A stretch of DNA of 64,000 nucleotides from a virus, in the IMG/VR virus record IMGVR_UViG_3300045999_009829. One strand, 5' to 3'. How positions within the stretch are numbered: the stretch's first letter is position 1; each line of letters starts with the position of its first letter. Of this stretch, positions 1 through 64,000 are shown piece after piece. A model generated the notes under the pieces. That model did no database searches. It was not told the origin of the DNA and was given only the letters and a program-made list of their open reading frames with translations. The position numbers and the translations under genes were made by a program.

Positions 1-1
1 G

Positions 2-349
2 CCCTGCGCAGATGGGAAGAACCATCATTGCTTTGTGATCAATCACGCTATCGAGCGAGACATTGCACAGTCTATCTATGTCGACGTATAGACCGCCCTC
101 CTCATACAGCTTAATCAGCCTCCACACGTCTGACTTTACAACTGGATGGCAGTGCTTCAATCTAGAGTAGTCACTCGCGTCGAGCTTAACCCTGAGGTAG
201 TCATCAAGGTCGCCATCGTCGCTTATCTCTACAGTCCAGTTGGGCGACAGCTGCACCAGTCTGCCTATGCAGTTCCTGACAAACCTCGACTCAGACTGCA
301 GTAGGTCCTTCGTCTTCCATGATATATGTATCTTGCGAGGTATGATCAC
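2..349 (-). CDS. Glycosyltransferase, GT32/OCH1-like DXD family (partial, runs off the window start)
   Basis: Not in the ORF track; manual translation from GTG at 349 gives MIIPRKIHISWK...KSDVWRLIKLYEEGGLYVDID, with the IPxxIH, SDxxR and GGxYxDxD motifs. GTGA overlap with the upstream stop. Confidence 0.8.
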   Translation of the reverse strand, partial: MIIPRKIHISWKTKDLLQSESRFVRNCIGRLVQLSPNWTVEISDDGDLDDYLRVKLDASDYSRLKHCHPVVKSDVWRLIKLYEEGGLYVDIDRLCNVSLDSVIDHKAMMVLPICAG

Positions 350-1062
350 GGGAACACCAGCTTGAACTCTAACCTCGACTTCTCGTTAGGCATGTCGAGT
401 GGGTGTGGCATCTCTACATCTCTATAGAACACGTTCTGTGCGGACGAGAACGTAAGCTCCAGACAGCTCGGTATGAACTGCTCTGGCGTCTCGATGTACG
501 AGTTGTTGTTTGCGTGCACGTGAACTAGCTTCTGGTCGACCTTGCCGATGAAGTTTGCTATCTGGTCAAACTTGTCGGGCTGATTTACGTCGTGGAACTC
601 TATGACCATGCCAGTAAATCTTCGCGTGTTCGCTATAAGCGAGTCTAGCAGACCGTATTCGTCTCCCTCTATGTCGCACTTCAAGAACACGTTGCTGCCA
701 TGCAAGATGTCATCTATAGATCCTTTGACGTTCTGCTTGTGTAGGCGCTTGCCGTCTATGAAGAAGGATTCGTCGACCTTTGCTTGCTCGTCGTAGGCAT
801 CCATCTGGCACGGGTTCAACCGAAAGAAGTCTACCTCGTACGAGTTGTCGGGCCCGATGCCCAAGCTCAGCAGTCTGGTGGTTGCAATCACGTCGCTGTA
901 GTTGACCAGATACCCGCCGTCGTAGTCCTTGCCCAGACGAACAAGCTCCCTGCAGTAGAAGGGCTTCAGGATCCTGGGTAGCTTCATGGTGTTCATGTCA
1001 ATGCGCTCTCTTGATAAACGCAGATTGGTAGCCGTTGAGCTGGTGAAACTCGTATAGGTCAT
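346..1062 (-). CDS. FkbM-like SAM-dependent methyltransferase
   Basis: RLGKDYDGGY, LSLGIG, LKCDIEGDEY and IEFH motifs; the true start may be ATG at 996. Confidence 0.7.
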   Translation of the reverse strand: MTYTSFTSSTATNLRLSRERIDMNTMKLPRILKPFYCRELVRLGKDYDGGYLVNYSDVIATTRLLSLGIGPDNSYEVDFFRLNPCQMDAYDEQAKVDESFFIDGKRLHKQNVKGSIDDILHGSNVFLKCDIEGDEYGLLDSLIANTRRFTGMVIEFHDVNQPDKFDQIANFIGKVDQKLVHVHANNNSYIETPEQFIPSCLELTFSSAQNVFYRDVEMPHPLDMPNEKSRLEFKLVFP

Positions 1063-1973
1063 ACGGCACTTGCAATTTCTTTCAGTTGTTCCCTCGTGAA
1101 CTTCATGGCGCCGTCGTTGAGCCTGTCGGCAAACTCACAGTCGGGCCCGCCTATGCGGATGGGGTTGTAAGCTACCTGAACGGACTTATTCCTGTAGAAC
1201 TTGAAGTGCTTGGGATAACTTACGTTGACTTCGAACGTGGACCCCATTATAATGGTTCCTGACCGATTAAACGATCTAGCCATGTGTTGACCAACTGAGT
1301 CGACACCGACAAAGTAGTCACACTGAGATATCATAGCCATGTAGAACCTGAGGTCTGCATTCATGCCCTTACCATTGAGCATGAAGTTGTCCTTGGGGTG
1401 AATGTAGTCGTTGGGTCCGAAGTACAGGACTGCAGCCTTCTCCGATAGCATCCTGCCCAATTCAAGTGCATCGTCGACGTCGAGGCTCCTGCTTGTGGTG
1501 TCCGTAGGTCTGCCGTTGACTACTTGAATGCCGGACCCATAGGGCTGAAACACAACGAACTTGCTCTTGCCCTTGGCTCGCCTGGCTTCCTCGATGAGCT
1601 TTTGTGCGGTCGCGACCTCGTTCGAGTGTAGGTATAGTTTAGGCTGAGCTAGATCCGAGTGGTCATCGGTCTGGTTGATCTCTTCGTCGAACGCCTCCAC
1701 CAGGGACTTCCTCTGGTTGTAGTAGCTCCACCGGTGGTAGGGCTCTGGGGCTTTGAGCTCCCTGTCCTTGATCACCAGGTCAAAGATGCCCTTCTGACCT
1801 ATGCCGTATGTTCTGGGCTGCAGGAGCGGGTGGTTCCAGTACAGGTTCTCCCACCCATGCACGATGACCTTGAAGTCATCATTGGGATTGAGTCTTGCAT
1901 ACTTCTCTAGAGCGGGAATAGCCGTTATGACTCTCCCCGCCCCACCACTGATCATGAACGCGGTGCTTCTCAT
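1059..1973 (-). CDS. GT9-like (ADP-heptose heptosyltransferase-like) GT-B glycosyltransferase
   Basis: N-terminal GGAGRVITAIPAL, FQPYGS, and CDYFVGVDSVGQHMA (GT9-type DSxxxHxA motif); start set at 1973 by the ATGA overlap. Confidence 0.7.
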   Translation of the reverse strand: MRSTAFMISGGAGRVITAIPALEKYARLNPNDDFKVIVHGWENLYWNHPLLQPRTYGIGQKGIFDLVIKDRELKAPEPYHRWSYYNQRKSLVEAFDEEINQTDDHSDLAQPKLYLHSNEVATAQKLIEEARRAKGKSKFVVFQPYGSGIQVVNGRPTDTTSRSLDVDDALELGRMLSEKAAVLYFGPNDYIHPKDNFMLNGKGMNADLRFYMAMISQCDYFVGVDSVGQHMARSFNRSGTIIMGSTFEVNVSYPKHFKFYRNKSVQVAYNPIRIGGPDCEFADRLNDGAMKFTREQLKEIASAV

Positions 1974-2428
1974 CCCCGCTTGAGGTCCTGCGTCATGGGG
2001 TTGTACTCCTTGAACCACTCCATGAACTCCTTGTCACCGAGATAGTTCCACACGCCGTCAAGCTGGTAGATGACTGGCATGCCGGTCTCAAGCCAGTTCT
2101 GCACGAGCCAGGACAGGTACTTGGACTCCATCTTCTGACCGCACTCGACGACTCGCAGCATGGGCTTGCTCTTGTTGGGACCCCAGCCCTCTATGTTGAC
2201 AAGCACCTTGGACTCTGATGGCTTCATCCACTCGGGCACTATGTTTTGGATATATCCACACCAGTAGTCCCTGCACGACTGAGGTCTGTGCTCGTGAATG
2301 GTGCAGTTCTTTCCTAGGTAGTGACAGGGTCTCCCGGGGAACTTGCGGCGACCGAACACCTCGTACTGAAGCCACTTGCAGCACTCGTTGCAGTCGCCGC
2401 AAGACCTCTCAACTTTCGGTTCCATCAC
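1970..2428 (-). CDS. CxxCxxCC (YkgJ-like) zinc/iron-chelating protein
   Basis: RSCGDCNECC...PCHYL...CTIHEHRPQSCRDYWC. Confidence 0.7.
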   Translation of the reverse strand: MMEPKVERSCGDCNECCKWLQYEVFGRRKFPGRPCHYLGKNCTIHEHRPQSCRDYWCGYIQNIVPEWMKPSESKVLVNIEGWGPNKSKPMLRVVECGQKMESKYLSWLVQNWLETGMPVIYQLDGVWNYLGDKEFMEWFKEYNPMTQDLKRG

Positions 2429-3056
2429 TTCTCCATCTATTCAATACCGAATCCATCTGGTCCATGGTCGCCTGCAGGCTCACCCCCGTGCCCAGGTGCA
2501 CGAAGTAGTATCTCTGCCAGTCTTCCCACGTGATGCCGTTGTACTTGAGTCCGAACCTGGCTAGGTTCTCTGAGAAGGCAAACTCGTCGACGTGACTCTT
2601 CTTGTGGAGCAGGAACGACTTTGCCTCTGTGGCGGTGTAGTCAAGCGGTCGGAACAGGTCGTGGGTGTGGCGACAAGCGATGACTGCATTGGTGGCGATG
2701 CCTACGTTCCTGCCGTCCCTCTTGAAGTATATATTGCGCTCTGTGTCGAAGAACTCACTGGCGTGGAAGTTGTCGTTGAACCCCACGTGGTATGGATGAC
2801 AGAGAGTAGTGAAGTCGGGAAACTTGGCGTGGATCAAGATGTCGACGTCGAGCAGTAGGTTCCAGTCATAGCCAGCGCCGTCCCTGTAGACCTGGAGCTT
2901 CTCATACAGGATGTTCCAGTCGGGATACTTCCTCTGCGTGATCAAGTTCAGGTCGGCGCCTATTCGATCTGCATAGCGCTTGATCCGAGGATAGGTCACC
3001 GACCAGACTTCTGGCAGGTAGTTACCGATGTTGACTACGTGGATGCACTTGCTCAT
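2409..3056 (-). CDS. GT-A fold glycosyltransferase (GT34-like)
   Basis: YADRIGAD, EKLQVY, LLLDVDILI (DxD) and terminal FVHLG. Confidence 0.55.
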   Translation of the reverse strand: MSKCIHVVNIGNYLPEVWSVTYPRIKRYADRIGADLNLITQRKYPDWNILYEKLQVYRDGAGYDWNLLLDVDILIHAKFPDFTTLCHPYHVGFNDNFHASEFFDTERNIYFKRDGRNVGIATNAVIACRHTHDLFRPLDYTATEAKSFLLHKKSHVDEFAFSENLARFGLKYNGITWEDWQRYYFVHLGTGVSLQATMDQMDSVLNRWRSDGTES

Positions 3057-3508
3057 AGATAGAGCGCCGAGAAGTCCTTGCCTGATGGATCCTTGGGTAG
3101 GTTGGTGCTCATGCCGTCGTCGAGCAGGGCTTGCAGAACTTGCTCTCTGGTGACATCACCCTTCCTTGCCATCTCGACCATCACGGCGACTGGCATGTGG
3201 TATATGTACGCGATGGCAAGTACTGTGGCGTGCAGGTTGTGCACTAGGAGACCCTTGTCCTCTTCCTTGCATACTCCGGCAAGCACCTGTCGAGCAGTCT
3301 TCCTGTACTTCATGGCTGGAAAGTGCGGCTGCATCTTGTGGAACCTATCTGGATCCTTGGGATCCTCCAGAACAAGAAGTGGCTCTGCCGCTTCCTCTTC
3401 CTGGCACCACTTCTCCAGATTGATAAGAGCTAGCATGATGCCCACGATATCGTCATCGTAGTCTGCATCTTGGAACCTGCAGTGGAGGTCCCTCAGTCTG
3501 TTACTCAT
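3053..3508 (-). CDS. Hypothetical protein
   Basis: 151 aa ORF with 4-nt overlaps on both sides within the operon. Confidence 0.6.
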   Translation of the reverse strand: MSNRLRDLHCRFQDADYDDDIVGIMLALINLEKWCQEEEAAEPLLVLEDPKDPDRFHKMQPHFPAMKYRKTARQVLAGVCKEEDKGLLVHNLHATVLAIAYIYHMPVAVMVEMARKGDVTREQVLQALLDDGMSTNLPKDPSGKDFSALYL

Positions 3509-4041
3509 CTTTCCTCCTTTCTGTCAATGTTCATAGCGACCACTAGCCTCTCAGCGATGGTCTTCGGCACCTCGTGGTAGAGGATGCCAGGGAACACCAG
3601 CAGTGTGCCGGTCTTTGGCGTCACCGTCAGTGTGTCCTCGAATATGATCGGCGCAGCGCCCTCTGCTATCTCCAGATAAGCGACTGCAGCAAAGTCGCTG
3701 GGGTAGTGATAGTGTCGGTCGGTGTGGTCGCCAGGTCCGTAGTGAGCGCCCCAGCAGTTGTAGCACATGAAGTCCAAGTCGACCTTGAAGTAGTCTCTGG
3801 ATATGAACTTCACACAGGATAGAGTCAAGTCGACCAGCGGCATGAAGTTCTGATTGAATATGTGGCTTGACCAACCGCTCACATATTTAGCCTTCACGTT
3901 GCTCTCCATGGAGATCGGGTACCGCTCTTGCTCCTGCTGTATGGCTAGCTTTGCGGCCTCTATGGCGTCCAAGTGAGAGCTTATATCTACCGTGAAGACC
4001 GGGAGGCGCTTCTCTACGGTAAGTACTTCGACTGTTGACAA
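3505..4041 (-). CDS. 2OG-Fe(II) oxygenase (TIGR02466-like)
   Basis: HYH, AVAYL, PKTGTLLVFPGILYHEV, RLVVAMN. Confidence 0.8.
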   Translation of the reverse strand: MSTVEVLTVEKRLPVFTVDISSHLDAIEAAKLAIQQEQERYPISMESNVKAKYVSGWSSHIFNQNFMPLVDLTLSCVKFISRDYFKVDLDFMCYNCWGAHYGPGDHTDRHYHYPSDFAAVAYLEIAEGAAPIIFEDTLTVTPKTGTLLVFPGILYHEVPKTIAERLVVAMNIDRKEER

Positions 4042-4697
4042 TTGTCCAATCCTCTGACTGTGGTTTCACCCCTGAGGTCGTACGCGTACACGTCGAACTG
4101 ACTCATGGGAAACAGCTCGGCTCTCACATACATGTCCAGGCTCTCGTAGATCCCATGCTTTATTGTGTACGAGACTAGAGACCTGGCGACCGCTGGATCT
4201 ATGGCGTATGCATGGGCTCTGCACAAGCTCCTGAGCCTGCCTCTCTGGTCACTGGCGTGCGGCGGAGTCGCGTAGACCGGCTGACCGCGAGTCTGCTCTA
4301 TAGAGCCGAGATATACTATGGAGTTGAACAGTCTGTGCATCAGATACGGCTTGACCATGATGGCGTCGTGTTCGAGGATGACTATCGGCTTATCGACCGT
4401 GAGGCACCGGCACCACAAGCTGTAGTGACTCATGAAGCATGCCACCTGCGCCCACGAGAGCTTCTCAGTGATCAGCTTTGGCCAAAGCAGGTGTGGAATT
4501 CCCTTTAGGTGCTCTGGAATCTCTGGTCTGCCGTTAACGCCGTCAAAGCCCTGCCATAGAGTGAACTTTTGGCCGACTGACTGAAGTGACTCGACACACC
4601 GAGCGGTGAGCTCTTCTGAAGTCTTGTTGCCCTTCAGGGTGATGACGTATGCCGAGTCGACGTCGTTGTCGTGGAAGTTGGCGTCAAGGCTCTTCAT
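4014..4697 (-). CDS. Glycosyltransferase family 25
   Basis: AYVITL, ACFMSHYSLW, ILEHDA, AHAYAI. Confidence 0.8.
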   Translation of the reverse strand: MKSLDANFHDNDVDSAYVITLKGNKTSEELTARCVESLQSVGQKFTLWQGFDGVNGRPEIPEHLKGIPHLLWPKLITEKLSWAQVACFMSHYSLWCRCLTVDKPIVILEHDAIMVKPYLMHRLFNSIVYLGSIEQTRGQPVYATPPHASDQRGRLRSLCRAHAYAIDPAVARSLVSYTIKHGIYESLDMYVRAELFPMSQFDVYAYDLRGETTVRGLDNCQQSKYLP

Positions 4698-4703
4698 GGC
4701 GAG

Positions 4704-5558
4704 TTACCTGCTGGTCAATAGCTCCGGATAGAAGGTCTCATAGAACCACCTGCAGTTGTGCAGGACCGAAGCGGAATCCTGTTCCGACATGTACTTAGGC
4801 CATGACGGACCGTGAGACTCGAGCCGCGGCTTGGTAACGTGACTGACAAGCGCCCTATAGACCGTGTCGTGCTCGTAGTACTCAGACTGCTTGATGTTGT
4901 TCATGTCGTGCTCATAGTTGTCCATGCCTAGCCACTGGTACATGGACCTAAGTGACCTGACTGGCTCCTTGCTGAAGTCTTCCCAACGAGCAATGAAGAA
5001 GTTGTTGGGCCTCTTCTGCATCCACTCGAACACGTGCCTGAGAAACATGAGAGGTCTACCCATGTTTCCGCCAACGTCGGTGCAGTAAAGCTCTACTCGC
5101 TTTGACACGGGTAGCATGTGGAAGGGATCATCTCTGGATCCCATATGTATGTGCGTGTTCTTGAACAGTAGCTTTTCGAACGACGCTATGATGTCTCTGA
5201 GGTCCCTGAGGCATACTATGAACTTGGGATCATCGTAGATCGTGAACAGGGTATTGATGTGTGTATCCCAAGTCCTAGACTTGCTGATGACCACGGGCTT
5301 GTCAGTCAGCGTGGAGAACCAGCCGTCAATGCCGCCGCGGATGAAGCCCTTGACCGCTTCAGCGGCGGTGTCCTGCGGCATGGCTATGAACTCTGACACC
5401 GACGTCGACTGAGCTTTGACGGCTTCGGTCACATAGGGTAGTGGACATGTTCCGGTGGTGTAAATCTTTGGGTTCTGCTGAAGGATATTCATCAGAACCG
5501 TAGATCCAGAACGAGGTAGTCCGATGCAGAAGTTCACTGCTTTCATGATATGGTGCAC
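4704..5558 (-). CDS. Sulfotransferase (PAPS-dependent)
   Basis: GLPRSGST 5'-PSB loop, RDLRDIIAS 3'-PB motif, RWEDF; start may be ATG at 5546. Confidence 0.85.
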   Translation of the reverse strand: MHHIMKAVNFCIGLPRSGSTVLMNILQQNPKIYTTGTCPLPYVTEAVKAQSTSVSEFIAMPQDTAAEAVKGFIRGGIDGWFSTLTDKPVVISKSRTWDTHINTLFTIYDDPKFIVCLRDLRDIIASFEKLLFKNTHIHMGSRDDPFHMLPVSKRVELYCTDVGGNMGRPLMFLRHVFEWMQKRPNNFFIARWEDFSKEPVRSLRSMYQWLGMDNYEHDMNNIKQSEYYEHDTVYRALVSHVTKPRLESHGPSWPKYMSEQDSASVLHNCRWFYETFYPELLTSR

Positions 5559-5578
5559 ACCCTTTCAAGTTTTAATTA

Positions 5579-6715
5579 TTAAGCAAATTTGCGAGCCAAA
5601 AATGAGCGTCCATCAACTGCAAATTCGGTCCACTGAGTTCCAGGTACCTGAACCGGCGAAGATCTATTTATTCTAGATATGTCTACATTGCCAAAATAAT
5701 TATCTCCCCAAGCCCATAAAGTTCCATCCGTCTTAAGTGCACCGCTTGACCTATATCCCCCTGAAATTCCTGACCACTGGTTACCAGGCACCTGAGTAGG
5801 AGCGCATACACTAATGGTAGTGTTATGACCGAGACGGCCGTCATCATTAAGGCCCCAAGACCACAGTGTTCCATCTGATTTACGAGCTAGACTAAATCTT
5901 GCACCAGCCGAGATGTCGGTCCATTGTGTGCCTGATATCTGTACGGGCGAAGATCTGTCAGTGGTATAACTGTTACCTAACTGCCCAGCAATGTTAAAGC
6001 CCCATGTCCACAGGGTCCCATCTGATTTACGCGCCATTGCATGGCCATCGACCTTATCACCAGAATAGTCGACCCACTGAGTACCCGGTATTTGAATTGG
6101 TGATGATCTTGCTATGACATTTCCTTGACCCAACTGTCCCCGCGTGTTATCACCCCAAACCCACAAGGTATTATCGCTTTTAAAAGCTGCAAAACCACCG
6201 GCGCTTCCGCGAAAAATCCTAGACCACTGAGTACCCGGTACTTGTACGGGAGACGATCTGTTTTCAGTATTGTTGATGCCCAACCGACCTGATGAGCCAG
6301 AACCCCATGTCCACAGGGTTCCATCTGATTTACGAGCTGCATTACTATTAACTGTACTAGAGATCTCAGCCCACTGAGTACCCGGTATTTGAATTGGTGA
6401 TGATCTTTGAACTACTGTATTATCGCCGATCTGACCAAAGGCACCACACCCCCAAATCCACAGTGTATTATCGGATTTACGAGCTGCACGTGCACTTCCT
6501 TTACCTTGGATTGCAGTCCACTGAGTACCAGGTATCTGTGTCGGGGATGATCTGTCATTTGTAATGCCAACACCTAATGCACCGGCGTAATTACAGCCCC
6601 AGGACCACAATTCCGTTACGTTACTATTGGAGCTACTATAAATTACCTGCCCATCAACTACCAGCTGATAGAGCTTGTTCAGCGTGAATACGTTTGTCTC
6701 TACGGTACCTGACAT
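5579..6715 (-). CDS. RCC1-repeat beta-propeller protein 1 (putative receptor-binding/tail-associated protein)
   Basis: Seven ~50 aa repeats ARKSDGTLWxWGxNxxGxLG...RSSPxQxPGTQW. Confidence 0.85.
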   Translation of the reverse strand: MSGTVETNVFTLNKLYQLVVDGQVIYSSSNSNVTELWSWGCNYAGALGVGITNDRSSPTQIPGTQWTAIQGKGSARAARKSDNTLWIWGCGAFGQIGDNTVVQRSSPIQIPGTQWAEISSTVNSNAARKSDGTLWTWGSGSSGRLGINNTENRSSPVQVPGTQWSRIFRGSAGGFAAFKSDNTLWVWGDNTRGQLGQGNVIARSSPIQIPGTQWVDYSGDKVDGHAMARKSDGTLWTWGFNIAGQLGNSYTTDRSSPVQISGTQWTDISAGARFSLARKSDGTLWSWGLNDDGRLGHNTTISVCAPTQVPGNQWSGISGGYRSSGALKTDGTLWAWGDNYFGNVDISRINRSSPVQVPGTQWTEFAVDGRSFLARKFA

Positions 6716-7893
6716 GTCCCTGAGTCCATCCTACTTCTGATCTCTTCTGACACGTCACCCCAGGATCCGTCTACTCTCTGCCGCAGCTCTAGGACGTTCG
6801 AACCGTACCAGGGCTTTCCCTCCCACACGAAGTAAGGAACCAGCGGAGTCAGTACGGCCAATCCCTTGCCCATCCCAGCGGCTAGGTGCGCCACCGACGT
6901 GCAGCTAGATACGACTAGATCCATCTCTCTCATAATGCAGTATGTGTCCAACCAGCTATTTATCCGATTGCCGATCCACGTGGATCCTCTGACCGCATGG
7001 CTCTCTATCTGGAAGTCGTAGAGGTCACCGACGCTAGCTAGTGACTCGAAGTTCTCCACCGGAACCTGCCTAAACTGCTCGTGCTCGAACTCTGGGTTGC
7101 CCGCCCACTTCACGCCGATCTTGAATCCAGGCTTGAACTTCAGCGTGGGATCCTCGACGTTGACTTGTATATAGTCAGGCCTGTCCACTTCCTCAAATGG
7201 ATCATCGAGTCTGAGCAGAGACGGGATCGCCATGGACGGAACCACGCAGTCGAACTGGTTAGGATCAAAGTTCTTTTCAGCTGACGCTAGGTGACCCATG
7301 CCACGGATCAAGTCTACCATCGACTTGGGGCAGTATACCACCAGAGAGTCAGACTCGCGCTCGAGCAGCGGAAGCCATCTGGCAAAGATCAGGCAGTCGC
7401 CGTGACCTCCCTCCATGTAGACCGCAGTCCTGTCTCTCTTGGTCGGAGCTCTGATCTTCCTTGGATCCACCCTGGCGTCTCTGTGGATGCTTCCGAACAC
7501 GTTGATCTCTCGACCGGTGTTCATCAGATCAAAGCCCTCCAGGAACTTGCCCTGTCTGACCAGGTGCCAGCCCAGGTTGAACTTGACTGCGGGAATGTCC
7601 TGCGGGAGTGACTGGAGGATCTGAAACGACTCGTCGTGCTTTCCCTGCCAGTTCAGGTACAGTGACAGGTCTATCTGAGCCATAGGATCGTCGGATCCGT
7701 AGTCGAGGTTTCTGATGAGCCCTTCGGCAAGGTCAGGTCGACGCAGCTGATAGAAGCACTTAGCCATGTTGAGCTTGAGCGCCCGCCTGACGGTGCTGTC
7801 TCTCTCGTGTACGTGCACGGCCGCCATGAACTCAAGTGAAGCTAGGTATTCTCTCTTGTCAAACAGCTCCTTTGCCTGGTCAAACGCTACCAT
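6700..7893 (-). CDS. TPR-containing GT9-like glycosyltransferase
   Basis: Helical TPR-like N-terminus; EGGHGDCLIFARW, IGVKWAGNP, MDLVVSSCTSVAHLAAGMG. Confidence 0.8.
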   Translation of the reverse strand: MVAFDQAKELFDKREYLASLEFMAAVHVHERDSTVRRALKLNMAKCFYQLRRPDLAEGLIRNLDYGSDDPMAQIDLSLYLNWQGKHDESFQILQSLPQDIPAVKFNLGWHLVRQGKFLEGFDLMNTGREINVFGSIHRDARVDPRKIRAPTKRDRTAVYMEGGHGDCLIFARWLPLLERESDSLVVYCPKSMVDLIRGMGHLASAEKNFDPNQFDCVVPSMAIPSLLRLDDPFEEVDRPDYIQVNVEDPTLKFKPGFKIGVKWAGNPEFEHEQFRQVPVENFESLASVGDLYDFQIESHAVRGSTWIGNRINSWLDTYCIMREMDLVVSSCTSVAHLAAGMGKGLAVLTPLVPYFVWEGKPWYGSNVLELRQRVDGSWGDVSEEIRSRMDSGTCQVP

Positions 7894-8470
7894 AGTTCAG
7901 ACCATCCTGCTGAGGGGACGTCTTTGTCCATGCCACTAGAGAGTACTTCGTGCCTCTGGTGACAGGCGTTGACCTGTGGATGTGCTGCAGACCACTGGGC
8001 CACACCAGCATGGATCCGACTGGTGACTTCTTGTTGGTAAAGCCGTACCTCGGAAACTCTAGCTCTCCGCCGTCGTGCTCGTCATTCAGCTTCACGGTGC
8101 CTGTCACCATAGAGTCATCCCAGTGCACCGGCAACTCCCTCTGCGTAGTCGGCGTGTACTTGATGATGAACGGCACCTTCCAGCCGCTGAACCACATGCT
8201 AGACGGCATCTTGTAGAAGTCCTCTAGTACCGGCTGAACGGTCTGCTTCCAGTGCATGCAGAATGACCTGTAGAGCTCCGGACTGATCTTGTCGATCCTG
8301 AGCTCCTGACCCGGGACTGGATCGTTGGGTCTGCTCTCGTACTGGTTGATGGAGTCAGCGGCTTCGGTCAGGATCCTGCAGAACTCTGGCTTCCAGAACT
8401 CTATCTGCAGGATGTCGGTCGCTACTTGCTCTACTTTAGGATTGAACACGACGTAGTCGGTGTAGCTCAT
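7880..8470 (-). CDS. 2OG-Fe(II) oxygenase (lysyl/prolyl hydroxylase-like)
   Basis: FIIKY, HWD, LNDEHDGGEL, HIHRSTPVTRGTKYSLV. Confidence 0.85.
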   Translation of the reverse strand: MSYTDYVVFNPKVEQVATDILQIEFWKPEFCRILTEAADSINQYESRPNDPVPGQELRIDKISPELYRSFCMHWKQTVQPVLEDFYKMPSSMWFSGWKVPFIIKYTPTTQRELPVHWDDSMVTGTVKLNDEHDGGELEFPRYGFTNKKSPVGSMLVWPSGLQHIHRSTPVTRGTKYSLVAWTKTSPQQDGLNYGSV

Positions 8471-8485
8471 GGTATAGGATATCCT

Positions 8486-9064
8486 TCACTTCTTCGTGTC
8501 GGCTGACATACCTATATATGGCCTTCCATCAAAGAGCCTGTCTCCGTACTGACCGCCTTCTTCCACAAAGTGCATAAACGCTTGGTACTGAGTCCTACCT
8601 AAGAACTCGTCACGCCAGTGATGGAGCTTCGTGCCCTTGTAGATCACCGCGTCGCCAGGATGGAGAGCCGCCATCTGAGGCACCTTCTTCTCTGGATCCA
8701 TGAGCCATATGGGCCAGAGCTCGTCGTAGTCTCCGCCGAAGCTTATGGTCATCGAGTGCTCGCATTCTGGCCTATCCACGTGGGGAAGCAACTCAGCGCC
8801 TCTCTCGTAGATCCTGGCGTAGGTGTATGTCGGTAGCAGTGGTCGACCGGTCGCTCTAGCTAGCATCGGAGCTGACATAAGCATGAACGTGTCGAGCGCT
8901 GGGTCTCCATACACGCAGTGACTCTTCCCGACCTGCGGATCGCCGTCTGTCATCTTACCCGCTATGCGCAGGGTGTTCATGTGCTCGCGAAAGAAGGCGG
9001 CCATAAAGTCAGGGATGAAGTTCCTGATGATCACGAAGCCCTCTTGCTCATACTCAGCGCTCAT
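8486..9064 (-). CDS. 2OG-Fe(II) oxygenase
   Basis: LLPTYTYARIY, HVDRPECE, PGDAVIYKG, HWR. Confidence 0.8.
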   Translation of the reverse strand: MSAEYEQEGFVIIRNFIPDFMAAFFREHMNTLRIAGKMTDGDPQVGKSHCVYGDPALDTFMLMSAPMLARATGRPLLPTYTYARIYERGAELLPHVDRPECEHSMTISFGGDYDELWPIWLMDPEKKVPQMAALHPGDAVIYKGTKLHHWRDEFLGRTQYQAFMHFVEEGGQYGDRLFDGRPYIGMSADTKK

Positions 9065-9620
9065 ACACTCTCCTGTCTGTTTCAATCCATGTCACTAGGC
9101 ACTTGCGGACACCTCGAGTAACCGGCGTCACTGCATGCTCGAACTCTGCATAGGACGGGAATATGATCATGTCTCCCGCCTTGGGGTTGAACGTGATCCC
9201 GAGCCTGCAGAAGTCTAGCTTGCCGCCCTCGTAGTCGTCGTTCAGATACCAGATCATAGTCCAGTCTCTGGGGACTACCCTGGTCAGCTTGTTGTTGACA
9301 AAGTCTTCCGAGTCATTGTGTGGGTCGTACTTGCCGCCAGGTCCATACGATAGCAGTTGAGGCTCCTCTACGGACTTAAGTGTAGTCCGGTGCTTTGGTG
9401 CAAGCAGAGTCTCGTGGATATGCTTTGCAGTCGACTCTATATCTATGAGTGTCTGCGGCGGGATCTTGTGTCGACCCGTGTTCCTATACTCTGCGTTGAC
9501 TGACTCGGTGGATCCGTGACCTGTTGAGGTCGGATAAGCCACCGAGTCAGTCAGAGCAAGCAGGTGCGTTACAATGTGTTGCGGGATAAAGTCTCGCTTT
9601 ATAGTCACATATTCAAGCAT
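9054..9620 (-). CDS. 2OG-Fe(II) oxygenase (prolyl 4-hydroxylase-like)
   Basis: YGPGGKYDPHND, YLNDDYEGG, FPS...HAVTPVTRGVR. Confidence 0.85.
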   Translation of the reverse strand: MLEYVTIKRDFIPQHIVTHLLALTDSVAYPTSTGHGSTESVNAEYRNTGRHKIPPQTLIDIESTAKHIHETLLAPKHRTTLKSVEEPQLLSYGPGGKYDPHNDSEDFVNNKLTRVVPRDWTMIWYLNDDYEGGKLDFCRLGITFNPKAGDMIIFPSYAEFEHAVTPVTRGVRKCLVTWIETDRRVYER

Positions 9621-9694
9621 GATGTAAGACCTTAAGTGTTTTAGTTACTTATTGGGAATGAGCTTAAGGTATCTCATCTTACTTGTTTCCTACG

Positions 9695-10867
9695 TTAAAC
9701 TGACTTGCGGGCCAGGGCATTTTGAACACCAGCTGATATATCAAGCCATTGGGTACCTGGTACCTGTACCGGTGAGGACCTAGTGATTCCGGTGTTGTCA
9801 CCGAGTTCTGCAAATCTATTTCTACCCCAAGACCATAAGGTCCCATCCGATTTACGCGCTAGGGTAAAAGGATCTAGTCCGACCCCACCAGCAGACACCT
9901 CAATCCAGGATGTACCTGGTATTTGTGTCGGTGATGATCTTAGGACTCTATCATTTAAACCAAGTTCTCCATTAAAGTTTCTACCCCAGACCCATAAGGT
10001 GTTATCGGACTTGCGAGCTACAGAAACATAGTTTTTTGTCGACACCTCAACCCATGAGGTACCTGGTACTTGTACCGGAGAGGACCTATCGACTCTATCA
10101 TTTAAACCAAGTTGCCCATTACCATTATATCCCCAGGACCATAGAGTCCCATCTGACTTGCGAGCTAAGACGGGACCGGTTCCCGCACCACCAGCAGGAG
10201 ACATTTCCACCCATGAGGTACCTGGTATTTGTGTCGGTGATGATCTTTGGACTCTATCATTTAAACCAAGCTGCCCGAGAACATTATACCCCCAAGACCA
10301 TAGAGTTCCATCTGTCTTTCTAGCTAGTGAGACTATACCCGAGGTCGCAATATCAGACCATGAGGTACCCGGTATTTGTGTCGGTGAGGACCTACTGTCC
10401 GCCGGATAGGCAGCTGAGGTATTAAGTCCAAGACGACCATTACCATTATACCCCCATGACCACAGAGTCCCATCTGACTTGCGAGCTAGGGAAAGGGACA
10501 TGCCAGCTGCTACCTCGACCCATGAGGTACCTGGTACCTGTATCGGAGAGGATCTATTGACCAACGTATTGTCACCGAGGATGCCAAATTGGTTATATCC
10601 CCATGACCACAGAGTCCTATCTGATTTTCTGGCTAGGGAATGGTTACCACCAGCTGAAATTTCCATCCATGAGATACCGGGTACTTGTATCGGAGAGGAC
10701 ACTTTGCCTGTAGTGTTGTTACCGAGTTGCCCACCATAACCTGTACCCCAAGCCCATAGTGAACCTGGATCATTTGCCGGACTGTAGCACACCCACTTGT
10801 TGGCGCTGATCTTCAGGTAGACCTCGTCGAGGCTCCATACCCCGCAGTCGGCATTAGTTACAGGCAC
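9695..10867 (-). CDS. RCC1-repeat beta-propeller protein 2
   Basis: Seven repeats ARKSDGTLWSWGxNxxGxLG...RSSPxQxPGTSW. Confidence 0.85.
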   Translation of the reverse strand: MPVTNADCGVWSLDEVYLKISANKWVCYSPANDPGSLWAWGTGYGGQLGNNTTGKVSSPIQVPGISWMEISAGGNHSLARKSDRTLWSWGYNQFGILGDNTLVNRSSPIQVPGTSWVEVAAGMSLSLARKSDGTLWSWGYNGNGRLGLNTSAAYPADSRSSPTQIPGTSWSDIATSGIVSLARKTDGTLWSWGYNVLGQLGLNDRVQRSSPTQIPGTSWVEMSPAGGAGTGPVLARKSDGTLWSWGYNGNGQLGLNDRVDRSSPVQVPGTSWVEVSTKNYVSVARKSDNTLWVWGRNFNGELGLNDRVLRSSPTQIPGTSWIEVSAGGVGLDPFTLARKSDGTLWSWGRNRFAELGDNTGITRSSPVQVPGTQWLDISAGVQNALARKSV

Positions 10868-10868
10868 A

Positions 10869-11591
10869 TCAGCCCCCTTCGATCACCTGGTATCTAGCCC
10901 CGAGTTCCGGACCGTAGTGCCTGACTTGGAGAGGAACTTCTTTGTCGACCATCTGTCCGTTCTCGAACACCTGTTCGGTCCTCGTTCCGATGGTCTCAAG
11001 CTTGAAGAACTCCTGCCAGGATCCCCATGGATCTGCGGCGTCGAATTGAAAGCCGTTGATCCTGTCGAGCTGCTTGCCCCTGAGTCCGGCGATGATGGCT
11101 TCCTTTGTCCTGAAGCTCTCGTGGTTGGCTACGATCCTCTCGGCCAGGACCTGCACGGTGACGCCGCGAACTGAAGCCTCCGTCTCGAGGACTGGCTTTA
11201 CTCCTGGATCGCCGGCAAGGTATGCCTTGGCCTGCTCGTACTTGTAGATGCCGGCGATGGATGCCGTGTCGTCGTACTTGCCCTGCAGGTAGACTCTTCG
11301 GAGTCCACGCTCTTCCTCGAACAGCTGCTCCCTGGCTCTGTCGACCTCTCTGTCAAGATTGGCCTTGACCGCGTCGGCAAACTCCTGCGGCGTGAGCTCC
11401 CAGCACTGATTCTCTGGGTTGGGCTCTGCATCCTCTGACACGGTACCATACCAGAAGCACGAGTTGATGCCGTCCTGCATTAGGATCTGCAGGCCGTCAA
11501 GGTCCGGATTCTTGGGTCCCTCCTTGGAGGTCTCCCTGTTGACTGAGATCCCAGTGATCGAGTCGACCTGAGTGAACTTGAAGTATCTCAT
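10869..11591 (-). CDS. Putative tail-fibre assembly/chaperone protein
   Basis: Lies between two RCC1 genes; YEQAKAY...LETEASVRGVTVQVLAERIVAN resembles phage tail-fibre assembly proteins. Confidence 0.45.
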   Translation of the reverse strand: MRYFKFTQVDSITGISVNRETSKEGPKNPDLDGLQILMQDGINSCFWYGTVSEDAEPNPENQCWELTPQEFADAVKANLDREVDRAREQLFEEERGLRRVYLQGKYDDTASIAGIYKYEQAKAYLAGDPGVKPVLETEASVRGVTVQVLAERIVANHESFRTKEAIIAGLRGKQLDRINGFQFDAADPWGSWQEFFKLETIGTRTEQVFENGQMVDKEVPLQVRHYGPELGARYQVIEGG

Positions 11592-11625
11592 TTGTACTGT
11601 GTCTCCATAGAGATCTTACTAATTA

Positions 11626-12771
11626 TTAGACAGCCTTCCGGGCTGCGGTGTGACTACCTGTAGCACCGACAGAGACTTCGGTCCACTGGGTACCTGGTAT
11701 CTGAATCGGTGATGATCTTTGGATGGCTGTATTATCACCTAGTCGACCAGACCCATTGCATCCCCATGTCCACAGGGTCCCGTCGGACTTCCGAGCTGCG
11801 GTGTGACAACCGCCACTAGAGACTTCGGTCCACTGGGTCCCTGGCACCTGAATTGGGGATGACCTTGAAAGGATGTTGCTGTTGTCACCTAGTTGACCAA
11901 ACCCATTGCATCCCCATGTCCACAGGGTCCCATCTGACTTCCGGGCAGCGGTGTGATAACCACCACTAGAGACTTCGGTCCACTGGGTCCCTGGCACCTG
12001 AATTGGAGATGACCTATTAATACTTGTATTGTCACCTAATCGGCCCCAATTATTAAAACCCCATGCCCACAGGGTCCCATCTGACTTCCGGGCTGCGGTG
12101 TGACAAAGACCACCCGAGACTTCGGTCCACTGAGTACCGGGTATTTGAACTGGTGATGACCTTGAAATGACTGTCCCATCACCCAGCTCAGCGGATCCAT
12201 TTAATCCCCATGCCCACAGGGTCCCATCTGACTTCCGGGCTACGGTGTGACGACCACCACTAGAGACTTCGGTCCACTGGGTCCCTGGCACCTGAATAGG
12301 TGATGACCTTGAAATGGCTGTACTGTCGCCTAGTCGACCAGCAACGTTGTCACCCCATGTCCACAGGGTCCCGTCGGACTTCCGGGCTGCGGTGTGACAA
12401 CCACCACTGGAGACTTCGGTCCACTGGGTCCCTGACACCTGAATTGGAGATGATCTGCTTACAAGGCCGATCAGATCTACACCGAGCTCACCGCTGCCGC
12501 TGCTACCCCATGTCCACAGAGTCCCATCTGACTTCCGGGCTGCGGTGTGATAACCGCCACTAGAGACTTCGGTCCATTGGGTCCCTGGCACCTGCACTGG
12601 TGATGACCTATTAACACTTGTATTGTCGCCTAGTCGGCCGAACGCGTTTAAACCCCATGTCCACAGGGTTCCCGGATCATTGTCTCGATTATAAATCACC
12701 CACCCGTTGTTCAGAATGGCGTCTCTTACATCCTGTAGTCTAAACGGCGCCTTAGTAGTGCTACCGCTCAT
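11626..12771 (-). CDS. RCC1-repeat beta-propeller protein 3
   Basis: Seven near-identical repeats QWTEVSSGGxHTAARKSDGTLWxWG. Confidence 0.85.
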   Translation of the reverse strand: MSGSTTKAPFRLQDVRDAILNNGWVIYNRDNDPGTLWTWGLNAFGRLGDNTSVNRSSPVQVPGTQWTEVSSGGYHTAARKSDGTLWTWGSSGSGELGVDLIGLVSRSSPIQVSGTQWTEVSSGGCHTAARKSDGTLWTWGDNVAGRLGDSTAISRSSPIQVPGTQWTEVSSGGRHTVARKSDGTLWAWGLNGSAELGDGTVISRSSPVQIPGTQWTEVSGGLCHTAARKSDGTLWAWGFNNWGRLGDNTSINRSSPIQVPGTQWTEVSSGGYHTAARKSDGTLWTWGCNGFGQLGDNSNILSRSSPIQVPGTQWTEVSSGGCHTAARKSDGTLWTWGCNGSGRLGDNTAIQRSSPIQIPGTQWTEVSVGATGSHTAARKAV

Positions 12772-14522
12772 CAGATGAGTCTCCCAGACACCGCAGCCTC
12801 AAGCCTATTGCCCACGTTGGCGTAGACTCTGATCTTGAAGCCGCTCGGTAGGTACTTGGCCTGCTCTAGGATCTCAACCGTCGCGTCGGCTGGAATGATC
12901 AGGTCATAGCAGTAGTAGCCCTGGATATTGTTGGAGCCATCAGTCCAGACCACACGAGCCTTGACGTCGTTGACTCCGTCGTCATTGCTCAATAGCACCG
13001 ACTGGATGACAGCGTTGCCGGACGCAGTGTAGAGGTCCGTAAACGTAGCGTCAGCAGTGATGTCCACGCCAGCCCCAAACAGGTTGGTGCTTGTCTGGGT
13101 CTCGTACGTGATCGTGGCGTGCAGAGGAGTGTTGTCCTGAACCTGGATGCTCAGCACGTCAGATGGCTGCATGACCTTGGGCATCTTCAAGAGCTCGACT
13201 GCAGACTCTACAGGCAGAGGAACTGTGGTAGCAAGGGATACGTTGGCATATGTTGCCCCGTTGATCTTAGCAGTCACGCCGCTGTTTGCCGTTCCGATGT
13301 TGGTCACGTGGATGGAGTACACGATGTACCTGAGACCAGCAGTTCCTGGAGCCGTGAATGCCGGTGACAGAGTCGAGTTAGCAGCAAAGCCGACCGAGGC
13401 GGTGAGACTGGTGTTGAACAGTCCGCTGCCACCGCTAGCTGCAACGTTGGCCCAATACACGCCCGTACCGTTTGATGACAGCACCTGACCTGATGTGCCA
13501 AACGTACCGTTTGCTTGGATTCCGGCGCCGTTGGAGATGATGAGCTCGCCGGTTGCAGATATAGTCAGGTTTGCCGTGACGTTGGCAGACCCAGAAATGA
13601 CCACATTGCCACCGAATGTCGAGGTGGTGTTGGATATTATAACGTTGGTGGCGGTATTACCGACTCGTATGTTAGTCAGTCCGAGGCTTGTGGTGCTAGT
13701 AGAGTTCGATATAAGGATGACAGAGTTTGAGTGCTGGGTGTTGACCGTGGTGTTACCGACAATCACGTTAGTCTGGTAGGTGTGCACTCCCGTGATGGTG
13801 TAGGCGGCAGAGGTGTTGACAAACATAGAGGAGTTGACGTGCACGCCAGTGGTGTTGACTACCGTACCGGTTCCCTGCACGACAAGCAAGGATCCTGTGC
13901 TGGTTATTGGCCCACCACTAAGTCCGTTGCCGCTGGCTACATTGGTGACGCCGGTAGCCGCAGGTGTGCTCCAGTAAATACCAGTTCCGTTCGAAGAGAG
14001 GACTTGCCCAGACGTGCCGACCGACCCGTTAGCCACCAGAGCTGCTGTGCTAAGGAAGGTGACATCGCCTGCAACACTCAGGGTGTTTGAAAGAACTGCT
14101 GCCCCGGTAACGGTGATGGTGTTAGAGAACGTGGAGTTGCCAGTGACTGAGACGGTGTTAGACGTGACTGAGACGGTGTTAGACGTGATTGTAAAGGTGT
14201 TTACGGCCGCCGTAATGACTTGAGTCGTGGTGTTTGCAGCTACAGAGAATAGGTTTGCTGTCGTGTACCTAAAGGCTGAATTTGAAAGTATGAGGAGAGA
14301 GCTATTGGTCGACACGTTCCCGCCGACCAGACCGCTTCCGGCATAGAGCACGTCTGCGCCGAAGTGGCCCTGGACATACCCGTTACCGACCGTCAGTGAG
14401 CCTCCAGTTGTAGAGTCGGTGGTGACGGTGTTCTGCGTCATCAAGTTAGCGAGTCGGTTAGTTACCGATAGCCAAGACCCGAATGTCTGCGTATTTGAAA
14501 CTGGTGTAACAGTTATTGTCAT
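12771..14522 (-). CDS. Tail fibre-like virion protein
   Basis: T/S/N/G/V-rich beta sequence, duplicated GTSGQVLSSNGTGxYW motif, N-terminal TFxxW attachment-type motif; follows the baseplate genes. Confidence 0.7.
   Translation of the reverse strand: MTITVTPVSNTQTFGSWLSVTNRLANLMTQNTVTTDSTTGGSLTVGNGYVQGHFGADVLYAGSGLVGGNVSTNSSLLILSNSAFRYTTANLFSVAANTTTQVITAAVNTFTITSNTVSVTSNTVSVTGNSTFSNTITVTGAAVLSNTLSVAGDVTFLSTAALVANGSVGTSGQVLSSNGTGIYWSTPAATGVTNVASGNGLSGGPITSTGSLLVVQGTGTVVNTTGVHVNSSMFVNTSAAYTITGVHTYQTNVIVGNTTVNTQHSNSVILISNSTSTTSLGLTNIRVGNTATNVIISNTTSTFGGNVVISGSANVTANLTISATGELIISNGAGIQANGTFGTSGQVLSSNGTGVYWANVAASGGSGLFNTSLTASVGFAANSTLSPAFTAPGTAGLRYIVYSIHVTNIGTANSGVTAKINGATYANVSLATTVPLPVESAVELLKMPKVMQPSDVLSIQVQDNTPLHATITYETQTSTNLFGAGVDITADATFTDLYTASGNAVIQSVLLSNDDGVNDVKARVVWTDGSNNIQGYYCYDLIIPADATVEILEQAKYLPSGFKIRVYANVGNRLEAAVSGRLI
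14143..14188. repeat. 21-bp in-frame tandem duplication (TSNTVSV x2)
   Basis: gtgactgagacggtgttagac repeated twice exactly. Confidence 0.9.
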
Positions 14523-14737
14523 CTCTGCCCTACTAGATCCTTGAGGAGACCCTTGATCTCTCTGAGTTCACTCTTGAGCTCGTCGTGCTCTCTGAGAACT
14601 CTGTCGATCGCCGCCTCCTTGGCCTTTCTTGTTTTATAGCTCTGCAGAGCCAAACTATCTGTATTTAGGATAGCCGATGAAGAGGTGTCTCGAACTAGAC
14701 TCTCTTCATCCTTGACCTTTAAGTACTGATTCATCAT
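14519..14737 (-). CDS. Small coiled-coil protein typical of T4-like virion modules
   Basis: LVRDxxSxAILNTD...ELREIKGLL. Confidence 0.65.
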   Translation of the reverse strand: MMNQYLKVKDEESLVRDTSSSAILNTDSLALQSYKTRKAKEAAIDRVLREHDELKSELREIKGLLKDLVGQR

Positions 14738-17700
14738 GTCTGCAGGGCGATTGCGCGCATGTCGGAGACCCTGGGAACTATGTGGGACCCCTCCTCGGTG
14801 GTCATCACTATCTTCACCGCGAACGTCTTGTATGAGTGCACGTGAGCGCCCGTACTGGTGTAGTAGGAGACCACATTGCTCAGGGACAGGTCCTTGAATG
14901 CAGTCTGCGGCACCACGTACAGGGATGCTGTGTTCGCAGAAGCCGCCGGAGTGATGGTAACCGGAGTCGACGTGCCCGCCGTAGCAAGTCTGACCGCGGT
15001 CGTGTTAGAGGTGAACACGCTGTAGAAGCCGTTCGATATGCTGTTTGATGCGGTACCGATGTAGTAGACCAGCGTGCCGATGTCGAGCGGAGTCGTGTTC
15101 GAGATCGTGATGGTGTTGGATGATATGCTCGTGTTGGTGAACGTGCCGTAGACAGCGTAGTCAGCCATTGCGGTGTTCGACGCCGCGTTGACTGCATACT
15201 TGAATGGCAGATCGTACACGAACTCCTTGAAGTCGTTTCGATCGACTCTGCTTGACACCACCGCAGATGACGTATTCTGGTTGAGGGGCGTCCACCACTT
15301 GTTCTCGATGCCCTCAGCGTCCTCGCCGTTCAGGAACTTTGCATACACCGTTATGTCGGTGTTGGACGGCTTGTAGGCTGACAGGTACACCTGGAGATCC
15401 TCGGCGTCCTGACCCTCAGCCAGAACAACTCTCTTGGAGATGTACTTTGCGCCCGTGTTGCCGCCCGTGGGATAGGTCTCTCTGGCAAGGGTAGAGGTGT
15501 TGCCGGAGACATTTCGTAGTGTGACTATGTTGGACTTGATGTCGTCGATGAACGGCGAAGTCTTGTTTGTTGTAGCAGTGAGAGGGATGGTCACCTCGAC
15601 ACTCTTTGCGCCGCCCGCCTGCAGTTCGTTGGAGTACGACCTGATGGTCCTCTCACGATCTGTAAAGAACGTCTCAAGGTCGCCGGTCATGGTCGTGTAG
15701 ACCGCGTCGTTGGTAGTGGCGTTGGATCCCTTCATCTGCAGGTACGCGGACGTGCCAGTGGGCGAGATATAAGAGAACTGCGGGATGACCACCGAGTAGA
15801 CCAGGTTGTCGACTGACACCAGATTGGCCTTGGCCCGTGACTCCTCGCCGATAAGGATTGCGTTTGCGGTGCCCGTGACCACGTTTCCAAATCCCGACGT
15901 GGAGTTGGCAGAGGACCTCTCCAGGTGCACGATACCTGTGTCCAGAGAGACCCTGGACATGTAGCCGAACAGAGCGCCGTTCGACTTCAGGTAACCGATG
16001 GAGCAGTTGCCGTCAGTGAACGAGAGTATGGAATCAACCACCACGTGACTCGCGTTAGGGACGCTGGTGATGAACCTCACGTCGGTCGTGTTTCCGGTGT
16101 TGGACGTCACGTAGATGTAGCTGCCGTTCGCGAACAGGGCCTGCGCGTTCGAGGTCGAGTTGGCGATCACGGCGATGGCGTTAGATGAGTTGCTAGTCGA
16201 CACGTTGGAAGAGATGATGTTCACGGCATTGCTGACATACACCTTCTCTCCGGCAAGGAAGAAGCCGCCGAAGTTGTTGGCAGTCAGGTACTCGGTGTTG
16301 GAGTTCTTGTACACCGCAGTGCCCGATGTAGTCGTGAAGTTCTTCCTGTGGATGACAAACTTGATGTCTTCCTTCTGGAACGGAGTCCAGATCCTGTTTG
16401 TCGACGATGTGAACATGACGCCGGTCGAGTTGTTGAAGTAGACTGGGTTGCCAGTTCTGATGTCGGTAGCCCCGAGCTCTCCGAGCCAGATGTTGTACCC
16501 GTCGTTGGATCCGTCAGGCATCACGACAAAGCAATACTCTGAGCCAGCCTTGAGGAACACGGGAGTGTCAAACTCGAACGAGGTCACTGCCGTCGAGTCG
16601 TTGCTGACGGTGACCTGAGCGGCAGTCAGGTGCTTCCTGCCGAACGGCACGATCTTAAGCGTCGGTGACCCGTTCTCGACTTCGCGGATCTGAACCTCGA
16701 CACCGAGCGTGGGGTGCTTGGTCCTGAAGAACAGGTCAAGCTTCTTCATGAAGATGCCGGTGTTATCCTCGATCTCGTTGATGAGGAACGTCTGCGCGAT
16801 GGGGTCCCATTGCTGAACTGTTGTGTTGATGACTGTACTGGAGACCGTTCTGGATGAAACTCTAGTTCCCTGAGTCACGTTCACGGTGTTGATCGCGATG
16901 TCAGGAAGTCTTGAGTTGAGCCCTAGTCTGGCCTTCGTGATCGTGATGTTGCTGGCAGAGTAGGTGGCTGCAGCCTGTGTCGTTACAGAATCAGCTGCCA
17001 CGACTAGATCGTCAACGTCGACAAGCCTAAAGACTCTATCACCCGTCTTGAAGGTCTCAGCCGGGATGATGAACCTTCCTTGAATTGTTCCAAGAGAGTC
17101 CGTCACAAGGGGATCACCCAGGCTTATAGATGAGGTAGGAGAGCAATGCTGAGACACCGGCTGACCGTCAAAGTATGCATACACCCGGGTATTCGGCTTT
17201 AGGTTTGTAGCGCTGAAGCTTATCCTGCGAGGCCTGATGAACTGCTGGATTGCAATGTCCTGAACCACGTCGCCGAAGTCGAATGACGTGTTGAGAGTCG
17301 ACGCACTGAAGTCGAGGTCAGATCTAATAGTCGTTTCGGTTGTTGTTGCTACTACGTCTCTGGTTGTGGTAGTGGTTTGAGTCCAATTTTGTCTATTTAC
17401 TGTTGTAGAGGTTCTGTCGACTGTTGTCGTAACCGGTGAGCTGCTGACGATGCGCTCAACACCTGTGAGGTTTGGCAGAGCATTGATCAGAGGGGTGAGA
17501 CCAGACAGGTCGAAGTTTGCAACCACGTCTGGGTTTCTGTCGATGTCTGGCTGTGCGTCGCCGCCGGGCGTCAACTCGATGTTGCCCGTCCAGACGTAGA
17601 TGATGTTCTCTACGCAGTTTCGCACCTTCGATGCAAAGGGCTGCTCGATGTATGGGACCGTGTTGCCTACCAGCGTTATGAGGTTTCCTTCCTTCACGAC

Positions 17701-20700
17701 TCCGGTGCTTGCGCCCGTGTCCAGATCTAGATCAACGTAGGTGCGATTGACGGTCGGTGCCATCTCCTGCAGCTTGATGTCGATGGATGCCTTGAACTCG
17801 GGGCTGCTGGTGTCTGAAACAGTGAAGCCCTTGAACGGATCGACGATGAACCCGTTCTTGAACCTTTCAGCTCCCGTATCATCCTTTACAATCAGTGTCT
17901 TTGCAGACGATTCGAGAAGGGATAGAGATGTGTAGTACTCGAGTCGGGCCATCCTCTTGTCGATTGTGCCGATGTCGCGCATCGTGTACCTGCGATTCTG
18001 CTGCAGGTCGATAGTGACGCCGTACTCTGGCCTCTGGTATGTCCTGACATCAGCCTGTGACAGTGACGGATACGGGGAAATTGTCAGGACGCCGAGGGTC
18101 ATGGCGCCGTCAAGGTCTCTGGGCGATAGCGGATTAGCGGCCGGGGCTCCCTCGACCGTGTTGATAACGCCCTCTGGAGACAGGGCTATCTTGTCCTTCC
18201 TTCCCAGGTAATAAGAAAACGCTGTGTTGAAGTTCTTGTCGGGCGAAGGCGAATAGGCGCCATCCACGTCGATGAACAGGACCACGTTTGCAGATGGATT
18301 CTCGGTCGCGTTGGCTATGAGCGTAGCGCTGTTTGCGGTGTTGTTGGAGTACGGCCTGAAGTCGATGGAGTCTCTCAAGTCATACGACACGCCAGTTTCA
18401 GACGTGAACACAGGGATTTCCTGCGTCAGGATTGCCGTCGTGTTGGCGGTGTTGGCGTCGTCGATCGGATACGACATGACCGAGAAGTACCCGATGCCGC
18501 CCGAGTAGTCAGGAGTGAGGTGATCGAGCTCGACCAGAAGGCGATCGTTTGCGCCGACCGTGTGACCGCTGCCTGGCTTGATCGAGAGCTGAGCCAGCCC
18601 GTAGTAGCTTCCCTTCTGTCCGCTGTCAAGAGAGAACAGTCTGGACAGGTTCTGATTCGTGGTCGCGTATGAGGTGCCCTGGTAGACAGCTCTGATCTTT
18701 GTGACGTCGGCAATGCCAAGTGACCACGGGCCCTGGTTGCCTGCTGGGTGCGTGTTGGCCTGGATCTTGACAAAGCGATTCTTGTTGATGACCTTCGATG
18801 CCTGAACCGCCTGGTTTCTGAACGCGTCATAGTAGATGGTAGCGACAAATGTCGACGCCAGGTTGGTGCCTAGGTTGAAGGTAGCTGATGAGCCGTCAGA
18901 TGCAACCACCACGTTGGCGGAGTCATCCCTGGTAAACGGAATCGGTGCGCCTGCAGGGAAGTGTCTAGCTACCGTTGCAGTCGTGTTGGCGTAGCTGAAG
19001 TTCGCGTTCACCACCATGTGTGTGGTGTTGGTGATCGACGTGACCCTTCTGACGTTGAACACAGAGGAGTTGCCGACTGATACGTAGTCGCCCACCTCAA
19101 AGTTGGAGGTGAACACGGCGTTGCCTGTGACGTTGGGAGACGAGGTGTTCACGCTCACCGAGACCGCAGTCACGTTGACGGCATTTGCAGCCGTATTGGC
19201 TACCACTACGAACCTGAGCTCGTTTGCCTCTGAAAGAGATCCCGTCAGTGCAATGGTGTCCAGACCGCCCGGGTGCGAAGCGGCGGGAGTCAGTACGGCA
19301 GTGCCGTTTGCCTGGAACGTGCGTGTGCCCTTTGTCCTGTAGAAGAACGAGGTTGCAGTCGTGTTCACGGTCTGGATGGCACTGCGACCCAGGCTGAACA
19401 CCACATCAGGAGTGGCCGTCTCTCTAAGTACGGCTGAACCGCTGACCAACACCGCATCTGCATATCCAGCTACAGAGGCGCTGTCGGTGGCATAGACCGA
19501 GCGAACGTCGGCAAAGCTAAAGTTGCCGGCAGTTATGTTGATGTCGAACAGGTACATCCTGTACGTGCAGCTCGGGGTGCCCGGGATGCCGGAGTCGTAC
19601 TCCAGGCCTCTGACCTTGGCGGTGCCGATCAAGTTTGCCGGCGCAGATCCAGTCGGTGTGTAGTCGCCAGCTGTGAGCTTTGTAGCCGCAGTTGCGTACA
19701 GACCGACATCGTCGAGCGTGTTGATGTCAAAGACGCCAGCCAGCTCGTTGACGATGACGTAGTTTCCGTAGTTCGCGGTGACGATCTGGTTGGGGAAGTA
19801 GAGGGTATCAGTTCCCTTCCTGATGTTCGCGCGGTTGGTGTCGGCATACTCGACCCTGTAGCCCTGGACGTATCCGAGACCCCTGCCCACTTCAAGCACC
19901 AGGTTATTGGAGTTGGTGGTGTTTGACGCTACGCTGAGCTCGAATGGGTCAACAATGTAGTTGCCTGACTCCTCGAATGTCCTCCTCGCCATCTCGTTTC
20001 CGATCTTGGCGTACTGGGGATCAACGAGCTTGACTACGGGCTTACCGCCGTTGAAGTCGACAACAGAGAAGAAGTTCGAGGTGTTTGCCGCAGAGTTAGA
20101 GGTGTCGATGGGCCTTGTAGCGAGTCTGGGAAACAGCTTGAGCCTGTTTGCGCCGGGCGCATTGAAGTTCGGTGAACCCAGCGCATTGTCGAACAGAGAG
20201 GGATCACTGTCAGATGTGGCGATGGTCTCGTCAGTGATGAACCCGACCGTTAGGTCCTCTGGGCTGTTGTCGTACTTCGACACAACGATTGTCTGGGGCT
20301 GAACTGTAATGAAAAAGCCCTTGTTAAACACGGTGCCCTCGGATATGGACACCGCGTATCCGGTTCCGATGGGAGAATAGGCGGCATTTGCAACTGCCAG
20401 TTCCGCAACCTGAACGTCGTCTGGAGTCCTGATCTCTAGGACCTCGTCAGGATCGAACGTCCTCTGCTGAGCGCCGTTGGCGTAGTTTGTGGAGTTCAGG
20501 TACTTGACGTAGAAGGTGTTTAGGTTGGGGTCGTTGGTCTCTAGACCTGCAATAGCGTTAACGATGACAGCCTGGAGGTTTGCCGCTGACACCAGCTTGT
20601 CGCCGACAAAGTCACCGACGCTGATCACGAAGCCGTTTGTAGCGGTGTCTGTCACCTTGACGTAGGCATAGCCGTCGTCGAATGCCAGAGTGCATCCCTC

Positions 20701-20889
20701 GACTACAGACCCCTCCTTGAAGATGTGTCTGCCGAACTTGTCGATCTGATCCTGAAGGATTGTCTGAGACTGAGTTAACTCACGAGCCTGCACAGCAACG
20801 CCGGGCTTATACAGCACCCTGTAGTAGTTGCTGTTCGCGCTGTAGTCATCAAAGTAAGGGGCTGCGTTGAAGTTGGTTTCTAAAGACAT
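14734..20889 (-). CDS. Large virion structural protein (DUF4815/VrlC-like, baseplate-associated)
   Basis: 2051 aa; N-terminal PYFDDY...YYRVLYKPGVAVQARELTQSQTILQ, LEYYTSLSLLE, RFKNGFIVDPF, DPIAQTF. Confidence 0.8.
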   Translation of the reverse strand: MSLETNFNAAPYFDDYSANSNYYRVLYKPGVAVQARELTQSQTILQDQIDKFGRHIFKEGSVVEGCTLAFDDGYAYVKVTDTATNGFVISVGDFVGDKLVSAANLQAVIVNAIAGLETNDPNLNTFYVKYLNSTNYANGAQQRTFDPDEVLEIRTPDDVQVAELAVANAAYSPIGTGYAVSISEGTVFNKGFFITVQPQTIVVSKYDNSPEDLTVGFITDETIATSDSDPSLFDNALGSPNFNAPGANRLKLFPRLATRPIDTSNSAANTSNFFSVVDFNGGKPVVKLVDPQYAKIGNEMARRTFEESGNYIVDPFELSVASNTTNSNNLVLEVGRGLGYVQGYRVEYADTNRANIRKGTDTLYFPNQIVTANYGNYVIVNELAGVFDINTLDDVGLYATAATKLTAGDYTPTGSAPANLIGTAKVRGLEYDSGIPGTPSCTYRMYLFDINITAGNFSFADVRSVYATDSASVAGYADAVLVSGSAVLRETATPDVVFSLGRSAIQTVNTTATSFFYRTKGTRTFQANGTAVLTPAASHPGGLDTIALTGSLSEANELRFVVVANTAANAVNVTAVSVSVNTSSPNVTGNAVFTSNFEVGDYVSVGNSSVFNVRRVTSITNTTHMVVNANFSYANTTATVARHFPAGAPIPFTRDDSANVVVASDGSSATFNLGTNLASTFVATIYYDAFRNQAVQASKVINKNRFVKIQANTHPAGNQGPWSLGIADVTKIRAVYQGTSYATTNQNLSRLFSLDSGQKGSYYGLAQLSIKPGSGHTVGANDRLLVELDHLTPDYSGGIGYFSVMSYPIDDANTANTTAILTQEIPVFTSETGVSYDLRDSIDFRPYSNNTANSATLIANATENPSANVVLFIDVDGAYSPSPDKNFNTAFSYYLGRKDKIALSPEGVINTVEGAPAANPLSPRDLDGAMTLGVLTISPYPSLSQADVRTYQRPEYGVTIDLQQNRRYTMRDIGTIDKRMARLEYYTSLSLLESSAKTLIVKDDTGAERFKNGFIVDPFKGFTVSDTSSPEFKASIDIKLQEMAPTVNRTYVDLDLDTGASTGVVKEGNLITLVGNTVPYIEQPFASKVRNCVENIIYVWTGNIELTPGGDAQPDIDRNPDVVANFDLSGLTPLINALPNLTGVERIVSSSPVTTTVDRTSTTVNRQNWTQTTTTTRDVVATTTETTIRSDLDFSASTLNTSFDFGDVVQDIAIQQFIRPRRISFSATNLKPNTRVYAYFDGQPVSQHCSPTSSISLGDPLVTDSLGTIQGRFIIPAETFKTGDRVFRLVDVDDLVVAADSVTTQAAATYSASNITITKARLGLNSRLPDIAINTVNVTQGTRVSSRTVSSTVINTTVQQWDPIAQTFLINEIEDNTGIFMKKLDLFFRTKHPTLGVEVQIREVENGSPTLKIVPFGRKHLTAAQVTVSNDSTAVTSFEFDTPVFLKAGSEYCFVVMPDGSNDGYNIWLGELGATDIRTGNPVYFNNSTGVMFTSSTNRIWTPFQKEDIKFVIHRKNFTTTSGTAVYKNSNTEYLTANNFGGFFLAGEKVYVSNAVNIISSNVSTSNSSNAIAVIANSTSNAQALFANGSYIYVTSNTGNTTDVRFITSVPNASHVVVDSILSFTDGNCSIGYLKSNGALFGYMSRVSLDTGIVHLERSSANSTSGFGNVVTGTANAILIGEESRAKANLVSVDNLVYSVVIPQFSYISPTGTSAYLQMKGSNATTNDAVYTTMTGDLETFFTDRERTIRSYSNELQAGGAKSVEVTIPLTATTNKTSPFIDDIKSNIVTLRNVSGNTSTLARETYPTGGNTGAKYISKRVVLAEGQDAEDLQVYLSAYKPSNTDITVYAKFLNGEDAEGIENKWWTPLNQNTSSAVVSSRVDRNDFKEFVYDLPFKYAVNAASNTAMADYAVYGTFTNTSISSNTITISNTTPLDIGTLVYYIGTASNSISNGFYSVFTSNTTAVRLATAGTSTPVTITPAASANTASLYVVPQTAFKDLSLSNVVSYYTSTGAHVHSYKTFAVKIVMTTEEGSHIVPRVSDMRAIALQT

Positions 20890-20906
20890 TCAGTAGACCC
20901 TCTGGG

Positions 20907-23900
20907 TTAGAACTTTATAATCAGTCTTAATTCTTCTGTGCTATTTAACGACCTAGTGATCACGCTGTTTGAATTCTCTATGTAAAGAACTCTACCCGAT
21001 TCCCGTGTTAGGTCGGGATCTGTTACCAAGCTCAGTGTGGCCACAGACCCTGTATTCTGTCCTGTAACAAGTTGAGACCCCGTCTCAAAGTTATTAGCTC
21101 TGGAGACATCCGAAACGATAACGACCTGATAGTTCCTCTGCACAGTCGCTGTGGATCCCAATCCATTATTTATAACAGAGTTGGCGGGAAAGAGACTGGT
21201 ATTACTGACTGCGGTCAGCTTGATGTAGCTTGAGTTGGCAAACACGCACTTGGCGTTTGCCGACGTATTGGAGTTGGTCACGGTGTCACCGATAGAGAAT
21301 GATCCCGAAACTGAGTTGACCTGTAGATCTAGATCATATCCAGTCAGTATGACCCTGCCCGTGGCGTTTGTCTGAGCCTGCGTGATGGTCTCGAAGTTTG
21401 CAAATGCGCCTGTGTTGCTGTTGATAGTCAGCCTTGATGTCTGGTTAAACCTATCAGCAAACGTAGTCGACAAGTTCCTTGAGCCATCAGCGCTGAATAT
21501 GGAACTTACGGTCGCTACTGCATTCGACTGCAAGCCGCGGATCACCTGGTTGTTGGCAAGAGAGCCGACAACGTTTGACAAGTACAGAGTCGTATTTCCG
21601 ACATACAGTGATATCTTGCCAGACGCGTTGGTGTTGACCTGCAACACGTTCTCGCCCTCGATGAACCTGACCGACGTGACGCCAGACACGTTGGCCGAGG
21701 CGCCAGATGTCAATCCAGCGATCGTGTTGGACTGGGCAAACACGCCTGTGGTGTCGTACAGGCGCAAGACGGTAGAGTTACTGGAGATGACCTTTCCGAC
21801 TGCATTGGTGGTTGCCTGCAGGACATACTCGTTGGGCACCCACGAGCCCGCCTGGTTTGCCAAGTTTAGATCAACGCTGGTGTAGTTTACGGTCTGAGCT
21901 GTGCAGTTTGCAAACTTAGGATTCTTAAGTATGCCTATCCTGCGGAAGGAGACGTTGGACGGGAAGTACCAGCTCTCGTTTGCGGTGGTGTCAAACTTTA
22001 TGGTCATGCCGGCATAGCGAGCGCCTAGTTCACTTATCGGATCAAAGCCGTGTCCCTCCAGAGGAGATATGACGGGCGCAACAACGGCGCCTGATCCGTA
22101 TAGCGTGTTCGAGTACACCACCACGTTTGCCTGAGTGTAACCTGATCCGGGTGAGATCACGCTGACGCTCTGGATGGCGTTTGAGAATCCGGTGTTTGGA
22201 TTTACGGTTGCAACCGCGATCGCTCCGTTGCCGTCACCCGTGATCCTGACTGTGGGCGCAATCTCGTACTCGATGGCGCCGCGTGACAGGTTGACGATCG
22301 AGGTGAGAGTCGCTAGACCCGTGTTAGAGCCAGTTGTTGATCTGAAGTCGACTGGATCACCGAGCGTATATGTGCCAGATGGATTCCTAACCGTGACGTT
22401 GGGGTTGCTGTCCAGAGTCACAATGTCGGCAGCCAGCTCAGACGAGTTGCCCCGGACCCTCTGACCGCTGTACCAGGTGCCGCTGATTCCGGCGATGAAC
22501 AGCGTCGATGAGTTGGAGTATGCTACCGTGCCGTTTGCGTTGAGTGAGGCATTTGCTGACGTTACAAAGTCCACTCTCTCACCCAGGATGAACGAGGCGC
22601 CCGCCACCGTGGTGTTTGAGATTGTGAGCCTTATGGAATCCAGGTTCGTATTCGAGATGATGCCAGATGCCACTGTAGTCGTGATGGAGGACGGCAGTAG
22701 AGCAGTTGACAGCTTGTAGGTGTTTGCGGACAGAAGCGTGCTGGAGAACGGACTGTCGACTATGACTACGGTCGAGTTGACGCTGCTGATTCTCTTGATG
22801 TTGTTGTTGGCGTTCTCTCCGACCCTGAAGAAATTGCCCACCGAATACTCAGCTGCCAGTGTTGAGGCTGCAGCCGCGTTCACGGCGTACATGCTTGTCG
22901 GGACGATCCTTCCGGTTGCTCTGATTCCCTGCAGCGTGTGACCGGTCTGAGTCGCACCCTTCGTCAGGGCAATCCTGTTCCCCGGCGACGTATTTGAGGT
23001 GTTGGAGAATGCAACCACGGTCGAGTTCGAGAACTGGATGAAGTACACGGAGTTGTTTGTCAGCCCTCCGATTACCGTATTTCCCGCTGAGACCGTATAC
23101 CTTATCTGGTCACCGACCGCAAAGGAGTTGGCAGTTGCCAGAAGTACAATGTTGTTTGAGCCCTCACCAGTACCGCCGGTCACGTCTGTGTTCGCGTTGA
23201 AGGTCTGCGCCGTCGGGGCTGATACCGTCACCGTCGGCTCTGAGATGTAACCAGTTCCGGTGTTGGATATGTTGATGGCGACTATCTTGCCAGTTGAGTT
23301 GGCCTGCGCGTTGGCGACTCCACCAGACCCGCTGTTCGACGTGATGGTTACGGTAGCGTTTCCTGTGTATCCGGATCCAGCTGTAAGGACTATTCCAAGC
23401 CCAAGCGTTGATGCATTGGATATGTTGACCTTGTCTGTCCTGAGGGCGCCCGTATCGGATAGGTCCCTGATCGCCAGTCCCACAGTAAAGTCCTGGTCCT
23501 TGTTGAACTTTGAGAGCCGGAGGACGTTGCTGTTGGCAGAAAGGACCGTGGCGGCAACGCCTGACGTAGTCTGCACGACGTTGGCGCCAGCGTTGAAGTA
23601 GCCCGTGCTGAACACGTAGTTGATGGAGTCTATTTCCTGCCGCACCGTTTCACCGACGGTGCCGCCAGAGATGGTGACGCTGTTTGCAAAGTCTAGACGG
23701 GTGTATGTCTCGATGGGTGAGTCAATGGTCGCGGATCTGGTCGGGCCCACATACGAGATTATTTCTCTGACCTGACCTGCGCCGAATCCGGACTTGAGGT
23801 ATATTGACGACTTTACGTAGTGCCCATCAGCGGATGAGGAGTCATCTGGAAGCTTGATCGTGAGGGTATCGACAATGGCATCGATGAATCCAGACTCATA

Positions 23901-24506
23901 GACCGAATAGCTGTTACCGCCGTTGGAGACTCGGATGACGTCGATTGTCCCGGGGACGGCATTCCCTACAACAGCCGAATTGGACAGAATAGGAATAAAG
24001 CTAGCGCTCGTGAACTTCGCGTTGGACGTGGCGTCGACGCTGTACATGTACTTCCAGACGTAGTCGTCTCCCGTCTGAAATGTTCCGCTAGTTGCGGTCA
24101 GAGTGGGCTTTACAGTCGATGCCCTTCCTCCGGCATTGTCGATGCACTTGAATACTGCGTACTGATCCGTAATGACATAGAATGATGTCGAGTATAGGTT
24201 GGCGTCACTCTGGTCGTAGCGAGAGTAGACGGTGTTCGACGTCCAGTTATACCTCGGAGCCACGTGGTTGATGTCGGTGGGCTCTATCTTCTTGCCAAAC
24301 ATGATGTCGTTGTAGGTATCAAGCTGAACCTGCACGACTGAATCGTTGGCGACTTGCACCGCTGTGTCGTCGTTGCCGCCAGACGAGTTGGCCCATGGCT
24401 GCGGCCGCGACACAAACATGTAGTAGGTGTTGTTGGCGTGCTCGACACTCTCAACGTAGGTGTTGACCTCGTTGATGTGGTGATTGATTGTAAGCAATGA
24501 CGTCAT
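20907..24506 (-). CDS. gp8: Baseplate wedge subunit gp8-like, with large insertion
   Basis: PRYNWTS, FYVITD, VFKCIDN, GDDYVWKYMY; C-terminal SGRVLYIEN...EELRLIIKF. Confidence 0.8.
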   Translation of the reverse strand: MTSLLTINHHINEVNTYVESVEHANNTYYMFVSRPQPWANSSGGNDDTAVQVANDSVVQVQLDTYNDIMFGKKIEPTDINHVAPRYNWTSNTVYSRYDQSDANLYSTSFYVITDQYAVFKCIDNAGGRASTVKPTLTATSGTFQTGDDYVWKYMYSVDATSNAKFTSASFIPILSNSAVVGNAVPGTIDVIRVSNGGNSYSVYESGFIDAIVDTLTIKLPDDSSSADGHYVKSSIYLKSGFGAGQVREIISYVGPTRSATIDSPIETYTRLDFANSVTISGGTVGETVRQEIDSINYVFSTGYFNAGANVVQTTSGVAATVLSANSNVLRLSKFNKDQDFTVGLAIRDLSDTGALRTDKVNISNASTLGLGIVLTAGSGYTGNATVTITSNSGSGGVANAQANSTGKIVAINISNTGTGYISEPTVTVSAPTAQTFNANTDVTGGTGEGSNNIVLLATANSFAVGDQIRYTVSAGNTVIGGLTNNSVYFIQFSNSTVVAFSNTSNTSPGNRIALTKGATQTGHTLQGIRATGRIVPTSMYAVNAAAASTLAAEYSVGNFFRVGENANNNIKRISSVNSTVVIVDSPFSSTLLSANTYKLSTALLPSSITTTVASGIISNTNLDSIRLTISNTTVAGASFILGERVDFVTSANASLNANGTVAYSNSSTLFIAGISGTWYSGQRVRGNSSELAADIVTLDSNPNVTVRNPSGTYTLGDPVDFRSTTGSNTGLATLTSIVNLSRGAIEYEIAPTVRITGDGNGAIAVATVNPNTGFSNAIQSVSVISPGSGYTQANVVVYSNTLYGSGAVVAPVISPLEGHGFDPISELGARYAGMTIKFDTTANESWYFPSNVSFRRIGILKNPKFANCTAQTVNYTSVDLNLANQAGSWVPNEYVLQATTNAVGKVISSNSTVLRLYDTTGVFAQSNTIAGLTSGASANVSGVTSVRFIEGENVLQVNTNASGKISLYVGNTTLYLSNVVGSLANNQVIRGLQSNAVATVSSIFSADGSRNLSTTFADRFNQTSRLTINSNTGAFANFETITQAQTNATGRVILTGYDLDLQVNSVSGSFSIGDTVTNSNTSANAKCVFANSSYIKLTAVSNTSLFPANSVINNGLGSTATVQRNYQVVIVSDVSRANNFETGSQLVTGQNTGSVATLSLVTDPDLTRESGRVLYIENSNSVITRSLNSTEELRLIIKF

Positions 24507-24521
24507 CTTTGTTTTACACCA

Positions 24522-26765
24522 CTACTGCTGTTGTATTGATGAACCGGCAACTGTAGCCGCATCGCCCTCGATGTAGTCTATCGAGCGATATCGACCGTAT
24601 AGAGCAATGCCCGCCGGATGGACAAGGTTTCTTACCAGCTTGTCGTACGACTCTAGCATCCTCTGCGCCACAATCTCGTACGAGTAGTTCTGGTAGAACA
24701 GTCCATCCTGGATCTTATCTACATCACTCGGGAAACTCTTTCTATTTAACCACCTACCGGTGCCCTTGCCGGTGCCGTAGACTATTGCAGATCCTAGGAC
24801 CGTGGTGTCGTTCCCTGTCAGGTTCAGACTTACGCTCTCTGTATCAAGGTAACCAAAGCCCGAGTCGATCACGTCAACCGCTGATATCACTCCGTTGCCG
24901 GATATGATAGTTGAGTCGACGATCGCGTTGTTTCCCTTTTGGCTGCCGTCGATGTCGAACAGGTTGAGCGATATGATCGAAGGCTCCTTGACCGTTATGA
25001 ATGGACGGGTCAGATATCCAGAGCCTGGATTTATGGCAGTCAGTGACGCGATCGTGCCTATCTCTTCGGTTGTCTCTGGAGTTACGTCGGTGATGACAGA
25101 GTCCAGGTTATCAAATACGGTGATGGAGTTAGCAAAGTTCCAATCTGTCAGTCGTACCACTGAACTGATAGTCGCCGACCCTGCAGCGTTGCTGTTGTTC
25201 AGGGTAGATGTAGTCACGAAGTATCCGTTGACCGACGACAGTCTGATCTGAGACGAATTTGCAGCCTCTACCAACCCGGCGCCGTTAACGGTCTCCTTTA
25301 CAGGTTGATGGATGAGCTGTATAGAGCTTCCGGACACGTTGCCGACAAGTATTGACCCCGAGATGAGGTTTGCGTTGGTCAGGTCTGCATCGGTGCCGGT
25401 GCACAAGATGAGAGACTCATCTGCCCTGTACACGTAGAGTCCCGATATACCTAGCGCTGTATTGCTGAGTCCCTCGTCCTTTTGGATGAGAGTGTTCGAG
25501 GTCGGAATGCACTCGATGGTGATTGAGTTGGCGGAGCTAGTGACCGTGGCGCCAGTGCCGAACGTGCCGGACACTCCCGAAACGTCCAGGGCATATGAAT
25601 TAGCGCCACTCGAGTCCAATTGAATTGATAGGTATGGATCAAGCACATCAGCGATGAACGTGATGGATTCCTTGTTGATGATAGATCCTACTCTGAAGGA
25701 TGCTCTCTCGCCGGTACCGCCAGTTACTCTTGTAATCGTGGTGTTACTGGAAGATCCCTGCAGCACGTTACCCGGTGTGAACTGTAGAGACGGACTGAAG
25801 TCAACTAGCTGGACGAACACGCTGTTTGAAAATACGACTGTCCCGTTGGCGTTGGTGGTGGTATCCACAACCACATCGCCCACCACCATGGGGAACACCA
25901 TCTCAGTGACGTTGAGATTTAGAGTTTTTGCAACCGTGACAACTGCATTTAACGTGTAGCCTGATCCGCCGTCGACCAGAAGAAAGTCAACTGAACCCGT
26001 GAAGTTATTGGAGATTGCAGCGACTCTAGCCCGACCCTCCACACCAGCGCCGCTTACGTCAAGTATGTCACCGACGGAATAATTCTGTCCACCGTCAGTG
26101 ATGGCAATAGCAAGCAGTGATCCCCTGACTATCGGAGCATCGTCGACTGAATACCCTCCCAGCGCAAGCGGTATGATCTTGTCGCCGTTCTTGAACTCGC
26201 CGATGACTGACGAGAGCTCCAGGACGTTGATCGTTCTGCCCTGAACAACTCGTCTGGAGTAGTTTTCAACAATGGCCGTGGCGGTACCGTCAGAATTCGT
26301 TATGTCAGTCCCAATCAGCTGCGCCAGGAAGGGACTGGATGTTACCTCGAGGTACCTAGGGATGGTCCAGGTGTTGTCGGACGGCTTGAATATGAACTCG
26401 TTGGGTACATAGATCTCTATGTCTTCGTTGAACGCCAGCCTGAATAGCAGCTCGTAGCCGAGTCGAGATCCCTTTGACCTGTATAGGTCGGTTATGTGCT
26501 TGATCAGAAGTCTCTTGTCAGCAACCACCGACTCGGGTAAGTTGGCGATGTACTGCGTGCGGAAGTTCTCGATGAAGTCGTCTGTGGTCAGGTCTACGTC
26601 GGCATATTCCAGGAGTGATCTGGAGGCACTTGTTACGTTGTTGCTCTGCTCCATCCACTCGTAGTATGCCTTTACGAAGGCTACAAAGTTCTTGCCTTCA
26701 GACCTATAGAACGAAGGAAACTGTTGGGCTATAAAGGGTGAGATAAACTTTTCGATGTTGCTCAT
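24522..26765 (-). CDS. gp7: Baseplate wedge initiator gp7-like
   Basis: QFPSFY, FVKAYYEWME, LYRSKGS, IQDGLFYQNYSYEI, LVHPAG. Confidence 0.75.
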   Translation of the reverse strand: MSNIEKFISPFIAQQFPSFYRSEGKNFVAFVKAYYEWMEQSNNVTSASRSLLEYADVDLTTDDFIENFRTQYIANLPESVVADKRLLIKHITDLYRSKGSRLGYELLFRLAFNEDIEIYVPNEFIFKPSDNTWTIPRYLEVTSSPFLAQLIGTDITNSDGTATAIVENYSRRVVQGRTINVLELSSVIGEFKNGDKIIPLALGGYSVDDAPIVRGSLLAIAITDGGQNYSVGDILDVSGAGVEGRARVAAISNNFTGSVDFLLVDGGSGYTLNAVVTVAKTLNLNVTEMVFPMVVGDVVVDTTTNANGTVVFSNSVFVQLVDFSPSLQFTPGNVLQGSSSNTTITRVTGGTGERASFRVGSIINKESITFIADVLDPYLSIQLDSSGANSYALDVSGVSGTFGTGATVTSSANSITIECIPTSNTLIQKDEGLSNTALGISGLYVYRADESLILCTGTDADLTNANLISGSILVGNVSGSSIQLIHQPVKETVNGAGLVEAANSSQIRLSSVNGYFVTTSTLNNSNAAGSATISSVVRLTDWNFANSITVFDNLDSVITDVTPETTEEIGTIASLTAINPGSGYLTRPFITVKEPSIISLNLFDIDGSQKGNNAIVDSTIISGNGVISAVDVIDSGFGYLDTESVSLNLTGNDTTVLGSAIVYGTGKGTGRWLNRKSFPSDVDKIQDGLFYQNYSYEIVAQRMLESYDKLVRNLVHPAGIALYGRYRSIDYIEGDAATVAGSSIQQQ

Positions 26766-26768
26766 CCC

Positions 26769-28592
26769 TTAGGCCTTTCTAACGGTGACCGATATTCCGG
26801 ACTCGATGTCGATCGCGATCACGTCGTTTTCCTTGGACTGTATGTCCTGCAGCAGTGGCTTTGCGTAGAACAGGATCCCGTCGTTGCCCTCCAGAGACGT
26901 GAGCACGATGGAGTTCAGGGTTATGGAGCCCGTGCTGTAGTCCACGGTGCCCGCTGGTGAGTACGACACCGCACCGGGATTTGTGATATTCTTAAGATAG
27001 ACCGCATTTGTCGAGTTCACGATCGTGGTCTTGTTATCGGTCACGGTCACCGATAGAGTCTGCTGGTTTGGATTGTAGTCGGTGTACTCGAACCTGCTCC
27101 CGTCTGAGATGAAAGCAGACGAGGTTATTGTTCCGGGGACTATGGCGTTCCTGAATGTCACGCTGGGGAACGTGCGCTGTAGAATGAGCGCCTTGAAGTC
27201 CTTGCGGAGAGTGAGTTCGGTGGTGTTTGTCTGTATCGAGGGATCGGCGTCGTTGATTGCAGCCTCAAGTCGAGAGAGCTTAAGCTCCACATTGAAGTCA
27301 ACAAGCTCTGAGCTGTTGTAGTTCTCGATGGCCTGCTTGATTGCAGCCTCGATGTCGGCAGGACTCAGTGTCGTGTCCGCGTCGCTGTATGCAGCGTTGG
27401 TATCCACCTCAATGAAGAGGTAGTCAGGGTCGATCACGACTGGATCTATCCCGATGGTTGTTCTAGCCTTGAGGTATGACTGAATGTCAGACTTCTGGTT
27501 CAGCGATGGGATGTCGCCAGAGAATGTCAGGGGAACTACAAACACCCTGCCGAACGCCGGCGTTCCGGTGATCTGGTCACCGCCGTATGCCCTCACGCTC
27601 TTGACGTACTGAAACTGTTGGGTGACAAGCGCTTCAAAGTCGTTTGGGGTGATTGCCCTGTCCTGCGTCTGATAGGACCTCGGAGCTCTGAACCTGATCT
27701 CGTCCAGTGTCTCTGGATCACTGCCACCCGAGCTCGTGTTGACAACCGTTATTGTCGGAGCTATGGCGGATCCAAAGCCGTTTAGGCTCCCTAGGTTATC
27801 CGAAAGTATGAACCCCGTGCACTCGTCGCCCGCGGCACCGGCGACGTTCCTGTACGACGCTGTAACTACGGCGGAGTCTTTGGGTCTCCTTCCGAACACC
27901 CCGTCACCGAACACCAGTTCGTACCTGGAGTCGTCAGTCGCCTGCAGGAAGTAGATATTAGAGTTGGATGTCAGACCGAAGAGGCTGGTCGCCAGCGTAA
28001 ACTGAGTGTTGGTCTGCCCCTGGTCTTCCGACACGACGACCTGCACAGAGTCGGTGTCTATTGTCTCGTTCGACATTATGAATCGCTGACCCTCGGTGGA
28101 GTAGTCGACAACGAACGAATCCGTAACTATGGATCCCTCGTACACGCTCACGTTGCTAGCCCTGAAGGCGCCGTTTGCCGGGTAGAGGATCTGAGACTCG
28201 TTGGTCAGGAACTGGAATGTCCCTCTGGAATTCCTTGCTATGAACCTGGTGTTCTCTGGTATGGTGAACTTCTGCAGGCCCGACTGAAGGAACACCAGAT
28301 TGATGACTGCTCTGGAAGACTTAGCGGACCTGGGCGTGTAGTTCAGAGCCTTGGCGACGGATACCACGGAGTTCCTGAGCTGTGCGGAATCCAGGAACAT
28401 CTCAGACGCTACCATGTTTAGGTAGAACGCGTTGAGGTGCGTGTTGTATGTCAAGATGTCCAGAAGTACGGACATGTTCGACCCGTCAAAGTCGTAGTCA
28501 GAGAACTGAGCTTGACCCTTGAGGTACGTCTTTAGCTGTGTCTTTAGAGTGTCAAAGTCCAGGTTGACCAGACTTATCGAGTTGTTTGCCAT
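26769..28592 (-). CDS. gp6: Baseplate wedge subunit gp6
   Basis: LDFDTLK, FSDYDFDGSNMSVLLDILTYNTH, EMFLDSAQLR, QDRAIT. Confidence 0.92.
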   Translation of the reverse strand: MANNSISLVNLDFDTLKTQLKTYLKGQAQFSDYDFDGSNMSVLLDILTYNTHLNAFYLNMVASEMFLDSAQLRNSVVSVAKALNYTPRSAKSSRAVINLVFLQSGLQKFTIPENTRFIARNSRGTFQFLTNESQILYPANGAFRASNVSVYEGSIVTDSFVVDYSTEGQRFIMSNETIDTDSVQVVVSEDQGQTNTQFTLATSLFGLTSNSNIYFLQATDDSRYELVFGDGVFGRRPKDSAVVTASYRNVAGAAGDECTGFILSDNLGSLNGFGSAIAPTITVVNTSSGGSDPETLDEIRFRAPRSYQTQDRAITPNDFEALVTQQFQYVKSVRAYGGDQITGTPAFGRVFVVPLTFSGDIPSLNQKSDIQSYLKARTTIGIDPVVIDPDYLFIEVDTNAAYSDADTTLSPADIEAAIKQAIENYNSSELVDFNVELKLSRLEAAINDADPSIQTNTTELTLRKDFKALILQRTFPSVTFRNAIVPGTITSSAFISDGSRFEYTDYNPNQQTLSVTVTDNKTTIVNSTNAVYLKNITNPGAVSYSPAGTVDYSTGSITLNSIVLTSLEGNDGILFYAKPLLQDIQSKENDVIAIDIESGISVTVRKA

Positions 28593-29014
28593 TAGCGCAC
28601 TCTTCTTAGAATTATGTCAAGGCTCTGGGGTTGCATGTTATTTATTAAAGCAAATATGATTGTGACGTTGACGGAAACTTCATCCGACTGAGGACTGACT
28701 ATGATATCTATTAGAGTCACTCTAGGCTCGTTTGACTCTATGACGTTTTTGATGCTGCTCCTCAAGTCGTCTGCAAGGAACGCGTCGTTGGGCTCAAACA
28801 GTGATCCGGTGACCGTTGATCCGATCGTGGGCTGAAACAGCCTCTCTCCGATGTTGGTGAGGACCAGGTTCTTCACAGACTGCTTTACAGATTGGTCGTT
28901 CCTCACCCGCATCAGGTCCTTGGTGACTGGATGCGGCGTTAGGTCATCAAAGAAGTCCGAGTATAGGTCCGGGACCTTCTGTATCTGTGTGTACCTGTCG
29001 GCTCTAGTTGACAT
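28592..29014 (-). CDS. gp25: Baseplate wedge subunit gp25
   Basis: SVKNLVLTNIGERLFQPTIGS, NEPRV. Confidence 0.9.
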   Translation of the reverse strand: MSTRADRYTQIQKVPDLYSDFFDDLTPHPVTKDLMRVRNDQSVKQSVKNLVLTNIGERLFQPTIGSTVTGSLFEPNDAFLADDLRSSIKNVIESNEPRVTLIDIIVSPQSDEVSVNVTIIFALINNMQPQSLDIILRRVR

Positions 29015-29029
29015 CTCTGATTATCCTAC

Positions 29030-29752
29030 CTAGTCGTTCAGGCGAATCTGCGTGCCGTTGATGTAGACAACACCCTGGGCAGTAACTGTAATCGGACCGC
29101 CTGCAGTTGTTATGGTGATGGAACTGCCCGCCTTAATCTCCACAGTATCTGATGCATCAATCTCCATGGTCCTGCACTTGACCTTGAACAGGCCTGTCAT
29201 GTTGATCTCTGCATTCTTGCCCGTGACGAACCAGTCGTCGTTCAGCACGTCCGTCCTTGTGCCCTTCACGTCGGTCGAGCATGCGCCTTCAATCCCGGTA
29301 TTCATGTCGCCGCGGATAGCAGTCGTGCAAGATCCGTTGATGCTCTCGGTCTTGTCCCGCTCCGTGTGCACCTCTCTGACACCGCCCACGCCGTCAACTA
29401 GATCATCGCCCACTGCGGTGAACTTCTTGCCCGCCACGTTCTCATACGATGACTTGTCGATGTTCAGTGCGTAGGTGCCGCCGATCTTTATGTCTGCATG
29501 CGAGTCTATGGTCTGCGTAAACGTGCCCTTGAAGTAGTTGTAGACTTTCTCCACCACAGTTTGAACCCATCGACCAGATTTCTCTATCTCGACGTATGTG
29601 CCAGTGGTGTGCGCTACCCTCAAGCTCTCGTTTCCGGGAGCGTCGTTGATGTGGAACTCGTGACCACTTCTGGTGATCGTCGCTTGGTTGTAGGGATACT
29701 CAGTCGAGAAAGTAGACTGTGGGTGTCTCCTGTTGGAGCCGCTGTCTGACAT
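29030..29752 (-). CDS. gp5: gp5 C-terminal part (beta-helix spike)
   Basis: EYPYNQATITRSGHEFHINDAPGNESLRVAHTTGTYVEI followed by 8-residue beta-helix repeats and terminal IRLN. Confidence 0.8.
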   Translation of the reverse strand: MSDSGSNRRHPQSTFSTEYPYNQATITRSGHEFHINDAPGNESLRVAHTTGTYVEIEKSGRWVQTVVEKVYNYFKGTFTQTIDSHADIKIGGTYALNIDKSSYENVAGKKFTAVGDDLVDGVGGVREVHTERDKTESINGSCTTAIRGDMNTGIEGACSTDVKGTRTDVLNDDWFVTGKNAEINMTGLFKVKCRTMEIDASDTVEIKAGSSITITTAGGPITVTAQGVVYINGTQIRLND

Positions 29753-29753
29753 G

Positions 29754-31289
29754 TCAAATGCTCCTGAACGCGTTTTCCATCTGAGCCCTTCTTATAGCTA
29801 GAACAGACTGAGCTTGTGTGAACCTCTGCATGGACTGCTGTATGGCTCCCGAGTTAGGGAGCACGGACACGGAGATGCTTGGGTTGAAGAGTCCAGTCAG
29901 GCTTGCATATATCTGCGGGACAAGTCTGGCTGCAGCCGCAAGAATCTGAACTGGGTTACCGCCGCCGATTACGCTACGGAGAGCCGATGCCTGCGCCACT
30001 CCAGTTGCCTGACTCAGTATTGATTGTAGGTTGGTCGTATTTAGAGTTCCAGTTCGTATCGCGTTGAACAGGCTGGATCTGATGGCGCCGCTTACGTCAA
30101 AGCTAGCCTGCTGTTGGGCGCTCACGAAGTTCGGCTGCCCATTTCTAAGAGTGAAGGCAGGAGTGCCCGCACCAGTCGGGTCGTTCCATCTGATGTATCC
30201 GGGGTATGGATCTCTAGCAAATGAGTGATACTCTTGGACATAGCCGGCCGGCGCCGTTAAGACTACAGACACGGGCCTAAAGGCTTCTGTTGGAGCCCTT
30301 GACCGGATCTCTTGCTGAGTCTGACCAAGTCTCCTGCGCAGCGTCTGCGGGGTGTTTGACCCACGCTGGATTGCAGTCTGGATGTTGGTGTACGAGCGAA
30401 GCAGCGCCCTGGTGCCGGTGTCGATGGAGTTTAGTGCAGCAGGTGCGCCGCAGATGCCCCCTGACTGCAGTGCATCAAATGCCGCTCTGAAGTTAGCGAG
30501 GGCAAACGCCGCTTGATCTAGTGCTCTCAGGACGCTGTTGACACCTAACTGCTCCATCAGATCAAGTATGGTCCTAGTTAGAGCATCGGCAACCACGTTG
30601 ATGAAACCTGCGGCAATTGCGCCCAGATCTATGGATATGGTGAGTCTTGTCGCCGCACCCGGAAAGCACTGCAGCGCTGCTATCTGATTCTGCGGATCTA
30701 CCTGATTCAGTATGGCGAGGATGTCTCCAGCCTGCGGATCGGCAGATGCAGTTGTCGGCGCCTCAGCGTATGTCATCCCCTCCTCTACGGCGGAAGTGAT
30801 CACGGCGCCCTCGGTGTTGTTGACCTCGTCGACGCTTATCTCACCGGAGTTAATCGAGGACACAAGGATCCTCTCTGGCGCTAGGGATGAGTACGGGTTG
30901 TTTGGACTGTTTACAGTAGCAGATGGAATGCTGCCGAATGCGGTATTGACCGCTGGGGCGCCGCCTTCAGTCTGACCTGAAACCGGTGCGCCTGCCCGAC
31001 CGACCGTCCCCATCACCAGCGGATACTGCTGGTCCCTATCGAGCCAGTGTCCGAATACTCTAGTCCCCACCACTATTCCAACTGGTGCAGTTCCTATTCT
31101 ACCGATAGCAGCAGAAGTAACCGGCTGAATGACCTGGGCCCAGGGTAGATCCTCATCTGGAATGTTGATGACGTCGTCATGGCGACCGAACACACGAACC
31201 TGGACTCTGCCAGACTCGTGTGGATCCATGACGTTGGCGACAATGCCGATCCAGGTGGTGGTGTTCTCTCCGAAGTTTCTCTCAGTCAT
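29754..31289 (-). CDS. gp5: gp5 N-terminal part (OB fold) plus an unknown domain
   Basis: WIGIV...DPHESGRVQVRVFGRH...LPWA...GTRVFGHWLD...PLVMGT. Confidence 0.8.
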   Translation of the reverse strand: MTERNFGENTTTWIGIVANVMDPHESGRVQVRVFGRHDDVINIPDEDLPWAQVIQPVTSAAIGRIGTAPVGIVVGTRVFGHWLDRDQQYPLVMGTVGRAGAPVSGQTEGGAPAVNTAFGSIPSATVNSPNNPYSSLAPERILVSSINSGEISVDEVNNTEGAVITSAVEEGMTYAEAPTTASADPQAGDILAILNQVDPQNQIAALQCFPGAATRLTISIDLGAIAAGFINVVADALTRTILDLMEQLGVNSVLRALDQAAFALANFRAAFDALQSGGICGAPAALNSIDTGTRALLRSYTNIQTAIQRGSNTPQTLRRRLGQTQQEIRSRAPTEAFRPVSVVLTAPAGYVQEYHSFARDPYPGYIRWNDPTGAGTPAFTLRNGQPNFVSAQQQASFDVSGAIRSSLFNAIRTGTLNTTNLQSILSQATGVAQASALRSVIGGGNPVQILAAAARLVPQIYASLTGLFNPSISVSVLPNSGAIQQSMQRFTQAQSVLAIRRAQMENAFRSI

Positions 31290-32527
31290 TAAAGCGCCTC
31301 CTCATAGCGACCCTTGATTCCCTCGATGGAGCACGTGTATCTAGGCCTGTCAGTTGCCGTACCGATCCTGTGGTGTATCCTAGTGATCAGCACCTTACCA
31401 GTGATCAAGGGATCTTCTGATGGAGCGTCGGTGAATGACTTGCGGTTAGGCAAGGTGCAATTGATCGTGGCTCCGGCGGTGAGCACCGTATCTCCTATGA
31501 CCTTGATCCTCAGCGAGTTCTGCATCAATAGCGCTATGAGCGCCTGAGTGTCGGGCGTAGCCTCTGGGATGAACGTCTCGGGCCTCTGCGAGATGTCTAC
31601 CGGGATCATCGACTGCGGTGGAGTATCTGAGGTAAAGTACTTGTTTTGGAATGCCCGACTGTCTAGCGATCCTGCACCGCCGACAGCAGCAAAGGTAGAC
31701 TCGCTTGTCTCGACATTCCTGGTCTCAAACTGCCACGTGGTAAAGTTGAACGTGACTATTCTTCTTGGACCGCCGTACGCGATTCGATCTGTGGAGCTGA
31801 ACTGGTTTGGGATCCTGAACGCGATTATGTTGTCATCGCCCCTGGCAAAGATGGAGGTGTTGATGGCGTCGGACATCTGAAAGTCCTTGACCGTGGATTC
31901 GCTAAAAAGCTTTTCAAGCGTCACAAAGTTGAACGTCTGCTGCTCGTTCCTTCTGTTCTCAAAGAACACATAGAAGGATGACCTCTGGTCCGCGGATACG
32001 GATCTCTTCTTGATCATGCTTATGGCGTCGTACGGGTTCTTGTTTGGGACCAATATCTTCTGAGGCGCCCTGGTGGTCTCTATCTCTATGGGCTTAGAGC
32101 TGCGCAGGTAGTTGTAGTAAATGTCCTCCACCATCTCGGAGCAAAGCTGGTTGTAACTCTTCTGCACGAAGTTGGTCTTTGCATACATGGCTTCTTCAGA
32201 CACGCACTTGAGAGTGTAAGTCTTGCCCTTCTGTGAGCCGACGCTCTCTAGCTCCGACAGCTCGTGGAGAGCAAACCTATACAGGGCATTCTGCGAACCC
32301 ATCACGTAGATCTCAAAGATGACTACCTCGTCGCCGACAAGTCTTGCTTGACCGAGCAAGTCGTTCATGTCCAGCACTCGTATGTCGCACACCATGCCGG
32401 GGGTGAACACGCTCTCGTATATTGACGCTCCCACAAACGATGACTTGAGGTCGATCGTACCCCTCTCGGAGGTGATCGTCAGTGTTACTATTTGTACATC
32501 GCCGTTTCTGTAGTTGAGGTTTGTCAT
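31289..32527 (-). CDS. Baseplate hub protein (gp27-like)
   Basis: SIYESVFTP, YVFFEN, FVTLEKL, GKVLITRIHH; position between gp53 and gp5. Confidence 0.6.
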   Translation of the reverse strand: MTNLNYRNGDVQIVTLTITSERGTIDLKSSFVGASIYESVFTPGMVCDIRVLDMNDLLGQARLVGDEVVIFEIYVMGSQNALYRFALHELSELESVGSQKGKTYTLKCVSEEAMYAKTNFVQKSYNQLCSEMVEDIYYNYLRSSKPIEIETTRAPQKILVPNKNPYDAISMIKKRSVSADQRSSFYVFFENRRNEQQTFNFVTLEKLFSESTVKDFQMSDAINTSIFARGDDNIIAFRIPNQFSSTDRIAYGGPRRIVTFNFTTWQFETRNVETSESTFAAVGGAGSLDSRAFQNKYFTSDTPPQSMIPVDISQRPETFIPEATPDTQALIALLMQNSLRIKVIGDTVLTAGATINCTLPNRKSFTDAPSEDPLITGKVLITRIHHRIGTATDRPRYTCSIEGIKGRYEEAL

Positions 32528-32528
32528 G

Positions 32529-33410
32529 CTACCTCAGTAGGTTCTTCAGTTCTCGAGCCACGCCAGGAGCAAACTCGCTCTTCAGGACAAGTATGGACTT
32601 GTTTCGCTCGTTGACTTCGTTCTCGTGCTCGTACATGGTGACCGGGCTCCAGTACGGTAGCTCGACTGCAGGTATGTTGCTTATGACCACGTTGGCGGAG
32701 GTGAAGCCAGTGTTTGCAAGTGACTCTCTGCCCTTGATGTAGCTGGATCCTGATATACTACCGCCGGTGGCAGTGCCCGCTAGATTCTCTAGCATGACAG
32801 TCGTGGTGTTGGCGAACGTGACCTGCCCCGTGCCTCTGTTGTTGCTGTCATACACTACATCAGCAACCTCACCACTGGTAAACCCTGCCCCGTTTGCAGT
32901 TGAGTATCTGGCGATGGAGTTAGTCTTTATGGTCCAGTCGACCTTTGTTCTGGTGTACTCTCTGGGGTTAGAGGTGACTACGCCGTTGATCGGCACGGGT
33001 TCGTAGAACCTGACCAGAGATGCATCCAGGCTGTTATATGTCGTGGACGATATGGTCGGACTCGAGTCAGAGTACCAGTTGTTCCTGTAGTACTTGATCT
33101 TTGTCAGTGCGTTGGCCAGAGAGCCGTACTTCTTGACAATGAACTCCTCAAACGTAGTCTGGTCCAGATACCAGTCGTGGTATGGGTCTATCACCTTGTT
33201 TGACATGTAAAGTAGCCATGATAGGTACTGGTCGCTGTAGTACCTGTTGGCTATGATGTCCGGTCTCTCTCCCTGGGCTACGTCGTAGGGATAGTAAAAC
33301 ACGGGATTGTTGTATACCGTATTCAGAAATGCCGTGCGCTGCGTGATGTCCCGCACTTCCGTATTGGCGTATCTGATACGCTGAAACTTGTCGAAGTATC
33401 TCTCAGGCAT
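32529..33410 (-). CDS. gp53: Baseplate wedge protein gp53
   Basis: YFDKF, YDVAQGERPDIIANRYY, IDPYHDW, YEHENEVNE. Confidence 0.88.
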   Translation of the reverse strand: MPERYFDKFQRIRYANTEVRDITQRTAFLNTVYNNPVFYYPYDVAQGERPDIIANRYYSDQYLSWLLYMSNKVIDPYHDWYLDQTTFEEFIVKKYGSLANALTKIKYYRNNWYSDSSPTISSTTYNSLDASLVRFYEPVPINGVVTSNPREYTRTKVDWTIKTNSIARYSTANGAGFTSGEVADVVYDSNNRGTGQVTFANTTTVMLENLAGTATGGSISGSSYIKGRESLANTGFTSANVVISNIPAVELPYWSPVTMYEHENEVNERNKSILVLKSEFAPGVARELKNLLR

Positions 33411-33421
33411 CTACTACTTCC

Positions 33422-34348
33422 TTACGGCTCAAAAAAATTGCCGGCTATGGTGGCATTATTGAATATGCCTTGAGGGTTTCGAAGGAAATCAGCCTTGGTC
33501 CAGATCTCTATCTCTTGAACTCGGATGGTGAACTGGACTGCGGTCGGAGCACCTGTCCTGTTGAAGAATGACGGGCCGTTTGGCGTGTAGTTCACCGCAA
33601 CTGATTCGACCACACACGGCTTGAATTCGTACATGTAGTTTGCAGTCTCTTGCGGCCTGAAGTTGATCGTGAGTATCTCCGGGTATGAAAAGATCACACC
33701 GCCTGCGCCTAGAACTCCTGGAAGAGCGTGATACCTAAATGCCTTGATGATGTTGTTTACGGTGTCAGTTTCGTTCCTGTTCTTCGGCGCAAATTGCCAG
33801 CTGAACGTGTGTGCCCTAAACTCCGGTGACTTGAAGAGGACAACCTGAAACGGGTTTGCCGTTATACCAGTCAGAGCTGAAGCCGCGTTGCCTATGTTGG
33901 GACTCAATGCATTGGCTAGCCTTCGTATTGCAGATGCGGCTATTCCGGTCGCAACAGTTTCAGCTGATCTTAGGCCCTCTTGAAGATTTGCAGGAACGCC
34001 CTGTGACAGGCCCTCGACTACAGATCCAGCAACGGAACCAAGTTCAGTGCTCTTGTCATAGCTTACACTTGTCTGCTCGGTCAGATTGTCTGGAAGTGGC
34101 AGTGCAATCCTCATCACATCTCTATAGAATGGCTGCTGGTAGATAGAGCGCCTCTCGTACGAGCTGAAGCCCATGGTCATGTACGGCACTTCTACGCTAT
34201 CAGCATTCAATCTGCTAAATGATGTTCTGTTTAGGTCTTCTGGGAAAACAAGTCTAGTTGTTCCCCCAAACGGGGCACTGTATCCAACACCACCGTCTCT
34301 GAGGCGACGAAAGTCTGAAACAGCGCTTTCAATTAACTGTCGTACCAA
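33422..34348 (-). CDS. gp48: Baseplate tail-tube cap gp48
   Basis: IALPLP, NPFQVVLFKSPEFRAHTFSWQFAPKN, VNYTPNG. Confidence 0.8.
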   Translation of the reverse strand: MVRQLIESAVSDFRRLRDGGVGYSAPFGGTTRLVFPEDLNRTSFSRLNADSVEVPYMTMGFSSYERRSIYQQPFYRDVMRIALPLPDNLTEQTSVSYDKSTELGSVAGSVVEGLSQGVPANLQEGLRSAETVATGIAASAIRRLANALSPNIGNAASALTGITANPFQVVLFKSPEFRAHTFSWQFAPKNRNETDTVNNIIKAFRYHALPGVLGAGGVIFSYPEILTINFRPQETANYMYEFKPCVVESVAVNYTPNGPSFFNRTGAPTAVQFTIRVQEIEIWTKADFLRNPQGIFNNATIAGNFFEP

Positions 34349-34361
34349 CTGACGCCTCTCT

Positions 34362-34369
34362 TATAAATA
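34362..34369 (+). promoter_or_regulatory. T4-type late promoter TATAAATA (gp4/gp2 operon)
   Basis: Exact TATAAATA upstream of gp4. Confidence 0.8.
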
Positions 34370-34381
34370 TTCCGACCTCGC

Positions 34382-34389
34382 TATTTATA
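34382..34389 (-). promoter_or_regulatory. T4-type late promoter TATAAATA (gp48/baseplate operon)
   Basis: tatttata on the + strand, upstream of gp48. Confidence 0.8.
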
Positions 34390-34406
34390 TGTGTTCATGA
34401 GACCCC

Positions 34407-34865
34407 ATGCCGAAATACAACCAGGGCTTCTTCAAGCCAAAGAACCCCGACAAGTACAGGGGCGATCCCTCTAACATCGTATACCGATCCGGATGGGAGC
34501 TCAGGCTCATGAGCTACTTTGACCTGCACTCAGATGTCCTCTGGTGGTCGTCCGAGGAGAGGATCATACCCTATCGCTCACCGGTCGACAACAGAGTCCA
34601 CAGGTACTTTCCAGACTTCCTAGTCCACATGCGTACGAGGAAGGGCATCAACGAGACGGTGCTGGTCGAGGTGAAGCCAAAGGCGCAGACAGTCGAGCCA
34701 AAGAGACCAGAGAACCCAAGACAGTCTCGCAGGTACCTGACTGAGGTGATGACGTGGGGCGTGAACAAGGCCAAGTGGACAGCCGCCGAGGACTACTGCA
34801 AGGACCGAGGATGGAAGTTCATGATCATGACTGAGGATCAGATCTACGGTCGTGGTGATAAATAG
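34407..34865 (+). CDS. gp4: Head completion nuclease gp4 (TnsA-like)
   Basis: PKNPDKYRGD, YRSGWE, WSSE, HRYFPDF, EVKP, NKAKW. Confidence 0.92.
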   Translation: MPKYNQGFFKPKNPDKYRGDPSNIVYRSGWELRLMSYFDLHSDVLWWSSEERIIPYRSPVDNRVHRYFPDFLVHMRTRKGINETVLVEVKPKAQTVEPKRPENPRQSRRYLTEVMTWGVNKAKWTAAEDYCKDRGWKFMIMTEDQIYGRGDK

Positions 34866-34886
34866 GGTGAAGAAGCGAGAGACACC

Positions 34887-35495
34887 TTGGCAAGTTACAT
34901 CTTTCAGAAGATAGCTAAGACTGGCAAGGCTGATGGCATCGACCAATCAGTCCGTCAGAGGGATGCAAGAACCTGGTTCCGCAATCAGGCGGCTGCTGTC
35001 AAGTCAGTAAATCGCAACAAGCTCATGCAAGATCCGGACGACAACAACCTGGAGACCAGCATAGACGGTGGGTCGATCGGAAGCATGTACTCGTTCTTCT
35101 ACGACCCAAAGAACAAAAAGACCCTGCCTTACTACGACATGTTTCCTCTGGTGTTCGTGATCGGTCCAAAGCCAGGTGGCTTCCTCGGCATGAACCTCCA
35201 CTACCTGCCGCCGGTGCTCAGGGCAAAGCTCATGGACCAGCTCTATGGGATCACCAACAACAAGAAGTTCAACGACTCCACGAAGCTGGTTGTGAGCTAC
35301 GAGTTACTGTCCAAGGCATCAAGGTTCAGATACTTCGAGCCGTGCGTCAAGCACTACCTGCTCGATCACGTGCAGTCCAAGTTTCTCAGGATACAGCCCA
35401 ACTTCTGGGACGTTGCCCTCATGCTGCCCACCGAAAAGTTTGCCAAGGCTGATGTCAATACGGTCTGGAATAGGTCTAGGAGCCAAGTAGTCTAA
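34887..35495 (+). CDS. gp2: DNA end protector gp2
   Basis: MYSFFYDPK, LPYYDMFPL, GMNLHYLPP, PCVKHYL. Confidence 0.92.
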   Translation: MASYIFQKIAKTGKADGIDQSVRQRDARTWFRNQAAAVKSVNRNKLMQDPDDNNLETSIDGGSIGSMYSFFYDPKNKKTLPYYDMFPLVFVIGPKPGGFLGMNLHYLPPVLRAKLMDQLYGITNNKKFNDSTKLVVSYELLSKASRFRYFEPCVKHYLLDHVQSKFLRIQPNFWDVALMLPTEKFAKADVNTVWNRSRSQVV

Positions 35496-36127
35496 TGGCG
35501 TTCAACATTCAAGAGTTTTCCGATAACATCGGAAGGTACGGCACACTCCCCGTAAATAAGTTCAACGTCGAAGTACCAGTTCCAGGCGTACTAGCCGGCT
35601 CATACGGCGTTGAGGCGTCTCGTGTCATGACCATGAGAGCCGAAAGGGTTAACATCCCCGGGATAGTGTTTGACACATACGAGTCAAGAAGATACGGCGT
35701 AGGGCCCAGGATCAAGACGCCGACTGGAAAGAGTAGGTTCAACGAGGTCTCCATAGACTTCATCGACACGTCTGAGATGGCCATAGCAAAGTTTTTCTAT
35801 GACTGGATGTACAACATAGTCGACATCTCAGGATCGGGAGGCGCTGTTGTCAGAATACCCACTTTCATGACCGGGTACAAAGAAGATTACTGCGTCGACA
35901 TGGACATAAAGGTCTACAACAGCACCGGTACCGAATCTGGCGTTGGTGGAGAAGTAACTCCTATCTTGAGATTTGGCTTGGTCGAAGCCTTTCCCATATC
36001 AATGGCTGATGCAGGTCTTGCATGGTCAAGGACCAACGAGCTGTTCAAGACCAGTGTCGTGTTTGCATATACGAATCACCAGCTCCTACAGGGATCCGGA
36101 TCCTCACTGGCGATACAAAACACGTGA
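35495..36127 (+). CDS. Tail-tube initiator gp54-like (gp19 family)
   Basis: FFYDWM, GYKEDY, EAFPISM, VVFAY. Confidence 0.7.
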   Translation: MAFNIQEFSDNIGRYGTLPVNKFNVEVPVPGVLAGSYGVEASRVMTMRAERVNIPGIVFDTYESRRYGVGPRIKTPTGKSRFNEVSIDFIDTSEMAIAKFFYDWMYNIVDISGSGGAVVRIPTFMTGYKEDYCVDMDIKVYNSTGTESGVGGEVTPILRFGLVEAFPISMADAGLAWSRTNELFKTSVVFAYTNHQLLQGSGSSLAIQNT

Positions 36128-36166
36128 TTCAACTAACAACAACACAATGCGTTTGGAGATTAGATA

Positions 36167-36877
36167 ATGCCACTACCTAAAGTCAAGCACCCAATCTACG
36201 AGTTCACGGTTCCGTCCACGGGCAAGAAGGAGTCGTTCAGACCCTTTCTCGTCAGGGAAGAGAAGATCCTGCTGATTGCAAAGTCGTCAGAGGATCCAGC
36301 AGACTCACTGCGAGCCGTGAAGCAGATAGTCAACAACTGCGCCATCAGTGAGGCGTTCGACGTGGACAAGCTGCCGATCTTTGACCTCGAGTACCTGTTC
36401 CTTCAGCTGAGAGCTGTGTCTGTAAGCAACATCGTCCAGGTATCTTATAGGGACAGCGAGGACAGGAAGGTATACGACTTCACTATCGACCTCAAGGAAG
36501 TCAAGGTCCAGTTTCCAGAGAATGTGGACCCTGTCATCAAGGTCACCGATTCCATGGGATTCGTGATGAGGTGGCCCGCTGCGTCCCTGCTGGACGACAA
36601 GCAGTACTTCACCGCAGGCGACGAAGCCTACTACGAGCTGATCCTTCGCTGCGTCGACAAGATCTATGACGGGGATGACCTGTACAATCCTGCGGACTAC
36701 TCTCTCAAGGAGATTGAGGAGTTCCTGGATGACTGCGGCGTTGAGACCCTGGAGAAGATCCAAAACTTCATGGCTGCGGCGCCTCGTCTGCACCACAAAC
36801 TGACCTACACCAACTCTAGCGGCAATGAGAGAGTGATTGAACTTACGAGCCTAACTGATTTTTTTACGTTGCGCTGA
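36167..36877 (+). CDS. gp26: Baseplate hub assembly protein gp26
   Basis: MPLPK, FRPFLVREEKILL, FDLEYLFLQLRAVS, terminal LTDFF. Confidence 0.9.
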   Translation: MPLPKVKHPIYEFTVPSTGKKESFRPFLVREEKILLIAKSSEDPADSLRAVKQIVNNCAISEAFDVDKLPIFDLEYLFLQLRAVSVSNIVQVSYRDSEDRKVYDFTIDLKEVKVQFPENVDPVIKVTDSMGFVMRWPAASLLDDKQYFTAGDEAYYELILRCVDKIYDGDDLYNPADYSLKEIEEFLDDCGVETLEKIQNFMAAAPRLHHKLTYTNSSGNERVIELTSLTDFFTLR

Positions 36878-37053
36878 ATCACAACACGCTAGAGAACTAC
36901 TACCTAACTCTCTTTGCCCTGATTCAGCACCATAAGTACTCAATTAAAGAAGTAGAGGGACTCATACCATTCGAGCGTGACGTCTTCGTCCAAATGCTTC
37001 TGCAATTCCTTAAAGAGCTAAAGGAGCAGAGGGAAAATGCAAACAAGCGCTGA
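36859..37053 (+). CDS. gp51: gp51-like baseplate hub assembly segment, in the -1 frame relative to gp26, with no start codon of its own
   Basis: Manual translation FFYVALNHNTLENYYLTLFALIQHHKYSIKEVEGLIPFERDVFVQML...; the frame opens at a T7 run. Confidence 0.75.
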   Translation, partial: FFYVALNHNTLENYYLTLFALIQHHKYSIKEVEGLIPFERDVFVQMLLQFLKELKEQRENANKR

Positions 37054-37381
37054 CACACAGAAACCAGAGGAACACTGGGTTAGGGCATACTGGAGACCAG
37101 CCATGGGCTGGCTCTACATGCTCATCTGCTTTATGGACTTTGTGATGTTTCCGCTACTTGCTATGTTCATTCCGATCATCATGAAGAGCTTTGGACTTGC
37201 TGACACAGCCTATGCCGCTTGGGAGAGCCTGTCTCTGTCCAACGGCGGCATCATTCACCTTGCGTTCGGTGCCATCCTCGGCGTCGCTGCATGGACTCGT
37301 GGGCAGGAGAAGATCAAGTCCATTGAGAACAATGACGACGATGATGACATGAGACGTCACCGTAGGGTTGAAAGAGACTAA
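37037..37381 (+). CDS. Holin-like membrane protein (GTA 3TM holin-like)
   Basis: WRPAMGW, hydrophobic helices, GAILGVAAWTRGQEK. Confidence 0.65.
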   Translation: MQTSADTQKPEEHWVRAYWRPAMGWLYMLICFMDFVMFPLLAMFIPIIMKSFGLADTAYAAWESLSLSNGGIIHLAFGAILGVAAWTRGQEKIKSIENNDDDDDMRRHRRVERD

Positions 37382-37383
37382 CT

Positions 37384-39801
37384 ATGGCGGAGTCACCGGC
37401 AAGCAACAGACCACTGCCGTCGCCGGTGGCTCCTGCCTCCGATAGGCCTAGGGTCAGTACCAGAGCCGCAGCTGGTACTGACGCCTCCAAGTCAGCATTT
37501 CGTAGGTTTGGCTCTCTAGCCAGTACATTTGCAAAGAAGGTGGTAGTCGACGCAGCTCAGGCATACCGCGAGAGTAGACTTCAGACTATCAAGTCTAAGG
37601 AGATGGAAGTTGCGGCGGCAAATGTCCTGCGCATAAGTGAATCTGTGGAACTGCAGGACAGACAAAATGATATCCTAGCCAAGATCATTGCTGAGCTGAA
37701 AGGTCTTGATCTCAACCCTGACGGTGCAGGTGGAGAGTTGCCAGGTATCGGTGGTGGGCGTCCGAGACCTAGGCTTAGAGGTCGAAGAGGTAGGTTTGGC
37801 GCGCGTGGTCGCGAAAGACTGCGCCGCATGAGAGCTGCACAGAGAGTTCGTCGTGTGCAGGCAATAAGACAGCAAATCTCCAGACAGACACAAGCCGTCA
37901 GACAGGTTGTAAGAGAAACTGTAACTAGGGTAAGACCCCCAGTTCAGGCTAGACCCACTAGAATAGAGCCTACAATTCGAGCTCCAAGTCCTGCAGCAGC
38001 ACCTAGACCCATTTTGATTCCTTCGGTGACACCGAGTCCTCGAGCACCCGAAGCTTCTAGACTTAGCGCCCAACAGTTAAGAGCGCAAATAAGATCCAGG
38101 ATTCCAGCAGCTGCAAGAAGGGCGGCGGTTAGTTCCTTCAGGAGAATCATACCAGGACTTGCTATAGCTCTTGCAGCAATTCCTGTCTTGAATCGACTTA
38201 GAAACGGTGATTTTGTCGGTGCAGGCATAGAATTAGGAGCTGCTTTACTTGGCGCTATACCAGTTGTTGGTATCGCGGCTGGTGCAGCTGCAGCCACGGT
38301 GAACGAGTCACGAGAGATATACAGAGAACTCATCGGCGTATACCCGGAAAATGATCCCCATAACCCCGAAAGAGAAGAAATCTTCAGGGAAATAGTCATA
38401 CAGGTCGCTTCATATCTAAGTGAGGCTGCTGAAGAGCAAGCAAGAAGCAATAGGGAAAGAGTAGCTACAAGAGAGGCAGGACCTGCAGCTGGAGCTGCAG
38501 CTGAGTTTTATTCTGACCAGCCAGCGCCGTCACAGCTCGAAGTTCAAGCAGGCGGGGAAACGGACGCTGAAAGATCCGTAAGGGAAGCTCAGCGAGGTCA
38601 GGAAAGAAGGGTAGAGGAATCTAGACGCGAAACTGAAGAGATACAGAGACTCTGGCCAGAGATAACAGAGGCAACCAGAGACGTTACAGATCAGACCCTT
38701 CTTGAGAACTTACCCAGAGAATTGAGCGGCGGAGCTAGAATAGCGGAAAGAGAACTGTGGCTCAGAAGACAAAGGTATCAGCTTTACCTCGATAGGTCGA
38801 GAAGACAGAGTCCGGAAGCATCGGCACCGGTTCGAACAGAATTGACTCCTCCGCAGTCGGCGGAGACGGCACCTGATAGCGCTGCAAGACCATTGCCTGT
38901 TACGAGGCCTCCGACTAGTGGCACTACGCCAAGCGTATATGGAAACATTTCTAGAGTCGGCAGGGCTGTTTTTGGCGGTGTCACACCCAGAGCAACTACT
39001 ACACCATCAACCTCACCTATATCTCAAGTATCTGCATCGGCGCAGCGAACTGCAACGGTGCCTGTAACTCCGTCTATCAGTGGAGATGGCACCGGTGCGG
39101 GCGCATCAACTGGTACCATAACTGAGGTTGTGGAGAGGGGTCCTGGATTCAACGTGGTCAGGTACGATGACGGTAGGGTAGAGCGCAGAACCGGCGCTAG
39201 AAACTGGAGAAACAACAACCCGGGCAACATCGAGTTTGGTGACTTTGCTAGACGCCAGGGAGCCATCGGAACTGACGGTAGGTTTGCCATCTTCCCGACG
39301 TACGATGTGGGTAGAAGAGCAAAAGAAGCGCTGCTGTTTAAGGGCAGGAATTACAGCGGTCTGACCATAGCTCAAGCTATCACTAGGTATGCACCGCCGT
39401 CCGAAAACGACACTGCGATGTACATCAGAGTCGCGGCCGCGGCTGCAGGTGTAGCGCCTAGCACGATGATGAGGGACCTAAACTCTGGCCAGAGACAGGC
39501 GCTGCTTGCTGCAATGGAGAGGATCGAAGGATTCCGTGTGGGCAGTGTCCAGGTCATACAGCAGGGAACCGCAGTAGCCTCAGCTGAACAAGCGCCGCCT
39601 GGTCCTGGTCCCGCTCTAGCTGCAGAGGGCGCACAGATGGCGGCAGCAGACCAGGCGCAAGCACGAGGTCAGGGCCAGGAAGTTGTAGTGCAGATTCCGC
39701 CTGCATCCTTGCCGCAGAGGATTGTTGCCGGCGAGCAACAAGCATCTATTGATAGAGGTGAAGTGTCCTTAAATAGAAGACTAGAAAAGCAGGTGGCGTG
39801 A
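37384..39801 (+). CDS. Large tape-measure/baseplate hub-like protein with a C-terminal lysozyme-like domain
   Basis: Helical Ala/Arg-rich body; RNWRNNNPGNI, GRFAIF, ITRYAPPSENDT motifs. Confidence 0.6.
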   Translation: MAESPASNRPLPSPVAPASDRPRVSTRAAAGTDASKSAFRRFGSLASTFAKKVVVDAAQAYRESRLQTIKSKEMEVAAANVLRISESVELQDRQNDILAKIIAELKGLDLNPDGAGGELPGIGGGRPRPRLRGRRGRFGARGRERLRRMRAAQRVRRVQAIRQQISRQTQAVRQVVRETVTRVRPPVQARPTRIEPTIRAPSPAAAPRPILIPSVTPSPRAPEASRLSAQQLRAQIRSRIPAAARRAAVSSFRRIIPGLAIALAAIPVLNRLRNGDFVGAGIELGAALLGAIPVVGIAAGAAAATVNESREIYRELIGVYPENDPHNPEREEIFREIVIQVASYLSEAAEEQARSNRERVATREAGPAAGAAAEFYSDQPAPSQLEVQAGGETDAERSVREAQRGQERRVEESRRETEEIQRLWPEITEATRDVTDQTLLENLPRELSGGARIAERELWLRRQRYQLYLDRSRRQSPEASAPVRTELTPPQSAETAPDSAARPLPVTRPPTSGTTPSVYGNISRVGRAVFGGVTPRATTTPSTSPISQVSASAQRTATVPVTPSISGDGTGAGASTGTITEVVERGPGFNVVRYDDGRVERRTGARNWRNNNPGNIEFGDFARRQGAIGTDGRFAIFPTYDVGRRAKEALLFKGRNYSGLTIAQAITRYAPPSENDTAMYIRVAAAAAGVAPSTMMRDLNSGQRQALLAAMERIEGFRVGSVQVIQQGTAVASAEQAPPGPGPALAAEGAQMAAADQAQARGQGQEVVVQIPPASLPQRIVAGEQQASIDRGEVSLNRRLEKQVA

Positions 39802-42740
39802 TGTCAGACAAGTACCCGGATAGCGATGAGGGAGTTGCGCAAAAGCCTCTTCCCAGGCGCAACAGAAAGCCTTATGAGGAATATACACCTGAAGATGTCA
39901 AGCTGCGACTGGATGAAGCAAGGAAGGATCTGACGGATCCGAAGAGTCCTCTTGCAAAGTTACTTTCCGATCCCGATGATCTCGAGAAGCATCTGGAGAA
40001 GGTAGAGAGACTTCTCATATCGTCAATAGAGAGGGCCTTTATAAAGGTCGGCAAAAAGTTTGACAGAAAAAGGTTCGTCAAGAGAGTATCAACCCTTCAG
40101 GGTAAGAGCAGACCTGCAGTCTCTAGTGATACAACTCCCGTAGAGCAAGCAGCGCCCATAGAGCAAAAGGTCATACCAGAAAAGAAAGAGCAGCCCAAGG
40201 CTGGCGCAGGTAAAACAATGCCTGTTCCGGACAAGACGTCAAAGCCGAAAGAAATTGAAAAGGTAGTAGTCGTAGACAAGAAGGGTGACCTCTCCAGCGT
40301 AAAAGTCGGTAATCTAGTTTCACCTCAGAAACCTGCGGGTGAGGAAGAGGATGAGGAAGAGGATGATACAAAGTCGAGGAGTCTTCTCGGTCGTGTCGGT
40401 AGAGATATGTTCTCCACGGCATTTCCTACCCTCACTAAACTAACTAAGACAATCAAGGGTGAGAAGAAGGGTGAGACGACAAAGGATAAGATGAAGCGTC
40501 TGGGTGGAGACGTTTTTAGAACTGCGTTTCCCACACTTGCTAAGGTCATTGAATACGTCAATGATGAAAAGAAAAAGAAGAGTACAGAGGGTGTAAGGGA
40601 AGCGACTAGAAGCCGTAAGGCTTTGGACAAGACAATGTCCATGGCAGAAGCCTTAAATGCTCTGTCAACTGAACAGAGAAAGAGTGTCGATCTTTTAGAG
40701 GATCTTTTGGAAGCAGTCAAGGGACTTCGCGGTCGACAAAGAGTTGGCATGCTTGGTCGATTTGGCAGAATGCTTGGAAGAGCGGCAGGCCTTGCTAGAA
40801 GCGCGGCGCCAGTGCTGGCAGGAGCCGCTGTAGTCGGTGCGGCAGGTTACGCGTTAACACAAAATCAAGCTAGACGTGAATCTGAAACACAGCCGCCATC
40901 GCCTTCACCGGTGGGAAATACAAGAGTGGGGTCGAATGATGCACCGCCACCCATTGTTCAGCTATCAGAAGAGCAGAGGGAAATCTACAATCAGCTTGAA
41001 TCTGCAATTTCAAGTGGCGTCTTGACTAGAGAACAGGCCGATCGAATTACAATAGGTCTACACTATGGAACGATGACAGCTGAGCAGGCTAGGGAAGAAA
41101 TTGTTAATAACATTGCCATACCTCAAGCCAACAATGTACCAGCCGCTGGTACATCTGCAGTTCCGGCATTACCAGCACCACCAGCGCAAGTACCAGCAGT
41201 ACCAGGCCCTGTAGCCACAGAGGTACCAGCACCACCAGCGCCACCAATCCAAGTACCAGCAGTACCAGCACCACCAGCGCTACCAATCCAAGTACCAGCA
41301 GTACCAGCACCACCAATCCAAGTACCAGCAGTACCGGGACTAGTGCCACCAGCGGTGCAAGTACCAGCAGTACCAGCACCACCAATCCAAGTACCAGCAG
41401 TACCAGCACCACCAATCCAAGTACCAGCAGTACCGGGACTAGTGCCACCAGCGGTGCAAGCACCTGCAGCACCAGCAACACCAGTAGCTCCGACACAAGT
41501 ACCAGCAATTCCGAGTTCGGTAGCCACAGAGGCGCCAGCTTCAGCAACACCGGTGCAAGTACCTGCAGTGATTCCCAGTAACAATGCCGATCTTGTAACC
41601 AGAGCAGCCGCAGGTGGAATGCTTAAAGATAGTGATTTGGTCTCAGATTCTAAGTCTTCGGTGACGACAATAACAGCAGAATCTCTTATCAAGAATGCAC
41701 CAACTCCAGACAGGACAAGTCCATCTGGGATGGGGCTGATCACAAAAACCAAAGCTGTAACATTTAAGGGCGGTGAGATTGAATTTGTCGGATCAGCACC
41801 TAATCAGGTAGCAAAGTCGAATGTATCAACCATGCCTAGTATTGTTCCGTTTGGAGCCGCAGGTAGTGGTACTGTTACACCTGCACCCGCCCCTTCGGGC
41901 AGTGATTCATCTGAGGGAAGCGGCTCTCAGCAGCTCGCAAAAGAACAAGAAGGCGCTGCTGAAACCGGCAGTCTGACATTCGCGTCGGGTGTCGATCCCA
42001 GGATCAAGAAGGACATCGCTCAGAAGGTCCAGCAGATTGAGAGTGCATTCGGCAAGAAGCTCACGATCACCAGCGGCTTTAGAGATCCACATCGCAACGC
42101 CGCCGCGGGAGGTGCAAGGAACTCCTCTCATACAAGAGCCAGCGCGGTCGACATCAGGTTCCAGGGCAACGAGGAAGAGACAAACAAGCTAGTTGAAGCG
42201 GCCTCGGCTGCGGGTATCGGCGGCATCGGTGTCTACAGGCCTGGTTGGGTCCACCTCGACGTAGAGTCCAGGCGAGTCTGGGGACCTGACTTTTCCGCTA
42301 GATCGGTTCCCGAGTGGTCCAAGGATACACTCCAGGCTCACATGACGGGACAGATCCAGAAGTCACCAGCGGGTGAGACTGCAGCAGAGCCAGTGGCGAC
42401 TAGTCCAGCATCGCCATCCATGGCAGAAGCGCCTAGCTCTGGCGGTAGCGAGGGTGGCGGTCAGATGGAGACCGGCGGTGGATCTTCACCAGTTCCGGCG
42501 CCAAAAGCCTCAGGAAACGAGATGGGTGCTGCAGTTGCAGGGGCATCCCAGGAAAATGCAATGGCTGAGAGAACGCCAGTGCCGCCCACCGTCACGGCCG
42601 TACAATCAGAATCTCCAGGTCAGGCGACTCCAGGTGCGGCGGTGTCGGGCGGTCCTGCGCAGAATCCAAATGATCCCGGTAATGTCGAGCCGGATGATGC
42701 CGCAGAGAGATACGCCAAGCTGTTCAACATGGCGGCTTAA
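39798..42740 (+). CDS. Large virion-associated protein with a Pro-rich linker and a Peptidase M15-like domain
   Basis: ITSGFR...N...GGARNSSH...AVDI...GIGVY...WVHLD. Confidence 0.7.
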   Translation: MMSDKYPDSDEGVAQKPLPRRNRKPYEEYTPEDVKLRLDEARKDLTDPKSPLAKLLSDPDDLEKHLEKVERLLISSIERAFIKVGKKFDRKRFVKRVSTLQGKSRPAVSSDTTPVEQAAPIEQKVIPEKKEQPKAGAGKTMPVPDKTSKPKEIEKVVVVDKKGDLSSVKVGNLVSPQKPAGEEEDEEEDDTKSRSLLGRVGRDMFSTAFPTLTKLTKTIKGEKKGETTKDKMKRLGGDVFRTAFPTLAKVIEYVNDEKKKKSTEGVREATRSRKALDKTMSMAEALNALSTEQRKSVDLLEDLLEAVKGLRGRQRVGMLGRFGRMLGRAAGLARSAAPVLAGAAVVGAAGYALTQNQARRESETQPPSPSPVGNTRVGSNDAPPPIVQLSEEQREIYNQLESAISSGVLTREQADRITIGLHYGTMTAEQAREEIVNNIAIPQANNVPAAGTSAVPALPAPPAQVPAVPGPVATEVPAPPAPPIQVPAVPAPPALPIQVPAVPAPPIQVPAVPGLVPPAVQVPAVPAPPIQVPAVPAPPIQVPAVPGLVPPAVQAPAAPATPVAPTQVPAIPSSVATEAPASATPVQVPAVIPSNNADLVTRAAAGGMLKDSDLVSDSKSSVTTITAESLIKNAPTPDRTSPSGMGLITKTKAVTFKGGEIEFVGSAPNQVAKSNVSTMPSIVPFGAAGSGTVTPAPAPSGSDSSEGSGSQQLAKEQEGAAETGSLTFASGVDPRIKKDIAQKVQQIESAFGKKLTITSGFRDPHRNAAAGGARNSSHTRASAVDIRFQGNEEETNKLVEAASAAGIGGIGVYRPGWVHLDVESRRVWGPDFSARSVPEWSKDTLQAHMTGQIQKSPAGETAAEPVATSPASPSMAEAPSSGGSEGGGQMETGGGSSPVPAPKASGNEMGAAVAGASQENAMAERTPVPPTVTAVQSESPGQATPGAAVSGGPAQNPNDPGNVEPDDAAERYAKLFNMAA
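41135..41570 (+). repeat. Imperfect in-frame tandem repeats encoding QVPAVPAPPI / QVPAVPGLVPPAV
   Basis: caagtaccagcagtaccagcaccaccaatc recurs several times. Confidence 0.9.
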
Positions 42741-42747
42741 ACTAAGA

Positions 42748-42767
42748 GGGGGAGCCGAAGCTCCCCC
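42748..42767 (-). terminator. Intrinsic terminator hairpin between convergent genes
   Basis: Minus strand GGGGGAGC-TTCG-GCTCCCCC followed by TCTTAGTTT. Confidence 0.8.
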
Positions 42768-42773
42768 GTAGTG

Positions 42774-43709
42774 TCAATCTGCAAGTCGCTTGAAGAACGC
42801 CAAATCTTCGTCATCGTCGTCGACCGACTCAGTCTTGGCGGGAGCCGCCCTCGGAGCCTTGGGCTCCTGCCACGGCAGGTCGTCCTCGGTCGGAGAGGGC
42901 TTGCGAGCCGCTGCAGCCTGGCGGGCGGCCGCGGGCGCCACCGAGTCACCGGTCTCGTTCAGACCGAGTGCCCGATTGAGCTTGGCCTTGAGCTCGTCAT
43001 AGCTCTTGAAGTTTTCGGGAGCCAGGAACGGCTGCAGGAGGTGCTCAGACTTCCAAACAGACTCGAGCTTCTTGTCATCATCAAACAGAGGACCAGCGTC
43101 CGCAAACTCAGACTTGTCGTAGTTGCGGTAGCCCTCGACAGTGCGGATCTTGAGCTTGAAGTTAGCGCCCTCCCACATGTCGAACGGGTTCATCGGCTTC
43201 TCGTCCGCAAACTGAGGATTCATCGCCTCATTCAGCTTGTCGAAGATCTTCTTGCCGAACTTGAAGAGTTTGACCTTGCCGTTGTTCTCGGGATTGGCCT
43301 GGTCCTGCACGATGTAGATGTTGCAGATGTAGTTGAGCTTGCGCTTCTGTGCCCGGGCCTGCTTGCGACCAGGAGAGTTGTCGTCGGTCGACTCATTCCA
43401 GAGCTTGGAGTTGAGTTCACCGACCGGATCCTGCTTGCCGATGGTGGTCAGAGAGTTCTCGATGTACCAGACGCCGGTCGGGCCCTTGAAGCCGTGCTCA
43501 AACATCCGGACGAACGGAACGTCCTCATCACCAGGAGCGGGAAGGAAGCGAATGACAGCGTAGCCGTTGCCAGCCTTGTCGACCGCAGGATACCAGAAGC
43601 GGTCATCACCGCCCTTGGATTCAGACTGAGTGTTGAGCTTGGATAGCTCCTGCGTGAGCTTTTCGAGAGAGCTCTTGCCGCTGCGGTTCTTGAGTGCAGA
43701 AAAGTCCAT
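42774..43709 (-). CDS. gp32: Single-stranded DNA-binding protein gp32
   Basis: DDRFW, GNGYAVIRFLP, WYIENSLTT, KFGKKIFDK, NYDKSEF, acidic tail; start MDFSALK with a GGAG RBS. Confidence 0.95.
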   Translation of the reverse strand: MDFSALKNRSGKSSLEKLTQELSKLNTQSESKGGDDRFWYPAVDKAGNGYAVIRFLPAPGDEDVPFVRMFEHGFKGPTGVWYIENSLTTIGKQDPVGELNSKLWNESTDDNSPGRKQARAQKRKLNYICNIYIVQDQANPENNGKVKLFKFGKKIFDKLNEAMNPQFADEKPMNPFDMWEGANFKLKIRTVEGYRNYDKSEFADAGPLFDDDKKLESVWKSEHLLQPFLAPENFKSYDELKAKLNRALGLNETGDSVAPAAARQAAAARKPSPTEDDLPWQEPKAPRAAPAKTESVDDDDEDLAFFKRLAD

Positions 43710-43776
43710 GTGTATGTCTCCGTATGTTTGTATGTTCTGTTTGTGTGTATCGGGGTCTGTATTGGCGACCCAAATG

Positions 43777-43784
43777 TATTTATA
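43777..43784 (-). promoter_or_regulatory. Late promoter TATAAATA upstream of gene 32
   Basis: tatttata on the + strand. Confidence 0.7.
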
Positions 43785-43786
43785 CA

Positions 43787-44365
43787 TCACTCAGAGAAGA
43801 AGTCAACCAAAGTCTTCTTGATCTTCTCTCTGTCGTACCTGACGAACGGGGTGTACTTCCTGATGAAGAGTCCCATCTCGTCCCAAACTGGGTCAAACAC
43901 TAGCTCTTGATCCCAGTGCTTTAGGCAGCCAGTGAGGTCCGCTATGATGCAGACGGTCTCTGGCTGTACTTCCTCAGAGAATAGCAGTCTGAGGAGAGTC
44001 GGATGCTCGTTGTCCTTGACTATCAAGTTGGAATCGAAGGGTGCATCGAGTTTGGAAAGGTCTGACTTGAACGCGTAGGTCAGGGACTGCATGCGCTTGG
44101 TCCAGTCCAAGTAAGTCTGTTCGGCTTCTTCCGAGTACGCGATGTCACGAACCCAGAGCTTTGGATTCCTGACAAAGTTTGCCAGCATGAGTCCGTGTGG
44201 ATCCCTATGCTTGGCGATCTTCTGGAAGAACATGGCGTCCTTCCTCTTACTGAAGGACTCTGGGCTGGCGCCGCTCTTGCCGTTGTACTTGAAGTAGTCG
44301 TACTTGGGGTTGTTGAAATGGCTCTTCAGGGCAAGGTAGTTTCTATAGACCTCGAAGGGTGTCAC
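43787..44365 (-). CDS. gp59: Helicase loader gp59
   Basis: FEVYRNYLALKSHF, YDYFKYNGK, KYTPFV; GTG start overlaps the gp33 stop. Confidence 0.88.
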   Translation of the reverse strand: MTPFEVYRNYLALKSHFNNPKYDYFKYNGKSGASPESFSKRKDAMFFQKIAKHRDPHGLMLANFVRNPKLWVRDIAYSEEAEQTYLDWTKRMQSLTYAFKSDLSKLDAPFDSNLIVKDNEHPTLLRLLFSEEVQPETVCIIADLTGCLKHWDQELVFDPVWDEMGLFIRKYTPFVRYDREKIKKTLVDFFSE

Positions 44366-44586
44366 AGCGGCAACCGAGCAGTCTTCTTCAGGTAGTTGAG
44401 GCTCTCTGCGTCGAGCTGGATCTCGTGTAGGATGTTGGGATCCGTCTTGACTAGAGACGCCGCAAGCTCGACTTCGACCTTGTTGATGTCGCACCAGTGC
44501 ACCACCGCGTCGATGAAGTCCATATCAAAGTCCTTGATCATCTTATAGATGTCAGAGCGAAAGTTGCTGATCTTTTCCTGTAGCAT
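44362..44586 (-). CDS. gp33: Late transcription coactivator gp33
   Basis: FIDAVVHWC, EVE, AESLNYLK, terminal LPL; adjacent to gp59. Confidence 0.85.
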   Translation of the reverse strand: MLQEKISNFRSDIYKMIKDFDMDFIDAVVHWCDINKVEVELAASLVKTDPNILHEIQLDAESLNYLKKTARLPL

Positions 44587-44587
44587 G

Positions 44588-45268
44588 TCAATCCCAAAGG
44601 CTCTGGTAGTACTTGGCAAACAGACGCCGTCCATTCTCAATGCGCTTGTAGGCAGCATTCCTGCCTTCTAGGTCAATCTTGAATGTGTGATTTGGTCCCT
44701 CAACCAACTTGCTGTATCCTGTCCCCTCGACCTTTTCAAGGACAAGGTCCGTATCACCGGAATAGTATTGAGTTTCCCAGTCATCCGCAGCATGCTGCTC
44801 AAATGCCCAGATCATCTCGTCGAGGACCCAATTCCAGCGCTGTTCCCAAAGATCATCGGTGTGTCCGGTATTCTTCTCCTCCTCAGTCAGAGGTGTGGCA
44901 GCAGTGGCACGAAGACGCTCAGGAACATCCTCATCGTCGACAAATGGGGAACCTTGCTTCTGCTCCTTGAGCTTCTTCAGAACAGGAACAATGATCAGTG
45001 CAAGAGTGTGTTCTGCGTTCCAAACATCGTAACCGTCAATGTGAACGTTGATCCTCCGCTTCTGCCTCTCATAGTTCCACTCGCAAAATCTACTGAGACC
45101 TGGGATTTTGCAAAGCAGATCTGCAAGCTTGTGGATTGCGATAGAGTCTGGATGGTTCTCAAGGGGGTTGTCTTTGTTGATTGCATACCTGTTCTTCCAA
45201 AATAGGATCTTTTCAGCAATCTGGACAGTTCCGACCCACTCTGTGTATGGTCCGATGTAGACCTTCAT
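44588..45268 (-). CDS. Conserved hypothetical phage protein
   Basis: MKVYIGPY, DVWNAEHTLA, WVLDEMIWAF, FAKYYQSLWD. Confidence 0.75.
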   Translation of the reverse strand: MKVYIGPYTEWVGTVQIAEKILFWKNRYAINKDNPLENHPDSIAIHKLADLLCKIPGLSRFCEWNYERQKRRINVHIDGYDVWNAEHTLALIIVPVLKKLKEQKQGSPFVDDEDVPERLRATAATPLTEEEKNTGHTDDLWEQRWNWVLDEMIWAFEQHAADDWETQYYSGDTDLVLEKVEGTGYSKLVEGPNHTFKIDLEGRNAAYKRIENGRRLFAKYYQSLWD

Positions 45269-45444
45269 CGCGTCACCTCAATCATGCAGAATGTGGTGGA
45301 CACCTCGGCGCCGAGAGCCGTAAGTGTGGATTCAACCGCAAGTGCATCGGTCACACACTGCTGCACGTTTGGGGTCTCCAGACGGACGGTCTTGATCTCT
45401 CCATTGAGAATAAAGACTGCCACTACAAACATAGCCAAGTTCAT
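45265..45444 (-). CDS. Small hypothetical protein
   Basis: AAGGA RBS; hydrophobic N-terminus, two Cys. Confidence 0.5.
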   Translation of the reverse strand: MNLAMFVVAVFILNGEIKTVRLETPNVQQCVTDALAVESTLTALGAEVSTTFCMIEVTR

Positions 45445-45465
45445 GATATATTCCTTCACGCATTT

Positions 45466-45541
45466 TGGTGGGCCCGGCAGGACTTGAACCCGCAACCAAA
45501 CCGTTATGAGCGGTCCGCTCTGACCATTGAGCTACAGGCCC
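45466..45541 (-). tRNA. tRNA with CAT anticodon, probably Ile2 (lysidine type)
   Basis: GGGCCTGTAGCTCAATGGTCAGAGC...CTCATAA...GGTTCAAGTCC...CCCACCA; full cloverleaf with encoded CCA. Confidence 0.85.
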
Positions 45542-45822
45542 TATTCGTCATCACCCTCATGCATTATGGCATGGGTGGCTTCTAAGTCAATCCTACAGAT
45601 GGTAAAGAAGAGTGCTGCAAAAAATGCAACAACGGCCGTAGAGGCAACATCAAAGAAAAACCAGGTCACAAGGACCACCGCAATGCCGTTGTAGACCGTC
45701 ATGAGGACCCTGCTTACAAACTCTTCAAAGTCTTCGTTGTAAGCCGCTAATGAAGCTACCGTGAACAGAGCGCAGTGATGCGCTACATATCCAAGGGCCA
45801 GGTAGAGAAATAAAAGCCACAT
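45541..45822 (-). CDS. Small membrane protein
   Basis: Three hydrophobic segments, GGAG RBS. Confidence 0.6.
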   Translation of the reverse strand: MWLLFLYLALGYVAHHCALFTVASLAAYNEDFEEFVSRVLMTVYNGIAVVLVTWFFFDVASTAVVAFFAALFFTICRIDLEATHAIMHEGDDE

Positions 45823-45844
45823 GGCCTAAGCTCCGTGAGAAATT

Positions 45845-45918
45845 TGGCGAAGGTGCCCAGATTCGAACTGGGACTAGCGGTTTTGGAGACCGCCGTGCTA
45901 CCGTTACACCACACCGAC
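45845..45918 (-). tRNA. tRNA-Trp(CCA)
   Basis: GCGGT-CTCCAAA-ACCGC anticodon arm, TTCGAAT T-loop, CCA end; two acceptor-stem mismatches. Confidence 0.8.
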
Positions 45919-45980
45919 ACAGCAAGAGGCTCCGTTTGGTATCTTTCGATACGACTGCCGAGGTGTTCCTCTTGCTAACT

Positions 45981-46056
45981 TGGCGGTCCCGGAGGGATTC
46001 GAACCCCCACCTTACAGCTTAGAAGGCTGTTGCCCTATCCATTGGACCACGGGACC
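45981..46056 (-). tRNA. tRNA-Arg(TCT)
   Basis: GGTCCCG acceptor, ACAGC-CTTCTAA-GCTGT arm, GGTTCGAATCC, CCA end. Confidence 0.9.
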
Positions 46057-46064
46057 ATAAGTTG

Positions 46065-46092
46065 ACTATATAACCTTTCTGGCTCAAGTCAA
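46065..46092 (-). promoter_or_regulatory. Sigma70-type promoter for the tRNA cluster
   Basis: TTGACT-16 nt-TATAGT directly upstream of tRNA-Arg, flanked by a 10-bp inverted repeat. Confidence 0.55.
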
Positions 46093-46362
46093 CTTAAAAC
46101 ACTGCATGGCTACAAGCGGATCGGTGGTTGGGCGTTGCACCATGGCATAGCGCTCGACTGAGCCGTCCAGTCCCTTGGTGACGTAGACCATAGCGGACTG
46201 GCTACTGCCGTCGTGTGTCTTTACGGTTCGCTTGTAGCCGTATGGGGCATCGAGTCGGTCGTAGGTCCGCCCGTACTTTGTCTCAGTGATGTGCTTGGCG
46301 ATCACGACTCGGCGGCCGTCAATGATCGTGTACTCTGGCTGGACGTATTCGCGGTTGATCAT
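46084..46362 (-). CDS. Hypothetical protein
   Basis: 92 aa ORF directly following the 386 aa gene. Confidence 0.6.
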   Translation of the reverse strand: MINREYVQPEYTIIDGRRVVIAKHITETKYGRTYDRLDAPYGYKRTVKTHDGSSQSAMVYVTKGLDGSVERYAMVQRPTTDPLVAMQCFKLT

Positions 46363-46363
46363 G

Positions 46364-47524
46364 TCATGTCACCTTCAATAGGATCATGTTTTCGTTGCTT
46401 CGGGCTTGCAGTGCGGTCGGCTTGAGCTTGTCTAGGATCTTGCCCAGGGCTCGCTTGCCAGCCTTAGAGATCTCTTCGATCAGCTTTTCGGGCTTCCTGC
46501 CGAGTCGGTACGACTTGCTTGCAGTTTCGTCGTAGTTCTTGAAGGATGACCCAGACACGTCGAAGGAGTTGCCTTCTGACCGCTTGAGGATCGTGAGTAC
46601 CATGTACTTAGTGTTCAGCATCATGAGCTCGTCCGACTCGAAGATCTTCTCTGGGTTGATGGAGACCAGACGGAGGTCCTTGCTCTCCTTCTGGAACTTG
46701 AAGTTCTTGAGTCGCTTTTCGGGCGGCGCCACCTTGCGGGCTCGAGGCACCCTCTGCTTCTTGGTGTTGCCGAGGTAGCGGTCAAACTCCTCCATCAGCT
46801 TCATATAGAACAGGTGAGCTTGCTTAACTTCAGTCTTGGTCCAGCTGGCATAGCCCTCAAGCAACTGGGGGTCTGCTCCCTTGGTGCTTATGACTCGAGC
46901 ATGATGAAGCTTTGCAAATTCCTCTGCAATGGGCTTGAAGAATCGGATCATGTGAGGCACCAGGGCTGCAGATGCCTGCTTTTTGGTCAGCCAGTCGTAC
47001 ACGGAGAAGGTCGGCGAGTAGCCATGGTCGTCGATCATCTTCTCGATCTCGTACATCAGATCAGATGCCTTGTCGGAGACTCGTGTCTGAATGCTGACCG
47101 TGTGCTCAGTCTTGGCAGCCTTTACAGGCTCGAATGGGATCTTGGTGAATGCCTCGGCAAGGCGCTTCTCGAAAGCGTCCAGGGTGCGCTGCTTGAGCTT
47201 GACGCCACGAGACGCCATACGAGCAATCCATCCGATGTGGACAGGGAACCACACATCAGGGACCTGCTTTAGAAACTTGACATCGCCAGTCCTGCCGGAA
47301 GACTTTAGGTACCTTTCCGCATACTCACGGGCGTCGTCGCGAGAGCACACGGTGTTGTACCACAGCAGAGCCTTGGTGTACTCAGAGTCAGGCAGTTCAG
47401 AGTGGTGTGAGAGGGTGGGTTCGTCTCCCATCTGCTTCAAGTTAAGCAGGAACTCAGTCGTCTTAGACGTCTTGATCTTTCGGTCCTTGACCTTGGACTG
47501 AATGTGGGATGGGAGACGAGCCAT
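46364..47524 (-). CDS. Conserved hypothetical protein of T4-like phages
   Basis: ALLWYN, LLEGY, LVSINPEKI, NTKY, NENMILLKV. Confidence 0.75.
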   Translation of the reverse strand: MARLPSHIQSKVKDRKIKTSKTTEFLLNLKQMGDEPTLSHHSELPDSEYTKALLWYNTVCSRDDAREYAERYLKSSGRTGDVKFLKQVPDVWFPVHIGWIARMASRGVKLKQRTLDAFEKRLAEAFTKIPFEPVKAAKTEHTVSIQTRVSDKASDLMYEIEKMIDDHGYSPTFSVYDWLTKKQASAALVPHMIRFFKPIAEEFAKLHHARVISTKGADPQLLEGYASWTKTEVKQAHLFYMKLMEEFDRYLGNTKKQRVPRARKVAPPEKRLKNFKFQKESKDLRLVSINPEKIFESDELMMLNTKYMVLTILKRSEGNSFDVSGSSFKNYDETASKSYRLGRKPEKLIEEISKAGKRALGKILDKLKPTALQARSNENMILLKVT

Positions 47525-47527
47525 CAG

Positions 47528-47788
47528 TTATACCTTTCCGCCTGGGTGGATCGTGAACGTGGTGGTCATGGAGTCCTCGGCAAGAAACCCTAGACCACTT
47601 GAATTATCAACCGAGTCATCATCCTTGTCAACAAGGTTAAGCATCTTGCCGTCAAGTACAAAGCCGAGAGCCGCCAGCATGATCTCTAGCTTGTCGAAGA
47701 TCTCACCGAGAGACTCCTCCTTGAGGTCAAAACTGAGCTGGAAATTCTCGTCGTTTCGGTAGAACGATAGTTGAACCAGTGTGGACAT
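47528..47788 (-). CDS. Hypothetical acidic protein
   Basis: AAGGAG RBS before MSTLVQ. Confidence 0.6.
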   Translation of the reverse strand: MSTLVQLSFYRNDENFQLSFDLKEESLGEIFDKLEIMLAALGFVLDGKMLNLVDKDDDSVDNSSGLGFLAEDSMTTTFTIHPGGKV

Positions 47789-47798
47789 ATTTGTCTCC

Positions 47799-48755
47799 TT
47801 AGGCCGCTTCGGCCATCTCGATTGCAGTCTCAAGCGCCCGAGTCTTGAGCACCTTATTGGAGCCGTACCAGGCGGACTGCAGTCGGGTGTCCGCCGTCTT
47901 GCCGGCAAGGTGGTCGGTGAGGTAGGTCACCGTGTTAAACAGCTGCCAGAAGCTGCCGCGAGCAAACTCGGCGCCGGGCTGAGTGTCGACCACACCGAGA
48001 GCCGTCTTGGCGGACTTGCTGATCTCCTTCTTGGAGTTCTCCGGTCCGGAGACCGGGAAGACCGACTTGAAGTAGTCCACCATGGAGTCGGCGGTGTAGC
48101 GCTTGGCGCCGAGGAACTTGGCCATCTCCTTGTACTTGGAGAGCTTCTCTTGGGCAACACCCAGCATCAACTTCACGTTGTCGCCGTCAAACTCGCGGCG
48201 GTGGCTGATCTTGACCATCCGCTCCACCTTGGTGTTCAGCGAGAGAGTCAGGGTGTTGTTGCAGACCACACGGATCGGGGTGAACCGCACGTCGGTCGAG
48301 CAGCCGTACTTGTGGAAGTTGGTGAAGTGGAGATAGGAATCCACACGGTCACCGCCGAACAGCTCGAAGCTGTCCTTGACCTTGGCGAGCGCCCACACGA
48401 TCTGACCGCCACGGAGCGAGCCAGCGGTGTGCATCTCCATGTCACCCTCTGCAATGAAGTCGTTGAAGAACTCGAACGCTTCCTGGTTCTGCACCGGGTT
48501 CCAGTCGTCGGAGACCACGTCCAGGACCTTGTTGTCCTCAGAGCGGACCAGGGCCGACCAGCCCACCGCGGTCTGCTTGCCAGCGATGTTGGCGAAGGCC
48601 GGGACCTTGGAGACTTCCCAGTCCAGACCAGCTTCGGCCAGGACCTGGTCGGGCGTCAGATCCGGAGAGATCTGCTTGCCCAGGCCGTGCCAGGGGGTTT
48701 CACCGACGAAGACCATCTTGGCCTTGCCGTTCACAACTTCAAGTTCGTGAGCCAT
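47799..48755 (-). CDS. DUF932 family protein
   Basis: MAHE...PWHGLG, LDWEV, QNxEAF, TAGSL, TPIRVVCNNTL. Confidence 0.88.
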   Translation of the reverse strand: MAHELEVVNGKAKMVFVGETPWHGLGKQISPDLTPDQVLAEAGLDWEVSKVPAFANIAGKQTAVGWSALVRSEDNKVLDVVSDDWNPVQNQEAFEFFNDFIAEGDMEMHTAGSLRGGQIVWALAKVKDSFELFGGDRVDSYLHFTNFHKYGCSTDVRFTPIRVVCNNTLTLSLNTKVERMVKISHRREFDGDNVKLMLGVAQEKLSKYKEMAKFLGAKRYTADSMVDYFKSVFPVSGPENSKKEISKSAKTALGVVDTQPGAEFARGSFWQLFNTVTYLTDHLAGKTADTRLQSAWYGSNKVLKTRALETAIEMAEAA

Positions 48756-48787
48756 GGTATGTGTCCTCTGTTTCCGTTGACTTGTTG

Positions 48788-48818
48788 AATTTACACCGGT
48801 TTAAAAAGAAAGTCAACC
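48788..48818 (-). promoter_or_regulatory. Early sigma70-type promoter
   Basis: GGTTGACT-17 nt-TAAATT. Confidence 0.65.
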
Positions 48819-48822
48819 GCTT

Positions 48823-48984
48823 TTATCGGCGGCTGAACGGCGAGTTGTCCTTGAACTCGACCGTATAGGAGTAGGCCATGGTCTCCTCGATGAACTCGAG
48901 AAGCCGCATGGCATCGGTGTAGTCTTCCCGCTGGTGCCGCTCGATGATCTTGCGGCCCTTCTTGATCAGGACTTCGTAGCGCAT
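48823..48984 (-). CDS. Small early protein (53 aa)
   Basis: Manual translation MRYEVLIKKGRKIIERHQREDYTDAMRLLEF...; GAGGAG RBS. Confidence 0.6.
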   Translation of the reverse strand: MRYEVLIKKGRKIIERHQREDYTDAMRLLEFIEETMAYSYTVEFKDNSPFSRR

Positions 48985-48996
48985 CTCTGCTTCTCC

Positions 48997-49173
48997 TCAG
49001 ATGGAAATGAGACGCTTGACCATCGCCATCTCGGCGTCAGTCAGGGGCTTCTCAAACAGGGCGCCCTGGTGACCGACACGATCCGCCAGTCGGTAGAGCT
49101 CGTTGGCCTCGGCATCAAGCTTACAGCTCTTGGCAAGGTCGGTGATCTTGGTGGTCAGAGTATGGATATTCAT
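48997..49173 (-). CDS. Small early protein (58 aa)
   Basis: Manual translation MNIHTLTTKITDLAKSCKLDAEANELYRLADRV...; AAGGA RBS. Confidence 0.6.
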   Translation of the reverse strand: MNIHTLTTKITDLAKSCKLDAEANELYRLADRVGHQGALFEKPLTDAEMAMVKRLISI

Positions 49174-49200
49174 GTAAGGTTTCCTTTTTTGTCACTAACC

Positions 49201-49230
49201 ATTATACACAGGCTGAGAATAAAGTCAACC
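49201..49230 (-). promoter_or_regulatory. Early sigma70-type promoter
   Basis: GGTTGACT-16 nt-TATAAT. Confidence 0.7.
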
Positions 49231-49232
49231 CC

Positions 49233-49436
49233 TCACTTGTAGATCTTGGAGACGTAGAGCTGCCCGGTGAACATCTCGCGAGCCTCCATCTCCTCCAGGG
49301 TGATGCCGCGGCAAGCGATCTGGTTAAGGAAGTCACCCTTGTTGACCTTCACGAAGATGTGGGTGTTCAGGGTCTCCACCTCGACGAGGACATCGCCGCG
49401 GAACTTCTGGATCAGGCTGTAGAGGTCGGTCTTCAT
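49233..49436 (-). CDS. Small early protein
   Basis: MKTDLYSLIQKF..., GC3-rich codons. Confidence 0.6.
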   Translation of the reverse strand: MKTDLYSLIQKFRGDVLVEVETLNTHIFVKVNKGDFLNQIACRGITLEEMEAREMFTGQLYVSKIYK

Positions 49437-49460
49437 GTTGCATCCCTTGTTCATAGTCTC

Positions 49461-49491
49461 TTTATACCCCTAGCCGCTTTAAAAGTCAACC
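49461..49491 (-). promoter_or_regulatory. Early sigma70-type promoter
   Basis: GGTTGACT-17 nt-TATAAA. Confidence 0.7.
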
Positions 49492-49777
49492 GGTACAAAA
49501 TCAATGACTTAGCCGTAAACCGTTGATCTATAACGGAAACTTTTTTAGAAAAAGATTTTGCGGCTACTATCGCGCTAAGCCATCCTAGTGGGTTTCCCAT
49601 CAGTCTAGCCGACTTAGATCGTTGGTAGCTGATTTTCCTGGCTAAACCATTGATTTTGTTGGTTTCCGCTCTAACCCATAGTCTAGCTAAACCATTGAAA
49701 TCATTGACTTTTTGTCCCAGGGGCGGGTGGACTGGCGGGCGCCCGATAGCCCTGTTACAAAACTGTGCCCGGGCCCG

Positions 49778-49808
49778 GGTTGACTTTAATCCCGAATAGG
49801 GGTATAAA
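49778..49808 (+). promoter_or_regulatory. Early sigma70-type promoter
   Basis: GGTTGACT-17 nt-TATAAA, then GGAG RBS. Confidence 0.7.
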
Positions 49809-49834
49809 GGGACTATCAACACGGAGACAGACAG

Positions 49835-50011
49835 ATGACCACCCGGCAGTTGCGTATCAACAAGATCAAGGCCCTGCTTCAGACCATGTACCGCAACGGC
49901 CACAGCGGGCTTGAGGCTGAACTTGCCCAACTCCTCACCAAGAGCTGCAAGCAGTACGAGGCTGAATTCCAGCGGAAAAAGAATGCACGCCTCGCCGAAT
50001 TGAGGGGTTGA
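49835..50011 (+). CDS. Small early protein (58 aa)
   Basis: Manual translation MTTRQLRINKIKALLQTMYRNGHSGLEAELAQ... Confidence 0.6.
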   Translation: MTTRQLRINKIKALLQTMYRNGHSGLEAELAQLLTKSCKQYEAEFQRKKNARLAELRG

Positions 50012-50036
50012 CTTTAATCTCGGTTTGGTATAGAGT
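50006..50036 (+). promoter_or_regulatory. Early sigma70-type promoter
   Basis: GGTTGACT-17 nt-TAGAGT; same ACGGAGACAGACA leader as the 49835 gene. Confidence 0.65.
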
Positions 50037-50065
50037 TCAATAGTCAAACAACGGAGACAGACATC

Positions 50066-50926
50066 ATGCCTCGCGGCGTTTACCAGCGGAAGCCCAAGAC
50101 CGAAAAGCTGCAGATCAACAAGATGCTGCAGGTCCAGATCGCCGAACCGGTGACTCAGGAGACCGACGAAGAGATCGAGAAGCGGCTCGAAGAGCGCTTT
50201 GAGGTCCTCCAGGAGCTGACCGACGCGGCTATCGCCAGCGACGTCAACGCCATGATCGTCTCGGGTCCTGCCGGCCTCGGCAAGTCCTTCACGGTCGAGC
50301 GGGCTCTGGAGAGCTGGGACCCCAACGGCACCAGCCACCGCATCGTCAAGGGCTACATTCGCGCCACGTCGCTCTACAAGCTGCTCTACCAGCACCGAGC
50401 TCGCGGTCAGGTCCTCGTGTTCGACGACGCTGACGACGTGTTCCTCGACGAGACGGCGCTCAACCTGCTCAAGGCTGCTCTCGACTCGAACGACCGTCGG
50501 ATCATCTCCTACATGACCGAGGGCTCGCTGATTGACGACGAGACGGCCGAGCGGCTGCCCAAGTCGTTCCAGTTCGAGGGCACGGTGATCTTCGTCACCA
50601 ACTACGACTTCGACGGCATGATCGCTCGCGGCTCCAAGCTCGCGCCGCACCTGCAGGCGCTGGTGTCTCGGGCCCACTACGTCGACCTGGCGATGAAGAC
50701 CAAGCGAGACTACATGGTCCGCATCAAGCAGGTCATCCGTCAGGGCCTGCTGACCAACGTCGGCCTGTCCTCGACCGCTCAGGCCGAGGTCCTGGACTTC
50801 CTCGAGTCCAACCAGGACCGACTCCGTGAGCTCAGTCTCCGGATGGCGCTCAAGGTCGGCACCATCCGCCGCCGCTCTGAGTCCAACTGGCGCAAGGTGG
50901 CTCGTGTCACCTGCTGCCGTAACTGA
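50066..50926 (+). CDS. P-loop (AAA-like) ATPase
   Basis: Walker A GPAGLGKS, Walker B VLVFDD, VIFVTN. Confidence 0.85.
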   Translation: MPRGVYQRKPKTEKLQINKMLQVQIAEPVTQETDEEIEKRLEERFEVLQELTDAAIASDVNAMIVSGPAGLGKSFTVERALESWDPNGTSHRIVKGYIRATSLYKLLYQHRARGQVLVFDDADDVFLDETALNLLKAALDSNDRRIISYMTEGSLIDDETAERLPKSFQFEGTVIFVTNYDFDGMIARGSKLAPHLQALVSRAHYVDLAMKTKRDYMVRIKQVIRQGLLTNVGLSSTAQAEVLDFLESNQDRLRELSLRMALKVGTIRRRSESNWRKVARVTCCRN

Positions 50927-50938
50927 GGAGACAAAGAC

Positions 50939-51274
50939 ATGCTCAACGAAGAGAACCTTCTTGCCGCCGGATACAAGAAGTTCAACGACACCTTTAAGCG
51001 GGCGGCTGCCTCTTATCAAAAGCGTGTCCTGGTAGAAAAAGCAGATAATGAATGGCGCACCGAGTACTTCATTAATGTCTATCACTACAAGTTCGACCTG
51101 CCCGGACACTATCACGAGTCGTGGGAACTGAACATGGCGTTTGATCGCCACAGCAGGTTGGCGTCGTATGCATGGGTAAATTACAGTCTTGAGGCTGATA
51201 CTCCGGTCAACATGCTAGACCTGATTGCTGCTGATCTGTTTGTCGGTAACAACGGCAAGTCCTATGACGATTAG
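50939..51274 (+). CDS. Hypothetical protein
   Basis: GAGGAG RBS, 111 aa. Confidence 0.65.
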   Translation: MLNEENLLAAGYKKFNDTFKRAAASYQKRVLVEKADNEWRTEYFINVYHYKFDLPGHYHESWELNMAFDRHSRLASYAWVNYSLEADTPVNMLDLIAADLFVGNNGKSYDD

Positions 51275-51277
51275 CGG

Positions 51278-51306
51278 TTGACAGATCGGCAATCCCTTAT
51301 TATAAG
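51278..51306 (+). promoter_or_regulatory. Sigma70-type promoter
   Basis: TTGACA-17 nt-TATAAG. Confidence 0.6.
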
Positions 51307-51312
51307 AGACCC

Positions 51313-51807
51313 ATGATCCACTTCAAATCCAAGAGGCGCTCTATTGGAGTTCGGGAGCCTAAGGTGTTCTCGAACCTCAACGAGTACTTGGCGGCGCTGC
51401 CCAAGGTGGAGCTAGAGTCTCGGGACTACCGCTACCTCAGCATGGCAGAGCAGTGGAGCCGACTCTCAACCCGTGGTCACCACAAGGTCGGCTGCGTCAT
51501 CGTGCAGAAGGGCGAGGTCGTCGGGACTGGCTTCAACGAGATCAAGACCCATCCCTTCCAGGCAAGGTGGAATCAGTTCAGCTCTTGCCTGCACGCCGAG
51601 ATGTCTGCCCTGCTAAGCGCAATGCGAGTGCCTGACTTTCAGCCCGAGCGCTCTGTTGCCTACGTGTCTAGATACACCAAGAGGCGAGGAGTGCTTGGGT
51701 GCAGTTACCCGTGTCGGAGTTGCTGGTCGGCTCTTCGGCACGTGGGGATCAGGCGAGTCGTGTGCTACGACGAGTTGGACCGACCGACAAAGTTCATAGC
51801 GGAGTGA
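51313..51807 (+). CDS. Zinc-dependent cytidine/deoxycytidylate deaminase-like protein
   Basis: KVGCVIV, GFN, LHAE, YPCRSC. Confidence 0.8.
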   Translation: MIHFKSKRRSIGVREPKVFSNLNEYLAALPKVELESRDYRYLSMAEQWSRLSTRGHHKVGCVIVQKGEVVGTGFNEIKTHPFQARWNQFSSCLHAEMSALLSAMRVPDFQPERSVAYVSRYTKRRGVLGCSYPCRSCWSALRHVGIRRVVCYDELDRPTKFIAE

Positions 51808-51811
51808 TGAG

Positions 51812-52039
51812 ATGAGCAATATTGTTGAACGCCTCCGTGATCCATTTCCAAGTAACAGGGACATGGAACGTAAGGAAGCCGCTGATGAAATCGAACGCCT
51901 GCTAGAGATATTGACCAGTCTCATTGACGCTGTTGACTGGGCTAATTCTGCTCTCGCTCGGGGTGATGATGAGCAGTGGATCCATCATAATCTAATGAAG
52001 GCCGCGGGTAAGGCTAGAGAGGCATTAAAAAATGGATAA
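51812..52039 (+). CDS. Hypothetical phage protein
   Basis: IVERLR...EAADEIERL motif common in phages. Confidence 0.65.
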   Translation: MSNIVERLRDPFPSNRDMERKEAADEIERLLEILTSLIDAVDWANSALARGDDEQWIHHNLMKAAGKAREALKNG

Positions 52040-52220
52040 CACACCGTGGTCTGATGAGACCGTAGCTCGTCTCAATGAATACCAAAAGACGGGCACCTTT
52101 CATCCCTACACGTGTCCCGGTGACTACAAGGTCTGTGCAAACCAGCGAGAGCTGATTGCCACTACCAACGGCTGGGTTTGCGCATGCGGCAAGTACACTC
52201 AGAAGTGGGCGAACATCTGA
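52032..52220 (+). CDS. Small putative zinc-binding protein
   Basis: HPYTC...C...WVCACGKYTQ. Confidence 0.6.
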   Translation: MDNTPWSDETVARLNEYQKTGTFHPYTCPGDYKVCANQRELIATTNGWVCACGKYTQKWANI

Positions 52221-52233
52221 AAAGGAGCCGATC

Positions 52234-52734
52234 GTGCCTGAGTTCATTGTGTGTGGAAAGTCGGAGGTAAAGAAGACGGCAAAGAAGTTTGCTGCTACTC
52301 ATCTTCTTAGCACTCTTGATCCTGGCGATTGGGTCTTCCGGCCGCCTCGGATTGATGGGCAGAACCACCTGCAGCTTTGGTTTGATGATGAGGAAGACTT
52401 GACCAAGGCTAATGCACCCACGATTCAACACGCCAAGACTATCCTCGAGTGGGGTTCAAAGCTTCCGGAGGATGCCCGGGTAGTCGTGCACTGCTTTGCA
52501 GGTGCTTGTCGTAGTACTGCTATTGCTATGGCTCTTTGGCTCCAGCACAACGGAACAAAGGATCTTCAAGGCGCTGCTAAGTGGATCAAGGAAATTCGGC
52601 CGCAAGCGTGTCCCAACCTGCTGCTAGCTCAGCACTTTGATACACTGCTTGGACACGACGGTCAATTTGTTAGCCTATGTAGTGATGTAGGAATTGATAC
52701 GATTAATCGGCAGTGGAAGATCAACAACCCATGA
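52234..52734 (+). CDS. Cys-based protein tyrosine/dual-specificity phosphatase
   Basis: VVHCFAGACRSTA (CX5R), FDD, RPQACPN; GTG start after AAGGAG. Confidence 0.85.
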   Translation: MPEFIVCGKSEVKKTAKKFAATHLLSTLDPGDWVFRPPRIDGQNHLQLWFDDEEDLTKANAPTIQHAKTILEWGSKLPEDARVVVHCFAGACRSTAIAMALWLQHNGTKDLQGAAKWIKEIRPQACPNLLLAQHFDTLLGHDGQFVSLCSDVGIDTINRQWKINNP

Positions 52735-52949
52735 GATACTGGTCATACAACGAGCAGACCGAGTCACTAGATGATGCAGTCGTGGTCACCGTGTCTGAGG
52801 ATGAGATCCTTGACATGTACTGGGCCTGGTGGTATAGTAAGATGTGTGAGAAATTTGGACCTGAGGTAGTCTATCGTGACTACACCAAGCAAGACTGCAT
52901 CGACGATTGGGTTGTAAGTCGTTGGGCTTGGGAGGTCGAGAATAAATGA
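52731..52949 (+). CDS. Hypothetical Trp-rich protein
   Basis: ATGA overlap; YWAWW, CIDDWV. Confidence 0.6.
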   Translation: MRYWSYNEQTESLDDAVVVTVSEDEILDMYWAWWYSKMCEKFGPEVVYRDYTKQDCIDDWVVSRWAWEVENK

Positions 52950-53149
52950 ATACCATGAAACTGACACCACAAAAGCTGACACAGTTTCTTGTGACTTACT
53001 ACACTGGTGGTTATCCATATCTCAAACTGGGTCAGGCATTCACCAACCAGTACACTACGATCGACTCCCTGCAAAACCTAACCGAAATACATACCATACA
53101 TGATGACGTTGAAGCTCTCAAGGTCATAGTTGCAAAGTACGTCAAATGA
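52946..53149 (+). CDS. Hypothetical protein
   Basis: ATGA overlaps; LKLGQAF. Confidence 0.55.
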   Translation: MNTMKLTPQKLTQFLVTYYTGGYPYLKLGQAFTNQYTTIDSLQNLTEIHTIHDDVEALKVIVAKYVK

Positions 53150-53886
53150 CAAAATACAGATCAATATTCATCTCCGACGTCCATCTCGGTACAATCTCCT
53201 GCAAGCACAAGCAGCTTCTCGAGTTCTTAAAGACTCTGGAGACTGAGCCGCCGGATAACCTATACCTCGTCGGAGACATCATTGATCTGTGGAAGCTAGG
53301 TAAGGGCTACTCGTGGAAGCCTGAACACAACACAGTGGTGCAAAAGCTACTTCGTCTAGCCAGAAAGGGTGTCAGGATTCACTACATCATCGGCAACCAT
53401 GACGAGTACTTTCGTTCGCTGCCAAAGGGCTTTCGATTCGGTGATATCGAGCTGCACTGGTCGATGGACTACATCACAGCCAACGGTAGAAGGTTTCTGA
53501 TCATACACGGCGACCAGTACGACACGTTTCTGATACAGAATACGTTCATCGCCAAGCTTGGTTCGTTCGCGTATGACTGGCTTGTGGCATTGAACTCCTG
53601 CTTGTCCTTTATCAGGAGAAAGTTTGGGTTTGGCTACTGGTCTCTCTCACAGTACGTGAAGCTAAGAGCCAAGACCGCAACTAACGTTGTTGACATCTTC
53701 GAGAACACCATGTGTGACGCTATAAGGAAAGACGGATACGACGGTGTCATCTGCGGTCACATACACATGCCCAAGATAATGGAACGCGCAGACGGTTTCA
53801 AGTACATCAACTGCGGCGACTGGACAGAGTCATGCACTGCCGTTGCTGAAACGTATGATGGTAAGTTCGTACTACTGTATATATGA
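53146..53886 (+). CDS. Calcineurin-like metallophosphoesterase (LpxH-like)
   Basis: ISDVHLG, GDIID, GNHD, HGD, GHIH, NCGDW. Confidence 0.85.
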   Translation: MTKYRSIFISDVHLGTISCKHKQLLEFLKTLETEPPDNLYLVGDIIDLWKLGKGYSWKPEHNTVVQKLLRLARKGVRIHYIIGNHDEYFRSLPKGFRFGDIELHWSMDYITANGRRFLIIHGDQYDTFLIQNTFIAKLGSFAYDWLVALNSCLSFIRRKFGFGYWSLSQYVKLRAKTATNVVDIFENTMCDAIRKDGYDGVICGHIHMPKIMERADGFKYINCGDWTESCTAVAETYDGKFVLLYI

Positions 53887-53895
53887 GGGAATCCT

Positions 53896-54072
53896 ATGAC
53901 ACCTGAAGAGATCCAACGGGCTCTTGACTACGACCTGTTTGTAGCCAGAGACAAGCGGACAGTCTTTCTACTGTCGGTCATCGTGTCGTTCTGTGATGAC
54001 AGCCAATGGTGGACACTGCCTCAGCACGTCAGAGATGCCGTCAACGAACTGAAGGAACTTAGCAATGCCTGA
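53896..54072 (+). CDS. Small hypothetical protein (58 aa)
   Basis: Manual translation MTPEEIQRALDYDLF...; GAGGGG RBS. Confidence 0.5.
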   Translation: MTPEEIQRALDYDLFVARDKRTVFLLSVIVSFCDDSQWWTLPQHVRDAVNELKELSNA

Positions 54073-54553
54073 ATTGATCATGCTTGTCGGACTGCCTGGC
54101 ACCGGCAAGTCGACCTGGGTTCAGTCCCAGGGCTACTTTGAAAAGCCGGACTGGATGGTCCTATCGACCGACAACTTCATCGAATCTTGCATCATCGGCA
54201 CGAACGACACATACAGCGCTGTGTTTCCGTCCCTGATCAGACTGGCAGAAAGGAACCTGGTGGAGGGACTTAACTACGCCTGCAGGGCTCGGATGAACAT
54301 CGTGTGGGACCAGACCAACCTCTCTGCAGCCGGCCGAGCAAAGAAGCTCAAGCAGCTGCCCATCTGCTACAAGAAGACGGCCCGAGTGTTCCCCGTGCCG
54401 TCCAACCACTCTGAGTGGCTCAACTCGGAAGAGCGCTACGGTAAGGTCATCCCGCAGAACGTGCTTGACAGCATGCATGCCATCTTCGAGCAGCCCACCA
54501 TCTACGAGGGGTTTGATGAGATCATCACCCCGTACGTGTTCAGGGATCCCTGA
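54065..54553 (+). CDS. P-loop kinase (polynucleotide kinase-like, AAA_33)
   Basis: MLVGLPGTGKSTW, STD, VWDQTNL, EGFDEI. Confidence 0.8.
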   Translation: MPELIMLVGLPGTGKSTWVQSQGYFEKPDWMVLSTDNFIESCIIGTNDTYSAVFPSLIRLAERNLVEGLNYACRARMNIVWDQTNLSAAGRAKKLKQLPICYKKTARVFPVPSNHSEWLNSEERYGKVIPQNVLDSMHAIFEQPTIYEGFDEIITPYVFRDP

Positions 54554-55355
54554 TCCAGTCTAGAACATCAGTCCAGTCCATAGAGCAGACCTCATCCAAC
54601 CGGGTGCGGTCTGCTTTAGTATAGCGCTGATACTGCGCCTTGAGTTCCTCGGGCATGTCTATCTCTGCTATCTTGGAGTTCTCCTTGATGGCGATAGTCA
54701 CCGCAACCTGCAGGAAGCTCTTGGGTGATCCTGTACCCACATTCCATATGTCGGACTGATTTACATACAGAAGCCTGTCGTGAACTTGGCACACGTCGTC
54801 GACGTGAACAAAGTCGCGGAAGTACTTGTCTGAATCCTTAAACACCTTGATGGTGCCGGTCTCTCTGGCTTGCTTCCTGAACTTGGTCACAGGACTTGCT
54901 TGATCGCCCTTGTGGTCCTCGTGGTCTCCATACACGTTGAAGTACCTGAACCCTTGAACCGGCACTCTCCAGTTGCCGGCTTTCACGTATTGGTCGAACG
55001 CATACTTCGACCACGCATATGGACTACGAGGTTGACCCGGCGCTGACTCGCTGAAGTCGGGTCCAGGTCCGTACACACTAGCGCTGCTGGCGTATTGGAA
55101 CCTTACCCCCAGTTCGTTGCACATGGACAGCAGGTCGATGCTGAACAGCAGATTCTGCTCTAGTATCTTGTTGATGTCCTTCTCGGTCGTACTGGATATG
55201 GCGCCTAGATGGATGACAGCATCTAGTCCTGACACGCGAGGCAAGGTCTTGTCTGGGTCATACTCATAGCCCTCAACCTCGTGCCCACGGGCAGTCAAGT
55301 GCTTGACCATGTTCTGCCCGATGAAGCCCTGGTGACCGGTGACTAGTACCTTCAT
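54540..55355 (-). CDS. hldD: ADP-L-glycero-D-manno-heptose 6-epimerase-like SDR
   Basis: TGHQGFIG, HLGAISSTTE, YASSASVYG, YAWSK, FRYFNVYG..EDHKG, RDFVHV, YQRYTKAD. Confidence 0.85.
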   Translation of the reverse strand: MKVLVTGHQGFIGQNMVKHLTARGHEVEGYEYDPDKTLPRVSGLDAVIHLGAISSTTEKDINKILEQNLLFSIDLLSMCNELGVRFQYASSASVYGPGPDFSESAPGQPRSPYAWSKYAFDQYVKAGNWRVPVQGFRYFNVYGDHEDHKGDQASPVTKFRKQARETGTIKVFKDSDKYFRDFVHVDDVCQVHDRLLYVNQSDIWNVGTGSPKSFLQVAVTIAIKENSKIAEIDMPEELKAQYQRYTKADRTRLDEVCSMDWTDVLDWIRDP

Positions 55356-56521
55356 CTTAACTTCTCTATGATGCTGGTGGTGGAGAGATTGCCCACAAGT
55401 GGGATGATGACCACCTCAGCCAAGTCGTTGCCCACCACAGTCTCGGTGGTGTAGTCACCACCCTTGGTGATCACGTCTGGTCGCAGGTTCTCTATGACTC
55501 TTCTGGGCGTGTCCGCGTCAAAGATCACCACCTCGTCAACCGACTCTAGAGACTCAAGCAGAGCCTTTCGATCCTCCTGCTTGTTCACGGGTCTGTCGTT
55601 GCCCTTGAGTCTTCTGACTGACTCATCCGAGTTGAGACCCACAACAAGTCTACCGCCGAGCTTCTTGGACTCTCTCAACAGCTCTATGTGACCTCGATGG
55701 AGGATGTCAAAGCATCCGTTTGTAAAGACGGTCTTGACTCTCCTGATGTCGTCTTGTGTCAGGACGTAGGTGCCGAACTTGGTCACGCTGAGTCCCGCCA
55801 GCTTGTTTGCTTTGGTGCACGCCATGACCAGATCGTCACCCAGTGACAAGTAGTAAGTCATGCTGGCAATGAACACGTCACCTGCGCCCGTGACGTCGCT
55901 GACCGAGTGCTCGTCGCCCTTTATGTGTGTTGTAGAGTCCTTGGTGTACACAGACACACCATCTCTACCTCGTGTGACAACCAGAGCTCCTATCTGATAC
56001 TTGTAGAGCATTCTTGCAGGACTGTTTTGGTAGTCCTCCTTGTCCGTGTAGTCAACCAGTTCCTTCTGGTTGAGCTTGACGATGTCTGCGCCGATGTAGT
56101 TCTCGAGGCGCTTCTTGGGATCTACAATGACCTTACAGCCGAAGCTCTTGCACCGAGTGATGATCCTATGGGTGTAGTGCAGGTAACCCTTGTTGTAGTC
56201 GCTCAGTACGCAGTACTCGATTCCAGTCAGATCAAGGTAGTCTACATCATTGTTTATGGTGTACTGCTCGTTGTCAGAGCGAAACACGAGGTGATTATCA
56301 CACACGTACCTCTTCTTGATGGCGTGGTTCGTCACATCAAAGTAGTGATCCACTTCGGCTCCTAGGGCCTGCAAGTTTGCCACCACGTTGCCCGAGCCAC
56401 CGTCACGGCACTCGTACGACACCTCCTTGAAGATGGGTATGGGCGACTCCGGCGAGATCCTCTCCACCTTGCCCGTGATGTACTCATCTAGAATGTAGTC
56501 ACCTATGACTGCTATTGTCAT
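55352..56521 (-). CDS. hldE: Bifunctional heptose-7-phosphate kinase / heptose-1-phosphate adenylyltransferase
   Basis: PfkB part: GDYILD, RISPESP, SDYNKG, DVTGAGD; transferase part: FTNGCFDILHRGH, GLNSDESVRRLKG, KGGDY, STT. Confidence 0.92.
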   Translation of the reverse strand: MTIAVIGDYILDEYITGKVERISPESPIPIFKEVSYECRDGGSGNVVANLQALGAEVDHYFDVTNHAIKKRYVCDNHLVFRSDNEQYTINNDVDYLDLTGIEYCVLSDYNKGYLHYTHRIITRCKSFGCKVIVDPKKRLENYIGADIVKLNQKELVDYTDKEDYQNSPARMLYKYQIGALVVTRGRDGVSVYTKDSTTHIKGDEHSVSDVTGAGDVFIASMTYYLSLGDDLVMACTKANKLAGLSVTKFGTYVLTQDDIRRVKTVFTNGCFDILHRGHIELLRESKKLGGRLVVGLNSDESVRRLKGNDRPVNKQEDRKALLESLESVDEVVIFDADTPRRVIENLRPDVITKGGDYTTETVVGNDLAEVVIIPLVGNLSTTSIIEKLR

Positions 56522-57183
56522 TCTGCAAAAATCTCTAGTGCTCTGTCAACATAATCGTCCCTGTTCTTCACAAAGATCTGGGCGTCGTCGTGGTCGACCG
56601 CAATGGCCACCACGATCTGAGGAAACTTGTGCTCGGTCAGCTCTTCAGCCATCATCGAGTAGACCGTAGCCTGAAGGAAGTAAGACTGAATGTCTTCCTC
56701 TTCTTTCCTGCGCTTGGAGGTCTTGAAGTCGATCACCGAGTTGACACCCAGCCAACCAGCAAGCAAGTCAGTCCGACCTGCGGTCCCCAGTCTCTTGGAC
56801 CAGAGCGGAACCTCTAGTCCGTATACGGTGCCGATGCAGAGGTCGAGGTGCTTCTTGATCGAGCTGAAGGTGACCAGGTTGAAGGGCATCGCACCCCTCT
56901 TGTAGTCCGGATCATTGCTCAGGTACTTCTCACAGAGGAGATGGACTGCAGATCCCCGCCCGGCCGCCTGAGTGGACACCCTCTTGGCCTCTTCCTCACC
57001 GACTCGAGCCTTCCAAGCCTCAAGCCCTGGATTCTTGAGCTTCTGACCCAGTACTGTGGTCACCGACGGCAAGTTACCAGCAGGCGTCTTGTAGTATCGC
57101 TTGCCGTCTACATACTCAGTCTCTAAGTCCGGCAGATACACCGGGTTGTGAAGGAATCCCTTGTGTCGATTTGTCGTGATCAT
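56518..57183 (-). CDS. PD-(D/E)XK exonuclease of T4-like phages
   Basis: PSVTTVL, RGSAVH, AGRTD, IDFKTS, YFLQATVY. Confidence 0.85.
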   Translation of the reverse strand: MITTNRHKGFLHNPVYLPDLETEYVDGKRYYKTPAGNLPSVTTVLGQKLKNPGLEAWKARVGEEEAKRVSTQAAGRGSAVHLLCEKYLSNDPDYKRGAMPFNLVTFSSIKKHLDLCIGTVYGLEVPLWSKRLGTAGRTDLLAGWLGVNSVIDFKTSKRRKEEEDIQSYFLQATVYSMMAEELTEHKFPQIVVAIAVDHDDAQIFVKNRDDYVDRALEIFAE

Positions 57184-57620
57184 GCCAGCTTTATCTCAAC
57201 CCCCGCTTCTAGAGCCATGACGTGACTGTACTCAAAGCTTTCTTGCCACTTCTCCGTGGCGTCACCTGAAATGCACACGAATATCCGCTTGACGCCAGAC
57301 TGGATCAGCCCTCTGGTGCAGTCTGCACAGGGTAGTAGAGTGACGTATGCTGTGCACCCCTCAAGTGGGATTCCGTTCCTGGCTGCATTAAATATAGCAT
57401 TACGCTCTGCATGCTCGGTCCAGAAGTACTTCTCTGGCTTCTCGTGCCTGATGTCGATGTCGTCGTTGACGCCTCGACAAAAGCCGTTGTAGCCAGTAGT
57501 CCGAACTTCGTGGTTAGGTCCGACTATGACGCACCCGACCTTAGTCGATCGGTCCTTGGACTTGGTGGCCACCAGTTCGGCCATCTGCATGAAGTACTCG
57601 TCCCAATTCACCTGTTTCAT
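57180..57620 (-). CDS. cd: dCMP deaminase
   Basis: WDEYFM, SKDRSTKVG, GYNG, HAERNA, PCADC. Confidence 0.9.
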   Translation of the reverse strand: MKQVNWDEYFMQMAELVATKSKDRSTKVGCVIVGPNHEVRTTGYNGFCRGVNDDIDIRHEKPEKYFWTEHAERNAIFNAARNGIPLEGCTAYVTLLPCADCTRGLIQSGVKRIFVCISGDATEKWQESFEYSHVMALEAGVEIKLA

Positions 57621-57638
57621 CCTATTGAGGGTTCAATC

Positions 57639-58085
57639 ATGAAGACACTAGTTGCTCTACTTCTTATTTTAGGCCTCACGGCTACGTCAGCTCTAGCTCA
57701 GAGGCGCAACCCAGAGTTCATTCAGTACGACTGGAAGGTCATCAGGGTGATCGACGGCGACACGATCGAGTTTGAAGCCCCATGGGTGCCACCGCCCATC
57801 CGTCAGAGGATTGCCCTTCGAGTGTTTGGGGTCGACACGCCAGAGAAGGGTCACAGAGCGCAGTGTCCGCAGGAAGCGACCAGAGCTCAAGCGGCGACCG
57901 AGTTCACCAGGCAGGCCATATCAAACAGCCGTACTGTCCGAGCGGCCATTACCGACTGGGACAAGTACGGCGGTAGGATCCTCGGTGACGTCATCCTAGA
58001 CAACGGCGTGAGCCTCAGGGCATTGCTGATCCAGAACGGTCACGCCCGTGCCTACTTTGGTGAAACCAAGCAGAGCTGGTGCTAG
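57639..58085 (+). CDS. Thermonuclease (SNase) with a signal peptide
   Basis: MKTLVALLLILGLTATSALA signal; RVIDGDT, GVDTPE, DKYGGRILG. Confidence 0.85.
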   Translation: MKTLVALLLILGLTATSALAQRRNPEFIQYDWKVIRVIDGDTIEFEAPWVPPPIRQRIALRVFGVDTPEKGHRAQCPQEATRAQAATEFTRQAISNSRTVRAAITDWDKYGGRILGDVILDNGVSLRALLIQNGHARAYFGETKQSWC

Positions 58086-58483
58086 TCTTTACTCTTGTAC
58101 TTGTCAAAGTTTGAGTGGTCGTAGCAGGTGAGTCTGTAACCACCATCACTTGGCCACCCACAGGTAGCATGGCTGAAGCAGTTTGGCTCGTCACACACCC
58201 GGGCAAACTTCTTCAGCTCCTTGTTCTCTATTGCCTGCTCTTGAATGACTTTTATAAGAGCAGGCGCCGTGCTGTAGTCCAGCTCGTTGGTGATGTTCAT
58301 GCCGCCCGCCTCATAGAGAGGTACATATGCGTCAGGACCAAAGCCAAGTAGATTGTAGATCAGATAGCGAAACGAACCTGGATTCTCTCCGTGCTCGTCG
58401 ATCTTCGAGATGACCCAGGCTGCAATCTCGAGCTTGGTATCATAGTCATACTTGGCCACAAGGGCGTCGTAGTCCTCACTCAT
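58082..58483 (-). CDS. Hypothetical protein
   Basis: GSFRYLIY..LGFGPDAY; C-terminal Cys/His cluster. Confidence 0.65.
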   Translation of the reverse strand: MSEDYDALVAKYDYDTKLEIAAWVISKIDEHGENPGSFRYLIYNLLGFGPDAYVPLYEAGGMNITNELDYSTAPALIKVIQEQAIENKELKKFARVCDEPNCFSHATCGWPSDGGYRLTCYDHSNFDKYKSKD

Positions 58484-58659
58484 TTCTCTTCCTCCCAGAA
58501 TCGGCAGTAGAAGTGTGCGCCGAACGCCTCGATCTCTGGTCGAGGATATCCCTCCTCGACCAGCCACTCTACCAAATCACTCATCCTATCATTCGGGATG
58601 GCCTTAGGAAACCCGTATTTCCATCCCGACGGTGGATCAACATATCTAACAGTCTTCAT
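58480..58659 (-). CDS. Small hypothetical protein (59 aa)
   Basis: Manual translation MKTVRYVDPPSGWKYGFPKAIP...WLVEEGYP; ATGA overlaps at both ends. Confidence 0.65.
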   Translation of the reverse strand: MKTVRYVDPPSGWKYGFPKAIPNDRMSDLVEWLVEEGYPRPEIEAFGAHFYCRFWEEEK

Positions 58660-59426
58660 AGTACGGTGATCATACCCCTGTCCTCTAGGTCCTCTCTGGC
58701 GATGATGTACTCCTTCACCAGGTCAGACCTCACGATATCATCTCGATTGAACTCGATGACGTTGAAGCTTCTCATCTTGTTAATGACCTTAAAGAAGTCC
58801 TTGAAGCCCGATACGTCCCTGCGGCCGTCCAAGTCGTTCTGCTTGATGTCGCCCGCAAACACCACCTTGCAGTTCTTGCCGATGCGAGTGAACACGCTGT
58901 GCAGCTCACCTGGAGTCATGTTCTGGAACTCATCAACAATGATCACGGCGTCGTTGATGGTGATGCCTCGGACGAACGATGTGGTCATGAACTCGACTAC
59001 GTTCTTAGTCTTCATGTACTCGTAGGCGTCGCCTCTGCCGAAGAGCTCCGAGAAGATGGAGTAGTAGGGCGCCTCGTAGACCTTGGACTTTTCCTTGTTG
59101 GATCCAGGCAGGAATCCCATGTCTCTGGTAGGGACCACGCTCCTGACGATGATCATCTTGTCGTGGGTCTTCCTCTCCATGATATCGGTCATGCCGAGGT
59201 ATATGGACAGGAATGACTTACCAGTGCCAGCGGTGCCGACCAGGAGAAGGTGTTGGTCTTGGTCGTAAGCGTCAAACGTCAGCCGCTGATTGTCAGTGAG
59301 TGGTCGGAACTGTTTGAGGGTAAAGTTAAGTCGTTCAGATATCTGTGTGGCACCCCCTCCCTCTCCCGACTGTCTCTGGATCCTGCGCTCTTTCTTTGTG
59401 AGCTTTCTTTGTCTGGGTGCCTGCAT
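58656..59426 (-). CDS. phoH: PhoH-like ATPase
   Basis: PLTDNQ, GTAGTGKS, GFLPG, SFVRG, DEFQN, TRIG, GDIKQND, DIVRS. Confidence 0.93.
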   Translation of the reverse strand: MQAPRQRKLTKKERRIQRQSGEGGGATQISERLNFTLKQFRPLTDNQRLTFDAYDQDQHLLLVGTAGTGKSFLSIYLGMTDIMERKTHDKMIIVRSVVPTRDMGFLPGSNKEKSKVYEAPYYSIFSELFGRGDAYEYMKTKNVVEFMTTSFVRGITINDAVIIVDEFQNMTPGELHSVFTRIGKNCKVVFAGDIKQNDLDGRRDVSGFKDFFKVINKMRSFNVIEFNRDDIVRSDLVKEYIIAREDLEDRGMITVL

Positions 59427-59435
59427 GAGGACTCT

Positions 59436-59684
59436 CTAAAACGTGTTGATGTTGCTCCGAGTGAGGCCGCGTGAGTGAGCCTTCTTGATTTCCTTCAGAC
59501 GATCCCGGAAGCCGCTATCCGGTTTCTTGAGCCCCAGGCGGATTGAGTCGCCTAGGGCGGGAGCGCTGTGGAACACTTGCTGCATGTGTGGATTGCTAGC
59601 CACAAACTCCTCGCGCTCGTTCATCGACATTATGACGGTGAACTCCTCACTTGTATTTAGGTCTTTGAAGGTGTAAGACGGCAT
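59436..59684 (-). CDS. FmdB-like small protein of T4-like phages
   Basis: MPSYTF, KPDSGFRDRL. Confidence 0.6.
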   Translation of the reverse strand: MPSYTFKDLNTSEEFTVIMSMNEREEFVASNPHMQQVFHSAPALGDSIRLGLKKPDSGFRDRLKEIKKAHSRGLTRSNINTF

Positions 59685-59887
59685 CAGCGGTGCCTCCGGT
59701 TGTCATCCAAGTCATCCTCGTCATCGTCGATCTCTAGTAGACCGTTGACATTCTTTGCTCGGATCAGGTTCTTGATCTTCTTGGATCGTCGGTGCTCGTT
59801 GAGGCTCTTTCGATCAATGTAGTCGTAGTGGGCATAGTCGTCGTACCAGTTGTTGTGACCGTAACCCTTAGGCTTAGACTTGCTCAT
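59684..59887 (-). CDS. Small hypothetical protein
   Basis: 67 aa charged ORF within the operon. Confidence 0.55.
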   Translation of the reverse strand: MSKSKPKGYGHNNWYDDYAHYDYIDRKSLNEHRRSKKIKNLIRAKNVNGLLEIDDDEDDLDDNRRHR

Positions 59888-60300
59888 GTATCAATCAGTC
59901 CCGGGAATGCTAGATTTACTACCTCAATGGTGATGCCTGGATAAGGGATCTTCTTATCCTTTGCCGCTAGAACCAACTTGGCGTCCTCTGGATCCAGTGA
60001 TTCTAGAAGTTCGATGAACAGCGCCTCACGGCGGAGCTGCTTCAGGTTGGGGTTGCCGTTCTCTAGGAACAGGTAAAACTTTCGGGCCTCCGTGAAGAGC
60101 CTGTGCTGCTGATCAACTAGATCACACGGCCTGTAGGGAGGATCACCCTCTGGCAATAGCCACTTGACTCGTGGGTCAAGCGCTACCCAGAGAACTTGTC
60201 GGAGGGGAACTGTGTCATGAGCCCTGAGTACGTTGGCTCGGTCTTGATCCGTCGTGCCTTGAGAGGCCTTCTTTAGGATCTCACTGATACTGAGTTTCAT
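59884..60300 (-). CDS. Conserved T4-like hypothetical protein
   Basis: ISEIL, LPEGDPPY, RREALFIELLESL, KDK, AFPGLI. Confidence 0.75.
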   Translation of the reverse strand: MKLSISEILKKASQGTTDQDRANVLRAHDTVPLRQVLWVALDPRVKWLLPEGDPPYRPCDLVDQQHRLFTEARKFYLFLENGNPNLKQLRREALFIELLESLDPEDAKLVLAAKDKKIPYPGITIEVVNLAFPGLIDT

Positions 60301-61155
60301 TTAGACAAAGTCTCCAATGGAGTCTGTGAGGTTGCGAAGTCGGTTGACGATGAAGTAGTTGAGCAAGTTCGGGCTCTTCTTGCCGCCCTGTGAGGTGTAG
60401 CTCTCAAGGATGTTCTGGCGCACGTTGGCGGGAATCTGAGTCAGGTCGATGAGCTGCTTGTTCCGAATGTAGTTCCGGAAGTTCGGGTGGTCGTACTTGC
60501 CATCTAGATTTAGGGCAGCCAAAGTGTCCAGCTTCTTCTGTGTGACTGGAGACTGGCGCTTGCCGATCACGAAGCTGTTGTCATCACTGAGGATGTTGGG
60601 AATGCCGTCACCAGCGTCGCCCTTGATGATGTGCTCGAGCAGGAAGCGATCAGGGTCGTTGCAGATGATCTTCTTCTTGCGGACCGGGTCGTACTGCTGA
60701 ACGTTGATGTACTGCTGCAGCTGCTGGAAGTCCTTGTCGCCAGAGAGGATCAGGATCTTCTCGTTGGTGTTGCCGAACTCCTGGCAGAGCGTTCCGATTA
60801 CGTCGTCGGCCTCGGCAGACTCCACGTCGATCACTCGGTAGGGGAAGAACTCCTTGAGCTCGCCACGAATCTTACCCAGACACTCGAAGATGGCCTTCCA
60901 GTCAAGCTCGGATTCGGCCTGGGACTTCTTGCGATTGGCCTTGTAGTAGGGAAACAGCTGACGGCGCCAGTAGTTCTTGTTGTCGCAGGCGATCACGAAC
61001 TCGCCGAAGTCAGGGCCGAACTTGGTCTTGTACATGCGGATGGAGTTGAGCACCATGTGGCGCACCATCCCCTCATCCACCTTGGCGTTGGTGTGGTTGC
61101 CAAGCTGGACCATGATGTTGGAAAGCATTACCTGGGACAGGTCAAGAATGATCAT
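60301..61155 (-). CDS. rnh: T4-like RNase H / 5'-3' exonuclease
   Basis: YWRR..FPYYKANR, EADDVIG, SGDKDF, KGDAGDGIPN. Confidence 0.92.
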   Translation of the reverse strand: MIILDLSQVMLSNIMVQLGNHTNAKVDEGMVRHMVLNSIRMYKTKFGPDFGEFVIACDNKNYWRRQLFPYYKANRKKSQAESELDWKAIFECLGKIRGELKEFFPYRVIDVESAEADDVIGTLCQEFGNTNEKILILSGDKDFQQLQQYINVQQYDPVRKKKIICNDPDRFLLEHIIKGDAGDGIPNILSDDNSFVIGKRQSPVTQKKLDTLAALNLDGKYDHPNFRNYIRNKQLIDLTQIPANVRQNILESYTSQGGKKSPNLLNYFIVNRLRNLTDSIGDFV

Positions 61156-61170
61156 TGTGTATAGAGCTCT

Positions 61171-61554
61171 TCAGCTCTGCTCCTCTGTGGGTGTGATGAT
61201 GATCTTTACTTTGTCAGACACTTCTAGGTTCCCTTCGCTGTCAAGCTGAACGAAGAGGTTGTCGGCAATGATCTGCAGTGGGTGACTCATGCCGTAGACT
61301 TTGTTGAGAAAGGATCGAGCAGCCTCTACGATGAGAGCGCCGTCCTTGAGGAAGACCATCTCATCGGAGGGCTGAAAGCCCGCTAGAGCAAGGTTGTCAA
61401 ACATCATGGGGATGACTTGCTCTAGTGTCTGCTGTATGTGGGCTTGCCTGACAACGTCTACTGTGTCCTCAACTTCTTCCATGCTCTGGGGAGCCATCTC
61501 ACCCAGAGGCGACTGGCGCTTCCTGGGAAAGGGAATGACGTTGTCAATTTCCAT
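61171..61554 (-). CDS. Hypothetical protein
   Basis: DNVIPFP N-terminus, HPLQ; upstream of rnh. Confidence 0.65.
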   Translation of the reverse strand: MEIDNVIPFPRKRQSPLGEMAPQSMEEVEDTVDVVRQAHIQQTLEQVIPMMFDNLALAGFQPSDEMVFLKDGALIVEAARSFLNKVYGMSHPLQIIADNLFVQLDSEGNLEVSDKVKIIITPTEEQS

Positions 61555-61593
61555 GATTGTATTGTATCTCACCTGGGATTAGAAGTCAATCAA

Positions 61594-61601
61594 TATTTAT
61601 A
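61594..61601 (-). promoter_or_regulatory. Late promoter TATAAATA, followed by a TTGACT/TACAAT sigma70-like promoter
   Basis: tatttata overlapping the gmhA stop codon. Confidence 0.5.
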
Positions 61602-62181
61602 GCTTTAGAGACTCACGGTCTGTAGCGTCTCGGTACCTGATCCGCTGAGAGATGGCGTGTAGGATCATCATGTGCACATCTTCTACTACGCCGTAGTTGA
61701 ATGAAGGAACGTGCACGTTGATTTGGGACATCAGTGATGCATACCCACCGGTAAAGCCGGTAAGGGCAATCGTTTTAGCGCCCAGCTCGTTTGCCGCGGT
61801 GATACCATTTATGATGTTCTGTGAATTGCCGCTGGCTGACATCGCCAGCACCACGTCGCCGTATTGACACCGATGGTAGCGCAACTGCTTGGCAAAGATG
61901 TGCTCGTAGCCTATGTCGTTGGCAAGAGCGGTCACAAGCGGCCCGTTGCTCGCTAGACTGATAGCCTTCGCGGTGAGGATGTCGTGCTTGTTGGTGTCCT
62001 CGTTGAGGCCCTTCATGTAGTCGCAGACCCAGTGATCTGCATTGGCTGCCGATCCGCCGTTACCCATGATGTAGAGTCTGGCACAGCCGTCGATTGCTTT
62101 AAAGGCTTGCTCTAAGATCTCTCGGTTGATCCCTGCTGTAGCAAGATTGACTGCCCCAAAGTACTCGTCAAAGCTGTTCAT
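61597..62181 (-). CDS. gmhA: Phosphoheptose isomerase (SIS domain)
   Basis: GNGGSAA, TALANDIGY..IFAKQL, SASGNS, LTGFTGG, EDVH. Confidence 0.9.
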   Translation of the reverse strand: MNSFDEYFGAVNLATAGINREILEQAFKAIDGCARLYIMGNGGSAANADHWVCDYMKGLNEDTNKHDILTAKAISLASNGPLVTALANDIGYEHIFAKQLRYHRCQYGDVVLAMSASGNSQNIINGITAANELGAKTIALTGFTGGYASLMSQINVHVPSFNYGVVEDVHMMILHAISQRIRYRDATDRESLKL

Positions 62182-63152
62182 AGCTTGAATGCCTCACTTC
62201 CGATGTCTGTGAACGAGATGTGGAACTGCTTGTAGTGCTTCCGCATGTGGGTCTTGAAGCTGGCGTGGCGCTCGTGCGGGACGTAGAAGAGCATGTACCC
62301 ACCGCCGCCTGCGCCCAATAGCTTGCCGCCGATGGCTCCCGCCTTCCTCCCCTCCTCGTACATCGCGTCAATATGAGGGTTAGAGATAGAGCTTGCCAGC
62401 TTCTTCTTTTGCTCCCAGGTCGTGTGCAGCAGGGCGCCGAAGTCATGAAGCTTTTCAGACTTCAGGAGCTTGAGACCTTCCTCTGCAATTTGGACCAGCT
62501 CCTTGGTGGCATCAACCGTCGACTTGGTCTGCAGGTTGGCGACCTGCTCCCCGAGTATATCAGACGTCTTTCTATTCACGCCGGTTGAATAGCAGATGAG
62601 TCGCTCGTTGAGCACGCCAAGGATTGCGGAGCTCAGTGGTATTGGGGTCACCTCTACACCAGAGCTGTCGAACCGGATGCAGTTGAATCCACCGTAAGCT
62701 GCCGCATACTGGTCCTGCTTGCCGATGGGCTCTCCGCAGAAGTCGATCTCGATGTTGCTTGCAAGCTCTGCTAGGTCTCTCTTATTATACGGCAGGCACT
62801 TGAGCTTGTAAAGGGCATTCACCAGCGCTACGGTGAAAGTCGACGACGAGCCGAGACCCGTGCCCTTGGTCGGAACGTCAGAGAAAGAGCAGATCTCTAT
62901 CTTGCGCTGAGTCTCAAATATGCCAAGGGCATGCCTGATCCTGTCGTGCTTGAGTTCACTGGCGTCCTTGACCACTTCCATCTCTGAGTAGACTGCACGA
63001 ACGTGGTCAGTCTCGCAGGGGTTTACGGCTATCTTGATGCGTCGGTCAATAGCCGTAGAGATCACCATCCCGGGTGAGTTCCTGTAGAACTGCGGGATGT
63101 CACTGCCCCCTCCGAAGAACGAGATCCGGAGGGGAGCCGAGGAGATGATCAT
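62178..63152 (-). CDS. hddA: GHMP kinase, D-glycero-alpha-D-manno-heptose-7-phosphate kinase-like
   Basis: APLRISFFGGGSD, GTGLGSSS, GKQDQY, GGKLLGAGGGG; start at 63152 by the ATGA overlap. Confidence 0.82.
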   Translation of the reverse strand: MIISSAPLRISFFGGGSDIPQFYRNSPGMVISTAIDRRIKIAVNPCETDHVRAVYSEMEVVKDASELKHDRIRHALGIFETQRKIEICSFSDVPTKGTGLGSSSTFTVALVNALYKLKCLPYNKRDLAELASNIEIDFCGEPIGKQDQYAAAYGGFNCIRFDSSGVEVTPIPLSSAILGVLNERLICYSTGVNRKTSDILGEQVANLQTKSTVDATKELVQIAEEGLKLLKSEKLHDFGALLHTTWEQKKKLASSISNPHIDAMYEEGRKAGAIGGKLLGAGGGGYMLFYVPHERHASFKTHMRKHYKQFHISFTDIGSEAFKL

Positions 63153-64000
63153 GCTGTCTTGTACGTGAACTTGGGCGTTGGAAATGCCCTGGACTCTACA
63201 GTTGGGTATTCGGCTCGAAGTGACCGAATGAGGTCTTCCCACTGACTGGCGATCTTTGTCGCGTTAAACCTGACATCTGCATACTGCTTGACAAAGCCCA
63301 GGTAGTTGATGGCATTATCCTGGTGCACCACCTGAATGGCATTCTCCAGTAGGTGATAGAACTTAGAGGCATGCTGATTGTGGTCGTCGATGAACTGGTA
63401 CATGGATGTCAATCCACCAGACGTGTCAGCAAGACCAGCCAGATTTGGATGCAGACACAGGCATCCAGCGCTCATGGCCTCAATCAGTGCTCGGGAGTTG
63501 CACTCCTGCCAGATTGAGGGGTAAGCAAAGATGTGAGCCTTCTGAAGGTGCTCTCGGACCACGTCGTTCGGCTGAGAGCCGTGGTACGTGATCTGCGGGT
63601 GGGACTTGCAGCGCTCGAAGAGCTCCTGGTATGGCTTGTCGGACTCTTCCCACCCGTAGATGGAGAAGCTAGAGAACACGTCCAGGTGGATGTTCTTGTG
63701 CTTTTTCGCTAGTTCCTCAAAGACCGGGATCAGCAGGGCAAGGCCGCGCTGAGGTGTCGAGGTGTAGATGAGTCGGACTTCATCCTTGGACTTCTCTACC
63801 CACTGGATCGGTTCGATGGGTGTCTCGATGGTGACGCACTTGTCGTTCTGCGGTACACCCAGATATGTGACGTACTGGTTGTACTGCCAGTTGCCACAGA
63901 ATACCAGCTTGTGGAACCTATCCCTACTGGACTGATCCTTGAGGTGGTTGGTCTCAGGGTCAAGTGGGAGGTCATGGAGCCAGTAGACTCGAATCTTGCT
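63149..64000 (-). CDS. Glycosyltransferase family 4 (partial, start beyond the window)
   Basis: Frame open to the window end: YWLHD, IYTSTPQRGL, FAYPSIWQE...IEAMSAG (EX7E). Confidence 0.85.
   Translation of the reverse strand, partial: SKIRVYWLHDLPLDPETNHLKDQSSRDRFHKLVFCGNWQYNQYVTYLGVPQNDKCVTIETPIEPIQWVEKSKDEVRLIYTSTPQRGLALLIPVFEELAKKHKNIHLDVFSSFSIYGWEESDKPYQELFERCKSHPQITYHGSQPNDVVREHLQKAHIFAYPSIWQECNSRALIEAMSAGCLCLHPNLAGLADTSGGLTSMYQFIDDHNQHASKFYHLLENAIQVVHQDNAINYLGFVKQYADVRFNATKIASQWEDLIRSLRAEYPTVESRAFPTPKFTYKTA

Follow-up and report, generated by a model that had tools for sequence, protein, structure and literature searches.

The window, i.e., the whole analysed stretch of 64,000 nucleotides of DNA from an uncultured T4-like phage, carries at positions 1–14522 a cassette of glycosyltransferases, further modifying enzymes, RCC1 propellers and a fibre protein, for which we favor a function as maturation system of the tail-fibre module, with soluble enzymes modifying the RCC1 fibre proteins before assembly. 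We assign this reading a probability of roughly 0.45, i.e., slightly below even odds. It builds on gene identities, folds and a conserved linkage that were directly observed, and from there we infer a protein as acceptor and the following order of steps. Late in infection, soluble cytoplasmic enzymes would be made together with the RCC1 propellers and perhaps with the Ser/Thr-rich fibre protein. A TPR-containing GT9-fold enzyme (GT9L) would grip its protein substrate by the TPR arm and attach the first sugar; GT25, GT8-like and GT32-like transferases and a second GT9-fold enzyme (GT9a), the likeliest user of phage-made ADP-heptose, would extend the glycan, and a sulfotransferase and an FkbM-like methyltransferase would cap it. 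Prolyl-hydroxylase-like oxygenases may, in this lineage, create the hydroxyl acceptor sites. The decorated propellers, presumably placed on the virion, would then act in host recognition.

The first-pass annotation had described a co-directional run of enzyme, RCC1 and fibre genes at the end of the baseplate block. This was confirmed, coordinates included: all cassette genes lie on the minus strand, closely packed like an operon, downstream of the baseplate genes (20.9–34.3 kb). The context is formed by a 72-aa virion protein and a 2051-aa DUF4815 giant structural protein on the same strand (14519–20889; phrog_473, phrog_358; PF16075). The intergenic junctions range from -49 to +74 nt, no promoter-like site was found on the cassette-gene strand, and perfect TATAAATA motifs upstream of the cassette occur only at 34382 and 21167. 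Expression of the cassette appears to be coupled to the late structural genes. Overlapping genes that continue the direction of the baseplate operon and have no promoter-like site of their own argue for maturation of the fibre module, and so does the absence of transmembrane segments from all cassette proteins and of flippase, ligase and polymerase from the cassette.

The structural part comprises three RCC1 propeller genes, as had been claimed, with E-values of 1e-54 to 1e-79 in profile searches. The seven-blade propeller a (5579–6715; PF25390, E 3.5e-68) overlaps with its start the end of the GT9L gene by 16 nt, propeller b follows at 9695–10867 (PF25390, E 4.9e-75), and one base is common to the start of propeller c (11626–12771; PF25390, E 1e-79) and the fibre-gene stop. 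Every RCC1 blade contains an invariant SSPxQxPG-type motif, which includes X-Pro-Gly. The gene at 12771–14522, formerly termed tail fibre, has no Pfam match; the term finds support in the Ser/Thr-rich sequence and in the counterpart of cyanophage S-SRM01, annotated as long tail fibre distal subunit. Among 80 related loci, 60 encode its conserved C-terminal domain upstream of an RCC1 gene. Between two RCC1 genes lies the gene of a 240-aa protein (10869–11591) that is syntenic in 13 loci and is possibly a tail or fibre-assembly protein, with Atlas neighbours named "tail protein" as a lead (score 0.91–0.94). That no recognisable virion-attachment domain was found in the 380-aa propellers argues against the maturation reading. 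Conversely, the virion proteome of phAPEC6 contains "DNA condensation protein" entries of ~40 kDa (PMC7247149), which by our own reading are RCC1-like proteins outside the RCC1 subfamily of the window, and this speaks in its favor.

GT9L (6700–7893) consists of a TPR region (residues 1–130), detected by profile, and a compact GT9-fold domain (residues 151–397); the protein has no Pfam match. In the predicted structure (pLDDT 91) the catalytic domain matches GT9 enzymes best (Z 16.7–14.7), and the protein heptosyltransferase TibC is matched with Z 15.4. For the whole chain, OGT and SPINDLY are the top Foldseek matches. GT9L carries a TPR arm of the substrate-binding type on its GT-B domain, the layout of these protein O-glycosyltransferases. 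In some homologues a sulfotransferase is fused to the GT9-like domain. ADP-heptose cannot be assigned to GT9L as donor from its sequence, because an invariant Cys replaces the equivalent of WaaC D261.

The linkage of GT9L to RCC1 genes supports maturation. Of 80 viral loci from IMG/VR, 75 have an RCC1 gene beside GT9L on the same strand, and in 58 of these the two are no more than 300 bp apart; four of the five exceptions have GT9L at their 5' edge with the upstream side missing. In prokaryote genomes, Bdellovibrio chromosomes included, RCC1 adjoins GT9L in 52/80 loci. Of the 77 loci in the reverse scan from RCC1, 46 have GT9L, 40 a sulfotransferase and 19 GT25. Moreover, at least 14 contigs keep the full gene order at 30–60% amino-acid identity, as does the cultured cyanophage S-SRM01 (gp334–349). 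This synteny together with the RCC1/GT9-like adjacency supports a single conserved unit of enzyme, RCC1 and fibre genes rather than a chance mix. A second phage lineage shows the order fibre, RCC1, GT9L, methyltransferases, a GT2-like gene and a PF16778 tail-fibre assembly chaperone, with terminase and T4-type portal further on; the RCC1/GT9L pair therefore belongs to fibre modules. The separate chaperone of this lineage also led us to reject GT9L as the usual tail-fibre chaperone. The arrangement of propellers and putative decorating enzymes is found again in hundreds of phages as well as in predatory bacteria.

The genomic pattern would look no different if a receptor-binding gene were linked to enzymes altering the host receptor. 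The transferases, the sulfotransferase and the heptose pathway might remodel the envelope of the infected cell, i.e., its LPS, O-chain or other surface glycan, blocking superinfection or keeping progeny from sticking to debris, and co-evolution of enzyme and receptor specificity would account for the linkage to receptor-binding genes. We consider this the main rival, somewhat less probable than maturation. For pelagimyophages and cyanomyophages it is the published interpretation of rfaE and the glycosyltransferases in their "host recognition cluster" (PMC7029224). GT25, GT8-like, GT9 and GT32 enzymes and a NoeE-like sulfotransferase are of carbohydrate/LPS type, classically LPS and glycan families, which counts against protein maturation. 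Furthermore, LPS-core transferases are soluble or peripheral as well, so that missing membrane segments are compatible with an envelope target. However, envelope remodelling leaves the linkage of the TPR enzyme to RCC1 across unrelated phage lineages and Bdellovibrio chromosomes unexplained; Gtr-type or Wzx/Wzy/WaaL machinery is absent from the cassette, the expression is apparently coupled to late structural genes, and GT9L is net acidic (45 K+R vs 57 D+E). In addition, heptose and Kdo, which form the usual setting of GT9 enzymes, are missing from the LPS of cyanobacteria (PMC4515613). Cyanophages nevertheless have GT9a together with heptose genes, flanked by fibre genes, which again favors maturation of the fibre module.

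Five glycosyltransferases had been proposed, four of which stand: a GT32-like DXD enzyme truncated in its C-terminal part at the window edge (2–349; PF04488, E 1.1e-10), a GT25 enzyme (4014–4697; PF01755, E 7.8e-12), which accompanies RCC1/GT9-like genes in 19/80 viral and also in bacterial loci, GT9a and GT9L. The fifth (2409–3056, syntenic in 10 loci) is possibly a GT8-like GT-A transferase, a lead from viral Atlas neighbours, among whose clusters one has Glyco_transf_8 in 25% of its members. The PAPS-type sulfotransferase (4704–5558) was confirmed (PF13469, E 3e-14; weak NoeE match), whereas the putative FkbM-like methyltransferase (346–1062) stays below the cut-off (PF05050, 21.3 bits vs 22.7; TIGR01444, E 0.006); a homologue lies also at the cassette end in locus L146. 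A conserved 151-aa protein (3053–3508, syntenic in 8 loci) gave no family match in Pfam, PHROG and further profile searches. Three of the four 2OG-Fe(II) oxygenases proposed earlier pass Pfam cut-offs, i.e., those at 3505–4041 (PF13759, 36.5 bits), at 7880–8470 (PF13640, 32.1 bits) and the prolyl-hydroxylase-like 2OGc at 9054–9620 (PF13640, 65 bits). The fourth, a probable PhyH-like enzyme (8486–9085), has no Pfam match and is suggested by phrog_2954 (E 3e-41) and an HxD...H pattern recognised by eye; phrog_2954 is mislabelled "ferrochelatase". Among the lineages of the module, only the T4-like one has the cassette oxygenases.

Oxygenases and transferases could also act jointly on phage DNA, hydroxylating and glycosylating its bases. 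2OGc indeed matches Tet_JBP, though below threshold (E 6e-5), and phage glycosyltransferases are known to act on 5hmC, with heptose among the sugars (bioRxiv 10.1101/2023.12.21.572611). Nevertheless, such DNA hypermodification is very improbable: 2OGc has its nearest solved relatives among protein prolyl hydroxylases (E 2e-5 to 7e-4), the transferases match GT9 and not T4 beta-GT, and the cassette is part of a fibre module and linked to RCC1 genes, Pfam searches showing neither a C5-methyltransferase nor a hydroxymethylase in it.

The sugar donor was addressed via GT9a and the heptose genes. The prediction of two GT9-like transferases, one with TPRs, was borne out by the structure matches, although each has lost a different conserved residue (D261 to Cys in GT9L; Arg in place of the catalytic Asp13 of WaaC in GT9a), which makes activity and donor of both uncertain and weakens the case for maturation. 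GT9a (1059–2018, likely start at 1973) has no Pfam match; its AlphaFold2 model (pLDDT 94), compared with 48,161 PDB chains, gave exclusively GT9 top matches (Z 21.8–17.7; TibC, Z 19.6), the next GT-B following at 10.8. The hhalign probability to E. coli GT9 is 93%, with D225..H230 kept, and more than 1770 homologue clusters exist. GT9a is the best heptosyltransferase candidate of the cassette. Syntenic with it is a Cys-rich 152-aa protein with a CxxCxxCC-like motif (1970–2428; phrog_9155, E 6e-29), co-occurring in 8/80 and 15/32 loci. The genes gmhA, hldE and hldD, expected in the same genome, are present at 54.5–62.2 kb, all on the minus strand and named by best NCBIfam matches that score below the curated cut-offs: hldD (54540–55355; TIGR02197, E 1.5e-65), hldE (55352–56521; NF008454, E 8.6e-91), gmhA (61597–62181; NF010546, E 1e-29) and, additionally, hddA (62178–63242; NF049969, E 1e-44).

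The cassette might alternatively join two unrelated systems, GT9L, sulfotransferase and GT25 acting on RCC1, and GT9a with ADP-heptose acting on a host glycan, a small molecule or DNA, so that the propellers would not be heptosylated. The partners differ accordingly, GT9a being present in only 7 of the 80 viral GT9L loci; in P-SSM2 and S-SSM7 it adjoins heptose and carbamoyltransferase genes between fibre genes, with no RCC1 seen in the 19-kb views. HldE is absent from five large RCC1/GT9L phage records, including two complete ones; beside its replication genes the window has another heptose branch (hddA, gmhA, GT4), and phage DNA with heptosylated 5hmC is known (bioRxiv 10.1101/2023.12.21.572611). 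Even so, we regard two systems as improbable, less likely than envelope remodelling, since hldE-hldD abuts an RCC1-GT9L operon without GT9a in 24/80 viral hldE loci and in this lineage GT9a is a constant part of the syntenic cassette. The expected co-occurrence of donor pathway and transferases was found in part: a GT9-like gene lies within 10 kb of hldE-hldD in 45/80 viral hldE loci, but the five records without HldE and the distance of 40 kb between hldD/hldE and the cassette count against the maturation reading. Heptose as the cassette sugar is partly supported, the family of GT9a being found in company with heptose genes. The original proposal, a phage-made heptose donor and a sulfated or methylated glycan on tail proteins, is supported in part, by the conserved unit, the partial hldE co-occurrence and the surroundings of GT9a in P-SSM2 and S-SSM7, while ADP-heptose cannot be assigned to GT9L.

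Compared with known systems, the region is a member of the host-recognition-cluster kind, as are the LPS-type clusters of P-SSM2 and S-SSM7. In pelagimyophages and cyanomyophages this cluster is hypervariable, follows the baseplate genes and contains fibres, glycosyltransferases, 2OG oxygenases and rfaE/hldE; its enzymes are taken there as modifiers of the host O-chain, and RCC1 is not mentioned (PMC7029224). A search of a literature library combining RCC1 with sulfotransferase, glycosyltransferase and phage returned nothing relevant. In mycobacteriophages (capsid and tail) and chlorovirus PBCV-1 (capsid), virus-encoded soluble glycosyltransferases and methyltransferases beside structural genes decorate virion proteins; these systems differ in enzyme families and targets and lack RCC1 proteins. 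Collagen-type modification by prolyl/lysyl hydroxylase and GT25 galactosyltransferase is similar in that P4H-like oxygenases neighbour GT25 and in the X-Pro-Gly of each RCC1 blade; collagen repeats are absent here, and hydroxylation of the propellers would be a purely speculative step.

TibC and Aah are bacterial autotransporter heptosyltransferases, and their adhesins are glycosylated prior to export. As in TibC/TibA and Aah/AIDA-I (PDB 4RAP, 4RB4), the gene of a soluble cytoplasmic GT9-fold enzyme adjoins that of a beta-rich protein with the ADP-heptose pathway at hand, and both GT9L and GT9a have TibC among their best structural matches, WaaF and a Veillonella GT9 matching slightly better. 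Differences are the identity of ~10–12%, the four-Cys iron-finger, which is not evident here (GT9L has only one invariant Cys), the additional TPR arm of GT9L and the substrate, a beta-helix there and a propeller as proposed here. The arm itself recalls FlmG, the flagellin O-glycosyltransferase of Caulobacter crescentus, whose TPR domain binds the flagellin substrates (PMC7591256). FlmG, compared by description, and OGT/SPINDLY combine an N-terminal TPR for protein-substrate specificity with a compact C-terminal GT-B domain, although the catalytic domain of GT9L matches GT9 instead of GT41 and the sugar of FlmG is pseudaminic acid. This shared architecture, together with the TibC-like catalytic domain, supports the maturation of RCC1 fibre proteins by enzymes that, like FlmG, would be soluble and work ahead of export or assembly.

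In phages, the pairing of RCC1 propeller genes with the gene for GT9L, a protein composed of TPR repeats and a GT9-fold domain (6700-7893, 397 aa), is far above chance. The GT9L family is large, unannotated and present at at least 544 IMG/VR loci, and among the best 80 of these, 75 carry an RCC1 gene on the same strand, which is at most 300 bp away in 58 cases and as a rule directly precedes GT9L. In four of the five remaining viral loci, GT9L borders the 5' end of the locus, the upstream side being missing. Of the 77 loci scanned in reverse from the RCC1 proteins, 46 carry GT9L, 40 a sulfotransferase and 19 a GT25 transferase. For the protein homologues closest to the query (P0004, P0005), IMG/VR and GTDB loci supplied the gene contexts. 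RCC1c, the propeller next to the fibre gene, matches 27 of 50,697 phage records, and the closest RCC1 proteins are found in S-SRM01, BUCT-ZZ01 and AG-345-E08, i.e., in the three records that also encode GT9L.

The window originates from an uncultured T4-like myovirus with a G+C content of ~53%, which is distant from known phages: its baseplate protein gp6 (26769-28592) reaches a best identity of at most ~36% against the phage collection (Cr30, DLP_6, HTVC008M, phiM12, cyanophages), and neither a megablast of the cassette region against phages nor an exact 40-mer search of IMG/VR resulted in a match. All genes between base 1 and the start of the baseplate operon at 34.3 kb are located on the minus strand. 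The baseplate genes (20.9-34.3 kb) are followed by a DUF4815 structural protein of 2051 aa (14734-20889), a virion protein of 72 aa (14519-14737) and the cassette, which starts with a Ser/Thr-rich fibre protein (12771-14522), RCC1c (11626-12771), a conserved 240-aa protein (10869-11591) and a second propeller, RCC1b (9695-10867). Next to these, it encodes a 2OG oxygenase of the prolyl-hydroxylase type (9054-9620), a PhyH-like protein (8486-9085), a further 2OG oxygenase (7880-8470), GT9L, the third propeller RCC1a (5579-6715), a sulfotransferase (4704-5558), a GT25 (4014-4697) and another 2OG oxygenase (3505-4041). The remaining genes encode three small proteins (3053-3508, 2409-3056, 1970-2428), the second GT9-fold protein GT9a (1059-2018, 319 aa, with a probable start at 1973), a weakly matching FkbM-like methyltransferase (346-1062) and a GT32-like transferase (2-349) that is truncated at the end of the window. 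The first-pass annotation counted five glycosyltransferases, the fifth of which (2409-3056) amounts to a mere lead towards GT8. The giant DUF4815 protein followed by an ORF of 72-77 aa forms a conserved pair common to the window (14519-20889) and cyanomyoviruses; in BUCT-ZZ01 (L081, 10560-17079) the giant protein is annotated as 'virulence associated protein'.

The junctions between the cassette genes range from -49 to +74 nt. The perfect T4-late-promoter-like motif TATAAATA occurs five times in the window compared to 0.3 expected (21167-21174, 34362-34389, 43777-43784, 61594-61601); two motifs point towards each other within the gap from which the baseplate operon and the plus-strand block diverge, another precedes the 2051-aa gene by 278 nt, and a further one overlaps the gmhA end. 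Upstream of the cassette, perfect motifs are present only at 34382 and 21167, and within the cassette no T4-late-type or sigma-70-type promoter was found on its strand, from which we infer late co-transcription.

The order of these genes is conserved in at least 14 contigs at just 30-60% identity and reads fibre, RCC1, 240-aa protein, RCC1, oxygenases, GT9L, RCC1, sulfotransferase, GT25, 151-aa protein, GT8-like, GT9a and a Cys-rich protein. The cultured freshwater cyanophage S-SRM01 shows the identical order in gp334-349, directly after the baseplate wedge and long-tail-fibre genes. Moreover, a second phage lineage encodes a fibre protein, RCC1 proteins of 380-2870 aa with a single propeller or several, GT9L, SAM methyltransferases as well as a GT2-like gene, followed downstream by a PF16778 tail-fibre assembly chaperone, more fibre genes, the terminase and a T4-type portal. 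This order shows that the RCC1-GT9L pair belongs to fibre modules. A role of GT9L as ordinary fibre-assembly chaperone was rejected, as the second lineage encodes the separate PF16778 chaperone after GT9L.

For both GT9-like proteins the fold was assessed by structure, because profile searches detected solely the TPR part of GT9L and nothing for GT9a; single-sequence searches of the PDB returned only chance matches for either protein. The GT9L model (AF2, pLDDT 91) was built from an alignment of 39 homologues. Residues 1-130 form TPR repeats, whose profile matches TPR proteins, and residues 151-397 a compact GT-B domain, for which a non-exhaustive re-ranking of Foldseek matches resulted in Z-scores of 16.7 for the Veillonella GT9 enzyme 3TOV, 16.0 for WaaF, 15.4 for TibC and 15.3 for WaaC (rmsd ~3 Å over 230-240 residues). 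With the whole chain, the TPR-bearing protein glycosyltransferases OGT and SPINDLY come first in Foldseek; an assignment to GT41 (OGT) was discarded since the catalytic domain aligns best with GT9. The GT9a model (pLDDT 94) was compared exhaustively to 48,161 representative PDB chains, and the top five are all of the GT9 type (3TOV, Z 21.8; WaaF, 20.2; TibC, 19.6; WaaC, 18.9; an NDH subunit, 17.7), with the next GT-B structure at 10.8.

Neither protein matches Pfam, including PF01075, even at E 10; GT9L has no NCBIfam match and GT9a matches TIGR02201 only at E 0.025. Two homologues of GT9a carry a precomputed PF01075 match and several were named 'ADP-heptose:LPS heptosyltransferase' by JGI. 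In profile comparisons by hhalign, GT9a aligns to the E. coli GT9 enzymes with a probability of 93%, placing D225..H230 on WaaC D261..H266, and GT9L aligns to the four E. coli enzymes with 54% in the C-terminal half only. GT9a retains the sugar-binding motif D-(T/S)-G-x-x-H (D225, G228 and H230 invariant, S226 nearly so), and its N-terminus shows an invariant G13-R14 where WaaC has G12-D13, so that an arginine replaces the catalytic aspartate; this equivalence is based on how the motifs line up in the consensus sequences, with the G-to-P spacing of WaaC G12-D13...P19, and lies outside the tool alignment. In GT9L, the first strand is followed by an invariant G-D (D166) as in WaaC G12-D13, and an invariant C331 aligns to WaaC D261, with T262 and H266 retained as T332 and H336. 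The structural and profile comparisons thus place both proteins in the GT9 fold, as the first-pass annotation had suggested, with WaaC, WaaF and TibC among the closest structures; they are not orthodox members of the family, and a different conserved residue is lost in each.

The presence of gmhA, hldE and hldD in the same genome was confirmed, with hldD/hldE at 54540-56521 and gmhA/hddA at 61597-63242. GmhA, HldE (kinase and adenylyltransferase) and HldD are the best NCBIfam matches (E 1e-29 to 9e-91), each staying under the curated cut-off, as does the best match for HddA. The proteins of the pathway are shorter than their E. coli counterparts, clearly so in the case of HldE (389 aa) and HldD (271 aa). 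HldE occurs at at least 600 IMG/VR loci. The expected co-occurrence of donor pathway and transferases was recovered in part: among the 80 viral loci whose HldE most resembles that of the window, 45 have a GT9L and/or GT9a gene at a distance of up to 10 kb, often with hldE-hldD convergent with GT25, GT9L and RCC1, whereas HldE is absent from five large RCC1/GT9L records (two of them complete genomes); positive controls were detected. In cultured phages, full-length HldE is largely confined to those carrying GT9a, and two GT9a-bearing records of 83-88% completeness showed a nucleotidyltransferase fragment only. Downstream of the GT9a homologue, P-SSM2 and S-SSM7 encode a carbamoyltransferase, a split hldE, gmhA and an epimerase, and the whole group lies amid tail-fibre genes. 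In view of this partial linkage, ADP-heptose is taken, at moderate confidence, as the donor of GT9a and, at low confidence only, as that of GT9L.

A second heptose branch (61597-64000) comprises gmhA, hddA and a GT4-like gene amid replication and nucleotide genes. As a pathway to heptosylated 5hmC DNA via kinase/phosphatase, cytidylyltransferase and a GT-B enzyme was reported (bioRxiv 10.1101/2023.12.21.572611), this branch may serve DNA instead of the fibre cassette. For the cassette itself, modification of DNA is highly improbable.

The oxygenase at 9054-9620 matches PF13640 with 65.4 bits (cut-off 27), and its nearest solved relatives are P3H1, PiuC and the Bacillus and PBCV-1 P4H (E 2e-5 to 7e-4), which act on protein prolines. 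The family of the protein at 8486-9085 is named 'ferrochelatase' in PHROG 2954 and 3531, which is probably wrong judging from its HxD...H pattern resembling PhyH-type 2OG oxygenases. In several homologues of ~600 aa (P0056, P0100, P0111, P0112, P0115, P0118, P0119), the GT9-like domain is fused to a PF13469/PF00685 sulfotransferase domain, which argues that both enzymes share one substrate. A sugar-decorating set of 'Nod-factor style' recurs as well, with Nol-like carbamoyltransferases after the GT9a homologue in P-SSM2 (L083, 10107-11909) and S-SSM7 (L084, 10244-13619) and a NodZ-like fucosyltransferase in S-SRM01; the window sulfotransferase weakly matches NoeE.

The reading that accounts best for these data, with a probability of roughly 0.45, is modification of the RCC1 proteins, and possibly of the fibre as well, by soluble enzymes in the cytoplasm ahead of assembly. 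This is supported by the conserved adjacency of GT9L and RCC1 and by the TPR arm of GT9L, as in FlmG the TPR arm binds the protein substrate and is needed for its glycosylation (PMC7591256). Moreover, TibC provides the precedent of a GT9-fold enzyme encoded next to its adhesin substrate. The cassette is tightly coupled to late structural genes and contains no lipid-linked or membrane machinery, and no membrane-helix-type hydrophobic stretch is present in any of its proteins. Prolyl-hydroxylase-like oxygenase genes adjoin propellers with an invariant SSPxQxPG motif in each blade, and the virion proteome of phAPEC6 contains, on the present reading of its table, RCC1-like proteins of ~40 kDa (PMC7247149). 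Counting against modification of the RCC1 proteins before assembly, no virion anchor is recognisable in the propellers, and the enzyme families are classically of the LPS type. A predicted complex of GT9L and RCC1a, both supplied as alignments, scored 0.17 (mark, 0.32), which bears neither way on binding.

A serious, if less probable, rival is that the enzymes modify the host O-chain, which is the published reading of such regions (PMC7029224) and also predicts linkage with receptor-binding genes; cyanobacterial LPS contains neither heptose nor Kdo (PMC4515613), which favors modification of the RCC1 proteins before assembly. That the cassette represents a split system, with two unrelated systems side by side, is unlikely.

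The pairing is also found in prokaryote genomes, where GT9L adjoins RCC1 in 52 of 80 loci. Carriers are chiefly Bdellovibrionota, including two complete chromosomes, next to MAGs of Saccharibacteria and other CPR, Planctomycetota and Woesearchaeota. In the complete chromosome of B. bacteriovorus Bd16 (L249, CP168971.1, 8001-16138) the GT9-like gene adjoins an RCC1 propeller array, and in that of Bdellovibrio HCB337 (L266, NZ_CP178621.1) it adjoins GT25. In Saccharibacteria, the minor pilin PilX2 contains an RCC1 propeller (PMC11623550). Some MAG contigs surely represent phage DNA placed in the wrong bin: a 23.8-kb contig binned as Chitinophagaceae (L197, JBBAJN010000035.1) carries the cassette at 54-86% identity and is 73% identical to the window phage, of which it is almost certainly a close, wrongly binned relative; alternatively, it might hint at the host.

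Known kinds of modification include the heptosylation of proteins, their glycosylation under TPR guidance and the glycosylation of phage virions. In a literature search on RCC1 and on ADP-heptose in phages, no description emerged of the pairing of RCC1 with a TPR-GT9-like transferase, of its spread to predators and episymbionts or of the link to hldE-hldD; 'RCC1' in an Ostreococcus virus paper was dismissed as domain, the strings being culture-collection numbers. The window contributes an oxygenase-rich T4-like variant of the module, two GT9-like families told apart by their partners, the residue-level departures from GT9 and a cultured carrier for experiments. Tentatively, the RCC1 propeller and the TPR-GT9-like transferase, usually with sulfotransferase and GT25, might form a dedicated adhesin-maturation module of phages, Bdellovibrio-like predators, CPR/Saccharibacteria and DPANN episymbionts, which all must latch onto cells, putting a sulfated, heptose-containing or otherwise unusual glycan on the propeller blades. 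If true, prokaryotes and viruses would possess a form of protein glycosylation, as yet undescribed, that determines attachment specificity. If propellers are decorated by phage enzymes, a virus-made glycan would act alongside protein sequence in setting the host range of a large group of T4-like and other phages from aquatic habitats, altering the prediction and engineering of receptor-binding proteins and leading to a reinterpretation of the cyanophage and pelagiphage 'LPS genes', so annotated since 2005; the RCC1 propellers found in phages, in predatory bacteria and in episymbionts would likewise gain one common testable role. With S-SRM01 growing on Synechococcus sp. KCZYC6, the question is directly testable.

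Glycosyltransferases and rfaE amid fibre genes of marine T4-like phages were published before, and the window shows a region of the kind described there as host recognition cluster, consisting of post-baseplate fibre genes, LPS-type transferases and AMGs (PMC7029224). With modification of the propellers, LPS-core synthesis and autotransporter heptosylation would be joined by a third form of GT9-type protein glycosylation. The BAHT enzymes TibC and Aah use ADP-heptose to heptosylate Ser of their adhesin, have a four-Cys iron-finger and assemble as dodecamers; GT9L shows only one invariant cysteine in its 39-sequence alignment. Similar to the BAHT genes, which adjoin the gene of their substrate, GT9L adjoins the RCC1 gene (75/80 viral and 52/80 genome loci), with RCC1 as the candidate substrate.
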